A stretch of 64,000 nucleotides of DNA from positions 2,208,001-2,272,000 of the forward strand of contig NZ_JAQNDL010000001.1 in the NCBI RefSeq assembly GCF_028368995.1, in the 5' to 3' direction. Source of the stretch: Nannocystis bainbridge. GTDB taxonomy: Bacteria; Myxococcota_A; Polyangia; Nannocystales; Nannocystaceae. The translations under genes and the position numbers were made by a program. A model generated the notes under the pieces. That model was not told the DNA's origin. It ran no database searches and was given only the letters and a program-made list of their open reading frames with translations. This document shows, piece by piece, positions 1 through 64,000 of the stretch (the stretch's first letter is position 1; the number at the start of each line of letters is the position of its first letter).

Positions 1-899
1 CCGGGCGCGGCGCCCTGGCGGTAGCCGGCGGGCACGACGAAGCGGGGCTGCGGCAGGTCGCGGGCGGCGATCGGCAAGCCGGGCGGCGGCTGCTCGGCGC
101 GGGTCAGGGCGGAGAACCGCTGCTTGGTCGCGCGGTCCTCGAGCGAGTGGAACGTGATGATGCCGAGGCGACCGCCGACCTGCAGCCGCTCGGGGGCCGC
201 GCTCAGCAGCGCATCGAGCTCGCCGAGCTCGTCGTTGACGCGGATCCGCAGCGCCTGGAAGGTGCGCGTGGCGGGGTGGATCCGCAGCCCCAGCTTGCGC
301 CGCTGCGGCGCGCTCATGGCCGCGGCCACGACCTTCGCCAGCACGCCGGTGGTGGTCGGCCGCACCGCCACGATCGCGGTGGCGATCCGCGAGGCGTCGG
401 TCTCCTCGCCGTAGTCGCGCAAGATCCGGGTCAGCTCCCCCACGCTGATGTCGGCCAGCAGCTGCGAGGCCGACATGCCGCGGCTCGGGTCCATCCGCAT
501 GTCGAGCGGGGCGTCGGCCTGGAACGAGAAGCCGCGCGCGCCCGTGTCGAGCTGGTGTGAGGACACTCCGAGGTCGGCGAGGATGGCCGTCGCTGCCGCC
601 ACGCCGGCCGCTTCGAGCACCGCGGGCAAGTGACGGAAGCTCGAGTGCACGAGCTCGACGTCGGCGGGGACCTTCTGGCGCGCCTCGGCCAGCGCCTCCT
701 CGTCGCGGTCGAGGGCGATGGCCCGCAGCTTGGGCCCGTCCGGTCGCGCCGCGGCGTAGGCGGCCAGGACGGCGAGCGTGTGCCCGGCCCCGCCGCAGGT
801 CGCGTCGACGAACACCGGCGCCTCGGCGCGCACGAGCGCCGGCGTCAGCGCCTCGCAGACCTCGCGGACCAGAACCGGCCTGTGAAATTCGGAGGACAT
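1..899 (-). CDS. rsmH: 16S rRNA (cytosine1402-N4)-methyltransferase RsmH/MraW (3' end outside window)
   Basis: Manual minus-strand translation from ATG at 899: MSSEFHRPVLVREV...VDATCGGAGHT...ALDRD...ADLGVSSHQLD..RGFSF...PLDMRMD...HPATRTFQALRIRVNDEL...ITFHSLEDR, all RsmH signature motifs. Not in the ORF track because it has no stop in the window. Confidence 0.95.
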   Translation of the reverse strand, partial: MSSEFHRPVLVREVCEALTPALVRAEAPVFVDATCGGAGHTLAVLAAYAAARPDGPKLRAIALDRDEEALAEARQKVPADVELVHSSFRHLPAVLEAAGVAAATAILADLGVSSHQLDTGARGFSFQADAPLDMRMDPSRGMSASQLLADISVGELTRILRDYGEETDASRIATAIVAVRPTTTGVLAKVVAAAMSAPQRRKLGLRIHPATRTFQALRIRVNDELGELDALLSAAPERLQVGGRLGIITFHSLEDRATKQRFSALTRAEQPPPGLPIAARDLPQPRFVVPAGYRQGAAP

Positions 900-1141
900 C
901 GCGGGCGCGCCAGGGGGGTGTGACAGCGCCGGCCGGCCCGGTCAAAAAACCGGACCGGCCGGCGCCGGGGAGGTGCCCGCGCGGGGCGCCCGCGCCGGAC
1001 TCGGCCGTGGACGGAGGGCGTCTACGTCGAAAATTAGCCGGCAAAAACGGCACTTTGGACGCTTTTCATTGACCCCCCGGGGCCAAAATTTGTAGGTTGC
1101 GCTGCCTTATTTCGAGGGAGCCCGCCGTGCTTTCGACGCGG

Positions 1142-1891
1142 ATGAAGAATTATCGCCAGCTCTTCGAGTCCTCGGAGCTCCTCTGGGAAAAGCTCGGGAT
1201 GCTCAATGCCGCGCAGCGTCGGAACTTCGACGAGCGCTTCATGATGTCGTGGATCTTCCACGACTTCGCCCTCGAGGGGCAGATGCTGTCGGTCGCGGAG
1301 ATCAAGGCCGCGATCGACGACGAGATCATCTCGACGCCGAGCTTGATCCCCGCGTATCTGCACGTCAAAGCGGTGCGCGACGGCATCTACATGCTGCTCG
1401 AGACCCGCGGACAGCGCCTGCAGCTGTCGCTCGAGTGGCTGAAGAAGCTGCACCAGACGCTGCTGCCGCAGGGCAAGAAGGATCAGGTCCAGTACCGCAA
1501 GGACAACCCGATCCACCGCATGTACTTCCACGACCTCGCGCCGGCCGACAAGATCAGCTACCGCATGCGCAAGCTGACCGACTGGTTCCGGACGGAGGAG
1601 TGCCGCAAGGCCCACCCGATCGAGCTGGCGGTCGAGGTCCACCGCGAGCTGATCCGGATCTTCCCCTGGCCGGACATCAGCGGGCGCGTCGCGCGCTTGG
1701 CGATGAACGCGATCCTGATCGCCGAGAACTACTGGCCGTGCATCCTGCACCACAACGAGCGCCAGACGTACTACGACGTGCTTCGGCTCGATCAGGACCA
1801 GCTGCTGCAGTTGGTGCTCGACAGCATGGACGAGGGGATCCGCTCGTCGAGCAAGCTCTACCAGAGCATTGTTGATTCGTCGCGCGCGTGA
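1142..1891 (+). CDS. Fic/Doc family protein with degenerate catalytic motif
   Basis: HPIELAVEVHRELIRIFPWPDISGRVARLAMN aligns to Fic HPFxDGNGRxxR but without the catalytic His. N-terminal HDFALEG resembles the (S/T)xxxE(G/N) inhibitory helix. ATG at 1142 preferred over TTG at 1097. Confidence 0.8.
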   Translation: MKNYRQLFESSELLWEKLGMLNAAQRRNFDERFMMSWIFHDFALEGQMLSVAEIKAAIDDEIISTPSLIPAYLHVKAVRDGIYMLLETRGQRLQLSLEWLKKLHQTLLPQGKKDQVQYRKDNPIHRMYFHDLAPADKISYRMRKLTDWFRTEECRKAHPIELAVEVHRELIRIFPWPDISGRVARLAMNAILIAENYWPCILHHNERQTYYDVLRLDQDQLLQLVLDSMDEGIRSSSKLYQSIVDSSRA

Positions 1892-2541
1892 CAGACCTTA
1901 GGCACCGCATGCCCGTGCCGAACAACCTCCAGGCCCGGCCGCTGCGCGCCGTCCGCGATGCGCAGGTGTTCGCCCGGGCGCGCCTGCCCTCGCGCCACGG
2001 CGAGTTCGAGATCGTGTCGTTCATCGACGACGTCGGCCGCACGCTCGACGACGTGGCGATCGTGCGCGGCGACGTCCGCGGCCGCGTCGAGGTGCCGACG
2101 CGGATCCACTCCGAGTGCCTGACAGGCGACGTGTTCGGCTCGTTCCGCTGCGACTGCCGCGACCAGCTCGAGCTGGCGCTGCAGCGGATCGCCGGCGGCG
2201 ACGCGGGCATCATCCTGTACCTCCGCCAGGAGGGCCGCGGGATCGGCATCGCCCAGAAGATCCGCGCCTACCACCTCCAGGAGCAAGGCCTCGACACCGT
2301 CGAGGCCAACCTCCACATGGGTTTCGATGATGACCTGCGCGACTACTCGGTCGCGGCGGCGATGCTGCGCGCGCTCGAGGTCGGCTCGGTCGTGCTGCAC
2401 ACCAACAACATGCGCAAGATCGCCGGCCTGCAGCAGGGCGGGGTCGCGGTGACCCGCCGCGAGCCGCTGATCGCCGAGGCCCGCGAGCACAACCGCCGCT
2501 ACCTGGCGACCAAGCGCGACAAGAGCGGTCACCTGCTCTGA
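1888..2541 (+). CDS. ribA: GTP cyclohydrolase II
   Basis: RIHSECLTGDVFGSFRCDCRDQL, YLRQEGRGIG, DTVEAN, TNN motifs. Alternative start ATG at 1909. Confidence 0.93.
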   Translation: MTDLRHRMPVPNNLQARPLRAVRDAQVFARARLPSRHGEFEIVSFIDDVGRTLDDVAIVRGDVRGRVEVPTRIHSECLTGDVFGSFRCDCRDQLELALQRIAGGDAGIILYLRQEGRGIGIAQKIRAYHLQEQGLDTVEANLHMGFDDDLRDYSVAAAMLRALEVGSVVLHTNNMRKIAGLQQGGVAVTRREPLIAEAREHNRRYLATKRDKSGHLL

Positions 2542-2619
2542 GGGACATGTCTGTTCGGGCATGGCCTCTGCGCCATGTCCGATCGGACATTTCCCCGCGG
2601 ACATGCCCCATCGAACATC
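2532..2619. repeat. Phased 14-bp array of TGTCC-N4-GGACA-like units (7 cores)
   Basis: CCTG/CATG/CATT/CATC cores at 2532, 2546, 2560, 2574, 2588, 2602, 2616. Perfect unit TGTCCGATCGGACA at 2576-2589. Confidence 0.85.
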
Positions 2620-2673
2620 CGGGACGCGCGGCGGCCGCTTGTGCGGCGCGGCCGCCGCGGATACCGTGGCTGC

Positions 2674-3093
2674 ATGACGGACGCTGCCATCTCCGACGCC
2701 GAGGCGATCGCCATCCTGGGCGACGCCTTCGTCGAGCCGATCGTCGTCGCCATCGCCGAGCCCGACGCGTGGTGGGGCCAGCCGGAGGTGACGCTGCGCT
2801 TCCGCGTAGAGCCGGTCGAGGACGCCGGCTGGGCCGACTTCAAGCGCGAGCTCGACACGCACGGCCTCGGCCGGACGCGGACCGGCCAGTGGATCGAGCT
2901 GGTGCCGCGCGGCACGACCGTCTCGCGCGCGCGCTACCAGGCGTTCGCGCTCGGCCTGCGCGACGCGATGCCGGCGATCTTCGTCCGCCTCGGGCCGCAC
3001 GACGAGGACCCGGCGCACGCCTTCCTGGTCGCGACCCTGCGCGACGCCTCGCTCGTCACGCGCGAGGAATTCGCCCGCGCCATGCGCGGCTGA
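2674..3093 (+). CDS. Hypothetical protein (139 aa)
   Basis: ATG at 2674 (MTDAAISDAEAIAILGD...), GC3-rich codon usage, no recognisable family. Confidence 0.65.
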   Translation: MTDAAISDAEAIAILGDAFVEPIVVAIAEPDAWWGQPEVTLRFRVEPVEDAGWADFKRELDTHGLGRTRTGQWIELVPRGTTVSRARYQAFALGLRDAMPAIFVRLGPHDEDPAHAFLVATLRDASLVTREEFARAMRG

Positions 3094-3130
3094 CCCCGCG
3101 GCCAGCCGCGGCTTGTTCGTCGCCCGCGAC

Positions 3131-3338
3131 GCCTCGCGCGGTCGCCTGCGCCCTGCCTCGCACGGGCGCGCGAGCCCACGGCTGCCTCGCGCGGTCGCCT
3201 GCGCCTCCCCGGGCGCGCGAGGCCACGACTGCCCCGCGCGGTCGCCTGCGCCCTGGCTCGCGTGGGCGCGCGAGCCCACGGCTGCCTCGCGCGGTCGCCT
3301 GCGCCCTGCCTCGCCGGGCGAGCCCGCGGCTGCCTCGA
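3131..3338. repeat. REP-like tandem repeat, 4 copies of about 50 bp
   Basis: Core gcctcgcgcggtcgcctgcgcc repeated at about 3131, 3184, 3231 and 3284. Confidence 0.8.
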
Positions 3339-3365
3339 GGCCCGCGACGAAGCGTCCGGCGAACC

Positions 3366-3399
3366 AAACAAGAAGCGGCGGAGCACGATGCTCCGCCGC
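3366..3399 (-). terminator. Intrinsic terminator on the minus strand
   Basis: 11-bp stem GCGGCGGAGCA/TGCTCCGCCGC followed on the minus strand by TTCTTGTTT. Confidence 0.7.
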
Positions 3400-3697
3400 G
3401 GGTCACCTCGGGCGCGATGCCGGTTCGAGTTGCGGGGGACGAGCCCCGTCAGGGGTTTCCGGCCGCGGTGGGCCGGGTGCCACGGGCGTGGCGCGCGGTC
3501 AGTCGCCGGGCTGACCAGTGGGTGACTTTCGGCGGCGCGGCGGCGCCGTCGCAGGGTCGGTCCGCGCGGGGCGAACCGGTGGAAGCGTGACTTTGCGGCC
3601 GCGATCACGCGACCGGGGGTGTCACTGCGTGCCCGCCCCGCAGAGCGGACACGGGAAGGGGCGGCTCGGCGAAGCGAGCCTCAGACCCCGGCAAAGG

Positions 3698-3775
3698 CTA
3701 GTGCGCACCTCCTGAAGAGCAGGACAGTCGAGGCGCAGCGCAAAGACGACACACACAACGATCTGCTTGGTTCAT
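3698..3775 (-). CDS. Candidate 25-aa Cys-rich small protein / leader peptide (MNQADRCVCRLCAAPRLSCSSGGAH)
   Basis: Perfect SD AAGGAGGT (3788-3781) 5 nt before ATG at 3775, TAG at 3700-3698, hairpin GGCTCG..CGAGCC after the stop. Codon usage is atypical for the genome. Confidence 0.4.
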   Translation of the reverse strand: MNQADRCVCRLCAAPRLSCSSGGAH

Positions 3776-3967
3776 CAGCTACCTCCTTTTGCCGGTGGCC
3801 TGAGGGTGACGATCCAACCTTAGCAAGCTTGTGTGCGCCGGCAAAGAGTTGTGGCGGGCCACGCCCCTCTCGCGGCGGACCCGCGAGCAGAGGCCCGCGG
3901 AGCCGGCGCGGGAGCGGGTTTGACAGTGCGCCGCCCCGCGTGGCAAGAGCCAGGCGATGAGGTCCGC

Positions 3968-5299
3968 GTGGTAAGCTCCGAAGTGGTTCAGACCGGCCCC
4001 GATCACGCGCCGGTGTTCGCCGCTCCGGCGCGCTGGGGCCTGCGCGTGCACGCCGGCCGGCTCGCGGTCGAGGACGTGGCGCTCGCCGAGATCGCCGCGG
4101 CCGTGGGGACGCCGACGTACGTGTACGGCGCCGGCGAAATCGCCGCTCGCTTTCATGCCCTGGCCCGCGCGTGCCGCTCGCACCCGACGCTCATCGCCTA
4201 CGCGGTCAAGGCCAACAGCAGCCAGGCGGTCCTGGCTCACCTCGCGCAGCTCGGCGCCGGGGCCGACATCGTGTCCGGCGGCGAGCTGCGGCGGGCCCTC
4301 GTGGCCGGCGTGCCGGCCGACAAGATCGTGTTCTCCGGGGTCGGCAAGCTCGACGCGGAACTCGACGCGGCGATCGCCGCCGGCGTGCGCGCGATCAACA
4401 TCGAGTCGGTGGCAGAGCTCGACCGCGTGGCCGCCCGCGCCCGCGCCCTCGGCCGCGTGGCCGCCGTCGCCCTCCGCCTCAACCCCGACATCGACCCCGA
4501 CACCCACCCGTACCTGGCCACCGGCCTGCGCGAGAGCAAGTTCGGCATCGCCATGAGCGACGGCGCGGCCGTGGCGGCCCGCGCCCGCGCCCTGCCCGAG
4601 CTGCGGCTGGTCGGCCTGGCCTGCCACATCGGCTCGCAGATCCTCGACGCCGCGCCGTTCCTGGCCAGCTTCGAGCGCCTGTGCGGCCTCGTGCGCGCGC
4701 TGCAGGCGGACGGCGCGCCGCTGCGCCAGCTCGACCTCGGCGGCGGCATGGGCATCGCCTACGCGCCGACCGACCGCGAGCTCGACGTCGAGCGCCTCGG
4801 CGCCGCCCTCACCGCCGCGGTCGCGCCGCTCGGCCTCGAGCTGGTGCTGGAACCGGGCCGCTTCCTGGTCGGCACCGCCGGCGTGCTGCTCACGCAGGTG
4901 ATCGGGCGCAAGCGCAGCGGCGAGCGCGAGTTCGTGATCGTCGACGCGGCGATGAACGACCTGCTGCGCCCGGCCCTCTACGGCGCGTACCACCCGATCG
5001 TCCCGGTCGAGGTGGCCGCCGGCGAGCGGCCGACGCTGCGCGCCGACGTCGTCGGGCCGGTGTGCGAGTGCGGCGACTTTTTGGCGGAGAACCGCCTGAT
5101 CGCCGCGGCCGAGCCGGGCGAGCTGCTCGCGGTCCTCAGCGCCGGCGCCTACGGCATGGCCATGGCCTCGACCTACAACTCGCGCCCGCTGGCCGCCGAG
5201 GTGATGGTGCACGGGCGCGAGTTCGCGGTCACGCGCGCGCGCAAGACCGTCGACCAGCTGATCGCCGAGGAGCAGCTCCCGGCCTGGCTGGCGCGCTGA
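3968..5299 (+). CDS. lysA: Diaminopimelate decarboxylase
   Basis: GTPTYVY, YAVKANS (PLP Lys), DIVSGGEL, HIGSQI, DLGGG, EPGR, GPVCECGD, AYGMAMASTYNSRP. Start approximate; TTGACA at 3920-3925 upstream. Confidence 0.95.
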   Translation: MVSSEVVQTGPDHAPVFAAPARWGLRVHAGRLAVEDVALAEIAAAVGTPTYVYGAGEIAARFHALARACRSHPTLIAYAVKANSSQAVLAHLAQLGAGADIVSGGELRRALVAGVPADKIVFSGVGKLDAELDAAIAAGVRAINIESVAELDRVAARARALGRVAAVALRLNPDIDPDTHPYLATGLRESKFGIAMSDGAAVAARARALPELRLVGLACHIGSQILDAAPFLASFERLCGLVRALQADGAPLRQLDLGGGMGIAYAPTDRELDVERLGAALTAAVAPLGLELVLEPGRFLVGTAGVLLTQVIGRKRSGEREFVIVDAAMNDLLRPALYGAYHPIVPVEVAAGERPTLRADVVGPVCECGDFLAENRLIAAAEPGELLAVLSAGAYGMAMASTYNSRPLAAEVMVHGREFAVTRARKTVDQLIAEEQLPAWLAR

Positions 5300-5359
5300 C
5301 AGGCTGTTCTTCGGGCAGGTCGGCTGCGACGCGGCGGCTGCCTGCCCTTGCCGTGGGCT

Positions 5360-5790
5360 CGCCTGTCCCTTCGGCCAGACCGACGCCCGGAGAACCGGCG
5401 CTGCTCCAAGGACCTCTGCGGCGCCACGTCGCCCCCGGGTCAGCACCCGCATGGGAAGTTCGGCGCCGCTCCCTGGATCATCTCGCCGCACGCTCACCTG
5501 TCCTTTCGGGCAGCCCGTCACGCGAAGGTTGGGCGCTGACCTGACGGACATCTTCCGCGCGCCGCATTCGCCTGTCCTTTCGGGCAGCCCGCAAAGGCGC
5601 TGACCGGACGGACATTTCTCGCGCGCCGCGTTCGCCTGTCTCTTCGGGCAGCCCGCCCCGCGCGCAGGTTCGGCCCTGACCTGACGGACATCTTCCACGC
5701 GCAGCCCGCCTGTCCCTTCGGTCAGCCGCCGCGCGGACAGTCAGCGCTGACCGCCGGACCTTCTCGCCTCACATGTCTCTCGGGACAGCC
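5360..5790. repeat. Degenerate intergenic repeat cluster built around the 14-bp palindrome
   Basis: Several copies of cgcctgtc(c/t)(t/c)ttcgggcagcc and gctgacc..acggacat(c/t)tt between lysA and the cytochrome c gene. Confidence 0.7.
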
Positions 5791-5995
5791 GGCGGCTGAG
5801 CTCGCCACACCTTCCCTAACGTCAGCTTGCGGCCATGCGCGAGGTCCAGGGCCCCCTGCCACACAGGACATCACGGCGCGGGCGTGCGCGCCCGTGGGCG
5901 CCGCTGCGCGTCGGCGATCGCGGCCGCGTGCGCGACAACGGATTCTTGCGCCTCGTGGCCGGCGCTGGCTATCGTCCGCCGCGATCGACACGCTC

Positions 5996-6403
5996 ATGAA
6001 TTACTCGCGCGCCCACACCCTGTTCACCGACCTTCGTACGTTGATGTTCGCCCTCGTCCTCGCGCCGCTGGCGGCCGCGGGTTGCGGCGGCGGCGAGGGC
6101 AAGGACGACGCCGGCGACGGCCCCGAGATCGACTGCAGCACCGGGACGACGCCGAAGTTCTCGGAGATGACGGCCGTGTGGGGCAAGTGCACCACCTGTC
6201 ACGCCTCGACCCTGAGCGGGGCGAGCCGCGTGAACGCGCCCCCGGGCGTCGACTTCGACGTCTACGCCGCCGCCAAGACCCACGCCCAGACCGCCATGCA
6301 CGAGGTCTACGAGGGCGAGATGCCGCCCGCCGGCCTGCCCGCGCTGTCCACCGAGGAAGAGGATCAGCTGTTCCGCTGGGCCAGCTGCGGCACCCCCGAG
6401 TGA
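5996..6403 (+). CDS. Monoheme cytochrome c lipoprotein
   Basis: Lipobox LAAAGC, CTTCH heme motif, EMPP distal Met ligand. Confidence 0.85.
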   Translation: MNYSRAHTLFTDLRTLMFALVLAPLAAAGCGGGEGKDDAGDGPEIDCSTGTTPKFSEMTAVWGKCTTCHASTLSGASRVNAPPGVDFDVYAAAKTHAQTAMHEVYEGEMPPAGLPALSTEEEDQLFRWASCGTPE

Positions 6404-6494
6404 CGTGCCCGCAGGGACATGCCCCGAAGGGCATGTCCCTCTCGACATGTCATCGAGGACATGTCTATGAGGGCATGTCCTCGATGACATGTCC
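6404..6494. repeat. Phased 14-bp array (7 cores) between convergent genes
   Basis: CGTG at 6404 then CATG at 6418, 6432, 6446, 6460, 6474, 6488: exact 14-bp period. Confidence 0.9.
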
Positions 6495-6510
6495 TCAGCG
6501 ACCGCTCGGG

Positions 6511-6849
6511 TCAGGCGGGCCCGGCGCTGAACTTGAGGCCGACGATGGCGACCACCAGCATCGTCAAGAACAGCAGCCGCAGCGGCGCCACCGGCTCGCC
6601 GAGCAGCATCATCCCGCCGATCGCGGCCCCGGCGGCGCCGATCCCGGTCCACACCGCGTAGGCGGTGCCGATCGGCAGCGTCTTGCTGGCCTGGGCCAGC
6701 AGGGCGAAGCTGGCCACCAGGGCGACCACGGTGACGAGCGTCGGCAGCGGCTTGTTACGAAAGTCGAAGCCGTCGCTCCACTTGAGGCCGAGGGCCCAGC
6801 CGACCTCGAGCAGACCGGCGACGAACAGATAGATCCACGCAGTGGACAT
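6511..6849 (-). CDS. sugE: SMR-family guanidinium exporter Gdx/SugE
   Basis: AWIYLFVAGLLEVGWALGLK, LPIGTAYAVWTGIGA, four TM helices, guanidine riboswitch upstream. Confidence 0.92.
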   Translation of the reverse strand: MSTAWIYLFVAGLLEVGWALGLKWSDGFDFRNKPLPTLVTVVALVASFALLAQASKTLPIGTAYAVWTGIGAAGAAIGGMMLLGEPVAPLRLLFLTMLVVAIVGLKFSAGPA

Positions 6850-6868
6850 GATGGCGCGCTCCTTCCAC

Positions 6869-6909
6869 GCGTCGTCTTGTCCTCACCGGGTACGGCGCAC
6901 CTCGTCCGG
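6869..6909 (-). ncRNA. Guanidine-III (ykkC-III) riboswitch
   Basis: Minus strand reads CCGGACGAGGTGCGCCGTACCCGGTGAGGACAAGACGACGC, nearly identical to the ykkC-III aptamer as I recall it. It sits just before the GGAAGGAG RBS of sugE. Confidence 0.9.
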
Positions 6910-7061
6910 GCCCGCGAAGCGGGCGAGCTTCGGGTCAGCTTAGCCGCTCCCCCGTGGCGGGCCCGGCGGGGACGCGTGAGCCAACTCCGGCCCCCGCCGT
7001 CCCACCTGTCCTTTTGCGCAGGTCTTTCGCGCCTGGCGGCCGGGCCGCGGCGCGTGGGCGA

Positions 7062-8102
7062 TCAGCCGGGCGGCACGAAGTTCTCGCAGGCCTGGTCGAT
7101 GACCGCGATCGCGTCGTGGAAGAACGGCTGGAACGAGTCGGCGCAGATCTGGCCGATGCTGCCGTAGGTGAACATCTCGGCGAACTCGACGATGCGGTAC
7201 GCGACCTCGGCCGCGCTGGCGCACTCCGGGTTCTCGGGGCCGATCAGCGCCAGCGTCACGATGTTGGTCTCGACCCCGCCCTTGAGCGCCACCAGCTCGT
7301 TGAACCAGTCGGGTGGGTCGCCGGAGGAGCCGTCCTCTTCCTCGTCGGTGATGACGACCAGGACCAGCAGCGCGTCCTCGCGGACGAAGCCCTCGTTGCA
7401 CTGGCCGGGCTGGCCCAGCTCGGGCCCCAGCGCGCGCAGGGCCGCCTGCAGCGGCTTCTCGTTGCTGTCGCCCGCCGTCCCGACCTGGGCCGCGCAGGCG
7501 AACTTGCTCGCCAGGTCGTCCTGCTCCGTCATGTAGCGCTGGCCGCTGACATACGGCCCGCACGTCGCCTTGCTCGAGTTGCTGCCGCTGGTGCGGGTGA
7601 TGAGCCCGCCGAGCACCCCGCACGGGCTCTCGTTGCCGTCGTACTTGTCGGTCGCGACCACCCCGATGTGCAGGCTCTCCGCGTCCTCGAGCTGCTGCTG
7701 GATCTCCTGCACGAAGCCCGGGAAGCTCGCCACCAGGTTGTCCTGCTCGTTCTTCATGCTCGCCGAATTGTCGACCACGAACAGCAGGTCGACCTTCAGG
7801 CACGCCTTGGGCGGCGGCGGCGGCCCGGCGTCGGGCGTCTCGCCGATGTCGAACTTCGGCCCGCTCGCGCCGCTCGGGTCGACCGCGCTCGTCGCCTCGT
7901 CCTCGGTCGCGCTCGCGCTCGTGCCGGCCGCCTCGCCGGTCGAAGTCGGCGCCGCGGTCGACGTCGCGTCCTCGCTGGTCTGCGGCAGCGTGCCGACCCC
8001 CGAGACGATCGCCGCGGTGGCCGAGGCGCGGCCGCCACCGTCGTCGGAGCAGGCAGACAGCGCGAGCGAGGCGAGCGTGACGAGGGCCGCGGCGCGGAGC
8101 AT
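7062..8102 (-). CDS. vWA-domain lipoprotein with Ser/Thr-rich linker
   Basis: Lipobox LSAC, KVDLLFVVDNSASM (MIDAS DxSxS), LVVITDEEE. Confidence 0.85.
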   Translation of the reverse strand: MLRAAALVTLASLALSACSDDGGGRASATAAIVSGVGTLPQTSEDATSTAAPTSTGEAAGTSASATEDEATSAVDPSGASGPKFDIGETPDAGPPPPPKACLKVDLLFVVDNSASMKNEQDNLVASFPGFVQEIQQQLEDAESLHIGVVATDKYDGNESPCGVLGGLITRTSGSNSSKATCGPYVSGQRYMTEQDDLASKFACAAQVGTAGDSNEKPLQAALRALGPELGQPGQCNEGFVREDALLVLVVITDEEEDGSSGDPPDWFNELVALKGGVETNIVTLALIGPENPECASAAEVAYRIVEFAEMFTYGSIGQICADSFQPFFHDAIAVIDQACENFVPPG

Positions 8103-8242
8103 GTCGCCACGGTACGTCGCGCCCGCGGCCTGCTCAAGCTGCGCCGCGCCGCGCGACCGACCTGCAGTTCTCGGGTCGGCGCCGATTCACGCCTTGCGGA
8201 CCGGCGGGCCGCCTCGCGCCCTGGGGGCCTGCAGGCCTCGCC

Positions 8243-9214
8243 TCAGGCCGCGCGACGGACCAGGTGGACCACCGCGAAGCGGGCCGCGTCGTCGGTCCAC
8301 GCCTGGGTCAGCGTCAGACCTGCGCTGGAGGACATGTCCGAAAAGCCATCCAGCGTATACTTGTGCGACAGCTCGGTCAGGATCGACTCGCGGGCGCGGA
8401 AGCTGAAGCTGCGGCCGCCGACCCCGACGACCTGGTCGATCTTGCTGACCAGGTGCATCTCGATGCGGCTGGCGGCCTCGTTGAACACGGCGCGGTGGGC
8501 GAAGCGGCCCGGCTGGAACTCACCGCCGAGCTCGCTGTTGATGCGGTGGAGCAGGTTGAGGTTGAACGCCGCGGTCACCAGGTCGCGGTCGTTGTAGGCG
8601 GCCTCGAGCACCGACTTCGACTTGACCAGGTCGATGCCGACCAGCGCGCCCTCGCAGCCGGGCGCGCGGGCGATGTTTCGCAGCAGCGCGGTCGCCTCGC
8701 TCGGGTCGAAGTTGCCGATCGTCGAGCCCGGGAAGTACACCAGGCTGCGGCCGAGCGCCCCGACCGGCAGGGCGAACGGGCGCGTGAAGTCGGCGTGCAG
8801 CGGCAGCACCTTGAGCTTCGGGTACTCGGCCTGGATCGCCGCGCTGGCGGCCAGCAGCGGCTTCTCCGACACGTCGACCGGCACGTACGCGGTCGCGTCG
8901 AGGTGGTCGAGCAGCAGCCGGGTCTTGATGCTCTCGCCGCTGCCGTACTCGACGATGATCCGGCGCGGGCCGACGGCGGCCGCCATCTCCATCGCGTGGT
9001 CGCCGAGGATCTCGATCTCCGCGCGGGTCAGGTAGTACTCCGGGGTCTCGCAGATCGCCTCGAACAGGTGCGAGCCGCGGGCGTCGTAGAAATACTTGGA
9101 GGGCAGGCGCTTGACCGGGCGCGACAGCCCCTCGATCACGTCGGCGAGGAACCCGTCGGCTGGCGCCTGCGTCGCCTCGTCATCGCGCGGGCGTTGGTGG
9201 AGCGGTCGCATCAT
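8243..9214 (-). CDS. egtD: L-histidine N-alpha-methyltransferase
   Basis: KRLPSKYFYDARGSHLFEAICETPEYYLTRAE, EYGSG, FPGSTIGNF, AYND..VTAAFNLN, RIEMHL, TELSHKY. ATG overlaps the egtB stop. Confidence 0.93.
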   Translation of the reverse strand: MMRPLHQRPRDDEATQAPADGFLADVIEGLSRPVKRLPSKYFYDARGSHLFEAICETPEYYLTRAEIEILGDHAMEMAAAVGPRRIIVEYGSGESIKTRLLLDHLDATAYVPVDVSEKPLLAASAAIQAEYPKLKVLPLHADFTRPFALPVGALGRSLVYFPGSTIGNFDPSEATALLRNIARAPGCEGALVGIDLVKSKSVLEAAYNDRDLVTAAFNLNLLHRINSELGGEFQPGRFAHRAVFNEAASRIEMHLVSKIDQVVGVGGRSFSFRARESILTELSHKYTLDGFSDMSSSAGLTLTQAWTDDAARFAVVHLVRRAA

Positions 9215-10449
9215 GCATCCTTGGTGAGACGGATCCCCGTGAACGGCCACCGCGCCCGGGGCGGAAAGAAATTGCGGTAGCTGGCACGCAAATGATCCCG
9301 CGGGGAAGCGCACGAACCGCCGCGCAGCACCATCTGGTTCGACATGAACTTGCCGTTGTATTCGCCGAGCGCGCCCGCCGGCGGGTGATAGCCGGGGTAC
9401 GGCAAGTACGCGCTCGCGGTCCACTCCCACACGTCGCCGAACAGCTGCGCCGGCCGGGGCTCGGCCTGCGGCGGCGCGTCCGCGACGGTCGGGTGGAGGC
9501 GGCCCGAATCGACGAAGTTACCGGCCACCGGCGCGCCCTCGGCCGCCGCTTCCCACTCGAACTCGGTCGGCAGGCGGGCGCCGGCCCAGCGGGCGAACGC
9601 GTCGGCCTCGTAGTGCGACACGTGGACCACCGGCGCGTGCGGGTCGAGCGGGCGCGGCCCGCCGAGCGTCATCTGCCACCATGTCCCCTGGGACATGTAC
9701 CAGTAGAGCGGCGCCGTCCAGCCCTCGGCCTGCGCCTGGGCCCAGCCGTCGGCCAGCCACAGCGTGCTGCGGCGGTAGCCGCCGTCGGCCACGAACTCCG
9801 CGTACTCCGCGTTGGTCACGCAGCGCGACGCCAGCGCGTGCGGCCGCAGCAGCGTCTGGTGGCGCGGGCCCTCGTTGTCGAAATGAAAGCCCGCGCCGGC
9901 GTTGCCCACCTCGCGCAACCCGCTCGGCCCCGGGCACCAGCGCAGCGGCGCCGCCGGTCGCGACGACGGCGGCGCCGCCTCCGCCCGCAGCCCCGGCCGC
10001 AGCGGGTTCTGGGCGTACAGGTGCAGCAGGTCCATCAGGATCAGCTCCTGGTGCTGCTGCTCGTGCTCGAGCCCGAGGCGGACCCGCTCGACCAGCCACG
10101 CCGGCCCGCCGCGGGCCAGCAGCTCGAGCATCGCCGCGTCGACGTGGGTCCGGTACTGCAGCACCTCGGCCCCGGTCGGCCGCGTCAGCAGCCCGCGGCG
10201 CGGCCGGCTGAACTGCGGGCCCACCGACTCGTAATACGAGTTGAAGAGGACCTCGAACTGCGGGTGAAACGGGCGGTAGCCGGGGTCGGCCGGGCCGAGC
10301 ACGAACGTCTCGAAGAACCACGTCGTGTGCGCCAGGTGCCACTTGGCCGGGCTCGCGTCCGGCATGCTCTGGACCGCGAGGTCCTCCGCGGGCAGCCCCG
10401 CGACCAGCCCCTCCGTGGCCGCGCGCACCCGGGCGTAGGCCGCCTCCAC
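9211..10449 (-). CDS. egtB: Ergothioneine biosynthesis sulfoxide synthase
   Basis: QSMPDASPAKWHLAHTTWFFETF, HEQQHQEL iron-binding His, FGE-type C-terminus (GDVWEWT, YNGKFM, RGGS). Confidence 0.93.
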   Translation of the reverse strand: MEAAYARVRAATEGLVAGLPAEDLAVQSMPDASPAKWHLAHTTWFFETFVLGPADPGYRPFHPQFEVLFNSYYESVGPQFSRPRRGLLTRPTGAEVLQYRTHVDAAMLELLARGGPAWLVERVRLGLEHEQQHQELILMDLLHLYAQNPLRPGLRAEAAPPSSRPAAPLRWCPGPSGLREVGNAGAGFHFDNEGPRHQTLLRPHALASRCVTNAEYAEFVADGGYRRSTLWLADGWAQAQAEGWTAPLYWYMSQGTWWQMTLGGPRPLDPHAPVVHVSHYEADAFARWAGARLPTEFEWEAAAEGAPVAGNFVDSGRLHPTVADAPPQAEPRPAQLFGDVWEWTASAYLPYPGYHPPAGALGEYNGKFMSNQMVLRGGSCASPRDHLRASYRNFFPPRARWPFTGIRLTKDA

Positions 10450-11427
10450 TCAGAACCTCCCGCCGAGCGCGACCCCGAAGCCCTGGCCCGAAGGACCTGC
10501 CCCCAGGTGCAGCTGACCGCGGCGGGCCGTCTTGCCCACGCCGGTGTCCTGCCGCTCGAGCGTCTTCAGCTCGGCGCGCGACGACAGGGCGTCGACCGCC
10601 ATGAACGCCGAGCCGGCCAGCCCGAGCCCGCCCGCCAGGCTGGTGACGCCGACGAAGCGCAGCGGCTCCTTGTCGCCGTACTGACCGATCAGCCACAGCG
10701 CGCTGAACACCGCCGCCCCGGCGTAGAGGGCGTAGCCGAGCCCGCGGGCCCACAGCTTGCCGCGCACGCGCAGGTCCCGGCCGGTGCTGGCGCCGCCGAT
10801 GGCGACGATCGGCGTGCCGAGCAGCGTCGTCGTCAGGCCGAGGCTGGCGTACATGAAGTGCTTCATGCCGTAGTCGCTCGGGTCGGTCTTGCCGGCGCGA
10901 CCGGCGTCGTAGAGCACGCCCATCAGCATGCCGACCGCCGAGAAGCCGACGCCGACGCCGGCGCCGACGCGGGCCCACTCCGACGGCGTCGACTCGCGGC
11001 CCTCGACGCACTCCCACGAGTTCTCGTGCACCGCCGTCACCGCCCCCAGCGGAGCCTGCTGCGCGCCGTTCTTCGGGTGCACGTAGTAGACCGCCGACTT
11101 GTCGGCGCGGGTCAGCGTCACGCACTCGCGCCCCGCGGTGCCGAGGATCACCAGCACCCGCCGCCCGGCCAGCCGCTGCCACTGCGCGTCGCTCACCGGC
11201 GCGGGGTAATAGCGCGGCATGTTGTCCGCGGCGGCCGGCGCCTCCGCGGCGGTCGCGTCACCGGCGACCGCGTGGTGGATCAGCGTGACATGACCTTCGG
11301 GCAAGGTCCGATCGGACATGTCCGAAGCGCCATCCACGATCACCGCCTCGGGCCCCTCGTAGCTGCGCAGGCCGGCGGGCGGGGTGAGGGCGAGCGACAC
11401 GACGGCGAGCGCGGCGAGCATGGCCAC
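10450..11427 (-). CDS. Hypothetical exported/membrane protein
   Basis: N-terminal signal peptide, several Gly-rich hydrophobic segments, C-terminal GVALGGRF. Tightly coupled between murF and egtB. Confidence 0.7.
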   Translation of the reverse strand: MAMLAALAVVSLALTPPAGLRSYEGPEAVIVDGASDMSDRTLPEGHVTLIHHAVAGDATAAEAPAAADNMPRYYPAPVSDAQWQRLAGRRVLVILGTAGRECVTLTRADKSAVYYVHPKNGAQQAPLGAVTAVHENSWECVEGRESTPSEWARVGAGVGVGFSAVGMLMGVLYDAGRAGKTDPSDYGMKHFMYASLGLTTTLLGTPIVAIGGASTGRDLRVRGKLWARGLGYALYAGAAVFSALWLIGQYGDKEPLRFVGVTSLAGGLGLAGSAFMAVDALSSRAELKTLERQDTGVGKTARRGQLHLGAGPSGQGFGVALGGRF

Positions 11428-11430
11428 AGT

Positions 11431-12834
11431 CTACACGGCCTTGGGCGGCGCCTGCAGCAGGGCCTCGACGACCCGCTCGAGCCGCATGCCGCGGCTGCCC
11501 TTGACCAGGAGGGCGCCCGGTCGCTCGGCGAAGGTGGCGCGGACGGCCGCGACGAGGTCGGAGACGCCGAGCCCGGCGTGCCATGACGCGATCCCGCCGG
11601 CCTTGGCCGCGTCGGCGGCCGCCTGCGACAGCGTGCCGAAGGTGAACAGCGCGTCGAGCCCCAGCGCCGCCGCCAGCCGGCCGACCTCCGCGTGCAGCTC
11701 CGGCCCGCGCTCGCCCAGCTCGAGCATGTCGCCGATGACCGCGGCCAGCGGACCCGGCCGTGACGGGCGCAGCGCGGCCAGGCTCTGCAGCGCCGCCGTG
11801 ACCGACCCGGGGTTGGCGTTGTAGTTGTCGGCGATCAGCAGGTGATGCTCGTCGAAGCGCAGCACCCGGCCGCGGTCGCCGACCGGCAGCACCCCTTCGA
11901 GCGCCTCGATCATCGGCCCGACCGGGCAGTTCAGGTGCAGCCCGACGGCCAGGGCCGCCGCCGCGTTGCGGGCGTTGTGGGCCCCGAACACCCGCAGGCT
12001 GAGGCGGATCTCCTCGACCTCGCCGCCGGGCAGGTGCAGCCGCAAGGTCGCGTGGGTGCGCTCGTCGAGCTCGACCCCGACGATCCGCACCGACGCCTCC
12101 GGACCTTCCCCGAAGGGCAGGATCGAAAGGCCAGGTGGGAAGTGCGGCGGCAGCAGCCGCTCGTCGTCGGGCACCACCGCGACCCCGCCGGGTCGGACGT
12201 GGCGCAGCGGCTCGGCCTCGGCGGCGGCGATCGCCTCGAGGCTGCCCATGAACTCGAGGTGCTCGAGCGCGACGCTGGTGATCACGGCGACGTCGGGGCG
12301 CACCAGCGCGGCCAGCCGCTCGTTCTCGCCGGGCGCGCTCATCCCCAGCTCGAGCACGATCGCCTCCGGGTGGTCCGGCCCGTTGAGCAGCGACAGCGGC
12401 ACCCCGAGGTGATTGTTGAGGTTGCCGCGGGTCGCCAGCACGCGCCCGTGGCGGCTGCGCAGCACCGCCTCGATCAGCGCGCGCGTGGTCGTCTTGCCGT
12501 TGCTGCCGGAGATCGCCACCACCGGCCCGCTGCAGGCCTCGCGGACCGCCCCGCCGAGCGCTGTCAGGGCCGCGAACGTGTCCTCGACCTCGACCACCGT
12601 GACCGTCGGATCGTCCGGCAGCGGACGCCCCGGCGCCTGCAGGATCGCCGCGGCGCCGGCCCGGATCGCGTCGGGGATGAACGCGTGGCCGTCGCGGGCG
12701 GCCACGATCGGCACGAACAGGCCGCCCGGCACGGGGTCGCGGCTGTCGACGAAGGCGCCGCGGATCTCCCGCGAACCGGCGCGGAGCAGCCGTCCGCCGG
12801 AGGTCGCGGCCAGGGTCTCGGGGGTGAAGTGCAC
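11431..12834 (-). CDS. murF: UDP-N-acetylmuramoyl-tripeptide--D-Ala-D-Ala ligase
   Basis: DSR, RDGHAF, ISGSNGKTTT, GNLNNHLGVPLSL, ELGMS, DNYNANP, GDMLELG, VKGSRGMRLE. Start approximate (GTG at 12834). Confidence 0.95.
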   Translation of the reverse strand: MHFTPETLAATSGGRLLRAGSREIRGAFVDSRDPVPGGLFVPIVAARDGHAFIPDAIRAGAAAILQAPGRPLPDDPTVTVVEVEDTFAALTALGGAVREACSGPVVAISGSNGKTTTRALIEAVLRSRHGRVLATRGNLNNHLGVPLSLLNGPDHPEAIVLELGMSAPGENERLAALVRPDVAVITSVALEHLEFMGSLEAIAAAEAEPLRHVRPGGVAVVPDDERLLPPHFPPGLSILPFGEGPEASVRIVGVELDERTHATLRLHLPGGEVEEIRLSLRVFGAHNARNAAAALAVGLHLNCPVGPMIEALEGVLPVGDRGRVLRFDEHHLLIADNYNANPGSVTAALQSLAALRPSRPGPLAAVIGDMLELGERGPELHAEVGRLAAALGLDALFTFGTLSQAAADAAKAGGIASWHAGLGVSDLVAAVRATFAERPGALLVKGSRGMRLERVVEALLQAPPKAV

Positions 12835-13202
12835 GAGGAGACCGTTAGCACCCCGACGCGGCCGCGCGCCACTCTTCGGCAGGGCCCGCCGCGGCGGCTG
12901 CGCAGCGGGTCGGCGGTGCAGCGCGGACACGGGGTGCCCGGGGGCCCGGGGACCGCGACGGGGCGAGCGTCCCCCGGTCGTTCGGCGCGGTCGCGGCGGG
13001 CGCCGACCGGCGTTTGTCCCATCACATGTCTTACGGGACATGTCCGATCGGACCTGTGATTGCGCGGCCCGGCGTTCGGCGGCCCCGCGCGCGGGCCCGG
13101 CTCGCGTTCGCCCGCGCCGATGCTCGCGCGTCGGCGCGCGCCTGCGTCGCAGCCGTCACGCGGGCGTGGCCGCGTCGACGCCGGGTCATGCTAGCCTCGT
13201 GG

Positions 13203-13727
13203 ATGGGGAGCCTCATGCACACGCTGGTCCTCGATCCCGGCTTCTTGCCGGTCAAGGTCATCTCCTGGCGGCGTGCCCTGTGCCTGAGCTTCCTCGCCAA
13301 GGTCGAGGTCCTCGCCAGCTACGAGCGCGAGGTCCGGACCGTCGACCGCGGCTTCCCCACCCCCTCGGTCGTCCGCCTGCTGCACGCCGCGCGTCCGGGC
13401 CCGCAGGTGGTCCGGTTCTCGCGCCGCAACGTGTACCTGCGCGACAACCATCGCTGTCAGTACTGCGGCGTGCAGTACAGCGACCACGAGCTGACCCTCG
13501 ACCACGTGGTCCCGCGCGTCGACGGCGGCAAGACCACCTGGACCAATGTCGTCGCCGCCTGCGCCGCCTGCAACCGGCGCAAGGGCGGCCGCACCCCCGA
13601 GCAGGCCGGCCTGCCGCTGCGCACCCGCCCGGCCCGGCCGAAGTGGACGCCGATGACCCTCGCCCAGCGGCTGCCGCTGCACGACGTGCCCGAGGCCTGG
13701 CGCGCCTGGCTCGGCGTCAAATATTAA
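13203..13727 (+). CDS. HNH endonuclease (McrA-like, zinc-binding)
   Basis: TLVLD, FSRRNVYLRDNHRCQYCG, LTLDHVVPRVDGG..TWTNVVAACAACNRRKG. Confidence 0.9.
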   Translation: MGSLMHTLVLDPGFLPVKVISWRRALCLSFLAKVEVLASYEREVRTVDRGFPTPSVVRLLHAARPGPQVVRFSRRNVYLRDNHRCQYCGVQYSDHELTLDHVVPRVDGGKTTWTNVVAACAACNRRKGGRTPEQAGLPLRTRPARPKWTPMTLAQRLPLHDVPEAWRAWLGVKY

Positions 13728-13728
13728 A

Positions 13729-13947
13729 GGTGTCCCGAGGGACAGGTCGCACCGGCCGGGCCCGGCGAACGCGGCGGCCGTCTCGGCGCAGGCCCGCCGC
13801 GCCTGCGCGCGGACCATTCACCGCATCCTGTCCCGAAGGCCAGGTCGCCGGCCGGGCCCGGCGAACGCGGTGCCCTCTCGGCGCAGGCCCGCCGCGCCCG
13901 CGTGCGCCGGGGCCATCCTCCACATCCTGTCCCGAAGGCCAGGTCGC
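13729..13947. repeat. About 98-bp tandem repeat (2 full copies plus 1 partial), each headed by the 14-bp palindrome
   Basis: tgtcccga(g/a)gg(ga/cc)caggtcgc..ccggccgggcccggcgaacgcgg..ctcggcgcaggcccgccgcgcc at about 13729 and 13827; partial copy at 13926. Confidence 0.8.
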
Positions 13948-13954
13948 TCTTGTC

Positions 13955-15124
13955 TCACCCGGGGATCGTCGTCATGCACTCGGTGAGCGGCCCGGCGAGG
14001 CCGCTCCAGCCGTTGTAGCCGTTGTCCAGGCCGAGCACGGGCCCGACGATGAGCGGCTGCGAATCGGTGAAGTCGTCGAGGTCGACCTGCATCAGCTCGG
14101 CGCCGGTCTGGACGTCGCCCGAGCTGAGGATGTAGAGGCGCGGCTGCTGGTCGTCGAACAGCGGCCCTCCGAGCGCGTGGATCCCCCACGTCCCGTCGGT
14201 CTGGGCCAGCTGCGTCCCCGTGCCGGTCGTGTAGTCGATCTGCCACAGGTTGCTCGAGTCCATGGCGAACCCGAGGCTGTCGCTGACCTCGCCCTCGACG
14301 ATGCCCGGCGACATGTCGTCGATGTCGGCCACCGACGCGTTGCCGAGGTCGGTGATCACCTCGAACGTCAGGTCGCCGTCGAGGTACGCGCCGGTGAAGC
14401 GGAGCAGGCGGTTGCCCTCGGTGTTGCCCACGTCCTCGCCGGTGTCCATGAGGTAGACCCGGCCGTCGCAGTCGGTGTAGAGCGCCTCGATGCGGATCGG
14501 CTGGGCCTGGCCGTCGTTCGGCACCGTGCCCAGCAGCGTCGCCTGGGCCGGCGTATCCTCGGTGGTCGGCGGCGCGGCGATGTGGAAGATCTGGGTCCCC
14601 TCGGCCGACTCGCGCGAGCCGATCAGTGAGCCGTCCTCGAGCATCGTCAGCCCGTTCTGGCCGTGGATCAGCGGCGCGTCGGCGACCAGCTCGTTGTGCA
14701 CGAGCGCGACGACCGAGCCGTCGGACGGATCGATCTCGATGTACATCAGGTGATTTTCGACCGAGTACCACAGGTTCGGCGAGTCCCACAGCGGGTTGCC
14801 GCCGGTCGTCTCGGTGGTCGTCGCGTCGGTCGTCGTCGTCGTCGCGTCGGTCGTCGAGGTCGTCGTCGACGTCGTCGTCGCGTCGGTCGTCGGCAGCGCC
14901 TCGGTGGTCGCGTCGGTCGTGGTCGTGCTCGGATCGCTGGTGCCGAGCGTGGTGTCGGTCGCGCTCGTCGTCTCGCTGCCGCCGGTCGTCGGGTCGGTGT
15001 CGACGGTCGTCAGCGTCGTCGCCGTCGAGGCGTCCGAGTCGACCGCGGTGTCGGTCGAGCCCGGTTCGCTCGGGGTGCAGGCGACGAGGAGAGACAGGAG
15101 CGCGGCGCGGGCGGCATAATTCAT
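13955..15124 (-). CDS. Lipoprotein with Thr-rich linker and probable beta-propeller domain
   Basis: MNYAARAALLSLLVAC lipobox, long Thr/Asp stalk, repeated beta-strand blades. Confidence 0.8.
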   Translation of the reverse strand: MNYAARAALLSLLVACTPSEPGSTDTAVDSDASTATTLTTVDTDPTTGGSETTSATDTTLGTSDPSTTTTDATTEALPTTDATTTSTTTSTTDATTTTTDATTTETTGGNPLWDSPNLWYSVENHLMYIEIDPSDGSVVALVHNELVADAPLIHGQNGLTMLEDGSLIGSRESAEGTQIFHIAAPPTTEDTPAQATLLGTVPNDGQAQPIRIEALYTDCDGRVYLMDTGEDVGNTEGNRLLRFTGAYLDGDLTFEVITDLGNASVADIDDMSPGIVEGEVSDSLGFAMDSSNLWQIDYTTGTGTQLAQTDGTWGIHALGGPLFDDQQPRLYILSSGDVQTGAELMQVDLDDFTDSQPLIVGPVLGLDNGYNGWSGLAGPLTECMTTIPG

Positions 15125-15437
15125 GGGCAAGACGATCACCTCGTTCGAGACGGCGGTCGCCCAGTGTCGCGGCCTCGGCCCGGCTTGTCCAGGCAGGCGC
15201 GTGTCGGCCACGCGCGCAGGTATTCGCACCGCGCTCCGGCGCTCGCCGATGCGCGCGATGAACCCGCCGGGGCTCGCAATTGCGACCCGTCACCCGTCGC
15301 GTCGCAAGACGCGAAGCCCGCGCCGCGGCGCGCCGCCGATCGCTCGTCGCTCGCGGCGCGCGAGCTCGTCGTCGCGACGCGAAGGCGCGGCTCATACGTG
15401 ATCGCGTCGAGCGACCGAGCTCGTCGGTGCATCTGTG

Positions 15438-15483
15438 CATGGTCGAAACGACATGTCCAAAAGCACATGTACAAAAAATCATG
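15438..15483. repeat. Phased 14-bp array (4 CATG cores)
   Basis: CATG at 15438, 15452, 15466, 15480. Confidence 0.8.
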
Positions 15484-15676
15484 CCGATCGCGTCCCTCAG
15501 CCGCTCGCCGACGGCCAGCTCCTGGACGACGGACGTCGCACCGGGGGGCATCCGACCGCTCCTTCGATCACGAACGCCGCGACCCTCTCGCCAGAGCGCC
15601 GCGCTCGTGCGAATCGATCGCGCGGACTCGCACGAAACGCGCCCCAGGCCGGCTTGCGACGTGCGCTGGCTCAACT

Positions 15677-15705
15677 TTGACAGTGAAAATCAATTTCACT
15701 ATTAA
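15677..15705 (+). promoter_or_regulatory. Sigma70-type promoter with a Fur-box-like palindrome in the spacer
   Basis: TTGACA (15677-15682), 17-nt spacer GTGAAAATCAATTTCAC (7-1-7 Fur-like), TATTAA (15700-15705). ATG follows at 15715, so possibly leaderless. Confidence 0.7.
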
Positions 15706-15714
15706 CTCCGCCCC

Positions 15715-16560
15715 ATGACGAACAAGCAAACGGTCGCCCTCGGCGACGTCAGCGAGACGCTCATGATCCCGCTGTGGTGCCGCGCGATCGAGACTGGCCG
15801 GCGCCGGCCGATCCTCCGCGACCCGCGGGCCCAGGAGATCGTCGCGCAGCTGGACTACGACTTCGAGCGGCGGTTCGCCTCGCAGCGCGACCTGGCCTTT
15901 CGCGCATGTCTGCGCACCGTCATGATCGATCGCTGGGTGCAGGAGTTCTTGCGCATGCACCCGGGCGGCACCGTGGTCGAGATCGGCACCGGGCTCAACA
16001 CTCGCTTCGAGCGGGTCGACAACGGCGCCATGCGGTGGTTCGACGTCGACCTGCCCGACTCGCTGGCGCTGCGGCGGCGGTTCTTCAGCGACACCGCGCG
16101 GCGGCGCATGCTGCCCGGCGCGTTCGGCGACGACGACTGGCTGGCCCAGCTCGGCTCCGCCGGCGACGGCCCGTTCCTGTTCATCGCCGAGGCGGTCCTC
16201 GTCTACCTGACCGAAGAGACAGTCCGTCGCGGCCTCAACGCGATCGCCTCCGCCTACCCCGGCAGCCAGTTCGTGCTCGACACCGTGACCCGGCGCGCGA
16301 TCGCCAGCCAGTCGCGGCCGATGATGCAGACCTACAACGCGCCGTTCGTGTGGGGCTGCGACGATCCGCGCACGATCGAGGCCTGGGGTCGCCACCGCTG
16401 CCTCGACTCGATCACCATGCTCGACCTGCCGCCCGAGCTGCGCCGCCGCGTCCCGCTCAAGCACCGCCTCGCCTTCTCGTACCTGCGCGCGCGCAAGCCC
16501 GAGGTGCTGCGCTCGCACGCGCTGCACCGCTTCGAGCTGCGCCCGCCCGCGTCCGCGTGA
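15715..16560 (+). CDS. SAM-dependent O-/carboxyl methyltransferase (LCM/TcmP-like family)
   Basis: VSETLMIPLWCRAIE, ILRDPRA, VVEIGTGLNTRFER, WFDVDLP, FIAEAVLVYL. Confidence 0.88.
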   Translation: MTNKQTVALGDVSETLMIPLWCRAIETGRRRPILRDPRAQEIVAQLDYDFERRFASQRDLAFRACLRTVMIDRWVQEFLRMHPGGTVVEIGTGLNTRFERVDNGAMRWFDVDLPDSLALRRRFFSDTARRRMLPGAFGDDDWLAQLGSAGDGPFLFIAEAVLVYLTEETVRRGLNAIASAYPGSQFVLDTVTRRAIASQSRPMMQTYNAPFVWGCDDPRTIEAWGRHRCLDSITMLDLPPELRRRVPLKHRLAFSYLRARKPEVLRSHALHRFELRPPASA

Positions 16561-16799
16561 GCGCGCTCGCGTGACCTCGCCGGCGCAGCGAGCCGCGCCA
16601 AGATCTGCGCGCGGCGCCTGCGAATCATCCGGACGCTGCGAAGGCGCCGCGACGTCGCGCGTGCGGCGTCGCGAAGTGCACCTCGTCTCATCGACGCGGC
16701 GCGTGCGTCGCCGTGGCTCGCGCTCTGCCGCATGCGCGCTCTGCTGGCGAGCTCACGCGGCGGCTCGTGCGTCCCTCTCGCGCCATTCCCCTGGCGCGC

Positions 16800-16985
16800 G
16801 AGCATCCCCGCGGCTCGCGTTCGGCCTCACGCGCAGCGGCTGCGCGTCCCGTTCACGCCTTCTCCTGACGCCCGAGCATCCCCGCGGCTCGCGTTCGGCC
16901 TCACGCGCGGCAACTCGTGCGTCCGGCTCACGCCATCCTCCTGCCGCGCGAGCATCCCCGCAGCTCGCGTTCGGCCTCACCCGCG
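16800..16985. repeat. REP-like repeat, 3 copies with about 75-bp period
   Basis: gagcatccccgc(g/a)gctcgcgttcggcctcac at about 16800, 16874 and 16950. Confidence 0.8.
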
Positions 16986-17242
16986 GCGGCTCGCTGTCCC
17001 GCTCACGCCATGCACGTGGCGCTCGTCGCTCGCAGCTTCTGGACCCCACGCGCGTGGCCGTGACACCCGTGACATCTCACCGACGTCGTCGTCTCGGGTT
17101 GCGAGCAGCCTCGCGAATGCGCCTCCGACGTCGAGGCCGTCGGCGCGAACGAGTTCACGGCCGTGTCACGATTCTGAATGTCAAAATCCACATGAAGTGG
17201 CGCAAATAGCCTGAGAATTCTCTCCCCGAGCCCGGCACGTTT

Positions 17243-17261
17243 AATTTTGAAAATCATTATC
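17243..17261. promoter_or_regulatory. Fur box
   Basis: AATTTTGAAAATCATTATC matches GATAATGATAATCATTATC at 15 of 19 positions, in an AT-rich patch just upstream of the siderophore operon. Confidence 0.8.
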
Positions 17262-17283
17262 GCTTAACAATACCTTCCGCCGT

Positions 17284-18120
17284 ATGCGAACCAGCTTGCG
17301 ACGACCCCTCGTTGTCCTGTTCTCGGCGGCGTGCGTGCTCGCGTGTGGCACCACCGGGTCGGCGACGGACGCGACCTCCGACGGAGGCGTGACCACCACG
17401 ACCGGCGCGAGCACGGCCGCGAGCACCGACGCGAGCACCGGGACCACGACCGCCGAGCCGACCACCGGCGGCACCACCGATCCCGCCGAGGCCCAGTGTC
17501 AGGCCGACCTGCAGGACTGCCCCGACGAGTTCAAGTGCGTGCTGCGGCGCGGCGCCGCCGACTGGGAGTTCGTGTGCTTGCCGGTCCAGGGCGACAACGC
17601 GGCCGGCGACGCCTGTCATCACGACGGCGTGGTCGCCGGCACCGACGACTGCGACGAGACCTCGTGGTGCATCGGCGCCTTCGACACCACCGGCGCGCCG
17701 TGGGAGGGCCTGTGTTACCCGCTGTGCGTCGGCGACGTGTGCGGCAACGACCAGCGCTGCGTCGGCATCGGCGCGCTCCCGGTGTGCGCGCCGATCTGCG
17801 ACCCGCTGCTGGCCGTCGGCTGCACCGCCGACGAGGCCTGCATCTTCCGCGAGCCCGAGGGCTTCGTATGCTTCCCGCAGGGCACCGACGGCCACGCGAT
17901 CGGCGAGGACTGCGAGACCGCGATCAGCTGCGCGCCGGGCCTGCACTGCTCGCAGCGGGTCGCCGGCTGCCCGCCCGAGGCGTTCTGCTGCACCGACTAC
18001 TGCGACACCGGCAGCGCCGACAACACCTGCACCGCCCAGGGCATGGGCGCCACCTGCGAGACGATCGGCGCCACCGCGCCCGAGCAGGCCCACGTCGGCG
18101 CGTGCGTGATCCCGGAGTGA
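17284..18120 (+). CDS. Cys-rich lipoprotein with Thr-rich linker (first gene of the siderophore operon)
   Basis: Lipobox VLAC, Thr stalk, more than 20 Cys in repeated modules. Stop is 3 nt before the iucA-like start. Confidence 0.8.
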   Translation: MRTSLRRPLVVLFSAACVLACGTTGSATDATSDGGVTTTTGASTAASTDASTGTTTAEPTTGGTTDPAEAQCQADLQDCPDEFKCVLRRGAADWEFVCLPVQGDNAAGDACHHDGVVAGTDDCDETSWCIGAFDTTGAPWEGLCYPLCVGDVCGNDQRCVGIGALPVCAPICDPLLAVGCTADEACIFREPEGFVCFPQGTDGHAIGEDCETAISCAPGLHCSQRVAGCPPEAFCCTDYCDTGSADNTCTAQGMGATCETIGATAPEQAHVGACVIPE

Positions 18121-18123
18121 GCC

Positions 18124-20829
18124 ATGACCGCGCGCGCACCCACGACCCTCGGTGAACCCGACGACCTCGTGCTCGAGCCGTCCGCCCGGGCCCTGCTCAG
18201 CGCCCTCGTGCGCGAGCTCGACGGCTGGACGAGCGAGCGCGCGCCCGGCCGCGAGTGGCTGCGCCTGGCCATGCCGGTCCAGGGCGGCGCGATCGAGGTC
18301 CCGCTGGCGCGGCCGTTCGGCGTCGGCCGGATCGCCGGCGGTCAGGCCCGCTGGCGCGACGCCGCCGGCGCCAGCGAGCCGCTGCCGCTCGCCCGCCTGG
18401 TCGCCCGCCTGGTCGAAGAGCCAGCCGTCGCCGCCGCGCTCGGCCTGTCCTCCGGGCCAGGTCTCGATCGCTTCGTCGCCCGCGTGCGCGCCAGCGCGGC
18501 CAACCTCGAGGCCACCGTCAGCGCGCGCGCGGCCGACCTCGACGTCCTGTTCAGCGAGCCGCTCGGCTTCATCGCCGCCGAGCAGGGCCTGCTGCTCGGC
18601 CACTCGGTCCACCCGGCCCCGCGCCTGCGCGAGGGGCTCGGCGACGGCGACGACGACCTCGTGCCCGAGCTGCGCGGGCGCACGCCGCTGTGCGTGTGGG
18701 CGGTCCGGCGCGAGCGGCTGCTCCACGGCGGCGACGAGGCACCATCCCTGCTGGCGCGCCTGGTCGCCAGCGACCCGGCGTGGGCGGCCCAGGCCGACAC
18801 CGTCGGGCCCGAGTTCGTGCTGCTGCCGCTGCACCCGCTGCAGCACCGCGCGCTGCTCGACGATCCCTCGCTCGAAGCCGGTCGCCGGCGCGGCGAGCTC
18901 GTCCCGCTCGGTCCGCTCGGCGGCGCGTGGTCGGTGACCTCGTCGCTGCGCACGCTGCACCGCGACGGCGCGCCGTTCATGCTCAAGCAGTCGCTGCCGG
19001 TGCGGCTCACCAACTCGCGCCGGACCCTGTCGCTGGCCGAGCTCGACCGCGGCCTGCTGCTCGGGCGCGTGCTCGGCGACACCGACGCCCCGCTGCCGCT
19101 TCACCCCGACTTCCACATCCTGCGCGAGCCGGCGTGGTTCGGCCTGCGCGACGATCAGAATCAACCTGGCCCTTCGGTCAGCTTCTTCGCCCTGCGCGAC
19201 AACCCGTTCCGCGAAGGCCAACCGGCCGAGATGCTGGCGACCCTGCTGCAGGACGATCCCCGCAGCGGCCGCAGCCGCCTCGCCGTCCGCCTCGAGCGGG
19301 CCGCCGCGCGCCTCGGCGTGCGCCCGATCGCCCTCGCCGAGGCGTGGTTCGTCCGCTTCCTCGCCGTCGCGTTCGCGCCGATCGTCGCCGCCCAGGCCGA
19401 GCTCGGCCTACTGCTCAGCGCCCACCAGCAGAACCTGGTGATCGGCTTCGCCGACGACGGCCTCACCCCGGCGCGCGCGTGGTTCCGCGACGCCCAGGGC
19501 ACCGCGTACACCGAGCTCGCGCTGCGCCGCCACGGCGAGCGCGTGCCCGGGCTCGAGCGGGCGGTGTTCCGCGCGCCGCTGGCCGAGCGCGTGTGGGCCT
19601 ACTCCGTCGTCATCAACGGCGTGTTCAACACCGTCGCCTCGCTGGCGATGATCCCCGGCCTCGACCAGGGCCTGCTGCTCGAGCACCTGCGCGCTTGCCT
19701 GCAGGGGCTGCGCGCCGCGGCGCCCGCCGACCCGCGCGCGATCGACTACCTGCTGCGCTCGCCCGAGCTGTGGACCAAGGCCAATGCGCGCTGCTTCGCC
19801 GGCGGCGTCGACGAGGTCTCGCTCGCCGACCCGCTCACGATCTACCGCCCGATCGCAAACCCGCTGCACCGCGCGCCCGTCGACTCGCCCGCGCCGACCT
19901 CCGGCCGCGCCGCCGATCTCGACGGCGACGTCCAGGTCGAGCTCACCCAGCTCGCGCCGTCGCGGTTCACCGGCCACGTCGACGGCGCCCGGCCCTTCAC
20001 GCTCGACCTCGCCGACGATCACGCGACGATCGCGTGGGAACAGTTCGACCCACGCGCGCGCGACCTGGTGAGCGACCGCCTGTTCACCGGCCGCCTCGGC
20101 CTGCGCCACCTCGCGCATGTCCACGCGGAAGGGCGGGAGATCGTCGCCCGCGAGGCGTTTTATCAGCGCCCGCTGTGGCACCACCGCGGCGAATCACTGC
20201 CGGCGACCACGCCGCTCGTGCAGACCGGCGCGATCGTCCATCCCCTGCGCCAGGACGACGGCGAGTCCCTGCTCTACCGCCGCCACTGCGCCGCCATCGA
20301 TCGCACCTTCAGCCTGCGGCGCTTCGATCTGTCGCGCGACCTCGACCTGTTCTGCGCCTGGATGAACGACCCGGTGGTCGCGAAATTCTGGGAGCAGGCC
20401 TGGCCGCGCGCGCAGCTGCTCGACTACATCGAGCAGCGGCAGGCCGACCCGCACACGATCCCCGCGATCGGCTGGTTCGACGAGCGGCCGGTCGCCTACT
20501 ACGAGATCTACTGGGCCAAGGAGGACCGCCTCGGCCCGCACTACGCGGCCGACGACTTCGACCGCGGGTTCCACATGGCGATCGGCGACCCCGAGGTGCG
20601 TCACCGCGGCTGGGGTCGGCAGTGGTTCCTCTCGATGGCGCACTACCTGTTCCTCGACGACCCGCGGACGCAGCGGCTGGTCGGCGAGCCGCGCGTCGAT
20701 CAGGCCCGCGTGCGCAACTGGGCCAACTCCACCCCGTGGGAGGAGTGGGGCGAGGTCCACTTCCCGCACAAGACCGCCGTGCTGATGGTGCTCTCCCGCG
20801 AGCGCTTCTTCGCCACCTTCGAGGGCTGA
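18124..20829 (+). CDS. IucA-type NIS siderophore synthetase fused to an IucB/AlcB-type N-hydroxylysine acyltransferase
   Basis: EQGLLLGHSVHPAP, LPLHPLQ, TSSLRTL, KQSLPVRLTNSRR, AHQQN, RDAQG (IucA); C-terminal WMNDPVVAKFWEQ, YYEIYWAKEDRLG, DRGFH, FLDDPRT.RLVGEPR, FPHK (IucB). Confidence 0.92.
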   Translation: MTARAPTTLGEPDDLVLEPSARALLSALVRELDGWTSERAPGREWLRLAMPVQGGAIEVPLARPFGVGRIAGGQARWRDAAGASEPLPLARLVARLVEEPAVAAALGLSSGPGLDRFVARVRASAANLEATVSARAADLDVLFSEPLGFIAAEQGLLLGHSVHPAPRLREGLGDGDDDLVPELRGRTPLCVWAVRRERLLHGGDEAPSLLARLVASDPAWAAQADTVGPEFVLLPLHPLQHRALLDDPSLEAGRRRGELVPLGPLGGAWSVTSSLRTLHRDGAPFMLKQSLPVRLTNSRRTLSLAELDRGLLLGRVLGDTDAPLPLHPDFHILREPAWFGLRDDQNQPGPSVSFFALRDNPFREGQPAEMLATLLQDDPRSGRSRLAVRLERAAARLGVRPIALAEAWFVRFLAVAFAPIVAAQAELGLLLSAHQQNLVIGFADDGLTPARAWFRDAQGTAYTELALRRHGERVPGLERAVFRAPLAERVWAYSVVINGVFNTVASLAMIPGLDQGLLLEHLRACLQGLRAAAPADPRAIDYLLRSPELWTKANARCFAGGVDEVSLADPLTIYRPIANPLHRAPVDSPAPTSGRAADLDGDVQVELTQLAPSRFTGHVDGARPFTLDLADDHATIAWEQFDPRARDLVSDRLFTGRLGLRHLAHVHAEGREIVAREAFYQRPLWHHRGESLPATTPLVQTGAIVHPLRQDDGESLLYRRHCAAIDRTFSLRRFDLSRDLDLFCAWMNDPVVAKFWEQAWPRAQLLDYIEQRQADPHTIPAIGWFDERPVAYYEIYWAKEDRLGPHYAADDFDRGFHMAIGDPEVRHRGWGRQWFLSMAHYLFLDDPRTQRLVGEPRVDQARVRNWANSTPWEEWGEVHFPHKTAVLMVLSRERFFATFEG

Positions 20830-20833
20830 CGAC

Positions 20834-22600
20834 GTGAACCCCGGCGAGACCTCCGAGTGGCAGGACCACGCCCGCCTGGCCGGCCGGCGCCGGCTGGCGC
20901 AGGCGATCGGCGAGCTCAGCTTCGAGGGGCTGCTGCACCCGCGTCCGCTCGGCGACGACCGCTGGGCGCTCGATCTGTCCGATGGGACATGTTATTCGTT
21001 CACAGGGCGGCCGAGCGCGTGGGGCGGGCTGCACGTCGAGGCCGACGGCATCACCCGCCGCGAAGGCGACGGCGACGAGCAACCGGCCGCCTCGCCGGTG
21101 CAGCTGATCCTCGACGCCCGGGCCGCGCTCGGGGTCGGCGCCGACGCGCTGGCCGAGTTCCTCGAGGAGCTCCACAACAGCCTGCTGGCCGAGACGGAGC
21201 AGTGCGCGCGCCTGGCCGAGCTGCGCGCGCCGCAGCTGGCCGCGCTGTCGGGCGCCGCGCTCGAGCAGCACCTCGACGGCCACCCCAAGCTGGTGGCGCA
21301 CCGCGGCCGCGTCGGCTGGGGCGTCGCCGATCTCGCAGCCTACGCGCCCGAGTCCGCCAGCCGCGTGCAGCTGCACTGGCTCGTCGTCGCGCCCGAGCTG
21401 GCCCGCTGCAGCGGCGCCGCCGGTCCGGGCCAGCTGCAGTTGGTCGACGAGAGCTGCGACGCCGAGGCCCGGGCCCGCCTGCTCGAGCAGCTGCACGCGC
21501 GCGCCCCCGGGCTCGCGCGCGGCGGCGTGCTGGTGCCGGTGCACCCGTGGCAATGGCAGCACCACCTGGCCGCCCAGTATATCGACGCGCTGACGCGCGG
21601 CGCGATCGTCTCGCTCGGCCGCTTCGGCGACGCCTACGCGCCGCGCCTCTCGATCCGCACCCTCGCCGACGCTTCGCGACCCGAGCGCGCCGACGTCAAG
21701 CTGGCGCTGACGATCCTCAACACCTCGTGCTGGCGCGGCCTGCCCGGCGAGCACATCGAGCAGGGCGTCGGCATCGGCGCGGCGCTGCGGCGGCGCGTCG
21801 CCGGCGATCCTCTGCTGCACGGCGTGCACGTGCTCGCCGACCTCGGCGGCGTGCACGTGCCGCAGCCCGAGTTCGAGGCCCTCGGCGCCGCGCCCTACCG
21901 CCTGCGCGAGCAGCTGGGGGCGCTGTGGCGCGAGAGCGCGACGGCTCGCCTCGGCGCCGACGAGCGCGAGGTCGCGGCCGCGGCGCTGCAGCAGACCGAC
22001 CTCCGCGGCGAGCCGCTGCTGCGCACATGGGTCGAGCAGAGCGGCGCCTCGATCACGGCGTGGTTGACCGCGCTGTTCGAGCGCACCGCGGCGCCGCTCT
22101 ATCACTTGCTGTGCCGCCACGGCATCGGCGTGATCGCCCACGGGCAGAACCTCGGGCTGGTGCTGCGCGCGGGAATGCCGACGGCGATCCTGCTGCGCGA
22201 CGTGCACGGCGACGTGCGCCGGGTGGCCGACGACCGCTTCGATCACGAGCCGGCGCTGCGCGGGCTCAAGGCGCTGCCGGCCGGCCAGATCGTGCACGAC
22301 CTCTACACCGGCTATTTCGTCAGCGTGCTGCGGTTCGTCGCGCCGCTGTGCGAGCGCAGCTTCGGCCTGCCGGAGCGCGAGTTCCTGCGGCTGCTGTCCG
22401 CGGTGCTCGCCGCCTACTGTGATTCGGTGCCGCACGAGGCGACGGCGCGCTTCGATCTGTTCCGTCCGGAGATGGAGCGGATCTGCCTCAACCGCGCCCG
22501 TCTGCGGATCGGCCACGGCGGCGGCGCCACGCGCCCGCTGCCCGCGCTCGGTCCGCCGCTGCATAACCCGTTGGTGAGGGAGGTGGACGATGAACGATGA
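20834..22600 (+). CDS. iucC: IucC-type NIS siderophore synthetase
   Basis: DGHPKLVAHRGRVGW, VPVHPWQW, SIRTL, VKLALTILNTSCWRGLP, LWRES, IAHGQN, ICLNR. Confidence 0.9.
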   Translation: MNPGETSEWQDHARLAGRRRLAQAIGELSFEGLLHPRPLGDDRWALDLSDGTCYSFTGRPSAWGGLHVEADGITRREGDGDEQPAASPVQLILDARAALGVGADALAEFLEELHNSLLAETEQCARLAELRAPQLAALSGAALEQHLDGHPKLVAHRGRVGWGVADLAAYAPESASRVQLHWLVVAPELARCSGAAGPGQLQLVDESCDAEARARLLEQLHARAPGLARGGVLVPVHPWQWQHHLAAQYIDALTRGAIVSLGRFGDAYAPRLSIRTLADASRPERADVKLALTILNTSCWRGLPGEHIEQGVGIGAALRRRVAGDPLLHGVHVLADLGGVHVPQPEFEALGAAPYRLREQLGALWRESATARLGADEREVAAAALQQTDLRGEPLLRTWVEQSGASITAWLTALFERTAAPLYHLLCRHGIGVIAHGQNLGLVLRAGMPTAILLRDVHGDVRRVADDRFDHEPALRGLKALPAGQIVHDLYTGYFVSVLRFVAPLCERSFGLPEREFLRLLSAVLAAYCDSVPHEATARFDLFRPEMERICLNRARLRIGHGGGATRPLPALGPPLHNPLVREVDDER

Positions 22601-23882
22601 GATCGATCTCGCAGGCGTGGGCGTCGGGCCCTTCAACCTCAGCATCGCGGCGCTCGCCGACGAGCTGCCCGAGCTGCGAGCCCGCTTCTTCGAGAAGCGC
22701 GAGCGGTTCGCCTGGCACCCGGGCCTGTTGTTCCGCGGCTCGCGGATGCAAACTTCTTTCTTGAAGGACCTGGTGACGGCGGTCAGCCCGACCAGCGCGC
22801 ACTCCTTCATCAACTACCTGGTCCAGCACGGCCGCTTCCACGCGTTCCTGGCCGCAGACAGCTCGGCGATCGAGCGGCTCGAGTTCGCGGACTACCTCGG
22901 CTGGGTGGCGAGCCGGCTGTCGTCGCTGCGCTTCGGCGTCGAGGTCCGCGACGTCGTGCCGGTGCCCGGCGGCTTCGAGCTGCGCCACGACCACGACCGC
23001 ACGCGCACGCGTCACGTGGTCCTCGGGACAGGTCGCGTCCCCGCCATCCCCGAGTGCGCGCGGGCCCACCTCGGGCCGCGCTGCTTCCACGCGATCGACA
23101 TCCTCGCGCGCCCGCTCGAGCTGCGCGGGGCCCGGGTCGCCGTGGTCGGCGGCGGCCAGACCGGCGCCGAGGTGGTGCTCGAGCTGCTGCGCGGCAGCTG
23201 GGGCGAGATCGCCGAGCTGAGCTGGGTCTCGCGCCGCCTCAACTTCGAGCCGCTCGACGAGAGCCCGTTCACCAACCACCTGTTCACGCCCGGCTTCGTC
23301 GCCGCTTTCCACGAGCTCGACCGCCCGCGCCGGCAGTCGCTGCTGGCCCGCCACAAGCTGGCCGGCGACGGCATCTCGCTGTCGACCCTGCGCGAGCTGC
23401 ACGACCGCGTCTACCAGCTCACCGCCCTGCGCGCCGGCCCGCGGGTCGAGCTGCTGCCGGGCCGCGAGCTGGAGTCGCTGAGCCCGCGCGGGTCCGGCTT
23501 CGAGCTGCACACCCGCAACAACCTCGACGGCGAGCACGAGGAGGTCGCCGCCGACACGGTGATCCTCTGCACCGGTCTGCGCGAGCACCTGCCGCCGTGC
23601 ATCGAGTCGCTGCTGCCCGCGCTCGAGCGCGACGAGCACGGCGGCCTGCAGGTCGACGCCAACTTCGTGCTGCGCCGCCAGGCCGCCGGCGACGGCCGGC
23701 TCTACATCGTCAACGGCGGCCGCTCGACCCACGGGATCGCCGAGTCGCAGCTCAGCCTGATGGCCTGGCGCTCCGCCGTGATCCTCAACGACGTGCTCGG
23801 CCGGCGCCGCTTCGCCGTCGAGCAGGAGCGCGAGCTGGTGCGCTGGCGCGCCCGCCCGCGCGCGGACGCGAGGTCGCGATGA
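22590..23882 (+). CDS. iucD: L-lysine/ornithine N-monooxygenase (IucD/SidA family)
   Basis: GVGVGPFNLSIAAL, FAWHPGL, MQTSFLKDLVT, VVGGGQTGAEV, LCTG, LSLMAWRS. Confidence 0.93.
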   Translation: MNDEIDLAGVGVGPFNLSIAALADELPELRARFFEKRERFAWHPGLLFRGSRMQTSFLKDLVTAVSPTSAHSFINYLVQHGRFHAFLAADSSAIERLEFADYLGWVASRLSSLRFGVEVRDVVPVPGGFELRHDHDRTRTRHVVLGTGRVPAIPECARAHLGPRCFHAIDILARPLELRGARVAVVGGGQTGAEVVLELLRGSWGEIAELSWVSRRLNFEPLDESPFTNHLFTPGFVAAFHELDRPRRQSLLARHKLAGDGISLSTLRELHDRVYQLTALRAGPRVELLPGRELESLSPRGSGFELHTRNNLDGEHEEVAADTVILCTGLREHLPPCIESLLPALERDEHGGLQVDANFVLRRQAAGDGRLYIVNGGRSTHGIAESQLSLMAWRSAVILNDVLGRRRFAVEQERELVRWRARPRADARSR

Positions 23883-25729
23883 GCGAAGCTCCGCACGAGC
23901 CGGGCGCCCTCGAGGTCGCGGGCGAGGCCCTGCGCGAGCCGGGCTCCCGCGGACTCGCGGGCGAGGCCTCGCGCGAGCCGGGCTCGATCGAGGCGGTCGA
24001 ACTCCCCCGCGAACCCGACGCTCTCGAATTCACAGCAGGCGACGCGCCCCCGCGGGGCGCCCCCGCGCCGAACCTGCCCGACGCCCCGCGCAAGCTGGGC
24101 GCGCGCGCGCAGTTCGGCCTGGTCGTGTTCGCCGGCCTCGGCGCCGTCCTGCTCACCTGGGCGCTCGCGCGCTTCTGGCCCGACTCCCCGGCCGAGCGCG
24201 CCACCGTCGCCAGCGTCGCCTTCATCCCGATCTGGACCCTGCTCGCCCTCGCCCTGCTCGCCTGGCGGCGCCGCGCCCCTGCGGGCTCCGGTCGGCGGCG
24301 CCTGTTCGCCGTCCACCGCGGCCTCGGCGGCGCGCTCGCGCTCGCGGGCGTGCTGACCTTCGGCTCGGGCGTCGGCGCCGTGCTCGACCGCGCCCTCGCG
24401 CGCTGGCAGGTCGTGCACGCGGCCGCGAGCGACGTCCCGCCGGTCCACGAGCAGCCGATCGACGGCGTCCTGGCCGGCCTGCTGGAGGCCCAGCCGGCCC
24501 TGGTCCGCGGCGAAATCTCGATCCACCCCGCCGGCCCCGAGCACCCGTGGATCGAGGTCGTCTACTTCGGCCCCACGCGCGTCCCGGTCCGCGTCGATTT
24601 CGACCCCCGCAGCGGCGCCCCGATCGCCGAGGGACGCGGCCCGCTGTGGGTCGTGCGCGACCTGCACCGCCAGCTCCTGACCCAACCCTTGCTCGGCGAG
24701 ACCGTGCTCGGCCTGCTCGGGTTCGCCCTCGCGCTGATCCTCTGCACCGGCCTGGCCACCCGCCGCGACTGGCTGCGCAACCTGGTCCGCCGGCGCCGCC
24801 CGGCCCAGCCGCTGGCGATGCGCATGCACCAGTGGGTCGGCTTCTTCACCCTGCCCGCCGCGCTGCTGTGGGCCTGGACCGGCGCCCTGCTCGGCCTGAC
24901 CCTGATCGTCGTCCCGATCGTCGGCGGCGCAGCCTATGGCGGCGACCGGGCCGCCTTGATGCGCGACGTGCTCGCCAGCGATCGCCCGCCGCTGGTCGAC
25001 GCCCCGGCCCCGCGGCCCGACCTCCAGCGCTTGCTCGCGGCCCGCTGCCCCCTGATCGACGCCCACCTCCCCGAGGCCGAGGTCCACCAGCTGCGCGTGC
25101 GTCACCCCGGTCTCGCCAGCGGCACCGTGCGCATCGATCTCGAGGGCGACGGCCTGCTGCAGCGCGGCTCCTTCACCCGCGACGCTGACGGCGGCCTGCG
25201 GGACTGTCGCGCCCTGCCGGCGGCCGGCCCCGGCCTGCAGGCCTTCCTCGCCTCGATCGCGCTGCACTACGGCGAGTGGGGCCCCGGGTGGCTGGTCGAC
25301 CTCGCCTACGTCCTGCTCGGCGCCGGCCTCGTGGCCCTGTCGTGGCTCGGCGGGCTCCTGCTGGCCCGCCGGCGCGAGAAGGGCGGCGAGGCCCGCTCCG
25401 CCGAGCGCCTGCGTCGCTGGCTCGCCGGCCTCGGCTACGGCCTGCCGCTGGCCACCGGCGCCCTGCTGCTGCTGTCGCGCGTCCCGGCGCTGGCGCGGGC
25501 CGAGGACGTGGCGCTGCGCGTGTTCCTGGCGGTGCTCGTGCTGGCGCTGCTGCTCGCGCGGATCTTCGCCCGCGCCCCCGCGCTGCTGCACACCGCCCTC
25601 GTGGCCCTGCTCGCCGCCGTCCCGCTCGTCGGCTGGATCGCCGCCGGCGTGGTCCCGGGCGCGGTCGAAGCGGTGCTGGTGATCCTCGCCGCGGCCCTCG
25701 TCGGCCTGCACCGCCGCCGTCCCGCCTGA
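23879..25729 (+). CDS. PepSY-associated TM helix protein (iron-regulated membrane protein, putative ferrisiderophore reductase)
   Basis: Conserved His in FAVHRGLG, DLHRQL, RMHQWVG, ALHYG; multiple TM helices; ATG overlaps the iucD stop. Confidence 0.8.
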   Translation: MSEAPHEPGALEVAGEALREPGSRGLAGEASREPGSIEAVELPREPDALEFTAGDAPPRGAPAPNLPDAPRKLGARAQFGLVVFAGLGAVLLTWALARFWPDSPAERATVASVAFIPIWTLLALALLAWRRRAPAGSGRRRLFAVHRGLGGALALAGVLTFGSGVGAVLDRALARWQVVHAAASDVPPVHEQPIDGVLAGLLEAQPALVRGEISIHPAGPEHPWIEVVYFGPTRVPVRVDFDPRSGAPIAEGRGPLWVVRDLHRQLLTQPLLGETVLGLLGFALALILCTGLATRRDWLRNLVRRRRPAQPLAMRMHQWVGFFTLPAALLWAWTGALLGLTLIVVPIVGGAAYGGDRAALMRDVLASDRPPLVDAPAPRPDLQRLLAARCPLIDAHLPEAEVHQLRVRHPGLASGTVRIDLEGDGLLQRGSFTRDADGGLRDCRALPAAGPGLQAFLASIALHYGEWGPGWLVDLAYVLLGAGLVALSWLGGLLLARRREKGGEARSAERLRRWLAGLGYGLPLATGALLLLSRVPALARAEDVALRVFLAVLVLALLLARIFARAPALLHTALVALLAAVPLVGWIAAGVVPGAVEAVLVILAAALVGLHRRRPA

Positions 25730-25867
25730 GCGCCGGCGCCGAAATCCATCGCTCACGCCTCGACATCGGCCGTGAGCGCTGGCGATCGCCGTCCCGTCTG
25801 AGCGCCGGCGGCGAAATCCATCGCTGCACGCCTCGACATCGACGCCCGCGAGCGCTGGCGATCGCCG
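25717..25867. repeat. Direct repeat, 2 copies of about 71-78 bp
   Basis: ccgtcccg(c/t)ctgagcgccggcg.cgaaatccatcgct..acgcctcgacatcg..gagcgctggcgatcgccg occurs twice. Confidence 0.8.
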
Positions 25868-26029
25868 CGGCTCTCCGACCCGCGCGCACAGCCCTCTGCG
25901 GGCCGACGTGGACCGACGCGCACGCGCGGCCACCCACCCTGATTCCCCGCGCGGCCCGGGCGCCGCCTGGCGGCGCGTTCGGCGAATAGTTGCGCCATCG
26001 GGGCCATGCATGGCAAGCCGGCTTGCGAC

Positions 26030-27154
<1,125 letters not shown>

Positions 27155-27161
27155 GCCCCAC

Positions 27162-28712
27162 GTGACCGCCGACCACACGTCCCCCTCCGACCCCGCCGAC
27201 GCGAGAGCCCCCTCCGCGTCGGCGGCCGCCGTTTCGCCCCCGACGTCCGCGAGCGGCCTCGACCCGACCGCTTCGACCCCAGCGATCCGAAGCGCCGCGG
27301 GCTCGCCGGGTGACCCCGATCCGTCCGCCTCGTCGGCCCCGCCCGAACTCGATTTCGCCCGCACCACCGCCCTCGTCATCGGCGCCGGCGCCAGCGGCCG
27401 GGCCGCCGCCGAGCTGCTGGTGTTCCTCGGCGCTCGCGTCCGCCTCTACGACCAGAACCCTGACGCCACCGTGCCCGCCGGCGTCGAGCCGGTCCTCGGC
27501 GCCGCCGAATTGCCCGCCGAGGCCTTCGCCGGGCTCGGCCTCATGATCCTGAGCCCCGGCGTCCCGCCCGCCCGCTTCCGCGACGCCCAGCGACGCTGGG
27601 CCCCGCAGGCCCGGGTCCACGGCGAGATGAGCCTGAGCCTGGCGATCGCCGCGGCCCGCTTCGGCCGCCTGCCGACCGTCCTCATCACCGGCACCAACGG
27701 CAAGAGCACCGTCACCGCCCTCACCGGCGCCCTGCTCGAGGCCGGCGGCCTGAAGCCGTTCGTCGGCGGCAACCTCGGCGTCCCGCTGGCCGCCGCCCTG
27801 CTGGGCCTCCTGCGCGCCCGCGCCCCCGCGCCCGACGCCCTCGTGCTCGAGTGCTCGAGCTTCCAGCTCGAGACCCTCGAGCACGCCGCCACCGACGTGG
27901 CGATGGTCCTCAACATCACCCCCGACCACCTCGACCGCTACCCCGGCCTCGACGACTACGCCGCCACCAAGGCGCGCGTGTTCACCGGCCTGGGCCCGGA
28001 CGGCCTGGCCCTGCTCGACGCCGGCGACGGCTTCACGTCGTTCCTGCGCGCCCGCGTCGGCGCCGGCCGGCTCGTGCTCGTCGACGACCCCGACGGCGCG
28101 CGCCTCCTCGGACCTGGCCCCGGGGACAGCCTCGTCCTCCCGGACGGCGAGACCTTCGCCCGCCGGGCCCTGCCGATCCCCGGCCGCCACAACAGCAAGA
28201 ACGCCCTGTTCGCCCTGCTCGCCGCCCGCCGGCTCGGCGTCGACCACGACGCCTGCGTGCGCGGCCTGGAGGGCTTCCACGGCCTGCCGCACCGCATGAC
28301 CTTCGTCCGCGAGCGCGCCGGCGTCCGCTTCTACGACGACTCCAAGGCGACCAACGTCGCCAGCGTGCTCGCCAGCCTCGACGGCTTCGACCGCCCGGTC
28401 GTCCTCATCGCCGGCGGCCGGGCCAAGGGCGACGATCTCACGCCCCTGCGCGCCCTGCTGGGCCGCAGCGGCCGCGCCCTGGTCGCCATCGGCGAGTCGG
28501 CCGACGCCTTTTACCCCCTCGCCGACGGCCTCGTGCCGGCGCGCCGGGCGAACTCCATGGCCGAGGCCGTCGAGCTCGCGGCCGCGCTCGCCGGCCCGGG
28601 CGACGCCGTGGTCCTCTCGCCGGCGTGTGCCAGCTACGACTGGTTCAAGAATTACGGCGAACGCGGCGACACCTTCGCCCGCCTGGTGCGGGCGCTGCCT
28701 GCGGAGAAGTGA
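27162..28712 (+). CDS. murD: UDP-N-acetylmuramoyl-L-alanine--D-glutamate ligase
   Basis: LSPGVP, ITGTNGKSTVT, GGNLG, ECSSFQLE, NITPDHLDRY, DDSKATN, LSPACASYD; Pro/Ser-rich N-terminal extension. Confidence 0.95.
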   Translation: MTADHTSPSDPADARAPSASAAAVSPPTSASGLDPTASTPAIRSAAGSPGDPDPSASSAPPELDFARTTALVIGAGASGRAAAELLVFLGARVRLYDQNPDATVPAGVEPVLGAAELPAEAFAGLGLMILSPGVPPARFRDAQRRWAPQARVHGEMSLSLAIAAARFGRLPTVLITGTNGKSTVTALTGALLEAGGLKPFVGGNLGVPLAAALLGLLRARAPAPDALVLECSSFQLETLEHAATDVAMVLNITPDHLDRYPGLDDYAATKARVFTGLGPDGLALLDAGDGFTSFLRARVGAGRLVLVDDPDGARLLGPGPGDSLVLPDGETFARRALPIPGRHNSKNALFALLAARRLGVDHDACVRGLEGFHGLPHRMTFVRERAGVRFYDDSKATNVASVLASLDGFDRPVVLIAGGRAKGDDLTPLRALLGRSGRALVAIGESADAFYPLADGLVPARRANSMAEAVELAAALAGPGDAVVLSPACASYDWFKNYGERGDTFARLVRALPAEK

Positions 28713-28724
28713 TACACCGCCCGC

Positions 28725-29582
28725 ATGCGGCTCGACAGCGTGCGCGGCAACACCCAGAGGCTCGACGGCGGCGCGATGTTCGGCAACGTCCCGCGGCCCC
28801 TGTGGCAGCGCTGGGCCCCGCCTGACGACCTCAACCGGATCTCCCTGGCCTGTCGCTGCCTGCTCGTCCGCGACGACCGCGGCCGCACGATCCTCTTCGA
28901 GGCCGGCATCGGCGCCTTCTTCGAGCCCAAGCTGCGCGAGCGCTTCGGCGTCGTCGAGTCGGAGCACGTCCTCCTCGACTCGCTGGCCGCCCTCGGCGTC
29001 GGGCCCGACGACATCGACATCGTCGTGCTCTCGCACCTCCACTTCGATCACGCCGGCGGCCTGCTCACCACCTGGTCCGAAGGACAGGCGCCGGCCCTGG
29101 TATTCCCGCGCGCCAGCTACGTCGTCGGCGAGGACGCCTGGCAGCGCGCGCTGCACCCCCACCCGCGCGACCGGGCCTCGTTCATCCCCGGCCTCACCGA
29201 CTTGCTCCTCGCCACGGGTCGGCTCGAGCGCGTGAGCGGCGACCGCAGCGAGCTGCTCGGGCCCGGCTACACCTTCACGGTCTCCAACGGTCACACACCG
29301 GGGCTGCTGCTCGCACGCATCGAGACACCGCGGGGCGCCGTCACCTTCATGGGCGATCTCGTGCCCGGCGTCCCGTGGGTCCACCTGCCGATCACCATGG
29401 GCTACGACCGCTTCCCGGAGCTCCTCATCGACGAGAAGGAGGCCCTGCTGGCCCGGATCCTCGCCGACGACGGCACCGTCTTTTACACCCACGATCCAGA
29501 TGTCGCGGCCAGCAAGCTGACCCGCGACGCCCATGGCAAGTTCACCGCGACATCCATGGTCAGCGAGCTCCACTGGGCCTGA
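28725..29582 (+). CDS. MBL-fold metallo-hydrolase (YtnP-like)
   Basis: [38 protein letters not shown]. Confidence 0.88.
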
Positions 29583-30056
29583 CACCGCTGTCACATTCGC
29601 GGTGGCAGAGGTCGGTATTTTAAGTTCGCGCCATCGTCGAGGGCGGGCGCGTCGCCCGGACACATGCCCGAGACGGCCGGCGAACCGACCGCCGCGGGGT
29701 TTCATTAAGTCAGCGCAAGCAGCTTCTTCTGCAGCCTGCGGACCGAGCGCGGCGCCGTCATCAGGTAGTACACGCCGGTCAGCACGTAGAGGGGCAGCTT
29801 GGAAGCATTGGGGGGGGTCATGGCACGTTCTCCGCGATAAGGTCTGCGTCTTTGTAGCGGCGGGGGGCCGCGTGTCGGATCACTCGATGTCCGACACCGT
29901 TTCGATCTCGCACATCTCGGTGCTCTCTTGCAGATCACGCACCGAGATGGCGATCCGACCTCTGCGAAACGCATCGCATTCCTGTGAGATTCCGTCGCGA
30001 CAATTTGTCCGCCCGCGGTGACGGACGGCGCCGCTGGCGGCCAATTTATCTGGCTG

Positions 30057-31469
30057 TCAGGACATGCTCGGAGAGACAGGTACTCGCGGGCGCCCGGGGA
30101 ACATCGCTTCGACCTCGCGCGCGACCGCCAGCACCCGATCCTCGCGGCCGAGCGGGCCGACCAGCTGGACCGCGATCGGCAGGCCCTCGCGGGAGCTCGC
30201 CACCGGCAGCGCCACCGCCGGCTGACCGGTGACGTTGAACGGCGCCGTGAACGCCCCGTAGACCGCGTAGGCGCGGAACACCGCCTCGCCGTCGGGTCCG
30301 CGCCACGCCCCGATCGGCGGCGGAGGTCCCACCACTGCGGGCGTCAGCACCAACTCGGCGTCACCGACCCACGCCAGCACCCGCTCGCGCAGCGCCTCGA
30401 ACGCCGCGTGGGCCAGCGCCGGCGAGTTGCGGCGACCGGCCTCGACGAGCCAGCGCGTCGCCGGCTGCAGCCGGTCCGCCCGCACCCACGGCACCTCGGA
30501 CAGGAGGCGCTGGTAGATCGGCAAGAAATCGTCGACCGACCCCCGCGCCATCTCGACCTCCTCGACGCGGTGGCCCGCGCCGGCGAGCGCCTCGCCGACG
30601 GACCGCGTCGCCGCGGCCCACTCTGGCGCGGCGGCGGCCAGCGGCGAGTCGACCGCCAGCTTGATCCGCAGGCGCGGCGACGGCTCCAGCATCTGTCCGT
30701 AAGGACATGGCGGAGGGGACAGCCAGTGCGGCCGCCCGACGGTGAGCCCGGCCATCACGTCGAGCAGCGCCGTCGCGTCGGCGACCGAGCGCGCCAGCGG
30801 CCCGCAGGTGTAGAGCAGCGTGCGGTCGTCGCGACCGAACGCGTTGGCGACCCGCCCGCGCGACGGCTTGAGGCCGACGAGGCCGCAGAACGCGGAGGGG
30901 ATCCGGATCGAGCCGGCGCCGTCGCTGCCCTGGGCCCACGGCAGCAGGCCAGCGGCGACCGCCGCGCCCGAGCCCCCGCTCGAGCCGCCGGCCGTGCGCG
31001 CCGGGTCCCACGGGTTGCGCGTCGGCGGGTGCGTGTCAGGCTCCGTCACCGGCAGCGCCCCGAGCTCCGACGTCGCCAGCTTGCCGAGCACCACGAGGCC
31101 CGCCGCGCGCAGCTTGGCCACCGTCGCGTCGTCGATCGGCGAGTACAGCGGCAGCACCCCGCGCGAGCCCATGCGGGTCCGCGAGCCGCGGACGAAATTG
31201 AGGTCCTTGACGCCGATCGGCACCCCGAGCAGGGGCGGGACCGAGTCGAGCGCGCCGCGCCGCGCCGCGCGGTCGAGCGCATCGTCGGCGGCCCGGGCCG
31301 CTCGCCGCGCCCGCGCGTCGAACACCGACACGAAGGCCGACAGCGCGGGGTTGTGCGCGGCGATACGGTCCAGGTACAGCGCGACGAGCTCCTGGCTGCG
31401 GATCTCGCGGCGCCGCAACAGGCGCGCCTGTTCCAGGCCAGACACGTGGAGGAGCTCGGCGAGCGACAT
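30057..31469 (-). CDS. Amidase signature family enzyme
   Basis: GVPIGVKDL, TRNPW..RTAGGSSGGSGAAVAAG, GSDGAGSIRIPS, GLKPSRGRV, FTAPFNVTGQPA. Confidence 0.92.
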   Translation of the reverse strand: MSLAELLHVSGLEQARLLRRREIRSQELVALYLDRIAAHNPALSAFVSVFDARARRAARAADDALDRAARRGALDSVPPLLGVPIGVKDLNFVRGSRTRMGSRGVLPLYSPIDDATVAKLRAAGLVVLGKLATSELGALPVTEPDTHPPTRNPWDPARTAGGSSGGSGAAVAAGLLPWAQGSDGAGSIRIPSAFCGLVGLKPSRGRVANAFGRDDRTLLYTCGPLARSVADATALLDVMAGLTVGRPHWLSPPPCPYGQMLEPSPRLRIKLAVDSPLAAAAPEWAAATRSVGEALAGAGHRVEEVEMARGSVDDFLPIYQRLLSEVPWVRADRLQPATRWLVEAGRRNSPALAHAAFEALRERVLAWVGDAELVLTPAVVGPPPPIGAWRGPDGEAVFRAYAVYGAFTAPFNVTGQPAVALPVASSREGLPIAVQLVGPLGREDRVLAVAREVEAMFPGRPRVPVSPSMS

Positions 31470-31611
31470 CGGCCGCGCAGTCTTGCGCCGCCGGTCGCCG
31501 CGAAGCAAGCCCCGAACCTCGCGGAAGCGAGCCCCAGAGCCCCTCCGAGCGGCCATTGTGCTCCCGACGCGGCTTGGGTTAGCGTGACCACGGGGAACGG
31601 GGAGGGCACCG

Positions 31612-31842
31612 ATGGTCCCGCGTGGGGATAGGAAAAGCGCGAAGCCTCGCTCAGACAACGCCGCGGCGCTCGACCTGCTCACGGTCGACGAGGTCGCGAC
31701 CATGCTCAAGACCAGCCGCAAGGCCATCTATCACCGCATCAGCCGCGGCCAGATCCCGTCTGTGAGGCTCGGACGCAGCGTCTTCATCCGCCGCAGCGAC
31801 CTCGCCGCCTGCCTCGTGCCCGGCGCCTTCAACGACCCCTGA
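31612..31842 (+). CDS. Small HTH_17 / excisionase-like DNA-binding protein
   Basis: LLTVDEVATMLKTSRKAIYHRISRGQIPSVRLGRSVFIRRSDL. Confidence 0.85.
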   Translation: MVPRGDRKSAKPRSDNAAALDLLTVDEVATMLKTSRKAIYHRISRGQIPSVRLGRSVFIRRSDLAACLVPGAFNDP

Positions 31843-31894
31843 GCAGCCCACCACGCGGCGCGCCAGGGCCTCCCCCACGCCCCTGGCGCGCGCC

Positions 31895-33505
31895 TCACTT
31901 GCCGCGGGTCAGGTGCAGGCGGACCACCTGCAGCGTCGCCGTGAAGCCGCCGCAGCTGTCGCCCGCGCACACCTGCCACGCGCCCGGGGCCGCCGAGCCG
32001 GCCAGGCTCGCCAGATCGGGCCCGACCGCCGCGCCCGGGTTCGGCGTGTAGCTGCAGGCGCCGTCGTCCTCGCAGATCACGCCGTCGGTGCCGAGGCCGT
32101 CGCCCATCAGCTCCGCGTCCTTCGGGCCCGCGAGGCTGAACATCAGCGGCGCCGTCGCGGCGAGGTTGGAGCTGTCACCGCTGCAGCCCGAGCCGTCGTC
32201 GGTCGCCTCGGCGAGGCCCGGGCGGCTGACCAGCGTCACCGTCTCCGCCGCCGGCGACAGCAGCTTGATCGTCAGGTCGCCCGCGTAGCCGGTGTCGATC
32301 CCGACCTCGACCTCCACCCCCGCGACCACGTCGAACTCCGACGGCGGCACCATCAGCGTCGCGCAGGCCATCGTCGCCGGCGTGCCGTCGTAAGCCCCGT
32401 CCGCGAGCGCCATGCCGAGGTCGACCTCGGCGAACACCTCGACCTCGGTCGCGCCGGGGCAGTCCTCCGGATCGACCACCATCTCCGGGCACAGCGGCTC
32501 GAGCGCCTTCTGCAGCGCCGCCGCGTCCTTGTCGTCAGCCTCGGTCAGCGCCGCGCCGAGGTGCCCCAGCATCGCCACGAAGTCCGCCGAAGTGATCGGC
32601 GCCCCGCCCAGCATCTCGTTGCTGACCCCCATGTGCGCCGGCTGCATCGCCCGACACGGCGCCGCCGCGCTCACCCCCGGCTCGACGCCCGCCGGCGCAT
32701 CGACCTCGGAGCCGTAGACCGCCGGCCCGTCGACGTCCGCCAGCTGCCTCACGAGACATGTCCCAAGGCGCACGTCGTCGACCCCGGCGAAGAACCCCGA
32801 CAGCGCCGCGTCGCCCGTCACGCTCGCCAGCCACGCGCCCGTCACCGCCTGCAGCCCCGGCTTGCGACCGAGGCGCTGGTACAGCGTCGCGTCGTCGCCG
32901 GGATCCTCGACCACCTCGCCGGCCAGCGCCGTCAGCGAGTCGAGCAGCGCCGCCCGGTCGGCCTCGGTCAGCTCCTGGCCCGGCCCGGCCTGGTGGGCGT
33001 CGAGCGCCGTCGCCACGTCGGCCACGAAGTCGGCGAAATCGATCGCCGACACCCCGAGCCCCGCGTGGGCCGACTGCATGCCCTTGCACGTGTAGGTCGC
33101 GCCCGGGCAGCCCGCGAGCGTCGCCAGTTGGTCGACCAGGCAGCCGAGGAAGCGGCCGCCGTCGAACTCCGCGTTGAGGAAATAGGCGTTGATGCGGTCG
33201 TCGGCGACCACCTGGCCGGCGATCGCCACCGCCAGCGCCTCGGCCCCGTCCGGCCCGCCGAGGCGCGTGCAAAGCCCGTCGTCGATCGGCCCGGTGGTCG
33301 TCCCGACCGTCGGCTCGCCCGTGCTCGTCTCGCTCGTGACCGTGCCGGTGCTCGTCGTCAGCGGCGGCGTCGTCGTCGAAGCCGTGGTCTCACCGCCGGT
33401 CGTCGCCTCGCTCGAGGTCGTCGGCTGCCCGGTCGGCTGGGCCACGTCGTCGGCGCAGCCGGCGGCCAGCGCGAGTGCGAGGGCGAGCCCAGGCTTGGTC
33501 CGCAT
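31895..33505 (-). CDS. Lipoprotein with two group-1 truncated globin domains and a C-terminal proprotein-convertase P-domain-like module
   Basis: Lipobox LAAGC; domain 1 LCTRLGG..ADDRINAYF..MQSAHAGLGVS..DF; domain 2 LYQRLG..GFF..MQPAH..ITSADF; C-terminal VEVGIDTGYAGDLTIKLLSP..GAWQV. Confidence 0.8.
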   Translation of the reverse strand: MRTKPGLALALALAAGCADDVAQPTGQPTTSSEATTGGETTASTTTPPLTTSTGTVTSETSTGEPTVGTTTGPIDDGLCTRLGGPDGAEALAVAIAGQVVADDRINAYFLNAEFDGGRFLGCLVDQLATLAGCPGATYTCKGMQSAHAGLGVSAIDFADFVADVATALDAHQAGPGQELTEADRAALLDSLTALAGEVVEDPGDDATLYQRLGRKPGLQAVTGAWLASVTGDAALSGFFAGVDDVRLGTCLVRQLADVDGPAVYGSEVDAPAGVEPGVSAAAPCRAMQPAHMGVSNEMLGGAPITSADFVAMLGHLGAALTEADDKDAAALQKALEPLCPEMVVDPEDCPGATEVEVFAEVDLGMALADGAYDGTPATMACATLMVPPSEFDVVAGVEVEVGIDTGYAGDLTIKLLSPAAETVTLVSRPGLAEATDDGSGCSGDSSNLAATAPLMFSLAGPKDAELMGDGLGTDGVICEDDGACSYTPNPGAAVGPDLASLAGSAAPGAWQVCAGDSCGGFTATLQVVRLHLTRGK

Positions 33506-33622
33506 CTCCGCATCTAAGCACGAAGGCCGGGCGCGCGCCGCCGGCAAACCGTTCGCGCCGGGCCCATGCGCTGCCGGACCACGCCGCACTCCCGCATCCT
33601 CCCCGACGTCGGGTCGGGCCCG

Positions 33623-34435
33623 TCAGCCGGTCGCCACCAGCAGCGGCGCCGACGCCCGCGAGCGTTCGCGGCGCATGTCGCGGAACACCAGCGCGTAGCG
33701 GGCCCGGTCGGCGTGCACCCGCAGCCACGCGTCGAGGCTCGGCTGCGCGTGCGCGTCGAGCATCTGCCGCATCGCCGCGACCACGCTCTCGTGCAGCTCG
33801 GGCGGCGTCAGCGTGCCGTCCATGTAGCGGACCAGCGCCGGCGCCCGGGCGGCGCTCTGCTCGCGCAGGCCCTGCCACTTGTCGCTCGTGAACTCGACCG
33901 ACGAGTCGCAGTGGTCGGCGGCCAGGCGCGCCATCTGGGCCCAGTCACCCTCCTCCGCGAGCCGCCGGATCTGCGCCCCGATCAGCCCGAACACCTCCGG
34001 GTGGATCGCCAGGATCTCGTGCGTCGGCTCGGCCGACAGCCACGCGTCGGGCTCCTCGACGAACACCGCCCCGACCAGGCCGGAGGCCAGCGGCAGGGCG
34101 CAGGTCAGGTGCTGCAGCCCGAACGAGATGGCCCGCCAGCGGTCGCGGATCTCGTGCTGCCACAGCGTGTTGACCAGCGGCGCCAGCTGATCGGGCGCGG
34201 CCATCATCCGCGCCACTCGCCGCTGCGGGCTCCCGATCGTCGGTCGGTAGGCCTCGAGCACGCGCGGCTGGGTGAACAGCAGGCGCCACTCACCGCTCAG
34301 CAGCTCGACGCGACGAAAGTCGCGGCCGATCAGGTCCAGGACCTGATCGCGGCTGGCCGTGGCCAGCTGGTGCAGCAGAACGTCCTCGATGTCGAGGTAG
34401 CGCTCGCTGCGTATGAGGTACGCGTGGCAGCGCAA
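33623..34435 (-). CDS. Hypothetical protein (about 270 aa)
   Basis: Coding-like segment from TTG at 34435 (MRCHAYLIRSERYLDIEDVLL...). Start uncertain. Confidence 0.65.
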   Translation of the reverse strand: MRCHAYLIRSERYLDIEDVLLHQLATASRDQVLDLIGRDFRRVELLSGEWRLLFTQPRVLEAYRPTIGSPQRRVARMMAAPDQLAPLVNTLWQHEIRDRWRAISFGLQHLTCALPLASGLVGAVFVEEPDAWLSAEPTHEILAIHPEVFGLIGAQIRRLAEEGDWAQMARLAADHCDSSVEFTSDKWQGLREQSAARAPALVRYMDGTLTPPELHESVVAAMRQMLDAHAQPSLDAWLRVHADRARYALVFRDMRRERSRASAPLLVATG

Positions 34436-34694
34436 GGCGCAGACGCTACCAGATTTGCCGCCCGACCTCAGCAGGAGACCCCGACCGGTCGAGAAAACTC
34501 CGGCCGCGGCCCGGTCGCTCGCCGTGGTTTTGCCGCCGAACGCCGCCACCGGCCTCGCAGCGGCCTTACGGGCCCGCGGGGACTCGAGCCCTCGCGCCTC
34601 GCTCCGGCCGCCATTCCACGGATCCGGCCGGTCAAAACGAGCCCGGGAGATCGCACATCCGCGCATCACCCCCCACCGCGGCGGCGCCGCCCCG

Positions 34695-34968
34695 CCTGTC
34701 CGAACGGACATGCCCCGAACCCGCGGCCGCCACACTCGTGCAATGGGACACACGTCCCGCGAGACATGGGCTCGCCCGCGCGGCCTCGTGCATCTTGCTC
34801 TCGGGACATGTCCCATTCGCCATGTTTTTTAAGACTTCCGCAGCATCGACGACATGTCCTTCACGACATGTCCATTCTGCCATCTGACCGCACTCCTGCC
34901 TCGTGCCGCCCCGCGACGCGACCCCGGAGCGCACCGCCTGTCCCGAGGCACATGTCCCAAACGCCAGA
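34695..34968. repeat. Cluster of five short 14-bp-phased arrays in a divergent promoter region
   Basis: Cores at 34695/34709, 34737/34751/34765, 34807/34821, 34853/34867/34881, 34937/34951/34965. Perfect TGTCCGAACGGACA at 34697. Confidence 0.85.
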
Positions 34969-35202
34969 TCCCCGGGCCCGCCGGCGCGCTCGCGCGCGAT
35001 CGTTCGCCGCGACACCGTGCAGCCGGCGGCACCGGGGCGAAAAGTCACTCCTCCCCGCCCCTGCCCCGCGAGCCGCCGCCACGCCCCTCTGCGGGCCTCC
35101 GTGACAATTTGCGCGGAATCGCGCGGCGAGGGCCCGTGCGTACCCGGGAGCACCCGGGCCCGCGTCGGGGGCGGCCCCGCGATATCCTCCGCTCCTCGCC
35201 AC

Positions 35203-36891
35203 ATGATCCAGCTCCACTCCGATCCCGCCATCGCCGAGCAGCAGATCGAGGCCCTGATCTTCTACCTCACGACCCTCGGCTACATCGACACCGAGTTCGA
35301 CATCCGCGAGAAGGCGTTCGTGCGGGCCTTCCTGCGCGAGCTGGTGACGGCGCGCATCGACGAGGGCGGCCCGCTCGACGCCGAGCTGCGGTTCGAGCGG
35401 ATCGAGAACCAGCACGAGCACTACCTCCAGCGGTTCCAGGAGATCGATCGCGAGATCAAGAGCCTGCTGACCGAGGCCGTCGCCGACGGCGAGGACCCGC
35501 AGCGGTTCGTCGTCTCGCAGCTCAAGCTGCGCTGCTTCGAGATGTTCCAGGGGCTCGACGAGGCGGGCCGGCAGCACCTGCTCGAGGTCGTCGACCGCTT
35601 CATCGAGGCCGACGGCCAGGTCCACCCGGACGAGGCCTCGTTCCGCAACGACCTCGCCGAGCTGCTCGGCGCCGAGCTGATCCTCGACGACAGCGCGCTC
35701 GAGAGCGTCAGCATCGAAGTCAAGGACCCGATCCAGCTGAGCGTGCCGGCGCAGGACAACCACCCGTTCTTCGCCAAGTTCGAGTACCACTACTCCGCCG
35801 ACCCGAGTCAGCTGCAGCGGCAGTTCGCCGTCGACCTCGCGCTGCTCGACAAGGTCGAGGAGAAGTGGGAGGAGTACCGCGTCCGCGGCCGCGGCCGGCT
35901 CGAGGGTCACGCCAGCGTGGCCGACTTCGCCGGAGGCGACGAGTTCCTCGACGAGCACGTCTACGTCCTCCCGGCCAAACCCGGCCGCCACTACGAGCTC
36001 ATCGTGCTCGGCGACCTGCACGGCTGCTACTCGTGCCTCAAGGCCGCCGTCCACCAGAGCAACTTCTTCGAGAAGGTCCGCCGCTTCAAGGCCGACCCCG
36101 AAAACAACCCCGACGTCCGCCTGGTCCTGCTCGGCGACTACATCGACCGCGGACGCTTCAGCTACAACGGCGTCCTGCGCACGATCTTGAACCTGTTCCT
36201 CGCCGCACCCGACCACGTGTTCGTGCTGCGCGGCAACCACGAGTACTACATCGAGTACCAGGGCAAGGTGTACGGCGGCGTGCGCCCGGCCGAGGCGATC
36301 AACACCCTCACCCCGCACCTCGGCGCCGACGTGTTCGGCCGCTTCCTCGACTTCTTCGACGCCATGCCGAACATGCTGCTGTTCGACCAGATGCTGTTCG
36401 TGCACGCCGGCATCCCGCGTGACAGCCTGGTGGCCGAGAAGTGGACCGACCTGGCGTCGCTGAACCGCGAGGACATTCGCTTCCAGATGCTGTGGAGCGA
36501 CCCGAGCAGGGCCGACATGGTCCCCGACGAGCTGCAAAAGGCCTCCGCCCGGTTCGCCTTCGGCCGCCTGCAGTTCCGCAAGTTCATGCAGCGGATCGGC
36601 TGCAACGTGCTGGTGCGCGGCCACGAGAAGGTCAACGCCGGCTTCAAGAACCACTACGGCGACGCCGACATCCGCCTGTTCACCCTGTTCTCCGCCGGCG
36701 GCGTCAACAACGACGACCTGCCGCAGGACAGCAACTACCGCGACGTCCGGCCGATGGCGCTCACCGTCACCAGCAAGGACGGCCTCGTCGAGGCCGTCCC
36801 GTGGGCCATCGACTACGACCGCTACCAGGACCCGCAGCGCAACAACTTCTTCAGCAGCGCCCCCGAGATCGACATCACCCCGCACGGGTGA
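35203..36891 (+). CDS. PPP-family Ser/Thr protein phosphatase with TerB-like N-terminal helical domain
   Basis: GDLHG, GDYIDRG, RGNHE, VHAG, LWSDP, VRGHE, TLFSA; N-terminal GYIDTEFDIREK and EADGQVHPDE resemble TerB-like motifs. Confidence 0.85.
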   Translation: MIQLHSDPAIAEQQIEALIFYLTTLGYIDTEFDIREKAFVRAFLRELVTARIDEGGPLDAELRFERIENQHEHYLQRFQEIDREIKSLLTEAVADGEDPQRFVVSQLKLRCFEMFQGLDEAGRQHLLEVVDRFIEADGQVHPDEASFRNDLAELLGAELILDDSALESVSIEVKDPIQLSVPAQDNHPFFAKFEYHYSADPSQLQRQFAVDLALLDKVEEKWEEYRVRGRGRLEGHASVADFAGGDEFLDEHVYVLPAKPGRHYELIVLGDLHGCYSCLKAAVHQSNFFEKVRRFKADPENNPDVRLVLLGDYIDRGRFSYNGVLRTILNLFLAAPDHVFVLRGNHEYYIEYQGKVYGGVRPAEAINTLTPHLGADVFGRFLDFFDAMPNMLLFDQMLFVHAGIPRDSLVAEKWTDLASLNREDIRFQMLWSDPSRADMVPDELQKASARFAFGRLQFRKFMQRIGCNVLVRGHEKVNAGFKNHYGDADIRLFTLFSAGGVNNDDLPQDSNYRDVRPMALTVTSKDGLVEAVPWAIDYDRYQDPQRNNFFSSAPEIDITPHG

Positions 36892-36895
36892 GCGG

Positions 36896-37663
36896 TCACG
36901 GGCCGGTGACCGTGTCGCCGGCGCAGTTGATCGTGACCTCGAGCGGCAGGTCGTTCGGGTCGTCGACGCGGACCGCCGCGAACGTCGACCCGTCGAGGGA
37001 CGACATGAGCGGGCTCAGCAGGTCGCCCGTGATCGCCCCGCAGTAAAAATCGTCTGTGAAGACGGCGCTGGTCATGGTGAGCGCGGCGACGATGTCGCCC
37101 CCGGTGATCGGGTTGGCCGCGCCGGAGACGAACACCTCGCCGAGGTCGAGCACGAACACCCCGTCCTCGACCACGACCGCCTCGAACACCAGCGCCTCGC
37201 CGACCGGCGTGCGCGGCTTCGTCACCTGGCCCTGATCCAGCGCCAGCGGCTGCAGCTCGGTGCGCAGCAGCAGCTGGCCGCCCTGACCGGTCCAGGTGTT
37301 GGAGGCGAGGAACTGGACCGGCAGCTCGGGAGAGATGATGGTCGACACCGCCAGCAAGTACCGCCCCGACTGCTCCGGCAGGTCGTCCGTGGTCGTGTCC
37401 GGGAGCGTCGGGTCGCCGGTGTCGAGCGCCGTCGTCGAGGTCGGCAGCGAAGTCGTCGAGGTCGAGGTCGAGGTCGTGCCCGGAGCGGGCGGCGGATCCA
37501 CGGGCGGATCCACGGGCGGATCCACGGTCGACCCACCGGTCGACCCGCTCGCCTCGCCGGTGCCGCCCAGCGTCGCGCTGTCGAGCGGGTCGCGGTCGGT
37601 GCAGGCAGAGGTCGCTATCACCAGGGAGATCAGGGCGCACAGGCGCGGCGCAAGCAAAGCCAT
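36896..37663 (-). CDS. Hypothetical lipoprotein with Pro/Thr-rich linker
   Basis: Lipobox TSAC, (VDPP)3 and Thr stalk, beta-rich C-terminal domain. Confidence 0.75.
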   Translation of the reverse strand: MALLAPRLCALISLVIATSACTDRDPLDSATLGGTGEASGSTGGSTVDPPVDPPVDPPPAPGTTSTSTSTTSLPTSTTALDTGDPTLPDTTTDDLPEQSGRYLLAVSTIISPELPVQFLASNTWTGQGGQLLLRTELQPLALDQGQVTKPRTPVGEALVFEAVVVEDGVFVLDLGEVFVSGAANPITGGDIVAALTMTSAVFTDDFYCGAITGDLLSPLMSSLDGSTFAAVRVDDPNDLPLEVTINCAGDTVTGP

Positions 37664-38251
37664 GTCTGCGGCAATATCAACAAGGGCGGCCGCGCGCAAG
37701 CGATCGCCCGCGCCGCCCCCCGCAGCGCCGCCTCCGCGCCGGCCGAGACGTGGTCGCCCGCTGGTCTTCGACATGTCTCTCGGACCAGATCACGTCCGCG
37801 CCGTCCATCGGCCCCCGGGTCGGGCATCGCAGCCCCGCGACTGGCACGAATCCCCGGCCCGAAATCATGGCCCGCCCACTCCTTCGATTCGCCCGGGCCC
37901 GCCCGCGAGCCGGGCGCCCTCGGGCGCCCACGGGCGACCTCGTGGCGGCCGACGGGCGCCGCGAGTCGGCTCGCCCGGGTCGCCGTTCCTCGCCCGAACC
38001 GGCAAAGATCACCGCTCGCCGTTCGCCGAGAATGCGCGGACCTGCCGTCGCCGGCGAATCATCATACCGGTGACGTGCGACACCCGTCACCCGGCTGCAT
38101 ACGCAATGGACACCGACCTTATGGCGGTGTTCGGCCCACACCTCGGCGGGCCGACGACCCCACGCGGGGTTACCCGTGTTCCTGTGTCCAGAGCCGTTTC
38201 CGACCCGTAGCTTGCGTATCTTCGCATTCCGATCCTAGCCTTGGGTCGTCG

Positions 38252-40720
38252 GTGCTGCTGTCCACGACGAACGCAGACTCCTCCCCCGACATCACCGACC
38301 CCAGTGAGGTCGTGAGGATCGGGCGGTACGTCGTGCTCGGCCGCGAAGGCGCCGGCGCGATGGGGGTGGTGTATCGCGCCTACGACGAGGCGCTCGACCG
38401 CAAGGTCGCGCTCAAGCTGCTGCGCGCCCCGGGGGCCGATCACAGCCAGGCGCGGGCTCGACTGCTGCGCGAGGCCAAGGCGCTGGCCCAGCTGTCGCAT
38501 CCCAACGTGGTCCAGGTCTACGACGTCGGCGAGTGGGGCGGCCTCGACTTCATCGCCCTCGAGTTCGTGCAGGGCCAGACGCTGCGCGCGTGGCAGTCGG
38601 AGCAGACGCGGAGCTGGCCGGAGATCCTTCAAGTGTTCGCGCAGGCGGGCCGCGGGCTGGCGGCGGCCCACGCGGCGGGCATGGTGCACCGCGACTTCAA
38701 GCCGGAGAACGTGCTGATCGACGGCCAGGGCCGGGTGTTCGTCGCCGACTTCGGCCTGGCGCGCTCGGTCGATTCGCCGCTGCCGGAGCAGTCGGTGGCG
38801 TCGCGCTCGAGCACCTCGCTGGCTCGCCTGACGGCGATGGGCTCGCTGGTCGGCACGCCCAAGTACATGGCGCCGGAGCAGTTCATGCGCATCCCGGCCG
38901 ACGCGCGCAGCGACCAGTTCGCGTTCTGCGTCGCCCTCTACGAGGCGCTGTTCGATCGGCGACCGTTCGTCGGCGAGACCGTCGACGACCTGCGCCACAG
39001 CGTCCTGCTCGGCAAGGTGCTGCCGCCGCCGGTGCTGACGATGGTGCCGCAGTGGTTGCAGGACCTGACGATGCGCGGCCTGGCCCGCGACCCGACCCGC
39101 CGCTTCCCTTCGATGGACGCGCTCCTCGCCGAGCTCGACCGCGTGCGCGGGCGCAGGCGCCTGATCGCCGCCGGCGTGCTCGCCCTCGGCCTCGGCGCCG
39201 CCTTCGCGTTCACGCGGACCGCCCCCGTGTGCCAGGGCAGCGACGACAAGCTCGCCGGCGTGTGGGACGAACGCCGCAGCCTCGCGCTGCACGAGGCCTT
39301 CCTCGCCACCGAGCTCCCGTTCGCCGCCCGGACCTCGAACCTGGCCCGCGAGGCGCTCGACGAATACGCCCGCGACTGGAAGACCACGCACAAGGAGGCG
39401 TGCCTGGAGCACCACCGCGGCGAGCAGTCGGACGCGGTGCTCGACCTGCGCATGACGTGCCTGCAGCGGCGGCTGACCGAGCTGGGCGCGCGCGTCGACG
39501 TGCTGGCCGAGGCCGAGGGCTCGACGGTGATCCACGCCGTCGACGCGGTCCGCTCGCTGACCCCGGTGACCGTCTGCAACGACCCGGCCCAGCTCTCCGA
39601 CGAGTGGCAGCGGATCGACGGCCTGCGCGCGCCGACCGAGGCGGCGCGGGTGCAGACGCTGCGCCTCAAGCTGGCCCACATCGTCGCCCTCGGGCGCGCC
39701 GGCCAGCTCCCGCGCGGCCTGGCCCTCGCCGAGGAGGCGGTGCGCGACGCCCAGGCGCTCGACCACCGCACCCTGCTGGCCGAGGCCCAACTGCAGCGGG
39801 GCTCGCTGCTGGCCGAATCGAGCGACGTCCTGGCGGCCGAGTCCGAGCTGCGGCGCGCCATCGTCACCGCCACCCGCAGCGACCACGAGGAGGTGCTGGC
39901 GCGGGCGATGGTCAAGGAGGTGTTCGTATTGGCCCACGCCGCCGACTCGTTCGCGGCCGCCGACCGCATGGCCGAACAGGCCGGCGCCCTGCTCGACCGG
40001 ATCGCCCCGCGCAGCCGCCTCGTCGGCGAGCTGCGCAACAACCTGGCCGTCTTGCGGTTTCAGCAAGGCCGCCGCGACGAGTCCGAGGCGCTCCATCAGG
40101 AGAACCTTCAGTTTCGCCGGGCGATCCTCCCGACCCACGATCCCGAGATCGCCATGACCCTCTGCAACCTCGGGGTCGACCTGCAGGAGCGGCGCCGCTT
40201 CGCCGAGGCCGCGGCGCTCCTCCGCGAATCGATGGACGTCTTCAGCGACGCCGTCGGCGAGCAGCACCCCTACACCTTGCAGTCGCTGGCCAACCTCGCG
40301 CTCGTGCAATTCGACAGCGGCGAATACGAGCTGGCCGCCGAGTCGCTGGCCGACTCGCTCGACGCCTGGATCGCCATCGTCGGCCTCGACAACCCCAGCA
40401 CCGCCGAGCCGCAATGCGTGGCCGGGCTGCTCGCCATCCGCGGCGGCGACGTCGTCGGCGGCCTCGGCAAGCTGCGACAAGCCCGCGAGCTGGGCGAGCG
40501 GCGCGGCCACTCGGCGGCCCGCTACCGCACCCGCCTGTCGCTCGCGCAGGCGCTGTGGGACCACGCGCCCGAGGAGCGCTCGTGGGCGCTCGTGCTGGCC
40601 CACGCGGCCGAGCACGACGCGATCGTGCTGGGCGACGCGCACCGGCGCCACGTCGCCCGCGAGTGGCTGGCCACGCGCGCGCACGGCGGGGCGACCGAGC
40701 CGAAGCTCTCCGCCCGTTAG
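38252..40720 (+). CDS. Ser/Thr protein kinase with TPR repeats
   Basis: GAGAMGVVY, VALK, HRDFKPEN, DFG, GTPKYMAPE; TM segment; TPR-like repeats (LRNNLA, LCNLG, LANLA). Start approximate. Confidence 0.93.
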   Translation: MLLSTTNADSSPDITDPSEVVRIGRYVVLGREGAGAMGVVYRAYDEALDRKVALKLLRAPGADHSQARARLLREAKALAQLSHPNVVQVYDVGEWGGLDFIALEFVQGQTLRAWQSEQTRSWPEILQVFAQAGRGLAAAHAAGMVHRDFKPENVLIDGQGRVFVADFGLARSVDSPLPEQSVASRSSTSLARLTAMGSLVGTPKYMAPEQFMRIPADARSDQFAFCVALYEALFDRRPFVGETVDDLRHSVLLGKVLPPPVLTMVPQWLQDLTMRGLARDPTRRFPSMDALLAELDRVRGRRRLIAAGVLALGLGAAFAFTRTAPVCQGSDDKLAGVWDERRSLALHEAFLATELPFAARTSNLAREALDEYARDWKTTHKEACLEHHRGEQSDAVLDLRMTCLQRRLTELGARVDVLAEAEGSTVIHAVDAVRSLTPVTVCNDPAQLSDEWQRIDGLRAPTEAARVQTLRLKLAHIVALGRAGQLPRGLALAEEAVRDAQALDHRTLLAEAQLQRGSLLAESSDVLAAESELRRAIVTATRSDHEEVLARAMVKEVFVLAHAADSFAAADRMAEQAGALLDRIAPRSRLVGELRNNLAVLRFQQGRRDESEALHQENLQFRRAILPTHDPEIAMTLCNLGVDLQERRRFAEAAALLRESMDVFSDAVGEQHPYTLQSLANLALVQFDSGEYELAAESLADSLDAWIAIVGLDNPSTAEPQCVAGLLAIRGGDVVGGLGKLRQARELGERRGHSAARYRTRLSLAQALWDHAPEERSWALVLAHAAEHDAIVLGDAHRRHVAREWLATRAHGGATEPKLSAR

Positions 40721-40817
40721 TCGACCGCGCGACTCTCGGTATTTCCTCTACGTATTTCCCCGAATGTGGGCAGGCGACCGCGAGCCGGCGCACCGGCTCG
40801 CGACGACATGTCGGCGC

Positions 40818-41795
40818 TCAACTCGGCGCGGCCTGAGACTTCAGCAGCCCGTGCACGCCGGGCGCGTCACAGGTGGGCAGCACACCGCGGCCGGCGGCCT
40901 GGCACTCGGCGACCACCGCGGCGCGCGAATGGGTCAGCTTGCGCGGCTGATTGAGGCACACCGCCCCGTGCGGCCCCCACTCGGCCTCGACCGCCCAATC
41001 CGTCTCCGGCTCGAGGATCGCCGGCGACAGCCGGTCCGACACGTCGATCGGCGTGCCGTTCTCCGTGTGGGCGACGTTGGTGCCGCAGTAGTCGGCGCGG
41101 ACCATGCGAGTACAGGCGCGATAGTGGTCGGCGAGCGATATCCCGCCGTGCTTCGCCCACATACGGTAACCCCATTCTAGGCACTTGGCCGAGGCCGTCC
41201 CGCGACAGGCGAACGCCAATTCGCCGTGCTCGCCCGGCAGCCAGTCGGCGGTGGCCGTATCGAAGTATCCCGGCACCACGATCGCCGAAGTCGGCTCGCC
41301 CTCGCCGTCGGTGCACACGGACTCCCACTTACCGTCATTCATGCGGAAGTCGATGTCCGTAAAATAAATATCAGGTCGGTCCGCGCTCTGCGTCACCGCC
41401 ACGATCTTGAGCTGCACATCGACGAGCTCCTTGCCGCCGTCGTCGGCCAGCCAGTGCAGTCGCGCGCCCTCGAGGGCCTCGCCGCGGTACAGCACCCCCT
41501 TGTTGCCGACCGCCTGCAGCTCGCTCGTGCCCGGCACCAGCGACCAGCCGGTCAGCGACGACTTGGCCGCCCCCTGACCGATGCTCGCGCCGACCAGCTT
41601 CACGCCGTTGAACCAGGTCCCGTTGAAACGGGTTCCATTGAATCGAGTCCCGTTCAGCTCGACCCCGTTGTCGTGGAGCGCCCGCAGCCGCGTCTCCTCG
41701 CCCCCGCCGACGTCCTCGAACGCGACGTCTTCGCAGCCACCACCACAAACGGTCATCACGACCGTCATCGCTTGTATATGCCGATACATCCGCAT
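40818..41795 (-). CDS. ADYC domain-containing exported protein with NGxxF/L pentapeptide repeats
   Basis: AKCLEWGY, ACTRMVRADYCG, EAEWGPHGAVC; NGVEL-NGTRF-NGTRF-NGTWF-NGVKL. Confidence 0.8.
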   Translation of the reverse strand: MRMYRHIQAMTVVMTVCGGGCEDVAFEDVGGGEETRLRALHDNGVELNGTRFNGTRFNGTWFNGVKLVGASIGQGAAKSSLTGWSLVPGTSELQAVGNKGVLYRGEALEGARLHWLADDGGKELVDVQLKIVAVTQSADRPDIYFTDIDFRMNDGKWESVCTDGEGEPTSAIVVPGYFDTATADWLPGEHGELAFACRGTASAKCLEWGYRMWAKHGGISLADHYRACTRMVRADYCGTNVAHTENGTPIDVSDRLSPAILEPETDWAVEAEWGPHGAVCLNQPRKLTHSRAAVVAECQAAGRGVLPTCDAPGVHGLLKSQAAPS

Positions 41796-42152
41796 GCTGA
41801 GTTCCCTCTCGCCCATCAGCGTACTTGGGTCGCGATGAATCCTCGGCGGCGCGGGCGACCCGACGGGTGGTCGCTGCGACCGCCGGGCCCGACACGATTG
41901 ACATTTCATGCACTCGCAACATCGACGCAATCACATGAGCTGTCTGTGGCGTCGTCGATCTGCGCGGCAGCCGCGACGGCAGCGTCGGCGGTCGCGGCGC
42001 GCGATTCACCCGGCGCGCCCGCTGGCGACGCGTTTGCGGCTCGAAATCACCCGACCACGCGTCGCTAACGAATGTCCATACAGCCCCGCGAAGACGCGCA
42101 GGGGCTCGCGTCCCTCACCGACGCGAGCCCCTGCCGTCGCTACCACCCGCGA

Positions 42153-43856
42153 TCAGGGAGCCTTGCGTGACGCCACGAATTGCGCGAGCGCCTCGATCTG
42201 CTCCGTCGACAGCTTGTCGGCGAATTTCGGCATCTCCGCGGTATCGCCGTACAGGTCCTTCTGGCTGCTGTCGCGGATGATGCGGGCGATCCACGCCGGC
42301 GAGCCGCGGCCGGCCAGCGTCGGGCCGGCGCCCTCCTTGCCCGCCTCGAGCTCGTGGCACGACGAGCACTCGAGCTTCTTGTCCCACAGCTCCTTGCCGC
42401 GAGCGACGGTCGCCGCGTCGACGCTCGCCGCCGCGCTCGCCCCCGACAGGCTGACCAGGTACTCCACCACCGCCGCCAGCTCCTCGTCGCTGGCCTGTTC
42501 GGCGGTCAGCGGCTCCATCGTATTGTGCTTGGTCGCGCCGTAGAAGCGGCGGTCTCGCGGGCTGCGGACCAGGGCCGCCAGCCACTCGCGGCTGGTGAAG
42601 CCGTCGAGGGTCGGCGCCTCTTCGCTGCCCTTGCCCTCGAGCGTATGGCAGGTCGCGCACTGCTCCTTGAACAGGTTGCGGGTCTTCTGCTCCGGATCGT
42701 TGTCGAACACGGCGACGCCGCCGACCGGCGCCACGCCCTCTCGCGCGAGCTCGCGCGCCCGCGCGGCCTCGGCGTGGGCCTGCTCGACGCCGTGCTGGAA
42801 CGACTCGTTGCCCCCGTCCTCGACGATCGCCACCGCCGTCAGCGCCGTCACCCCGGCCATGAGGAGGCCGACCCCCGACAGCACCGACCAGCGCGAGCGC
42901 ACCGCTCGCGACTTCGACCGGTCGACGAACGGCAGCGCGAACAGATACGCCGCCGCCGCGCCCGGCAACAGCACCGTCGCCACGATCTGCAGCGGCCCCT
43001 GGAAGTACTTCAGCAGCTGGAACAGGAACAGGAAGTACCACTCCGGCCGGGCCACGAAATTGCTCGCAGGGTCGGCGGGCGCGAACAGCTCGGCGCCGTG
43101 GGTCTGGACCGTGAGGCCGACCAACACCGCCGCGCACACCGCCATCGCCAGCACGTCGAGGAACAGCTGGTTGGGCCAGAACGGCTGGGTCTTGCGCCGC
43201 AGCTCCGGCTCCGGCAGGTCCGGCGGCGTCACCCCGTGCTTGCGGAACAGCAGCAGGTGGACCCCGAGCAGCCCCGCGAGCGCGATCGGCAGCACGAACA
43301 CGTGCAGCGCGAAGAACCGCGTCAGCGTCAGGTTGCCGTACTCGGAACCGCCCTGCACGAATTGCTGCATGGGCTCGCCCCCGGGCACCGACCCCATGAT
43401 CCCGGTCGCCACCTGCGTGGCCCAGTAACCCTTCTGATCCCACGGCAGCAGATAGCCGGTGAGCGCGAACGCCAGCACGATCGCGCCCATCAACAGGCCG
43501 GTCCACCAGTTGACCTCGCGCGGCTTGCGATAGGCCCCGGCGAACACCACCTGCAAGAGGTGCAGCACCACGACCACCACCATCGCCGACGAGCCGTGGT
43601 GATGCAGGCCGCGGAGGAACCACCCGTACGTGACCTGATCGTTGAGGTACGCCGTGCTGGCCCACGCGTCGGTCGCCGAGGGGCTGTAATAAAACGCCAG
43701 CAGGATGCCGAGCACCACCTGTTGCATGAACAGGAACACCAGCACCGAGCCGAACACGTAGCGCAGCCGCGCGCCGCCCGGCACGTCCTCCTCGAGCATG
43801 AGGCGGGTGGCCGAGCGGATCCCGGTGCGTTCGTCGAGCCAGTCGAGCAGCGCCAT
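42153..43856 (-). CDS. Cytochrome b subunit of a bc-type complex fused to a diheme cytochrome c
   Basis: RGLHHHGSS, GYLLPWDQKGYWA, TLTRFFALH, PEWY; C-terminal CATCH and CSSCH. Confidence 0.92.
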   Translation of the reverse strand: MALLDWLDERTGIRSATRLMLEEDVPGGARLRYVFGSVLVFLFMQQVVLGILLAFYYSPSATDAWASTAYLNDQVTYGWFLRGLHHHGSSAMVVVVVLHLLQVVFAGAYRKPREVNWWTGLLMGAIVLAFALTGYLLPWDQKGYWATQVATGIMGSVPGGEPMQQFVQGGSEYGNLTLTRFFALHVFVLPIALAGLLGVHLLLFRKHGVTPPDLPEPELRRKTQPFWPNQLFLDVLAMAVCAAVLVGLTVQTHGAELFAPADPASNFVARPEWYFLFLFQLLKYFQGPLQIVATVLLPGAAAAYLFALPFVDRSKSRAVRSRWSVLSGVGLLMAGVTALTAVAIVEDGGNESFQHGVEQAHAEAARARELAREGVAPVGGVAVFDNDPEQKTRNLFKEQCATCHTLEGKGSEEAPTLDGFTSREWLAALVRSPRDRRFYGATKHNTMEPLTAEQASDEELAAVVEYLVSLSGASAAASVDAATVARGKELWDKKLECSSCHELEAGKEGAGPTLAGRGSPAWIARIIRDSSQKDLYGDTAEMPKFADKLSTEQIEALAQFVASRKAP

Positions 43857-44440
43857 CAGACCGGCTCCTTCTGGGCCACACCCTGGCGGTATCGCACCAG
43901 CTTGATCGCCACCAGCCCGTTCTCCTCCTGCACCTCGAGCGCGTCGAGCGGCCGCGGCGACGGCCCGGCCTCGACCGCGCCGTCGAGCGCGAACGCCGAG
44001 CGGTGGCACGGGCACTTGAACTTCTGCGCCTCGGGGTCGTAGTCGACCGCGCAGCCGAGGTGCGGGCACACCGTCGAGAACGCCTGCAGCGCCCCGTCGC
44101 GCTCGAGCACCCAGCACGAGCCCAGCTTCACGTCGGGCGTCTTGTTCCACGCGTCGACCTTGTCGGCGTGGAGCTCGACCCGCACCGGCACCGAACCGGC
44201 GAACGCCGAGCGCTTGCCCGCTGGCAAGAACGCCCCCTCGCCGCCCTTCGACCCGGTCGGGAACAGCAGATAACCGACCGCCGGCACCACCGGCACCGCC
44301 GCCAGCCCCAACCCCAATGCCCCGATCCCCAGCTTCAACACCCCGCGACGGCCGGCGTCCGGCTCCCCTCCTGACCCAGAGGACATGTCCCGAGATTCAG
44401 CTTCGTGCTCCGCTCCGTGACCGCGTTCTCGGCTCGACAT
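43856..44440 (-). CDS. Rieske [2Fe-2S] subunit
   Basis: Tat motif RRGVLK, CPHLGC, CPCHRS, GPSPRPL. Alternative start ATG at 44386. Confidence 0.92.
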   Translation of the reverse strand: MSSRERGHGAEHEAESRDMSSGSGGEPDAGRRGVLKLGIGALGLGLAAVPVVPAVGYLLFPTGSKGGEGAFLPAGKRSAFAGSVPVRVELHADKVDAWNKTPDVKLGSCWVLERDGALQAFSTVCPHLGCAVDYDPEAQKFKCPCHRSAFALDGAVEAGPSPRPLDALEVQEENGLVAIKLVRYRQGVAQKEPV

Positions 44441-44510
44441 GGGCCTCCTGCCGCCCACGGCGGCCCCCGCAGGATACCCGACCGGCCGCGACCCACGCTA
44501 CCCTGCGCGC

Positions 44511-45419
44511 ATGCCCGCCGCCGTCCCCGCGCTGCTCCGCCCCGAGCTCGCCCCCGCGACGATCAAGGACACCCGCTGGGGCGGCCACCGCCTCGCCGCG
44601 CGGCTGAGCGACGAACCGACCACGCGCGGCGCGTTCGCCGGGCGCAGCATCGGCGAGCTGTGGCAGTTCTCGACCCTGCCCGGCAGCGAGAGCCTGGCCC
44701 TCGGCGGCCGCGGCCTCGGCGACGTCCTCGGCAGGCCGCTGCCCTTCCTCGCCAAACTCATCGACACCGCGCTGCCGCTCAGCGTTCAGGTCCACCCCGA
44801 AGATCGCCCCGATCCCGCACGCCCCGGCGCGATCCTGCCTGGCAAGGAAGAGGCGTGGATCGTGCTCGCCGCCGACCCCGACGCCCGACTGTGGGCCGGT
44901 GTCCGCCCCGGCGTCAGCCGCGACGACCTCGCCCGCGCCGCGGCCGACGGCACGATCGTCGCCTGTCTCGAAGAACATGTCGTCACCCCGGGCCTGGTGG
45001 TGCTCGTCCCCGCAGGCACGGTCCACGCGATCGGCGCCGGGATCCTGCTGGCGGAGATCCAGCAACCATCGGACTGCACGTATCGTCTTTACGACTACGA
45101 CAGCGGTCGACCGCTGCACGTCGAGGCGGCGCTGGCGACGCTGGACGTCGCCGCCCGACCTCAGGTGTGGCGCCCCGGCGACGCCTCGCCACATTTGCGC
45201 GGGACCCATGTCGAGCTCGAGCTGCTCGGTCCGGGGGAACACCGGCGCGCGCTCGCCGAGCCGACCCTGATCGTCGGCACGCGCGGGACCGCGAGCGTGC
45301 GCGCCGACGACTGCGAGGCAAAGCTCGACGAGACCCAGCTCCTGCTCGCCGTCCGCGGACCGCTCATCCTCACCATCCCCGAAGCCGGCCTCGTCGCCGT
45401 CGGCCGCGTCCACGCCTGA
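44511..45419 (+). CDS. Class I mannose-6-phosphate isomerase
   Basis: WGG, IGELW, LAKLID, LSVQVHP, GKEEAW, PAGTVHAIG, EIQQPSDCTYRLYDY. Confidence 0.88.
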   Translation: MPAAVPALLRPELAPATIKDTRWGGHRLAARLSDEPTTRGAFAGRSIGELWQFSTLPGSESLALGGRGLGDVLGRPLPFLAKLIDTALPLSVQVHPEDRPDPARPGAILPGKEEAWIVLAADPDARLWAGVRPGVSRDDLARAAADGTIVACLEEHVVTPGLVVLVPAGTVHAIGAGILLAEIQQPSDCTYRLYDYDSGRPLHVEAALATLDVAARPQVWRPGDASPHLRGTHVELELLGPGEHRRALAEPTLIVGTRGTASVRADDCEAKLDETQLLLAVRGPLILTIPEAGLVAVGRVHA

Positions 45420-45754
45420 CCGTCGATTGCGAGGACGTCGCCCCGCCGACGGTTGCGCGTACAACGGCGCGCTCGCTCGACCCCGTCCCCACGGCGGTCG
45501 GCCCGACCGACCGTTCGCATCATCATCGTCGCCGCCGCGCTCCGCAGGCCCACGCACGACCTGCCCCTTGAGACAGCTCGGCGCGGGTTCGCCCGGGTCC
45601 ACGCACGCGGGCGCGAGCGGCTCGAAGCGGCCCTCCGAGCCCTCCAGCGCCAGCGCCCGGCCCGCCGGCGCCGCCGCTTCCTGACGCCGCCGTCACCCGC
45701 ACAGGCACCCTCGCGCCCTCGCGTCGGCCCGGCTCGCTGGCGTATAGTGGCCGC

Positions 45755-46657
45755 ATGACCTCGCCCTATCGCCTACTCTCGTGCGCCCTCCTGCTCGTCG
45801 TCGCGTGCGGCGACAACGGCCAGACCACCACGGCCACCCCGAGCACCGAGACCGACGGCCCCACGACCACGCCCGTCACCACCACCACGACGACCACGGG
45901 CGAGCCCACGAGCACCAGCACGACCGGCACCCCGACCACCACCGACGACACGGCGAGCACCACCGACGACACCACCACCGGCCCGCCGCCGGCCAACTGT
46001 TCGCAGTACGCCAACGCCATGGCGTGCGGCCAGAACGGCTGCGAATGGACGCAGGTCGTCGGTTACACCCACGGCACCCAGGGCTGTCAGGGCGCCATCC
46101 GCGACTTCTGCGTGCCCGTCGACGCCTCGGGCGGCCTCACCAGCGTGTGGCGCGACGACGGCGGCGACATCGAGGTCGTGCAGTTCCCGTTCACCCCCAC
46201 CGATCTCGGCCCCGAGTGGAACACCTGCGACTGCGACAGCCCGCTCGCCTGCCTCTGCACCTCCGCCACCCTCGACTGTCCCGAGCGGCTCGGCGAGTTC
46301 TGCGGCGCGATCACCAGCGAGAACAGCTGCAGCAACGCCGCCGCCGGCGGCCAGTTCGCCTGCGGGTGGTTCACCGTCTCCCAGGAGGGCCCGCTCGACA
46401 ACGCCTGCGACGACCCGCCGTGGCAGAAGGTCTGCCTCCCGGGCACGGACCTCGGCACCAAGACCTGCGACCCGATCAGCCTGCCCTACGTCGACCAGGG
46501 CTATTGCATGGGCTGGACCGACCCCGTCTATTGGCGCGAGGTCGACGGCATCGTCGAGGTCACCACCATCTGCGGGCCCAAGCCAGCCGGCTGGAACCTG
46601 TGCGTCGCCGACGACCCCGACCAGCCCGAAGAGTGCAAGTGCGGCTGCAAGATCTGA
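45755..46657 (+). CDS. Cys-rich lipoprotein with Thr-rich linker and internal duplication
   Basis: Lipobox VVAC; poly-Thr; two similar Cys modules (VWRDDGGDIEV..PTDLGPEWNTC and YWREVDGIVEV..PKPAGWNLC). Confidence 0.8.
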   Translation: MTSPYRLLSCALLLVVACGDNGQTTTATPSTETDGPTTTPVTTTTTTTGEPTSTSTTGTPTTTDDTASTTDDTTTGPPPANCSQYANAMACGQNGCEWTQVVGYTHGTQGCQGAIRDFCVPVDASGGLTSVWRDDGGDIEVVQFPFTPTDLGPEWNTCDCDSPLACLCTSATLDCPERLGEFCGAITSENSCSNAAAGGQFACGWFTVSQEGPLDNACDDPPWQKVCLPGTDLGTKTCDPISLPYVDQGYCMGWTDPVYWREVDGIVEVTTICGPKPAGWNLCVADDPDQPEECKCGCKI

Positions 46658-46681
46658 GCGGCAATCCGCGCGGCTGACCGT

Positions 46682-47713
46682 TCAGGTCAGCAGCACCAAC
46701 TTCCCGATCGTGCGCCCCGACTCGAGGTCGCGGTGCGCCTGCGCCACCTGCTCCAAAGGATAGGTCGTGATCGGCGGCGGGCGCAGCTCCTCGGCTGCCA
46801 GCCCGCCGGCGATCGCCGCCATCCCCTCGATCAGCAGCGGCGCGCGATGGAACATGTACGACAGGTTGAACCCGAGCACCCCGCGGTTCTCGTTGGTCAG
46901 CGCCAGCGGCGAGAACCACGGCGTGCGCACGAACCCGAACGCCAGCTTGAGCAGGTTGGGCTTGCCACCTGTCCTCGGGAGCATGGTGTGAAAGCCATAC
47001 ACGATCAGCCGCCCGCCCCCCGCCAGGTGCTTGTAGCTGCTGCGCAGCGTCTCCGGCCCGTTGGCGTCGCAGGCCACGTCGACGCCCCCGGGCGCCGCAG
47101 CCTCCACGGCCGGCCACAGCGGTGTGCTCGACTTGTCGATCACCACCTCGGCCCCGGCGGCCCGCGCCGCCGCGACCTTGTGCGGGCCGCCGACCACCCC
47201 GATCACGCGGCAGCCGGCGCGGCGTCCGAACTGACACAGCGCCCCGCCGACCCCGCCTGCGGCCGAATGGACCAGCACCGACTCGCCCGCCCGCGCGTGC
47301 GCCAGCGCGTGCAGCGCGTACCAGGCCGTCAAGTACACCGCCGGCACCGCCGCGGCCTCGGCCAGCGACAGCCCGGCCGGCACCGCGAACACCTGATGCT
47401 CCGGCACGCAGACCGCCGTCGCGTAGCCGCCGAAGCGAGTCACCGCCACCACCTCCGCCCCGATCGTCAGCCCCGTCACGCCCTCGCCGACGGCGTCGAT
47501 CACCCCCGCGACCTCGAAGCCCGGCGTGATCGGCCAGCCGACGAAATCCTGCGCCGACTTGTAGAGCCCCATGCGGACCACGCAATCGGCGTAGTTGACC
47601 CCGATCGCCTGCACCGCGATCCGGACCTCGCCGGGCCCGGGTCGGGGCGCCTCCGTCTCGACCAGCGTCAGCCGCTCATGTCCGCCCGCGGCCGCGATCA
47701 CAACCTTGCGCAT
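46682..47713 (-). CDS. MDR-family NADPH:quinone oxidoreductase (VAT-1-like)
   Basis: GVNYAD, PGFEVAG, RFGGYA, VYLTAW, VLVHSAAGGVG, TIGKLVL. Confidence 0.9.
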   Translation of the reverse strand: MRKVVIAAAGGHERLTLVETEAPRPGPGEVRIAVQAIGVNYADCVVRMGLYKSAQDFVGWPITPGFEVAGVIDAVGEGVTGLTIGAEVVAVTRFGGYATAVCVPEHQVFAVPAGLSLAEAAAVPAVYLTAWYALHALAHARAGESVLVHSAAGGVGGALCQFGRRAGCRVIGVVGGPHKVAAARAAGAEVVIDKSSTPLWPAVEAAAPGGVDVACDANGPETLRSSYKHLAGGGRLIVYGFHTMLPRTGGKPNLLKLAFGFVRTPWFSPLALTNENRGVLGFNLSYMFHRAPLLIEGMAAIAGGLAAEELRPPPITTYPLEQVAQAHRDLESGRTIGKLVLLT

Positions 47714-47819
47714 GCGCATGCGCCGACCCTCGCCCGGGAGCGCGCGTGCGGTCAAGTCGTGAACTTGTAGCGACAAAGGCCCACCCCTGTGACGCCGATG
47801 GTGCTAGCTTGCCCCGCGC

Positions 47820-49235
47820 ATGACCGCAGGCGCAAAGGGCGACAGCCGCACCGAGACCGACAGCATGGGCCCGATCGAAGTGGCCAAGGACCGCTACTGG
47901 GGGGCCCAGACCGAGCGTTCGCTGCATCACTTCGACATCGGCGACGATCGCTTCTCGCGGCCGATGATCCGCGCGCTCGGCGTCCTCAAGAAGGCCGCCG
48001 CGCTGGCCAACGGCGAGCTCGGCACCCTCGCCAAGGACAAGGTCGACCTGATCGTGCGCGCCGCCGACGAGGTCATCGCCGGCGACCTCGACGCTCACTT
48101 CCCGCTGCGCGTGTGGCAGACGGGCAGCGGCACGCAGACCAACATGAACGCCAACGAGGTCATCGGCAACCGCGCGATCGAGCTCGCCGGCGGCGTGATG
48201 GGCAGCAAGAAGCCGGTCCACCCCAACGACGACGTCAACCGCGGCCAGTCGTCGAACGACACCTTCCCGACGGCCATGCACATCGCCGCCGCCGAGCAGA
48301 TCGTGCATCACCTGCTGCCGCGGCTGGGCGCCCTGCGCGACGTGCTCGCGGCCAAGAGCGCCGCCTTCGCCGACATCGTCAAGGTCGGCCGCACCCACCT
48401 GCAGGACGCCACCCCGATCACCCTCGGCCAGGAGTTCTCGGGCTACGTCCAGCAGCTCGACGACGCCCGCCGCGCCCTCGAGGCCACCTTGCCGCGGGTC
48501 TACGAGCTCGCGCTCGGCGGCACCGCCGTCGGCACCGGCCTCAACACCCACAAGGACTACGCCGTCACCAGCGCCCGGCAGATCGCCGCGCTGACCGGTC
48601 TGCCCTTTGTCACCGCGCCCAACAAGTTCGCCGCCCTCGCCGGCCACGAGGCGCTCGTCGGCCTCCACGGCGCGCTCAAGACCCTCGCCTGCGCCCTGAC
48701 CAAGATCGCCAACGACATCCGCTGGCTCGCCTCCGGCCCGCGCTGCGGCTTCGGCGAGCTCACCATCCCCGAGAACGAGCCCGGCTCCTCGATCATGCCC
48801 GGCAAGGTCAACCCGACCCAGTGCGAGGCCATGACGATGGTGTGCGCCCAGGTGCTCGGCAACGACGTCGCCGTCAACATCGGCGGCATGAGCGGCAACT
48901 TCGAGCTCAACGTCTACAAGCCGCTCATCATCCACAACACCTTGCACTCGACCCGCCTGCTCGGCGACGCCTGCCGCAACTTCCGCGAGTTCTGCGCCGA
49001 GGGCATCGAGCCGGTCCGCGAGAAGCTGGCGCACAACCTCGAGCAGAGCCTGATGAACGTCACCGCGCTGAACCCGTACATCGGCTACGACAACGCCGCC
49101 AAGATCGCCAAGAAGGCCCACAAGGACGGCTCCTCGCTCAAGGAGGCCGCCGTCGCGCTCGGCCTGCTGACGGCCGAGGACTTCGACCGCTACGTCCGCC
49201 CCGAGGCCATGATCGCGCCCGAGGGCGACCGCTAG
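47820..49235 (+). CDS. fumC: Class II fumarate hydratase
   Basis: [41 protein letters not shown]. Confidence 0.97.
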
Positions 49236-49242
49236 GATCCCC

Positions 49243-50349
49243 TTGAGCCACCAGCCTTACATCTCGATCCTCATCCCGCTGCTCGACGAGCTGCGATCGA
49301 TCCCCGAGATGCACGCGCAGGTCACCGACGCCTGCACCCGGCTCGGTCGCACCTACGAGATCTTGTGGATCGACGACGGCAGCCGCGACGGCTCGGCGCA
49401 CGCGCTCGACGACCTCGCCGCGCGCGACCCACGCTCGCGCGTGGTCCATTTCCGCCGCAACTTCGGCAAGTCGTCGGCGCTGGCCGCCGGCTTCGAGCGG
49501 GTGCGCGGGCAGATCGTCATCACCATGGACGCCGACCTGCAGGACGACCCGGCCATGATCGACGACTTCGTCAAGCGCATCGAGGCCGGCGCCGATTTGG
49601 TGTCGGGGTGGAAGAAGCGGCGCCACGACCCGCTCGACAAGACCTTGCCCTCGCGATTCTTCAACGCCGTCGTCAGCCGGCTGTCGGGCGTGCGGCTGCA
49701 CGACTTCAACTGCGGCTTCAAGGCCTACCGGGCCGACTGCGTGCGCGAGCTGGCCGTCTACGGCGGCTTTCACCGGTTCCTCCCGGTCCTCGCCCACCAC
49801 CGCGGCTTCCGCGTCGAGGAGCTGATCGTCAACCATCGCGCGCGCAAGCACGGCAAGAGCAAGTACGGCTTCATGCGCATGTTCGACGGCCTGCTCGACC
49901 TGCTGACGGTCCTGCTGGTCACCCGCTACCGCACCCGGCCGCTGCATTTCTTCGGCATCCCCGGCCTGGTCCTCGGCGGACTCGGCGTGCTGATCCTGGT
50001 CTACCTCAGCTTCCTGTGGCTGTTCGGCTACGCGATCGGCGAGCGCCCGCTGCTCACGCTCGGCGTCCTGCTCACGATCGTGGCCATGCAGTTCGTCGGC
50101 GTCGGCCTGCTCGGCGAGCTGCTGGTGCGCACCACCATCCGCTCGCAAGAGGTCTTCTCGATCCGCGACGAGCGCGAGGCGCCCGCGGCCACCCGCGCCG
50201 CCATCTACGCCCAGCCGAGCCCGCAGCTCGGCCCCTCGGCCCCGCCGCTGGCCGGCCGTCAGCTGCCCGTCTCGGCCGCCGAGGTCATCAGCGAAGAGGC
50301 GCAGACCGTCACTGTCCCGGGCAAGCCGAACCCGCCCGCGCGCCGCTGA
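49243..50349 (+). CDS. GT2 glycosyltransferase (ArnC/DPM-synthase-like)
   Basis: DDGSRD, RRNFGKSSAL, MDADLQDDP, DFNCGFKAY; two C-terminal TM helices. Confidence 0.9.
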   Translation: MSHQPYISILIPLLDELRSIPEMHAQVTDACTRLGRTYEILWIDDGSRDGSAHALDDLAARDPRSRVVHFRRNFGKSSALAAGFERVRGQIVITMDADLQDDPAMIDDFVKRIEAGADLVSGWKKRRHDPLDKTLPSRFFNAVVSRLSGVRLHDFNCGFKAYRADCVRELAVYGGFHRFLPVLAHHRGFRVEELIVNHRARKHGKSKYGFMRMFDGLLDLLTVLLVTRYRTRPLHFFGIPGLVLGGLGVLILVYLSFLWLFGYAIGERPLLTLGVLLTIVAMQFVGVGLLGELLVRTTIRSQEVFSIRDEREAPAATRAAIYAQPSPQLGPSAPPLAGRQLPVSAAEVISEEAQTVTVPGKPNPPARR

Positions 50350-50362
50350 CTCCGGGACCCGC

Positions 50363-50962
50363 ATGACCAGCGGCAACAAGCAGAAGCACGAGAGCAAGAA
50401 CCCGGTCCAGCGCGCCCTCATCGCCCGCTTCAAGCGCGAGGCCGCGGCGCTGGTGCGGCAGGCCGCCCCGCGCACGATCCTCGACCTCGGCTGCGGCGAG
50501 GGCTTCATGATCGAGGCCCTGCTGCAGGCCGGCATCGCCGCCGAGTTCACCGGCATCGACCTGTCCCACGGCGCGATCGCCGACGCCCGCGCGCGCATCG
50601 GCGGGCGCGCCAACCTCGAAGTCATGGACGCGCGCCAGCTCGTCGACGACGGCCGCAGCTTCGACCTGGTGATGATGCTCGAGGTCCTCGAGCACATCCC
50701 CGCGCCGGCGCAGATGCTGCCGGTGTTGCGCCGCCTGGCCCGCCAGCACGTGCTGCTCAGCGTCCCGCGCGAGCCGTTCTTCTGCGCCCTCAACTTCATG
50801 CGCGGCAAGAACCTCGTGCGCCTCGGCAACGACCCCGAGCACGTCAACCACTGGGGCCGCGCCGGCTTCCACCGCTTCGTCGCCCGCGACTTCGAGGTCC
50901 TCGCCGCCCCCGGCGTGTTCCCGTGGACGATGATCCTCGCCCGCCCGCGCAAGCGCGACTGA
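50363..50962 (+). CDS. Class I SAM-dependent methyltransferase
   Basis: ILDLGCGEG, EVLEHI, SVPREP, PEHVNHW. Confidence 0.87.
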   Translation: MTSGNKQKHESKNPVQRALIARFKREAAALVRQAAPRTILDLGCGEGFMIEALLQAGIAAEFTGIDLSHGAIADARARIGGRANLEVMDARQLVDDGRSFDLVMMLEVLEHIPAPAQMLPVLRRLARQHVLLSVPREPFFCALNFMRGKNLVRLGNDPEHVNHWGRAGFHRFVARDFEVLAAPGVFPWTMILARPRKRD

Positions 50963-51091
50963 CGACGACGCGCCGACGTCGGGCCTCGATGCCCGCCACG
51001 CGGGCATCACGATCGCCGCCTCCGGGCGCGCCGCCATCACGACGATGACCGTCGTGACAGCGGGGCCGCAGCCGGCGCGCTCGACCGGGCG

Positions 51092-51418
51092 TCAATCGAC
51101 GTCGACGACTTCGCTGCACCCGTAGACGTCGCGCGCGACCTTCCAGCAGTCCGGAAAGCCCGCCGGCGCGACGCCGCCGTCGTGGCTGCGCAGGCACTTC
51201 CAGGGCTCGCGGGAAGAGGGCCAGACGGTCGCCCATTGCCGGCGCGTCGGACTGGCGTCGGACGACGCCGAGCAAGCTCGGGCCCGCGGGAGCTCCGTCT
51301 CGCTGCCCTCGGGTTGTGGCTGGGCGAACTCGTCGGGCTGAGCCGCCTCGGTCTCGGGCTCGACAAAAGCGGCGACGGCGCTCAGCAGCGCCGCCTGGAT
51401 ACTGGAAACGAACAACAT
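51092..51418 (-). CDS. Hypothetical small exported protein (108 aa, 4 Cys)
   Basis: AGGAGG RBS before ATG at 51418; hydrophobic N-terminus MLFVSSIQAALLSAVAAF. Confidence 0.5.
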   Translation of the reverse strand: MLFVSSIQAALLSAVAAFVEPETEAAQPDEFAQPQPEGSETELPRARACSASSDASPTRRQWATVWPSSREPWKCLRSHDGGVAPAGFPDCWKVARDVYGCSEVVDVD

Positions 51419-51632
51419 CGGATCTACCTCCTGTGATTTCGCAGCCATCGCAGCATGGTCGACGGCAGTCCAACGATGAGGAGGTTCCTCCGTACCCGCC
51501 AGCGACCGACCGCAAAAATTGATCCGTGCCTGCCGAGCAGGCTCGGCCTGTTCGACCCGGGTTCAAGGATGGCCTCGCGCGCGAGCGACCGCCCAGATAG
51601 GCGGAGCGCCTGCAACGTCCGGTCGACGCCGT

Positions 51633-51770
51633 CGCAGTGTCACCGAGCCTCACGCGCCACCTCGCGCGGCCTCGACTTCACGCGAACGGCAGATCGATCA
51701 CCACCATCGCAGTGTCACCGGGCCTCACGCGCCACCTCGGCTTCACGCGAACGGCTGATGATCACCACCG
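51633..51770. repeat. Direct repeat, 2 copies
   Basis: cgcagtgtcaccg.gcctcacgcgccacctcg...cttcacgcgaacggc.gat..gatcaccacc at about 51633 and 51709. Confidence 0.75.
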
Positions 51771-51775
51771 ATGTC

Positions 51776-52726
51776 TCATCGTTCCGCTCCACGCCCGAGC
51801 TGCTCGCGCGCCGCCACCAATCGTGCCACCGCCGCGTGCGTCGGCGCGGACAGCCCGTGCCGCTCCGCCAGCCGGGCCACCGCCCCATTTAAAAAGGCCA
51901 TCTCCGTCGCCGCCCCGCGCCGCAGGTCTTGCAGCATCGCGTTGTCGTTCGCGCGCGTCTTCTCGGTCGACGTGAACACGCGCCCCAGGTCCTCGTCGCG
52001 CAGCGTCACCCCCTCCGCGGCCGCCACCACCCGCGCCTCCGCCAGCAACGTCCCGGCCAGCGCCCGCAGCTCGGGCACGTCGAGGATCGCCCCGTTGGCC
52101 GCGCCGAGCAGCGCACACGGCCCGCTGACCGCCAGGTTCCACAGCGACTTGCGCCACTCGCACGCCGCGATCGACGTCGCCACCGTCACCGGGTAACCCG
52201 CGCCCGCCAGCAGGCCTTGCATTTCGGACATGTGCGAACAGGCAGGTTCGTCGTCGGCCGCCAGCTCGAGCTGGAACACCCCGGCCACGCGCACCGTCGT
52301 CGGCCCCGTCAGCCCCGCCCCGAGCCAGCAGGCTACCCGCACCAGCGCCGCCCCGGCCAGCCGCTCGCGGGCGAGCCCCGCGATCCCGAGCCCGTTCTGA
52401 CACAGCCCGATCGCCTGCCCCGGCCTCACCCGCGACCGCAAAGCATCGAGCGTCTCGCCCAGCTGCGTCGCCTTGACCGCGACCAGCACGATCGCCTCCG
52501 CCGGCACCGTCCACGCCCCCGCGAAATCGACCACCGGCACCCGCGCCTGCCGCTCCTCCGCCCCTGTCAGCGCGAACCCCTCGCTGTTCAGCGTCACCAC
52601 CCGCGGCCCGCGAGCGACCAGCGTCACCGCGGCCACCTCGCTCAGCCGCGCCGCCAGGTGCAGGCCGACTGCACCGGCGCCGAAGATCCAGATCGCTCGA
52701 GGAGGGGTCGCGCTCGTGAGCTGCAC
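51776..52726 (-). CDS. panE: Ketopantoate reductase family protein (PanE/ApbA)
   Basis: GAGAVG, VAVKA, QNGLG, WRK..WN, AMLQDLRRG.ATEMAFLNG. Confidence 0.8.
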   Translation of the reverse strand: MQLTSATPPRAIWIFGAGAVGLHLAARLSEVAAVTLVARGPRVVTLNSEGFALTGAEERQARVPVVDFAGAWTVPAEAIVLVAVKATQLGETLDALRSRVRPGQAIGLCQNGLGIAGLARERLAGAALVRVACWLGAGLTGPTTVRVAGVFQLELAADDEPACSHMSEMQGLLAGAGYPVTVATSIAACEWRKSLWNLAVSGPCALLGAANGAILDVPELRALAGTLLAEARVVAAAEGVTLRDEDLGRVFTSTEKTRANDNAMLQDLRRGAATEMAFLNGAVARLAERHGLSAPTHAAVARLVAAREQLGRGAER

Positions 52727-52832
52727 CCGTACGCCTTAGCACATCACGCGACGTCACGTGCCCCGGCGAAAATCCTTCGCGCGCCACCGCGGCGGCGACC
52801 GACCATCTTCATGCACGTCCGAGGTGACGCGC

Positions 52833-52952
52833 ATGTTGGTCGCATTCTCCACCGTCTCGATCCTCTCCATCGTCGCATTTTATAACGGGCTCCTGCTGGC
52901 CGCGCTGGCCCACTATCTCTGGCGCCACCGCGGCCTCCCGTGGCAGCGCTGA
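52833..52952 (+). CDS. Candidate 39-aa single-TM small protein
   Basis: GAGGTG RBS at 52821; MLVAFSTVSILSIVAFYNGLLLAALAHYLWRHRGLPWQR. Confidence 0.5.
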   Translation: MLVAFSTVSILSIVAFYNGLLLAALAHYLWRHRGLPWQR

Positions 52953-53100
52953 AGCAGGTGCCACGCGCCTCGCGTCCCATCGCAAGGAGGCGATCGCTTT
53001 TGCCCGCACGCACCACGCCGTGAACCCCGCGGCGCCCCTCACCCGGAGCGCCGCAACGGCGCGCCGAGGTTCCAAACGGGCTCACCCGTGCGCGCTCGTC

Positions 53101-53730
53101 TCAGCCGTGGACTGCGCGTGGGTCGTCGCTCATCAGCAGCGGCCCCTCTTCGGGCGCGTCGATCACCAGCACCCGCCGACCGTCGCGGATCTCCGCGCGC
53201 ACCAGCCCGAGCACCGTCACCTCTTCGCCCGGCTCGATCACCCCCTCCTCGTAGCGAATGGCGATGTTGAGCCCGATCATGTTGACGCTCTTCAGCTCGT
53301 GGCGGCGCAGGAACGCCTCCTCGATCTCGCTCGCGTCGTCGAATGTGCCCGAGCGCGTGTGCAGGTCGCGGACCACCGCCACCCGCGGCACGCTCGTCAC
53401 CACCTGCAGCCTGCCGGTCCCGTCGTCGATCGAAAAATCGACGTAGCGCTCCTCGCGGGCCACCTCGCGCCAGTAGTTGCGCCCCGTCTCCTGGTCCACC
53501 GTCGCCAGGTAGTACACGCTCGCGCGGCCGGACAGCGGCGCCTGCAGCACGCGCTCGCCGGCCACCACCCGCCCGCTCACCCGCGCCACCTCGCCCTCGC
53601 GCAGCCCGCGGATCGGCGTCAAGGGCCGCCGCTTCAGCGTGCGCCGCGTGCGGGCGTCGTTCGACAGCGCAAAGGACAGCCCGGCCCCGACGATGAGCGC
53701 GGCGGCGACGACGAGGATCGGTGCAGGCAT
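53101..53730 (-). CDS. Membrane-anchored GIDE-like domain protein
   Basis: N-terminal TM; LQAPLSGRASVYY, FSIDDGTG, RYEEGVIEPGEEVTVLG, LLMSD. Confidence 0.7.
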   Translation of the reverse strand: MPAPILVVAAALIVGAGLSFALSNDARTRRTLKRRPLTPIRGLREGEVARVSGRVVAGERVLQAPLSGRASVYYLATVDQETGRNYWREVAREERYVDFSIDDGTGRLQVVTSVPRVAVVRDLHTRSGTFDDASEIEEAFLRRHELKSVNMIGLNIAIRYEEGVIEPGEEVTVLGLVRAEIRDGRRVLVIDAPEEGPLLMSDDPRAVHG

Positions 53731-53868
53731 CGGCGCCGCATCCTAGCACGACCGCCGGCGGGCCTGTCTGGGCCCGCCACCGCCCCGGCGAGCCCTCCGA
53801 GCCCCGTCCTGCGCGCCGGCGAGCCCCCGCGCGCCCTCGCCCCGCTCGCCCGGGCGAGGCCCGAAGGC

Positions 53869-54147
53869 CATGTCCCTCGAGACACATCATCTCCCGCGCA
53901 GTCGGGGCGATGACTCGAAGAATTATCCCTCGCCCTACCATACACATGTCCCCGAGACCATGTCTCGAAGGACATGTCATCCTACCCCCTCCTCACCCCG
54001 CGCACCCCATGCCCCTTGCGACCTGGGACGTTGGCGACGCGCCCGACGTCGCGAATCACATGTCCCATGCGACATGTGATTCGGACCGACACCCACGTCT
54101 CCACCTCCCAAAGTACATGTCCTTCGCGACATGTCCCGAGAAACATC
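53869..54147. repeat. Cluster of 14-bp-phased arrays
   Basis: Cores at 53945/53959/53973, 54008/54022, 54059/54073, 54116/54130/54144, plus 53869. Confidence 0.85.
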
Positions 54148-54148
54148 A

Positions 54149-57634
<3,486 letters not shown>

Positions 57635-57704
57635 CGCCAGGCGAGTGCTGGTTGTCGCGAGTTTGATCGGTGAAAAACGCCGACTTTGGCGCGCGCGATC
57701 TCGC

Positions 57705-58361
57705 TCACTTGCGAGCGCGCAGGTAGCCGTCGATCTTGTCGCCGATGCTGCGCATCGCGCTGTCGAGGTCGCGCACCTGGCTGTCCCTCAGGTCAGGTTG
57801 GGCCAGCAGCAATTCCGTCGCCTCGCGCAGCCGCTCCCGCGCCCGCGCGATCCGACCGGCCATCGTCCCGCCTGGCACCGCGAACAGCTCGGCCAGCTCG
57901 CGCGCCGTCAGCTGCTCGTACTCCTTCAGCTCGAGCACGATCCGGTCGTCGAGGCTCAGCCCGCGCAGCGCCTGCGACACCACGTGCTCGATCTGCCGGT
58001 CGGCCAGCAGCGACGACAGCGACCCCTCCGTCGCCGGATCGATCACGCTCTCCTCGGCCGGGTCGAACGTCGGCCCGCGGCGCGAGCGGTGGCGGATGTG
58101 CTCGAGCAGCTTGTTGCGGGCGATGCCGAACACGAACCCCTTGAACGACGCCGTCCCGCCGCGGAACGCGTCGCGGCGGCGGCACAGCGCCTCGAAGGTC
58201 CCCTGGGTCAGGTCCTCGCAGGCGTCGCCGCTGACCTTCGAGAAGAAGAACCGGTACACGCTCGCGTAGTGGCGGGCGATCAGCGCCCGCCCGGCCGCGA
58301 TCGTCCCGGCTTGCCACGCGTGGAGGAGCGAGAGGTCGTCTTCGCCGGGCTCGGGTCCCAC
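57705..58361 (-). CDS. ECF-type sigma-70 factor
   Basis: LIARHYASVYRFF, EDLTQGTF, FVFGIARN (region 2); LELKEYEQLTARELAELFAVPGGTMAGRIARAR (region 4). Confidence 0.9.
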   Translation of the reverse strand: MGPEPGEDDLSLLHAWQAGTIAAGRALIARHYASVYRFFFSKVSGDACEDLTQGTFEALCRRRDAFRGGTASFKGFVFGIARNKLLEHIRHRSRRGPTFDPAEESVIDPATEGSLSSLLADRQIEHVVSQALRGLSLDDRIVLELKEYEQLTARELAELFAVPGGTMAGRIARARERLREATELLLAQPDLRDSQVRDLDSAMRSIGDKIDGYLRARK

Positions 58362-58371
58362 GCGACGATCA

Positions 58372-59859
58372 CTACTCGATCGCCGGCTCCGCGTCACGCG
58401 GCGGCGGCTTCAGGGCCGCCGACAGCGAGCGCGGCGTGATCCCCTCGGCCACCACCAGCAGCGCCACGAACGTCGCCATCGCCGCCCCCGCGGCCGCCAG
58501 CGCGCGCACCACCGGCAGCTCGACCCCGGCCACCAGCGCCCGCGCCACCGTGCCCGCGGCGATCGCCAGACCTGTCCACAAGGCCAGGCGCAGCATCGCC
58601 GCCGCGTAGCGACCGGCGCCGATCTCGAGGTGACGCAGGGCGAACCGCAGCAGCACCCAGAACGCGATCGGGTAGCCGATCACCCACGCCCACGCCACCG
58701 ACGCGTAGCCCAGCCGGTCGCCGAGCAGCACCGCCGCGATCGCGAACCACAGCGGCATCGTCACCGCCGCCACCGCCATGTACGTCAGCGTCAGGCTCGG
58801 GCGGCCGACCCCGTCGAGCAGCGGGGGCACCACCGCGCTGAGCGCCCGCAGCAGCGCCGCGATCGCCAGCACCCGCACCGCCACCGCCGCGCCGACCCAC
58901 TGCGCGTCGAGCAGCAGCAGCAGGTCGGGCGCCGCCGGGACCACGATCACCAGGAAGCCGGCGACGACGATGAAGCTGAGCCGCGACAGCTTCAAGAACT
59001 GCTCCGCCAGCACCGCCGGCCGGCCCCGCGCGCGCGAGAACGCCGGGAACGCCACCGACACCACCACCGTGCTGATGATGCGCGCCGGGTCGAGCGCCAG
59101 GTCGGCCGCCGCCTTGTAGAGCCCGAGCGCCGTGCGGCCGAAGAAGTGGCCGACGATGTAGAAATCGAGGCCGGTGTAGACGAAGAACAGGATCCGGCTG
59201 AACGAGGTCTTGAGCCCGAACAGCACCGCCTCGCGGGTCGCCGCCCAGTCGAACAGCAGCCGCGGCAGCCACGGCTGGAAGTACTGCACCCCCGCCGTCG
59301 TCACCAGCGTGCGCCCGATCGCCCCGGCGATGAAGCACCAGATCCCGACCAGCGGCGCCGCCACCAGCAGGGCCACGTTCTCGGCCACGCTGGCGAGGAA
59401 GCGGATCAGCGAGAACTCGCGGAACCGCAGCTCGCGGATCATCAGCGCCCCCGGCACCATGTAGAGGTTCTGCAGCAGCAGCTTGACGCAGTGCGCCTGC
59501 AGCATCCAGCCGACGATCGGCGCCTGGTAGTGGCTGGCGAGCAGCGGCGCCACGACGAAGAAGATCGCCGCCACGATCGTGAGCGACAGCAGCAGGTTGA
59601 GCCAGAACACCGTCGAGAGGCGCGCCGGCGTGTGGTCGCCCTGCTGCACCAGCGCCCCCGGCAGCCCCAGCTCGGTCGCCAGGTCGAGGATCGGGATCGC
59701 CGCCAGCGCCAGCGTGGCCACCCCGTACTCCTCGGGGGTGATCCAGATCGCCAGCAGCACCGCCTTGGTCGCCACGTCGCCCACGCCCATCAGCGCCGTG
59801 GCCGTGCCGACCCACGCCAGGCTCTGGTTGACGCGGACCTGCTCCTCGCGCTCCGACAT
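58372..59859 (-). CDS. Wzx-type oligosaccharide flippase
   Basis: ITPEEYGV, ELGLPGALVQ, LSTVFWLN, GLY..A, FPAFSR; about 12 TM helices. Confidence 0.88.
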   Translation of the reverse strand: MSEREEQVRVNQSLAWVGTATALMGVGDVATKAVLLAIWITPEEYGVATLALAAIPILDLATELGLPGALVQQGDHTPARLSTVFWLNLLLSLTIVAAIFFVVAPLLASHYQAPIVGWMLQAHCVKLLLQNLYMVPGALMIRELRFREFSLIRFLASVAENVALLVAAPLVGIWCFIAGAIGRTLVTTAGVQYFQPWLPRLLFDWAATREAVLFGLKTSFSRILFFVYTGLDFYIVGHFFGRTALGLYKAAADLALDPARIISTVVVSVAFPAFSRARGRPAVLAEQFLKLSRLSFIVVAGFLVIVVPAAPDLLLLLDAQWVGAAVAVRVLAIAALLRALSAVVPPLLDGVGRPSLTLTYMAVAAVTMPLWFAIAAVLLGDRLGYASVAWAWVIGYPIAFWVLLRFALRHLEIGAGRYAAAMLRLALWTGLAIAAGTVARALVAGVELPVVRALAAAGAAMATFVALLVVAEGITPRSLSAALKPPPRDAEPAIE

Positions 59860-59861
59860 CC

Positions 59862-60515
59862 TCACTCCCGCCGCAGCACCGCGCAGCTGACCTGGTACGG
59901 GCGCGTCAGCCAGCGCAGCCGCGAGCCCGCGGTCCCGCTCGGGCTGTCCCGAAGGCCAGCCAGCTTGCGGAGGTCGCGGACCAGCAGCCACGGCCGGCGC
60001 AGCAGCTCGGGCGCGTAGCTCGGCCCGTCGACGACCTCGGCGCGGACCCGGCGCAGCTGCGGGAACAGCTCGCGTGACATGTCCTCGGGGTCAGGTCGAT
60101 AGTACGTGTCGATCGGGTCCGGGTGGTACGGGTAGCTGAACGGCACCGTGACGATCAGCAGCCCGCCGGCGGGCACCAGCGCCGCCAGCCCGCGGGCCAG
60201 CGCCGCGCGGTCGGTCACGTGCTCGAGCATGTTGCAGCACAGGATCGCCCGCGCCCCGACCGCCTGCAGCCGCGCGTGCCCCTCCGGGCTCAGCGCGTCC
60301 GCGGCGATGTCGACCCCTGGCAGCTGCTTCAGGTCGCTGTGCACCACCTCGGCCCCGCGGGCCCGCAGCGGCGCGAACACCTCGCGGTCGATCCACGGCT
60401 GCACGGCTGTCCTGAAGTGCAGGTCACTGCTGCCGAGGTTGAGCAGCGGCGTCAGCTCCGCGTCGCCCAGCTCCTGCAGCCGCGCCCGCAGCCACCGCGC
60501 CTCGACCTCAAGCAC
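59862..60515 (-). CDS. Class I SAM-dependent methyltransferase (glycan tailoring)
   Basis: LNLGS, GVDIAADA, CCNMLEHV, GGLLIVTVPFSYPYHPDPID. Confidence 0.8.
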   Translation of the reverse strand: MLEVEARWLRARLQELGDAELTPLLNLGSSDLHFRTAVQPWIDREVFAPLRARGAEVVHSDLKQLPGVDIAADALSPEGHARLQAVGARAILCCNMLEHVTDRAALARGLAALVPAGGLLIVTVPFSYPYHPDPIDTYYRPDPEDMSRELFPQLRRVRAEVVDGPSYAPELLRRPWLLVRDLRKLAGLRDSPSGTAGSRLRWLTRPYQVSCAVLRRE

Positions 60516-61344
60516 GGACCTGCTCCTCGGGCCAGCTCGCCACCGACTCGAGCCCGCCGGCCAGCGCGATCTCGGCGACGAAGCCGAGCCGCTCCTTCGC
60601 GCGGGTCGGGTCGAGCACGTAGCGCATCACCTCGCTGCCGCGGTACGGCAGCGCACCGAGGTCGACCAGCTCGGTGCGACCGACGCGCCACGCCAGCGCG
60701 CGCACCACCATCGCCACCGCCGACTCGATCCCCGTGCCCGCGTTGTAGACCCCGACCGGCGCGTCGGCCTCGGTGCAGCGCGCCAGCAGGCGGGCCACGT
60801 CGCGCACGTGCACGAAATCGCGGGTCTGCTCGCCGGGCGTGCACGCGAACCGCTCGCCGGCCCGCAGCGCCGCCAGCAGCGACGGGATCAGCATCCCTGG
60901 CCGCTGACCGGGCCCGTAGACCACCCCGGGCCGCACGATCACCGCCTCGATCCCCAGCCTCGCCGCCGCCGCGCGCACCTCGTCCTCGCCGCGGATCTTC
61001 GCCCGCGCGTACGGCGTGTCGCCGAGCCGCTGCGCGTCCTCGACGAACGGCACCGGCTGCAGCCCGTACACCTCGCCCGAGCTGACGTAGACCACCCGCC
61101 GGGCCCCGCGGGCCGCCGCGATCGCCAGCGCCCGCAGCGGCGCCGCCACGTGCGCTTCAGTCAACGCCGCCTCGCCGCCCTCGCGGCCGCCGCCGGCCCA
61201 GATCAGCGCATGAACTTCAGGACATGTCCGTTCCGCCAGGCCCTCGCGGCCGAACGCGACCACCGGCGCCGCCGCCAACGCGTCCGCCGCGGCGCGGCCG
61301 ATGAAGCCCCCGCCGCCGCCGATCGCCACGGCGGTGACCGTCAC
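60508..61344 (-). CDS. NAD-dependent epimerase/dehydratase
   Basis: [35 protein letters not shown]. Confidence 0.87.
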
Positions 61345-62318
61345 GCCGCCCCCAGCAGCTCGCGATACCAGGCGATCGTGCGCTGCAGACCTTCGTCGAG
61401 CCCGTGGCGGGGGCGCCAGCCGAGCACCCGCCGCGCCTTCTCGGACGCCAGGAATTGCTCGCGGATCTCCCGCGACGCCTCGCCGAGGATCACCGGCGCC
61501 AGCGCGCGTGCGTCCATGTGGCCGAGCACGCGGTCGACGATCTCGAGCACGCTCTGCGGCCGCTCGTCGGAGAAGTTGAACGCCTCGCCGACCACCTCGG
61601 GCCGGTCCATCTGCTCGGCCAGCTCGAGGTACGCCGCCACCGCGTCGCCGACGTACACGTAGTCGCGTACGAACGTCCCGTCGCTGCGCACCACCGGCCG
61701 CTCGCCGCGGACCACCGAGCGCACCGTGCCCGGGATGATGCGGTTCCAGTTGAGGTCACCCGGGCCGAACAGGTTGCCGCAGCGGGTCACGCACACCGGC
61801 AGCTGGTAGCTGTCGAAGTAGCAGCGCGCGATCAGGTCGGTGCAGCTCTTCGAGCAGTCGTACGGGAACCGGCCCTCGAGCGGCGACGCCTCGGTGTACG
61901 GCAGCACCGGCTGGTCGCCGTAGGCCTTGTCCGAGCTGGCGACCACGACCCGCCGGACCTTGCGCTCGTTGCGTCGGCACGCCTCGAGCAGGTTGTACGA
62001 GCCGCGCACGTTGGCCTCCCACGTCGAGAGCGGGTTGCGCCCGGCGGTGCCGACGATCGTCTGCGCCCCGAGGTGGAACACCGCCTCGATCTCGTGCTCG
62101 TTGATCACCCGCTCGAGCAGCGGGTAGTCCTCGAGCTGGCCCTGCACGCTGACGCAGCGGCGGTCGAGCCCGCGCCCGTGGAACAGGCTGCGCGGGACCC
62201 CGTCGCGGACCAGGCACACCGGCGCCGCCCCGCGGGCCAGCAGCTCCTCGACCATGTGGCTGCCGAGCAGCCCGGTCGCCCCGGTGACGAGCACGTTCTT
62301 GTCTGTCCAAAAGGACAT
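61341..62318 (-). CDS. NDP-sugar 4,6-dehydratase (CDP-glucose 4,6-dehydratase-like)
   Basis: [40 protein letters not shown]; adjacent to rfbF. Confidence 0.85.
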
Positions 62319-62319
62319 A

Positions 62320-63093
62320 TTACCAATTCCTCCACGGCGCCGCGCCGCCGGCCCACGCGCGCTCGAGCAGCTGCAGGTCGCGATAGGTGTCCATGCACTG
62401 CCAGAAGCCCTCGTGCCGGTGCACGCGCAGTTGGTCGTCGGCGGCCAGCCGCTCGAGCGGCTCGCGCTCGAGCGTGCAGGCGTCGTCGTCGCGCACGTAC
62501 TCGAGCATCGCCTTGCGGAACACGAAGAAGCCGCCGTTGATCCACCCCTCGGTGACCGCCGGCTTCTCGCTGAAGCTGTCGACGCGCTCGCCGTCGGTCA
62601 GCAGCTCGCCGAAGCGGCTCTGCGGCCGCACCCCGGTGACCGTCCCGATCTTGCCGTGGCTGCGGTGGTACGCCAGCAGCGCCTTGAGGTCGACGTCGCA
62701 CAGCCCGTCGCCGTACGTCAGCATGAAGTCGTCCTCGCCGAGGTGGCGGCCGACCCGGTGCAGCCGCGCCCCGGTCATCGCCTCCTCGCCGGTGTCGACG
62801 CAGGTCACTCGCCAGCGCGCCTCGGGCGGGTTGTGCAGCGTCAGCTTGCCGCCCTGCCCGAGGTCGACCGTGAAGTCGCCCGACAGCGCCGCGAAGTCGA
62901 GGAAGTAGCGCTTGATCACCTCGGCCCGGTAGCCGAGGCACAGCACGAAGTCGTCGAACCCGTGCGACGCGTAGTAGCTCATGATGTGCCAGAGGATCGG
63001 TCGCCCCGCGACCTCGATCATCGGCTTGGGACGCAGCTCCGTCTGCTCTTTGAAGCGGGTCCCCTTGCCCCCGCACAGGATGACGACCTTCAT
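62320..63093 (-). CDS. rfbF: Glucose-1-phosphate cytidylyltransferase
   Basis: [53 protein letters not shown]. Confidence 0.93.
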
Positions 63094-64000
63094 CGCGACC
63101 TCCCCAGGACCTCGTCGTAAACCGCCTGGAGGCGCTCGCGGTGGGCCTCCACGCTGTATTCTGCCTGCATCTTGCGCCGCCCGGCCTCGCCGAGGGCGCG
63201 CCGCTCGTCTGTACTTCGGGACAGGCGCACCAGGTGCCCCGCCAGCCCGGCGACGTCGCGCTCGCCCGCGAGCAGCCCCGTGACCTCGTGCTCGACCTGC
63301 TCCGGGATCCCCGCGTGCCGCGTCGCCACGATCGGCAACTCCGCCGCCGAGCCCTCGCAGATCACCGTCGGCGTGCCCTCCTGGTCGCCGTCGCGGGCCG
63401 TCCGGCTCGGCACCAGCAGCACGTCCGCGTCCTGCATGGCCGCAGGCACCGCCGTCGCCGGCGCCGCCCACGTCACGTCGAGCCGCAGCGACTCGGCCAG
63501 CGCGCGCAGCGGCCCGGCCCCCGCCGAACCTGTCCCAAGGAGCATGACCTCGAGGTCAGCCCCAGCCGCACGCGCTGCGGCGCACGCTCGCAAGCCATCA
63601 TCAAAACCCTTCTTCTCGACCTCGCGCCCGACCATCAGCACCCGCGTGCGCGCCCGCGTGGCCCGCGGCGCCGGCTGGAACCGCGACAGGTCGACGCCGA
63701 GCGGCACCACGCGGATCTTGCTCGCGGGGCAGCCCTGGGCCACCAGTTGGTCGCGCATGTGCTGCGACAGCGCGAGGAAGCGGTCGCCGCGGCGGAACAG
63801 CGCCGGCGCCAGCGCGGCGAAGTGCCAGTAGGCCGGCAACAGCCGCAGCCGCGAGCCGCGGACCGTCACGTCCTTGCCGTAGAAGCTGGTCACCAGCGGC
63901 AGCCCGCAGCGGGCCGCTGTCAGCAGCGCGTGCGCCCCCGTCTGCCCGAGGTGCGCGTGGATCAGCGACACCCCGCGGGCCCACCGCGACAGCCGCGGCG
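63090..64000 (-). CDS. GT4 glycosyltransferase (5' end outside window)
   Basis: IHAHLG, VGREVEKKG, PSRTARDGDQEGTPTVICEG, ATRHAGIPE. Confidence 0.88.
   Translation of the reverse strand, partial: PRLSRWARGVSLIHAHLGQTGAHALLTAARCGLPLVTSFYGKDVTVRGSRLRLLPAYWHFAALAPALFRRGDRFLALSQHMRDQLVAQGCPASKIRVVPLGVDLSRFQPAPRATRARTRVLMVGREVEKKGFDDGLRACAAARAAGADLEVMLLGTGSAGAGPLRALAESLRLDVTWAAPATAVPAAMQDADVLLVPSRTARDGDQEGTPTVICEGSAAELPIVATRHAGIPEQVEHEVTGLLAGERDVAGLAGHLVRLSRSTDERRALGEAGRRKMQAEYSVEAHRERLQAVYDEVLGRSR

What the first reader, a model, noticed from the sequence alone, without database searches (positions are those of the whole stretch)
2532..63560. Window-wide 14-bp palindrome TGTCC-N4-GGACA forming exactly phased arrays: candidate binding code for an unknown DNA-binding protein
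Seen: perfect TGTCC-N4-GGACA at 2576, 9682, 13731, 20976, 30694, 34697, 55414 and 62304. A rough independent-base estimate at about 73% GC gives only about 0.05 expected copies in 64 kb. Degenerate copies occur at more than 30 loci, about one per 1-2 kb. Adjacent units abut (GGACA|TGTCC), so CATG/CCTG/CAGG cores fall exactly 14 bp apart: 7 cores at 2532-2616 and 6404-6488, 4 cores at 15438-15480 and 11289-11331, and clusters at 34695-34968 and 53869-54147. The spacers differ between units, so these are not slippage repeats or copies of one REP element; only the dyad and the phase are kept. Inference: a dimeric protein binds cooperatively side by side along DNA, in the manner of a nucleoid organiser or a parS/SlmA/Noc/MatP-like positional code, or a global regulator. 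I do not recognise the motif as a described site.
Basis: partly seen in the sequence, partly recalled or inferred. Interest (0 to 1): 0.88.

Follow-up and report, generated by a model that had tools for sequence, protein, structure and literature searches.

The report
Nannocystis hairpin repeats after genes
The phased 14-base palindrome is real and belongs to an undescribed family of small hairpin-forming repeats in Nannocystis myxobacteria, found mainly just after genes, so it resembles the REP elements of other bacteria more than a chromosome-positioning code.

Summary
TGTCC-N4-GGACA occurs 8 times against 0.01 expected. CATG spacings peak at 14, 28, 42 and 56 bp.

A scan of 185,579 species genomes with the perfect two-unit form found 78 stretches. 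75 are from Nannocystis or close relatives.

Three results argue against side-by-side binding of a dimer to double-stranded DNA.
- **Location.** Perfect doublets lie between convergent gene ends (43 of 75) or after stop codons in co-directional gaps (22 of 75). Only 2 lie between divergent genes.
- **Covariation.** The arms flanking the 4-base loop covary. There were 40 compensated double changes against 16.6±3.7, reached by 0 of 2000 shuffles. The outer arms covary too.
- **Strand asymmetry.** Mismatches favour G·U on the sense strand, 45 against 18.

The window's arrays fold into stems of 12 and 23 bp.

I therefore read it as a REP-like hairpin module. It most likely acts as a 3'-end stem-loop in transcripts and has an unknown sequence-specific reader.

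It is unlike REPs in one respect. The unit is about 40-fold enriched inside coding sequence, where it is made by codon choice and not by insertion. No transposase partner was seen. A DNA-binding reader remains possible.

The parts
2527..2624 (.). Array of 7 phased units (4 exact CATG cores). It starts at the stop codon of the GTP cyclohydrolase II gene (ends 2541) and lies upstream of the next + strand gene. Units 1-2 fold against units 3-4 as one long imperfect hairpin.
   Evidence: RNA fold -51 kcal/mol, z -2.97.
6399..6496 (.). Array of 7 phased units between convergent gene ends (+ gene stops at 6403, SMR gene on the - strand stops at 6511). It folds as a 12-bp-stem hairpin plus a 23-bp-stem hairpin on either strand.
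   Evidence: RNA fold -70.4 kcal/mol, z -9.4; other strand -69.6, z -7.4.
8330..8339 (.). Single perfect decamer inside the EgtD-like methyltransferase coding sequence, read in frame as G|GAC|ATG|TCC.
9675..9700 (.). Perfect TGTCC-CCTG-GGACA with partly conserved outer halves, inside the EgtB coding sequence. There is no insertion relative to solved EgtB proteins. Thr is encoded by ACA.
11284..11325 (.). Three phased units (one perfect decamer at 11314) near the 5' end of the ORF 10450-11427 on the - strand.
13020..13061 (.). Three phased units (perfect decamer at 13036) between the divergent Mur-ligase-like gene and the HNH gene.
   Evidence: The fold is not significant (z -1.17).
13731..13947 (.). 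Perfect TGTCC-CGAG-GGACA 4 nt after the HNH gene stop. It opens a 99-bp tandem repeat (2.2 copies), and each copy begins with a unit of this kind.
15433..15488 (.). Four phased CATG units with A-rich spacers (GAAA, AAAA, AAAA) in a divergent intergenic region.
   Evidence: Fold z -1.67.
20969..20994 (.). Perfect TGTCC-GATG-GGACA inside the IucA/IucC-family gene 20834-22600.
30687..30712 (.). Perfect TGTCC-GTAA-GGACA inside the amidase gene, within the span covered by the Pfam amidase domain.
34690..34957 (.). Cluster in a divergent region: 34697 (perfect 14-mer), 34804 (perfect decamer), 34850/34864 (a direct 14-bp duplicate pair) and 34948.
   Evidence: Fold of 34835-34885: z -3.86.
53864..54140 (.). 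Cluster in a co-directional gap on the - strand. The pairs 54113/54127 and 54056/54070 lie 13-84 nt beyond the stop of the kinase gene. Single units lie at 53866, 53942 and 53970.
   Evidence: Fold z -2.85.
55407..55430 (.). Perfect TGTCC-GTTC-GGACA inside the Ser/Thr kinase gene 54149-57634.
62304..62317 (.). Perfect TGTCC-AAAA-GGACA at the 5' end of the epimerase gene 61341-62318 on the - strand.
   Evidence: gene.
40804..40813 (.). Single degenerate unit (CGACATGTCG) between convergent gene ends (40720 and 40818).
44381..44390 (.). Single perfect decamer near the 5' end of the Rieske-protein ORF.
61220..61229 (.). Single perfect decamer in ORF 60508-61344 on the - strand.

Best explanation
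This is a family of short hairpin-forming repeats specific to the Nannocystis lineage. It resembles REP/BIME elements.

**Anatomy (shown).** The module is 14 nt: a 5-bp stem (TGTCC/GGACA) around a free 4-nt loop. Modules abut without a linker, which creates the GGACATGTCC junction and the 14-bp phase. Two junction decamers around one loop give a 24-nt hairpin with a 10-bp stem. Longer arrays fold into stems of up to 23 bp.

**Growth of arrays (inferred).** Because the decamer is its own reverse complement, neighbouring copies are direct repeats as well as inverted repeats. Arrays can therefore grow and shrink by 14-bp slippage and stay in phase.

**Function (inferred).** The elements sit mainly a few tens of nucleotides after stop codons, especially between convergent genes. 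I infer that they act in the transcript as 3'-end stem-loops: a barrier to 3' exonucleases, a hairpin-only pause or termination signal, or both.

**A reader (inferred).** One particular sequence is kept, where any stable hairpin would serve as a plain 3'-end stem-loop. This implies a further sequence-specific reader or copying mechanism, which is not identified here.
For: **Lineage.** The perfect doublet occurs in 78 stretches of the species-genome collection. 64 are named Nannocystis, 9 come from a Nannocystaceae MAG, 2 from a Myxococcales MAG, and 3 are unrelated isolated hits.

**Location** (own gene calls).
- Of 75 perfect doublets, 43 are in convergent gaps, 22 in co-directional gaps, 2 in divergent gaps, 5 are 'coding' and 3 lie at a locus edge.
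- After removing the gaps that carried the selecting doublet, density is 3.2 per kb in convergent gaps (19 of 53 gaps occupied), 1.15 in co-directional gaps (26 of 181), 0.57 in divergent gaps (5 of 78) and 0.16 in coding sequence.
- In co-directional gaps, 54 of 68 doublets are nearer the upstream stop codon. The median is 41.5 nt from the stop against 212.5 nt to the next start.
- Convergent gaps with the motif have a median length of 97 bp, and the array sits about 21-22 nt from each stop.

**Pairing.**
- In 198 distinct CATG-N10-CATG instances, the inner 3 bp show 40 compensated double changes against 16.6±3.7. None of 2000 shuffles reached 40.
- The outer 3 bp show 27 against 13.3±3.2, again 0 of 2000.
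- The 34 instances carrying compensated changes come from many loci and have different loops and flanks.
- Within a single decamer, only 23 of 533 deviations stay complementary.

**Strand asymmetry.** G·U outnumbers A·C on the sense strand by 45 to 18 in 62 distinct doublets (binomial p 0.0009). The base composition of the gaps is not skewed towards G and T.

**Folding.** See the two large arrays.

**Conservation.** In a three-species alignment, 20 of 20 core bases are kept while 3 of 4 loop bases and much of the flanks differ. At 30 non-selected intergenic sites, core identity is 0.974 against 0.825 for the flanks.
Against: - The 14-mer is strongly enriched inside coding sequence: 40 observed against 0.97 under synonymous-codon shuffles in 471 kb. 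5 of the 40 come from the selecting doublets. In EgtB the unit arose by substitution and not by insertion. Classical REPs are extragenic, and a 5-bp hairpin inside a gene has no obvious 3'-end role.
- Most deviations are not compensated. In the broader pair test, 42 of 270 were compensated against 26.2±4.5. The consensus itself is therefore the main thing conserved.
- No U-run follows the hairpins, so they are not canonical intrinsic terminators.
- Loops show no strand-specific GNRA or UNCG signature.
- In the window, 5 of 8 divergent gaps carry a site, against 5 of 78 in the loci. The 3' bias is therefore not absolute.
- Partner-shuffled doublets already give a G·U to A·C ratio of 1.99. The asymmetry lies in which bases deviate, and a transcription-linked mutation bias could produce it.
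- No Y1 transposase (RAYT) was seen in 48 window ORFs or in 71 of the 143 genes next to perfect doublets.
- Gene calls and start codons are my own GC3-based estimates.
Confidence: 0.5

Rival explanations
1. TGTCC-N4-GGACA is a duplex operator for a dimeric DNA-binding protein, for example a helix-turn-helix dimer on a 5-4-5 site. The protein loads side by side at 14-bp steps and acts as a nucleoid-associated protein, a roadblock or an organiser at gene ends.
For: - Spacing is strict. Inside genes N4 occurs 40 times, N3 once, and N5, N6 and the swapped half-sites never. The pentamer alone is not enriched (722 against 705).
- Short-range neighbour distances are only 14 and 28 bp.
- The consensus is kept across species while the loop is free.
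- Copies inside genes are made by codon choice.
- Most deviations are uncompensated.
- Sites occur in 5 of 8 divergent gaps of the window.
Against: - Arm covariation keeps pairing. A dimer reading two half-sites does not predict this.
- G·U outnumbers A·C on the sense strand.
- Density is lowest in divergent, promoter-bearing gaps of the loci and highest between convergent stop codons.
- No candidate protein was identified.
- CdbA of M. xanthus is a nucleoid-associated protein with orthologs in every fully sequenced Myxococcales genome. According to passages of PMC7156744, it binds a GC-rich direct repeat with a 4-bp gap, not an inverted repeat. Its logo is in a figure that I could not see.
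Confidence: 0.2
2. A genome-wide signature motif maintained by a drive rather than by a local function. One form is an uptake-signal sequence like DUS/USS, where biased DNA uptake plus recombination spreads it and inverted copies are tolerated as 3' hairpins. Another is a HIP1-like iterated palindrome tied to a methylation or repair system.
For: - Density is about one site per 1.7 kb in the window (37 in 64 kb).
- The motif is present in both coding and non-coding DNA, with copies inside genes created by synonymous or near-neutral choices, including the rare ACA codon.
- It is confined to one lineage.
- Paired copies sit after genes, as I recall for DUS and USS.
Against: - Covariation of non-consensus arms is not explained by an uptake or methylation signal.
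- The motif is palindromic and forms strict 14-bp arrays, unlike what I recall of DUS/USS or HIP1.
- Competence, uptake bias and methylation cannot be tested here.
Confidence: 0.15
3. A by-product with no function: a decaying selfish or self-propagating repeat. It would be made by 14-bp slippage between directly repeated decamers and by hairpin-templated correction of quasi-palindromes. It would be tolerated mainly where it does least harm, between convergent genes.
For: - Some neighbouring units are direct duplicates (34850/34864).
- Tandem Repeats Finder reports periods of 14 and 28 bp.
- Larger tandem duplications of 99-151 bp carry a motif copy in each repeat.
- Convergent gaps are the classical safe site for small repeats.
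- Templated correction would mimic covariation.
Against: - Cores are kept (20 of 20) where flanks and loop diverge between species. Core identity is 0.974 against 0.825 for flanks.
- The roughly 40-fold excess inside genes at the cost of rare codons is hard to obtain without selection or a directed process.
Confidence: 0.12

Closest known systems
REP / BIME / REPIN elements of Enterobacteria and Pseudomonas
   Same: - Short imperfect palindromes that fold into stem-loops.
- Lineage-specific consensus.
- Many dispersed copies, mostly after genes and between convergent genes.
- Occur singly, as inverted doublets and in clusters.
- The doublet is the commonest multi-unit form: 124 doublets against 34 longer chains. 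REPINs are likewise described as two inverted REPs (abstract of PMC3337134, seen in the listing).
   Different: - Each arm is itself a palindrome, so units abut in a strict 14-bp phase.
- The loop is only 4 nt and free to vary.
- There is no conserved flanking tetranucleotide.
- No RAYT transposase was seen.
- Copies are strongly enriched inside coding sequence, whereas REPs are extragenic by definition.
DNA uptake sequences (Neisseria DUS, Pasteurellaceae USS); properties recalled, not tested here
   Same: - A lineage-specific motif of about 10 bases at roughly one per kb.
- Present in genes through codon choice as well as between genes.
- Often found as inverted pairs that form hairpins after genes.
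   Different: - The motif here is a palindrome with a fixed 4-nt gap and forms phased arrays.
- Non-consensus copies keep pairing.
- Nothing is known here about competence or uptake bias in Nannocystis.
HIP1, the highly iterated palindrome of cyanobacteria (recalled)
   Same: A short palindrome that is hugely over-represented genome-wide, including in coding sequence, with no settled function.
   Different: HIP1 is an uninterrupted 8-mer. It is not known to form phased arrays, to concentrate at gene 3' ends, or to show stem covariation.
Intrinsic (Rho-independent) terminators
   Same: A G+C-rich stem-loop a few tens of nucleotides after the stop codon, shared by convergent genes.
   Different: - No U-run follows the stem.
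- One fixed stem sequence is used at many genes.
Tandem operator arrays of cooperative dimers (MetJ metboxes, omega heptads, FNR-type 5-4-5 sites); recalled
   Same: Palindromic units repeated head to tail in strict phase, and a 5-N4-5 geometry.
   Different: Those arrays sit in promoters or centromere-like sites and show no arm covariation. Here density is lowest in divergent gaps of the loci.

Membership tests
REP/BIME/REPIN elements | Short imperfect palindrome able to form a stem-loop, with pairing maintained. | tested here: met
   Folds. Covariation of the inner arms (40 against 16.6±3.7) and outer arms (27 against 13.3±3.2), each reached by 0 of 2000 shuffles.
REP/BIME/REPIN elements | Extragenic, mostly at gene 3' ends. 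| tested here: inconclusive
   There is a strong 3' bias: 65 of 75 perfect doublets lie in convergent or co-directional gaps, and 54 of 68 are nearer the stop codon. However, the 14-mer occurs 40 times against 0.97 expected inside coding sequence.
REP/BIME/REPIN elements | Many dispersed copies per genome. | tested here: inconclusive
   37 sites in 64 kb of the window, and 7-14 perfect doublets per cultured Nannocystis genome on many contigs. No whole genome was counted, so a figure in the thousands per genome is an extrapolation.
REP/BIME/REPIN elements | A cognate single-copy RAYT (Y1 HUH transposase) flanked by the repeats. | tested here: inconclusive
   No Y1_Tnp match in 48 window ORFs or in 71 of the 143 genes adjoining perfect doublets. 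The other 72 genes and the rest of the genomes were not scanned.
REP/BIME/REPIN elements | A conserved tetranucleotide beside the hairpin, as in E. coli REPs (recalled feature). | tested here: not met
   Flank profiles show only A/T next to the array and traces of a decayed further unit.
Intrinsic terminators | A U-run directly after the stem. | tested here: not met
   T stays at or below 40% at every one of the 20 downstream positions. It exceeds 30% only at isolated positions, and there is no run.
Positional codes (parS, Noc NBS, SlmA SBS, matS) | Sites confined to one chromosomal domain. | not testable with these tools
   Only one window and 8-kb loci are available. Positions relative to ori and ter are unknown.
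Positional codes (parS, Noc NBS, SlmA SBS, matS) | Match to the known consensus of one of these sites. | not tested
   From memory, none of these consensus sequences resembles TGTCC-N4-GGACA. No tool here holds them.
Promoter operators of a global regulator (FNR/CRP-type 5-4-5) | Sites lie upstream of regulated genes. | tested here: not met
   Divergent gaps have the lowest intergenic density in the loci: 0.57 per kb, with 5 of 78 occupied, against 19 of 53 convergent gaps. The window is an exception, with 5 of 8 divergent gaps occupied.
Uptake signal sequences (DUS/USS) | Biased uptake of DNA carrying the motif by a competent cell. | not testable with these tools
   This needs an experiment.
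Known RNA families (Rfam 15) | Match above the gathering score. | tested here: not met
   The only Rfam hit in the window is the guanidine-III riboswitch at 6866-6929.

The most novel reading that the evidence does not exclude
The 14-nt stem-loop is a genome-wide, sequence-specific hairpin code of the Nannocystis lineage. It is written into coding sequence by codon choice as well as into gene 3' ends. A still unknown protein reads it on RNA or single-stranded DNA. This would be a structured counterpart of HIP1 or DUS, whose reader could be a global post-transcriptional factor, an HUH-type enzyme or a replication or repair factor.
Probability: 0.22. Interest if true: 0.75.

Novelty: new variant of a known kind. 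Interest (0 to 1): 0.55.

Why it matters
Myxobacteria with 11-13 Mb genomes are mined for natural products, yet little is known about how their transcripts end or how their repeats arise. A single consensus hairpin shared by many gene ends would give a handle on 3'-end formation in a very G+C-rich lineage that seems to lack U-tract terminators.

The motif is also a ready marker for recognising Nannocystis DNA. The roughly 40-fold excess inside genes, bought with rare codons, is the puzzling part. If selection causes it, an unknown reader acts on thousands of sites per genome. If a drive causes it, this is a new case for the old question of how motifs such as HIP1 and DUS spread.

The self-complementary arm, which makes each unit both a direct and an inverted repeat, offers a simple mechanism for phased arrays. 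It could be tested by comparing array lengths between strains.

Tried and rejected
- **CdbA.** Passages of PMC7156744 describe a GC-rich direct repeat with a 4-bp gap and say that every fully sequenced Myxococcales genome encodes an ortholog. Neither fits a Nannocystis-only inverted repeat. The logo is in a figure or supplement that I could not see.\n- **RAYT transposase.** Looked for a RAYT or other transposase next to the perfect doublets. None was found among the 71 of 143 neighbouring genes scanned; they are unrelated housekeeping and signalling genes. The other 72 were not scanned.\n- **HNH gene as partner.** The HNH gene at 13203-13727 has motif copies on both sides. Only its HNH domain matches IscB/Cas9d models, well below their cut-offs. 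A single weak homologue appears in the loci (L056). Rejected for lack of support.\n- **U-tract terminator.** Rejected.\n- **Strand-specific stable tetraloops.** GNRA occurs 5 times against 2 on the other strand in co-directional gaps, and 8 against 7 in coding sequence. There is no signal.\n- **Inner versus outer halves.** Tested whether the halves next to the loop are better conserved than the outer halves in isolated pairs. The difference is small (0.75/0.71 against 0.65/0.70, n=57).\n- **Partner-shuffled null for the G·U bias.** It keeps the bias (ratio 1.99), so it is not a proper null. I rely on the 1:1 expectation and flag mutation bias as an alternative.\n- **Window against loci.** No alignment of 800 bp or more. 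The window's own genome was not identified, and its assignment to the Nannocystis lineage is inferred from the motif, G+C content and gene content.\n- **Three hits outside the lineage** (L010, L015, L065).

Full report
**1.

Dinucleotide shuffles give 0.01 per window, and 0 of 100 reach 8.

Read in the other register, the unit is a 10-bp palindrome, GGACATGTCC, followed by a 4-bp spacer. The decamer occurs 6 times exactly against 0.07 expected, and 29 times with at most one mismatch against 1.6.

CATG-to-CATG distances give 20, 10, 6 and 5 pairs at 14, 28, 42 and 56 bp. The background at other spacings is 0.75. Other palindromic tetramers show no such peaks.

The long arrays at 2527-2624 and 6399-6496 have seven phased positions each. 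A weight matrix finds 37 sites where an order-3 Markov model gives 5.2.

**2. Whose motif it is**

The window has myxobacterial gene content: Ser/Thr kinases with TPR or beta-propeller domains, an ADYC-domain protein, an ECF sigma factor and a cytochrome b/c fusion. Its G+C content is 72.5%.

- 64 are from named Nannocystis records (N. pusilla, punicea, exedens, radixulma, strain RBIL2 and MAGs).
- 9 are from a Nannocystaceae MAG and 2 from a Myxococcales MAG.
- 3 are isolated hits in unrelated bacteria.

No hit was titled with another Nannocystaceae genus. The window overlaps none of these loci, so assigning it to this lineage is an inference.

**3. Where the units lie**

I called genes in the window and in 75 loci with a GC3 and codon log-likelihood method. 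Start codons are approximate.

Of the 75 perfect doublets, 43 lie between convergent genes, 22 in co-directional gaps, 2 between divergent genes, 5 in called genes and 3 at a locus edge. Because the loci were chosen for a doublet, I removed the gaps that carried it. The result is below.

| Region | Sites per kb | Gaps occupied |
|---|---|---|
| Convergent | 3.2 | 19 of 53 |
| Co-directional | 1.15 | 26 of 181 |
| Divergent | 0.57 | 5 of 78 |
| Coding | 0.16 | not applicable |

In co-directional gaps, 54 of 68 doublets are nearer the upstream stop codon (median 41.5 nt) than the next start (212.5 nt). Convergent gaps with the motif have a median length of 97 bp, with the array about 21 nt from each stop.

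The window itself is less one-sided. It gives 3.9 per kb in convergent gaps, 1.8 in co-directional gaps and 3.0 in divergent gaps, with 5 of 8 divergent gaps occupied. I report this as evidence against a strict 3' rule.

**4. The units pair**

A palindromic decamer is its own reverse complement. Two decamers around a 4-nt spacer therefore form a hairpin with a 10-bp stem.

The array at 6399-6496 folds into a 12-bp stem and a 23-bp stem (-70.4 kcal/mol, z -9.4), and folds similarly on the other strand. The array at 2527-2624 folds units 1-2 against units 3-4 (z -2.97). Several shorter sites are not significant.

The key test is covariation. It used 198 distinct CATG-N10-CATG instances.
- The three base pairs next to the loop show 40 positions where both sides changed and pairing was kept. 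Partner shuffles give 16.6±3.7, and 0 of 2000 reach 40.
- The three outer pairs show 27 against 13.3±3.2, again 0 of 2000.
- The 34 instances involved come from many loci and have different loops and flanks, so they are not copies of one variant.
- Positions that are symmetric within one decamer stay complementary in only 23 of 533 deviations. A dimer on duplex DNA would treat these as equivalent.

A broader test was weaker but pointed the same way: 42 of 270 compensated against 26.2±4.5. It also shows that most deviations are not compensated.

In co-directional gaps, mismatches are G·U on the sense strand 45 times and A·C 18 times (62 distinct doublets, p 0.0009). The gaps are not G+T-rich. 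This fits selection on the transcript, although a transcription-linked mutation bias could imitate it.

No U-run follows the stems, and loops show no strand-specific tetraloop signature.

**5. The consensus is also kept**

In a three-species alignment of a convergent gap, all 20 core bases are identical, 3 of 4 loop bases differ, and the flanks are barely alignable in the most distant species. At 30 intergenic sites that were not used for selection, core identity is 0.974 against 0.825 for 60-nt flanks. Most of these come from one repeat-rich pair of loci.

Pairing alone therefore does not explain the family. A particular sequence is maintained.

**6. Copies inside genes**

In 471 kb of gene interiors, TGTCC-N4-GGACA occurs 40 times against 0.97 under synonymous-codon shuffles. 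5 of the 40 belong to the selecting doublets. The variants give:
- N3: 1 occurrence
- N5: 0
- N6: 0
- swapped half-sites: 0

The pentamer alone is not enriched (722 against 705).

Weight-matrix sites are 2.4-3 times above synonymous shuffles. The frames used are the ones that keep G or C at third codon positions, plus the rare ACA codon.

In EgtB the unit aligns without insertion to solved EgtB proteins. It spans a variable loop and the conserved G-T-W residues. This is unlike REPs. It recalls HIP1 or uptake sequences, whose properties I cite from memory.

**7. How arrays arise**

Neighbour distances below 32 bp are only 14 (40 cases) and 28 (9 cases). Chains contain 1 unit (126 chains), 2 (124), 3 (18), 4 (10), 5 (4) or 6 (2).

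Because the decamer is both a direct and an inverted repeat of its neighbour, slippage by 14 bp is expected. Some pairs look like fresh duplicates (34850/34864). Larger tandem duplications of 99, 125 and 151 bp carry a motif copy in each repeat. This part is inference.

**8. Verdict**

The best reading is a lineage-specific, REP-like hairpin module that acts mainly as a 3'-end stem-loop, with an unidentified sequence-specific reader or copying process (confidence 0.5).

A drive-maintained signature motif (0.15) and a functionless slippage product (0.12) follow.

No RAYT-type partner was seen in the limited gene sets examined. Rfam has no matching family. Five literature searches found no description.

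Noticed in passing
window 6866-6929 (-): A guanidine-III riboswitch (64.2 bits against a gathering score of 36) lies directly upstream of the small multidrug resistance family gene 6511-6849 (-). This is the usual pairing with a guanidine exporter. The 7-unit array lies just beyond that gene's stop codon.
   Followed up: partly
window 3131-3320, 5497-5727, 16756-17011, 23883-23985, 25715-25867: Longer tandem repeats with periods of 53, 64, 76, 39 and 72 bp (2-4 copies each, 76-91% matches), mostly between my gene calls (23883-23985 falls inside the call 23879-25729). They are unrelated in sequence to the 14-bp unit.
   Followed up: no
window 13731-13947: A 99-bp tandem repeat (2.2 copies) directly after the HNH gene. 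Each copy starts with a TGTCC-N4-GGxCA unit, so the motif marks the repeat boundaries.
   Followed up: partly
L016 3115-3610 and 5952-6184: A 151-bp tandem repeat (3.3 copies, 92% matches) re-copies the last codons of a gene together with a doublet. A 125-bp repeat also carries one decamer per copy. The motif may seed local duplications.
   Followed up: partly
L037 2980-3930 and L068 6880-7740: A second repeat family lies in a stretch of about 3.3 kb without a confident gene call. It consists of direct 14-mers GGGACCTGTCCCCA together with tandem modules of 36, 69 and 84 bp. Its core is the non-palindromic GGACCTGTCC. It may encode a Pro-rich repeat protein, but this was not resolved.
   Followed up: partly
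window 13203-13727 (+): A small HNH endonuclease gene has motif copies on both sides. It resembles IscB/Cas9d models only in the HNH domain and scores far below their cut-offs. No recurrent association was seen in the loci.
   Followed up: partly
window 15433-15488: In this array the spacers are GAAA, AAAA and AAAA. These are A-tracts at a 14-bp period in a genome of 72% G+C, which may bend the DNA.
   Followed up: no
window 1-29600: Cell-wall (dcw) genes are scattered: rsmH at 3-899, Mur ligases at 11431-13041 and 27162-28712, and mraY at 26006-27154. Between them lie ergothioneine genes (EgtD 8243-9430, EgtB 9211-10449) and an IucA/IucC siderophore cluster (18124-23882).
   Followed up: no
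window, whole: The strand composition is strongly skewed: C is 0.392 and G is 0.332 on the + strand.
   Followed up: no

Follow-up and report, generated by a model that had tools for sequence, protein, structure and literature searches.

We analysed a 64-kb stretch of myxobacterial DNA (hereafter the window), the genes of which have their closest protein relatives in Nannocystis. Within and between these genes, which include egtD, egtB, murF, an IucA/IucC-family gene (iucC), panE and genes for an amidase, a Rieske protein, a beta-propeller Ser/Thr kinase and a glycosyltransferase, lies a repeating unit, the 14-bp palindrome TGTCC-N4-GGACA (Table 1). Because units abut, they generate GGACATGTCC cores and a 14-bp phase. 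CATG-to-CATG distances in the window fell 20 times at 14 nt, 10 times at 28, 6 times at 42 and 5 times at 56, compared to 0 to 4 times at each of the remaining distances within 60 nt; a preliminary description of this DNA had used the CATG of each unit as its coordinate. Likewise, half-sites flanking 14 strong intragenic cores matched 5.5 of 10 bases when the offset was 14, compared to 1.4–3.3 at the other offsets between 8 and 21. Three abutting units cover 42 bp, about four helical turns.

The unit can be extended to C(A/C)TGTCC-N4-GGACA(T/G)G. Of 97 units, 44 had A before TGTCC and a further 44 had C: array-internal units read A-TGTCC-N4-GGACA-T, and isolated units C-TGTCC-N4-GGACA-G. The information profile of the 97 units combines conserved half-sites of 5–7 bp with a degenerate 4-bp centre and is, as judged from sequence, of the dimer-operator type. 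Spacers varied between copies, 10 of the 97 units having CGAA or TTCG.

Allowing one mismatch or none, we counted 43 units in the window, whereas dinucleotide-preserving shuffles contained 1.76 ± 1.25 and none of 100 reached 43. This corresponds to 0.67 near-perfect units per kb, or about one per 1.5 kb, a density that, if the same genome-wide, would lie far above that of an ordinary regulon. In contrast, 80 loci from other bacteria (1.42 Mb) contained 22 such units (0.015 per kb), and no phased core pairs were found in them. In this comparison the motif is lineage-restricted.

The 43 units were unevenly distributed: the 10.65 kb of intergenic DNA contained 29 of them and the 53.3 kb of coding sequence (CDS) the other 14, which makes their density approximately tenfold higher between genes. 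Arrays of at least four units were found only between genes, intragenic sites consisting of one to three units. Units occurred in 4 of 7 divergent, 2 of 5 convergent and 3 of 16 co-directional gaps, long arrays being present in all three types, and no significant bias of units toward gene starts was detected. The earlier view that the motif is placed regardless of gene position is not supported, given the intergenic excess, the restriction of the longer arrays and the differences between gap types. Its companion claim, that this is not purely a promoter element, agrees with the presence of units in mid-gene and in two convergent gaps, one of which harbors the largest array.

Table 1. Motif sites and arrays in the window. 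Units are given as bases matching TGTCC-N4-GGACA; the score sums two abutting units (maximum 20); GC3 is given for the site, with both flanks in brackets.
Feature	Position	Gene or setting	Units and remarks	Score	GC3
egtD, two-unit site	8321..8348	8243-9214, minus	8/10 and 8/10	16	0.73 (0.97, 0.91)
egtB	9682..9709	9211-10449, minus	perfect unit and junction core, 10/10 and 6/10	16	
ORF 10450-11427, three-unit site	11291..11332	minus	7/10, 9/10 and 8/10	17	0.60 (1.00, 0.95)
murF, weak and degenerate site	12106..12133	11431-12834, minus	7/10 and 6/10	13	0.67
iucC (IucA/IucC family)	20976..21003	20834-22600, plus	10/10 and 3/10	13	
Amidase	30694..30721	30057-31469, minus	10/10 and 8/10, top CDS score	18	
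ORF 31895-33505, two-unit site	32745..32772	minus	7/10 and 8/10	15	
Rieske, two-unit site	44372..44399	divergent gap, at probable start codon	9/10 and 7/10	16	
panE, two-unit site	52217..52244	51776-52726, minus	7/10 and 7/10	14	0.67 (0.97, 0.95)
Ser/Thr kinase (beta-propeller), two-unit site	54949..54976	54149-57634, minus	9/10 and 8/10	17	
Kinase, perfect single unit	55414..55427	conserved peptide VRTDRS	10/10		
Kinase domain, single unit	56990..57003	conserved peptide LSQET	9/10		
Epimerase-like gene, two-unit site	61211..61238	60508-61344, minus	8/10 and 8/10	16	0.53 (1.00, 0.95)
Glycosyltransferase, two-unit site	63531..63558	63090-63971, minus	8/10 and 8/10	16	
6-unit array	2534..2617	intergenic, downstream of GTP cyclohydrolase II gene, upstream of ORF 2674-3093			
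Eight single units	5364..5787	within longer intergenic tandem repeat of ~64 bp			
Array B, largest (7 units)	6406..6503	between convergent gene ends	higher-order palindrome		
Array	13027..13054	divergent gap murF / HNH gene	ATCACA / TGTGAT end variants		
Array of 3-4 units	15440..15488	divergent gap			
Array cluster	34697..34966	767-bp divergent gap	parts in phase across 84 and 98 bp		
Four arrays	53857..54145	418-bp gap, kinase stop to GIDE-domain gene start			

Intragenic copies were counted on a CDS map called with a home-made codon score, in which starts tend to lie too far downstream (the kinase gene, for example, really starts at 57634). The 14 CDS units with at most one mismatch compare to 1.67 in synonymous-codon shuffles, and the 4 perfect units to 0.04, neither count being reached in 500 shuffles. 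Codon permutation yielded 1.28 units, and eight scrambled palindromes of equal composition matched the CDS 0 to 3 times. When two abutting units were scored together, 11 of 52,439 CDS positions reached at least 15, 9 of which are sites of the preliminary description (2 of these in ORF 10450-11427). Synonymous shuffles (n = 300) averaged 1.03 positions at this threshold, and 0.15 against 8 observed at a score of at least 16; none attained either observed count. The proposal that intragenic copies are more frequent than composition predicts thus withstood the comparison. Furthermore, the CDS units were distributed over the reading frames as 7, 6 and 1, and the motif encodes different peptides in its three frames.

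The motif was accompanied by a local change in codon usage. In the interval 6–21 nt away from the core centre, the fraction of codons ending in A or T was 21% and that of rare codons 25%, compared to 4.4% and 5.3% elsewhere, with a return to 3.3% at 22–35 nt. At each site, GC3 similarly fell within ~21 nt of the centre and was at background level farther out, delimiting a sharp footprint of ~42 bp in coding sequence. ACA codons were concentrated in the motif: 12 of the 26 in the window lie inside units, which touch 1.46% of its codons. These observations confirm the reported overprinting with rare codons and breakdown of third positions, and the codons quoted for iucC and the peptides GTC (two sites), RTCP, DMS (four sites) and GHV were all found. 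At 24 of 25 sites examined for flanking GC3, in-frame values were 0.80–1.00 on both sides; the remaining site lies at the amidase stop, with no downstream flank. No indels were found at the egtD, egtB and amidase sites relative to solved homologues (3a2p for the amidase), indicating that the motif was overprinted rather than inserted. An in-frame repeat of the Rickettsia palindromic element type, which constitutes an insertion relative to homologues, was rejected on these grounds.

Eleven of the 12 sites originally listed as intragenic are truly so. The Rieske site is instead probably located at the start codon, since its core ATG (44386-44384) is followed by the twin-arginine motif GRRGVLKLG and third positions upstream of this ATG are A/T-rich. 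The murF match is weak, although GC3 still dips there, and only one of the two iucC units matches; scores at the level of these two sites (at least 13) were reached at 39 of the 52,439 CDS positions. The 'epimerase' site is present but belongs to a second, shorter epimerase-like gene, and a Pfam scan of ORF 31895-33505, labelled a globin lipoprotein, gave no globin domain.

The three kinase sites, two of which (the single units) are additions to the original list, lie on residues conserved in 8 of 8 orthologues, and in each of them the motif is written in rare synonymous codons: GGA and CAT within CLWGHGRGDIF, GCT, CGA, AGG and TCC at 55414..55427, and TCC, CAA and ACA at 56990..57003. In egtB, the site covers a conserved GTW, the Thr of which is encoded by a rare ACA. 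Rare codons also make up the sites of the amidase (CCT, CCA, TGT, CCT, GGA) and of ORF 31895-33505 (ACA and TGT, peptide ..LGTCL..), and the epimerase-like site encodes ..ERTCPEVH... The egtD site falls on variable residues (..GFSDMSSS..) 91 nt before the stop. ORF 10450-11427 encodes a secreted-looking product with the site in its N-terminal linker, where many Nannocystis homologues also carry DMS and TLPEG within an otherwise hypervariable sequence. Conversely, at the iucC junction core, written ACA TGT TAT, the nearest relatives have different residues, suggesting that some copies turn over. At the level of protein sequences, motif-encoded residues were retained in the linker of ORF 10450 and at the three kinase sites, and not at the iucC junction. 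Taken together, the use of all three frames, the enrichment over synonymous shuffles and the rare synonymous codons on conserved kinase residues support the earlier proposal that the constraint acts on the DNA and not on the peptide.

The motif could be an ordinary operator through which a single transcription factor controls a large regulon, with the promoter-region arrays as the functional sites and the intragenic copies as weak, incidental or decoy ones. Units in 4 of the 7 divergent gaps, the position of the longest clusters (34697-34966 and 53857-54145) upstream of genes and the probable overlap of the Rieske site with a start codon are consistent with such an operator. In the available part of PMC4320627, MrpC, a CRP-family protein of Myxococcus xanthus, has the site TGTYN8RAC, and 549 of its 1608 ChIP-seq sites do not lie in promoter regions. 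This precedent comes from the same phylum and involves a palindromic half-site of the TGTC/GACA type. However, the half-sites in the window are separated by 2 bp less (TGTY-N6-RACA), by which we rejected an MrpC or CRP-family site, and abutting 14-bp arrays are not among the MrpC sites described in that part of the source. Identical in geometry, and also at several bases, are two helix-turn-helix dimer sites as given in the portions of their sources available to us, the LuxR-type CviR box CTGNCCNNNNGGNCAG, a 16-bp palindrome (PMC12114271), and the PadR-type inverted repeat ATGT-N8-ACAT (PMC4517056). As described there, the CviR box fits isolated units, array-internal ones having A/T in place of its outer C/G, while the PadR-type operator matches array-internal units, a preceding A being shared by 44 of the 97 units overall. 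Both act at a few promoters each and are untandemed, unlike a motif with about one site per 1.5 kb. An ordinary operator also leaves unexplained why intragenic copies are 8- to 100-fold above synonymous shuffles and written in rare codons, why the largest array separates convergent gene ends, and why neighbouring genes have no evident common function. We thus consider it unlikely.

A still less likely explanation is an uptake or self-recognition signal, or a motif propagated by molecular drive through biased uptake, recombination or repair, in which copies accumulate where proteins tolerate them and single sites have no function of their own. DNA uptake sequences are oriented, non-palindromic words that occur singly or in inverted pairs. 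A density of ~0.67 units per kb, with copies both within and between genes, would fit such a process, as would the turnover of the iucC copy between close relatives, the differences among the homologues compared at the residues under the egtD, iucC and amidase sites, and the position of the ORF 10450 site in a hypervariable linker. Placement on variable residues is also reported in the available text of PMC2817400, according to which the USS of Pasteurellaceae and the DUS of Neisseria number hundreds to thousands of copies, 34.5–65% of them in ORFs, are overprinted on coding sequence as is the motif here, raise particular peptides and prefer poorly conserved residues. Nevertheless, uptake sequences in coding DNA go with preferred codons in the same text, whereas here rare codons make up 25% at a distance of 6–21 nt from the core centre. 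The motif is moreover a palindrome with a degenerate centre, mostly intergenic at a tenfold higher density and arranged head to tail in arrays that reach 7 units, and not an oriented single word; on both grounds, a DNA uptake sequence as such was rejected.

We also considered a structured nucleic-acid element, either RNA or single-stranded DNA hairpins or a REP/REPIN-like repeat, that would contribute to termination or to the stability of mRNA, or be acted on by a transposase-like enzyme. Each unit could form a 5–6-bp stem with a 4-nt loop, the spacers include CGAA and TTCG as noted above, and array B, located at convergent 3' ends, folds at -72.5 kcal/mol (z = -8.8). For 5 of 7 folded stretches, at most 2 of 200 shuffles folded equally well, and arrays B and F2 surpassed unit-shuffled arrays (0 of 300 as good for B, 2.7% for F2). 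However, 18 of 20 arrays folded no better than their shuffled units, and the sum over arrays (-258.5 vs -241.7 ± 20.2 kcal/mol) was equalled by 22% of shuffles. Compensatory change within units was absent, as only 7 of 136 deviating mirrored positions had changed on both sides and 4 stayed Watson-Crick. The variable spacers are unlike those of recently copied repeats, the element sits in genes without indels, and no Rfam family matched the arrays. REP and REPIN palindromes are strictly extragenic, maintain their hairpin and are associated with a RAYT transposase. They were rejected given the in-frame GC3 on both sides of 24 of the 25 sites, the lack of compensatory change and of an overall fold gain, and Pfam scans of the window that gave no transposase domain. 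A structured element is accordingly improbable, more so than a drive motif. Finally, although 8 of the 14 junction cores lie in the 'cheap' frame NNC ATG TCN, an artefact of amino-acid or codon context, through recurrent peptides or chance, was not supported and is barely credible when peptide-keeping shuffles and codon permutation fall so far below 14 units, all frames are used and the same motif builds non-coding arrays.

Our results slightly favor a reading in which this Nannocystis-like myxobacterium contains an abundant dimeric protein that binds DNA sequence-specifically and recognizes the motif, as the choice of avoided codons to write it in genes indicates that something reads the DNA itself. 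One to three intragenic units would arise where existing coding sequence acquires point changes and particular codons, and would be held against the very strong G/C third-position bias of the genome, while neighbouring sites would abut through a common central CATG into arrays locked in the 14-bp register. A protein dimer may then read the motif, possibly binding cooperatively along arrays. In agreement with a dimer, the geometry of the site equals that of the helix-turn-helix operators described above, conserved half-sites surround a degenerate centre, and pairing within units is not preserved. MetJ met-boxes are also palindromes placed head to tail without spacing, with one dimer per box contacting its neighbour; they repeat every 8 bp, belong to a small regulon and lack overprinting on genes, whereas the arrays here have a 14-bp period and the motif is overprinted. 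Pfam scans of the window, in which several ORFs had no match, found no transcription-factor domain other than an ECF sigma factor. Arrays between convergent genes, the lack of a significant gene-start bias, a unit density that, if genome-wide, would exceed that of an ordinary regulon, the turnover of the iucC copy and the hairpin symmetry of B and F2 are less readily accommodated by a dimeric protein.

The closest analogues of the motif are DNA uptake sequences and HIP1 of cyanobacteria. Motifs of the HIP1 class have a periodicity of 10–90 kb along the chromosome, a scale on which the window spans 64 kb. According to the available part of PMC5861425, HIP1 (Highly Iterated Palindrome 1, GCGATCGC) is lineage-specific, 15- to 300-fold over-represented, present within and between ORFs, and considered to be maintained by selection; a chromosome or nucleoid role has been proposed for it, and it has no known reader. 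The motif described here is likewise an over-represented palindrome (~24-fold overall, ~8-fold in CDS at the synonymous level) found within and between ORFs above codon-level expectation. Conversely, HIP1 is a solid 8-mer of cyanobacteria, while the motif of this member of the Myxococcota extends over 14–18 bp with a degenerate 4-bp centre, differs in sequence, forms phase-locked tandem arrays and is tenfold denser between genes. The role of a protein reading it would be global, as a nucleoid-associated protein or the regulator of a very large regulon, rather than confined to particular promoters. An architectural or DNA-marking role, paralleling the proposal for HIP1, is possible, and global transcriptional control would fit the present data equally well.

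The window has a G+C content of 72.5%, with about 95% G or C at third codon positions. Distances between CATG tetranucleotides peak at 14 nt (20 cases), 28 nt (10), 42 nt (6) and 56 nt (5), every other distance up to 60 nt being represented 0 to 4 times. The 14-nt phase ascribed to a 14-bp motif in the preliminary description is thus real. However, laying out the arrays in 14-nt rows and inspecting their ends revealed that the repeating unit is the 14-bp palindrome TGTCC-N4-GGACA, and that the GGACATGTCC core taken for the motif marks where two such units abut. In the extended consensus, C(A/C)TGTCC-N4-GGACA(T/G)G, the flanks are conserved too, whereas the four bases at the centre are almost unconstrained. 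Units with at most one mismatch number 43 in the window versus 1.76 ± 1.25 in dinucleotide-preserving shuffles, none of which reached 43 (n = 100). Eighty loci of other bacteria (1.42 Mb), obtained as the matches listed from an EgtB search of genome contigs and used solely as a negative control, contained 22 such units, one of them in a Polyangiaceae locus (L045), no perfect unit and no phased core pair. Given this excess and the sparse, unphased copies in the control loci, the motif is lineage-specific.

Coding sequences were mapped by home-made codon-score calling checked against Pfam, which gives approximate starts that tend to fall too far downstream; the true start of the kinase gene, 57634, lies upstream of its call. 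At the intragenic sites examined, in-frame GC3 was 0.80-1.00 on every measurable flank and dipped to 0.50-0.93 at the site, except at 14307, where it was 1.00 at the site itself. These in-frame flanks place the examined sites within coding sequence. The Rieske site, previously listed as intragenic, most likely occupies the start codon, within a divergent gap, as its core ATG precedes a twin-arginine signal; the codons upstream of this ATG are rich in A/T third positions. A start codon within the core was rejected as a general rule, being convincing for Rieske only and perhaps also for 36896-37663 and 44439. The placement of intragenic sites within their genes showed no significant skew to either end (Mann-Whitney p = 0.57 for starts and 0.12 for stops, n = 20).

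Motif sites and other features of the window (score, match to two abutting units, out of 20)
Feature	Position	Strand	Score	Remark
Amidase site			18	
ORF 10450 site	10450-11427 (ORF)		17	
Kinase site	54149-57634 (gene)		17	
egtD site			16	
egtB site	9211-10449 (gene)	minus	16	
Rieske site			16	
Epimerase-like gene site	60508-61344 (gene)	minus	16	Second epimerase/dehydratase-like gene
Glycosyltransferase site			16	
31895-33505 ORF site	31895-33505 (ORF)	minus	15	Formerly called a globin lipoprotein; Pfam gives no globin domain, just a weak proprotein-convertase P-domain match (E = 4.5e-5)
panE site			14	
murF site			13	
iucC site			13	
Largest array (B)	6406-6503			7 units, between convergent gene ends
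Small-multidrug-resistance family gene	6511-6849			
Guanidine-III riboswitch	6866-6929	minus		Rfam RF01763, 64.2 bits
Cell-wall/division genes	3-833, 11431-12834, 26030-27154, 27420-28712			MraW-family methylase, two Mur ligases, MraY-like transferase
Intergenic tandem repeats with one or two single units each	5364-5787, 13731-13947			Periods ~64 and ~99 bp
Motif-free tandem repeats	3131-3320, 16756-17011, 23883-23985, 25715-25867			Periods 53, 76, 39 and 72 bp
Variant array ends	13020-13061, 53940-53953, 54054-54081			ATCACA...TGTGAT replacing GGACA...TGTCC

Two-unit scores of at least 15 occur at just 11 of 52,439 CDS positions, against 1.03 in synonymous shuffles, and scores of at least 16 at 8 against 0.15; neither count was reached in 300 shuffles. 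Single units with at most one mismatch number 14 in coding sequence versus 1.67 ± 1.17 in synonymous shuffles and 1.28 after codon permutation, and perfect units 4 versus 0.04 (0 of 500 synonymous shuffles in both cases), while each of eight control palindromes, scrambled from the same bases, yielded 0 to 3 units. Junction cores scored with a position-weight matrix were likewise in excess (score of at least 12, 14 versus 5.1; at least 14, 8 versus 1.2; 0 of 300 shuffles), also with the first 150 nt of every gene trimmed. The phase persists inside genes, flanking half-sites agreeing at 5.5 of 10 bases with an offset of 14 and at 1.4-3.3 with other offsets. Intragenic copies therefore exceed what amino-acid composition predicts.

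A or T is the last base of 21% of the codons situated 6-21 nt from the core centre (background, 4.4%), and 25% of these codons are rare (background, 5.3%); at 22-35 nt the value is back to 3.3%, which delimits a footprint of about 42 bp with sharp edges. Units touch 1.46% of the codons of the window yet hold 12 of 26 ACA, 9 of 31 CCT and 14 of 97 TCC, so that nearly half of the ACA codons owe their existence to the motif. These results bear out the association of rare codons with the motif put forward in the preliminary description, whose quoted iucC codons and peptides (GTC, RTCP, DMS, GHV) are all present in the sequence.

The same description had placed the constraint on the DNA. Near-perfect CDS units fall in all three reading frames (7, 6 and 1) and specify peptides that differ, the least-used frame being the one that requires TGT and GGA. 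The kinase provides the clearest case: its three sites fall on residues conserved in 8 of 8 orthologues, where the motif is made by rare synonymous codons (GGA CAT at CLWGHGRGDIF; GCT, CGA, AGG and TCC at VRTDRS; TCC, CAA and ACA at LSQET). Together with the excess over synonymous shuffles, these observations support constraint on the DNA rather than on the peptide. Insertion of an in-frame mobile repeat (3 x 14 = 42 nt = 14 codons) is ruled out because alignments to solved homologues revealed no indel at the egtD, egtB and amidase sites; the motif was thus overprinted on sequence that already existed.

The nearest protein relatives of the window genes are Nannocystis species (IucC-family protein, 91% identity to N. 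punicea; ORF 10450, 88% to Nannocystis sp. RBIL2 and 86% to N. exedens; kinase residues 560-1102 of the gene call, its C-terminal part, 73% to N. pusilla). The three-unit site of ORF 10450 lies in a hypervariable linker, and nonetheless many relatives have DMS and TLPEG as well. In iucC, 4 of the 5 closest relatives retain the Leu-Ser-x-x-Thr that the first unit encodes (Ala for Ser in the relative P0003), and the nearest ones have Ser or Phe in place of the Cys at the junction. Thus, judged on proteins only, persistence across species is mixed. EgtB belongs to the type whose structure was solved from Chloracidobacterium (E = 1e-145); among the matches listed in the genome collection, which represent other phyla and classes, the best reach at most 60% identity (Burkholderiales, Sphingomonas, Acidobacteria), with no close relative. 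The epimerase-like protein aligns to solved homologues from residue 65 only (chain residue 113), its Pfam Epimerase match starts at profile position 85, and it seems devoid of the usual N-terminal nucleotide-binding part; its motif site falls in the unaligned N-terminal stretch.

Near-perfect units number 29 in 10.65 kb of intergenic DNA versus 14 in 53.3 kb of coding sequence, and arrays of at least four units are exclusively intergenic in the window. The claim that selection acts regardless of gene position is thus not supported, although the mid-gene and convergent-gap copies indicate that the motif is not purely a promoter element. Units occur in 4 of 7 divergent, 2 of 5 convergent and 3 of 16 co-directional gaps. 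Pfam revealed no evident common function among genes adjoining arrays in the window. In three array regions, a sigma-70 scan found no promoter-like site and a scan for intrinsic terminators found 0-1, uninformative outcomes near shuffle level. The variant array ends make 28-42-bp palindromes with distinct ends. The riboswitch lies directly upstream of the small-multidrug-resistance gene, with which it likely forms a guanidinium exporter unit. The cell-wall/division genes do not form a single block and are interleaved with the ergothioneine pair (egtB, egtD) and the IucA/IucC siderophore cluster.

Arrays fold well as single strands. In aggregate, however, they have no folding advantage over their own units in shuffled order (22% of shuffles do equally well), and only array B and a second array, F2, outdo their shuffled versions. 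Array B (-72.5 kcal/mol, z = -8.8) beats 300 of 300 unit-shuffled arrays. It is a higher-order palindrome in which units 5-6 are mirrored by units 3-4, spacers and one deviating base included; it may also serve as a hairpin, or may be the product of inverted duplication. Furthermore, of 136 deviating mirrored positions, 7 are changed on both sides and 4 are still Watson-Crick. A symmetric protein dimer on duplex DNA would be expected to leave just such a profile, with half-sites conserved, the centre free, and deviations that are one-sided and lack compensation. Considering this profile, the folding results and the operator geometry, we read the motif as a family of protein sites. A putative abundant dimeric DNA-binding protein would bind the units, cooperatively along arrays, and would have a global role.

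The CviR box (LuxR type; PMC12114271) has the geometry of isolated units, the PadR-type ATGT-N8-ACAT (PMC4517056) has that of units in arrays, and the spacing of MrpC sites (PMC4320627) differs by 2 bp. The closest known phenomena are HIP1 of cyanobacteria (PMC5861425) and DNA uptake sequences (PMC2817400); compared to both, the Nannocystis motif has operator-like anatomy, 14-bp phase-locked arrays, and rare instead of preferred codons. In the literature, the 10-bp core matched the p53 response element alone, which was treated as a coincidence, and our literature search turned up no relevant account of the motif, either from Nannocystis or as an operator in bacteria. More tentatively, Nannocystis may carry a hitherto undescribed DNA code that extends over the whole genome: thousands of units, locked in phase in intergenic arrays and imposed on coding sequence despite the 95% G/C third-position bias, would be read by a protein polymerising in 14-bp register. 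Such a system would organise the nucleoid or serve self-marking in a sequence-specific manner, HIP1-like in function but with a tractable operator-like site.

To our knowledge, it is rare for hyper-abundant motifs to be written across genes, and most readers of such motifs are unidentified; we know of no reader identified for HIP1 after decades of study. The motif described here is built like a protein operator (conserved half-sites, free centre, putatively cooperative arrays), and therefore a short duplex should be usable directly as bait for its reader. For annotation, local rare-codon clusters in this genome are motif marks, neither frameshifts nor foreign DNA. The codon bias of this genome is, as far as we know, among the most extreme, and the motif measures a conflict of two forces in which a DNA signal is strong enough to override that bias.
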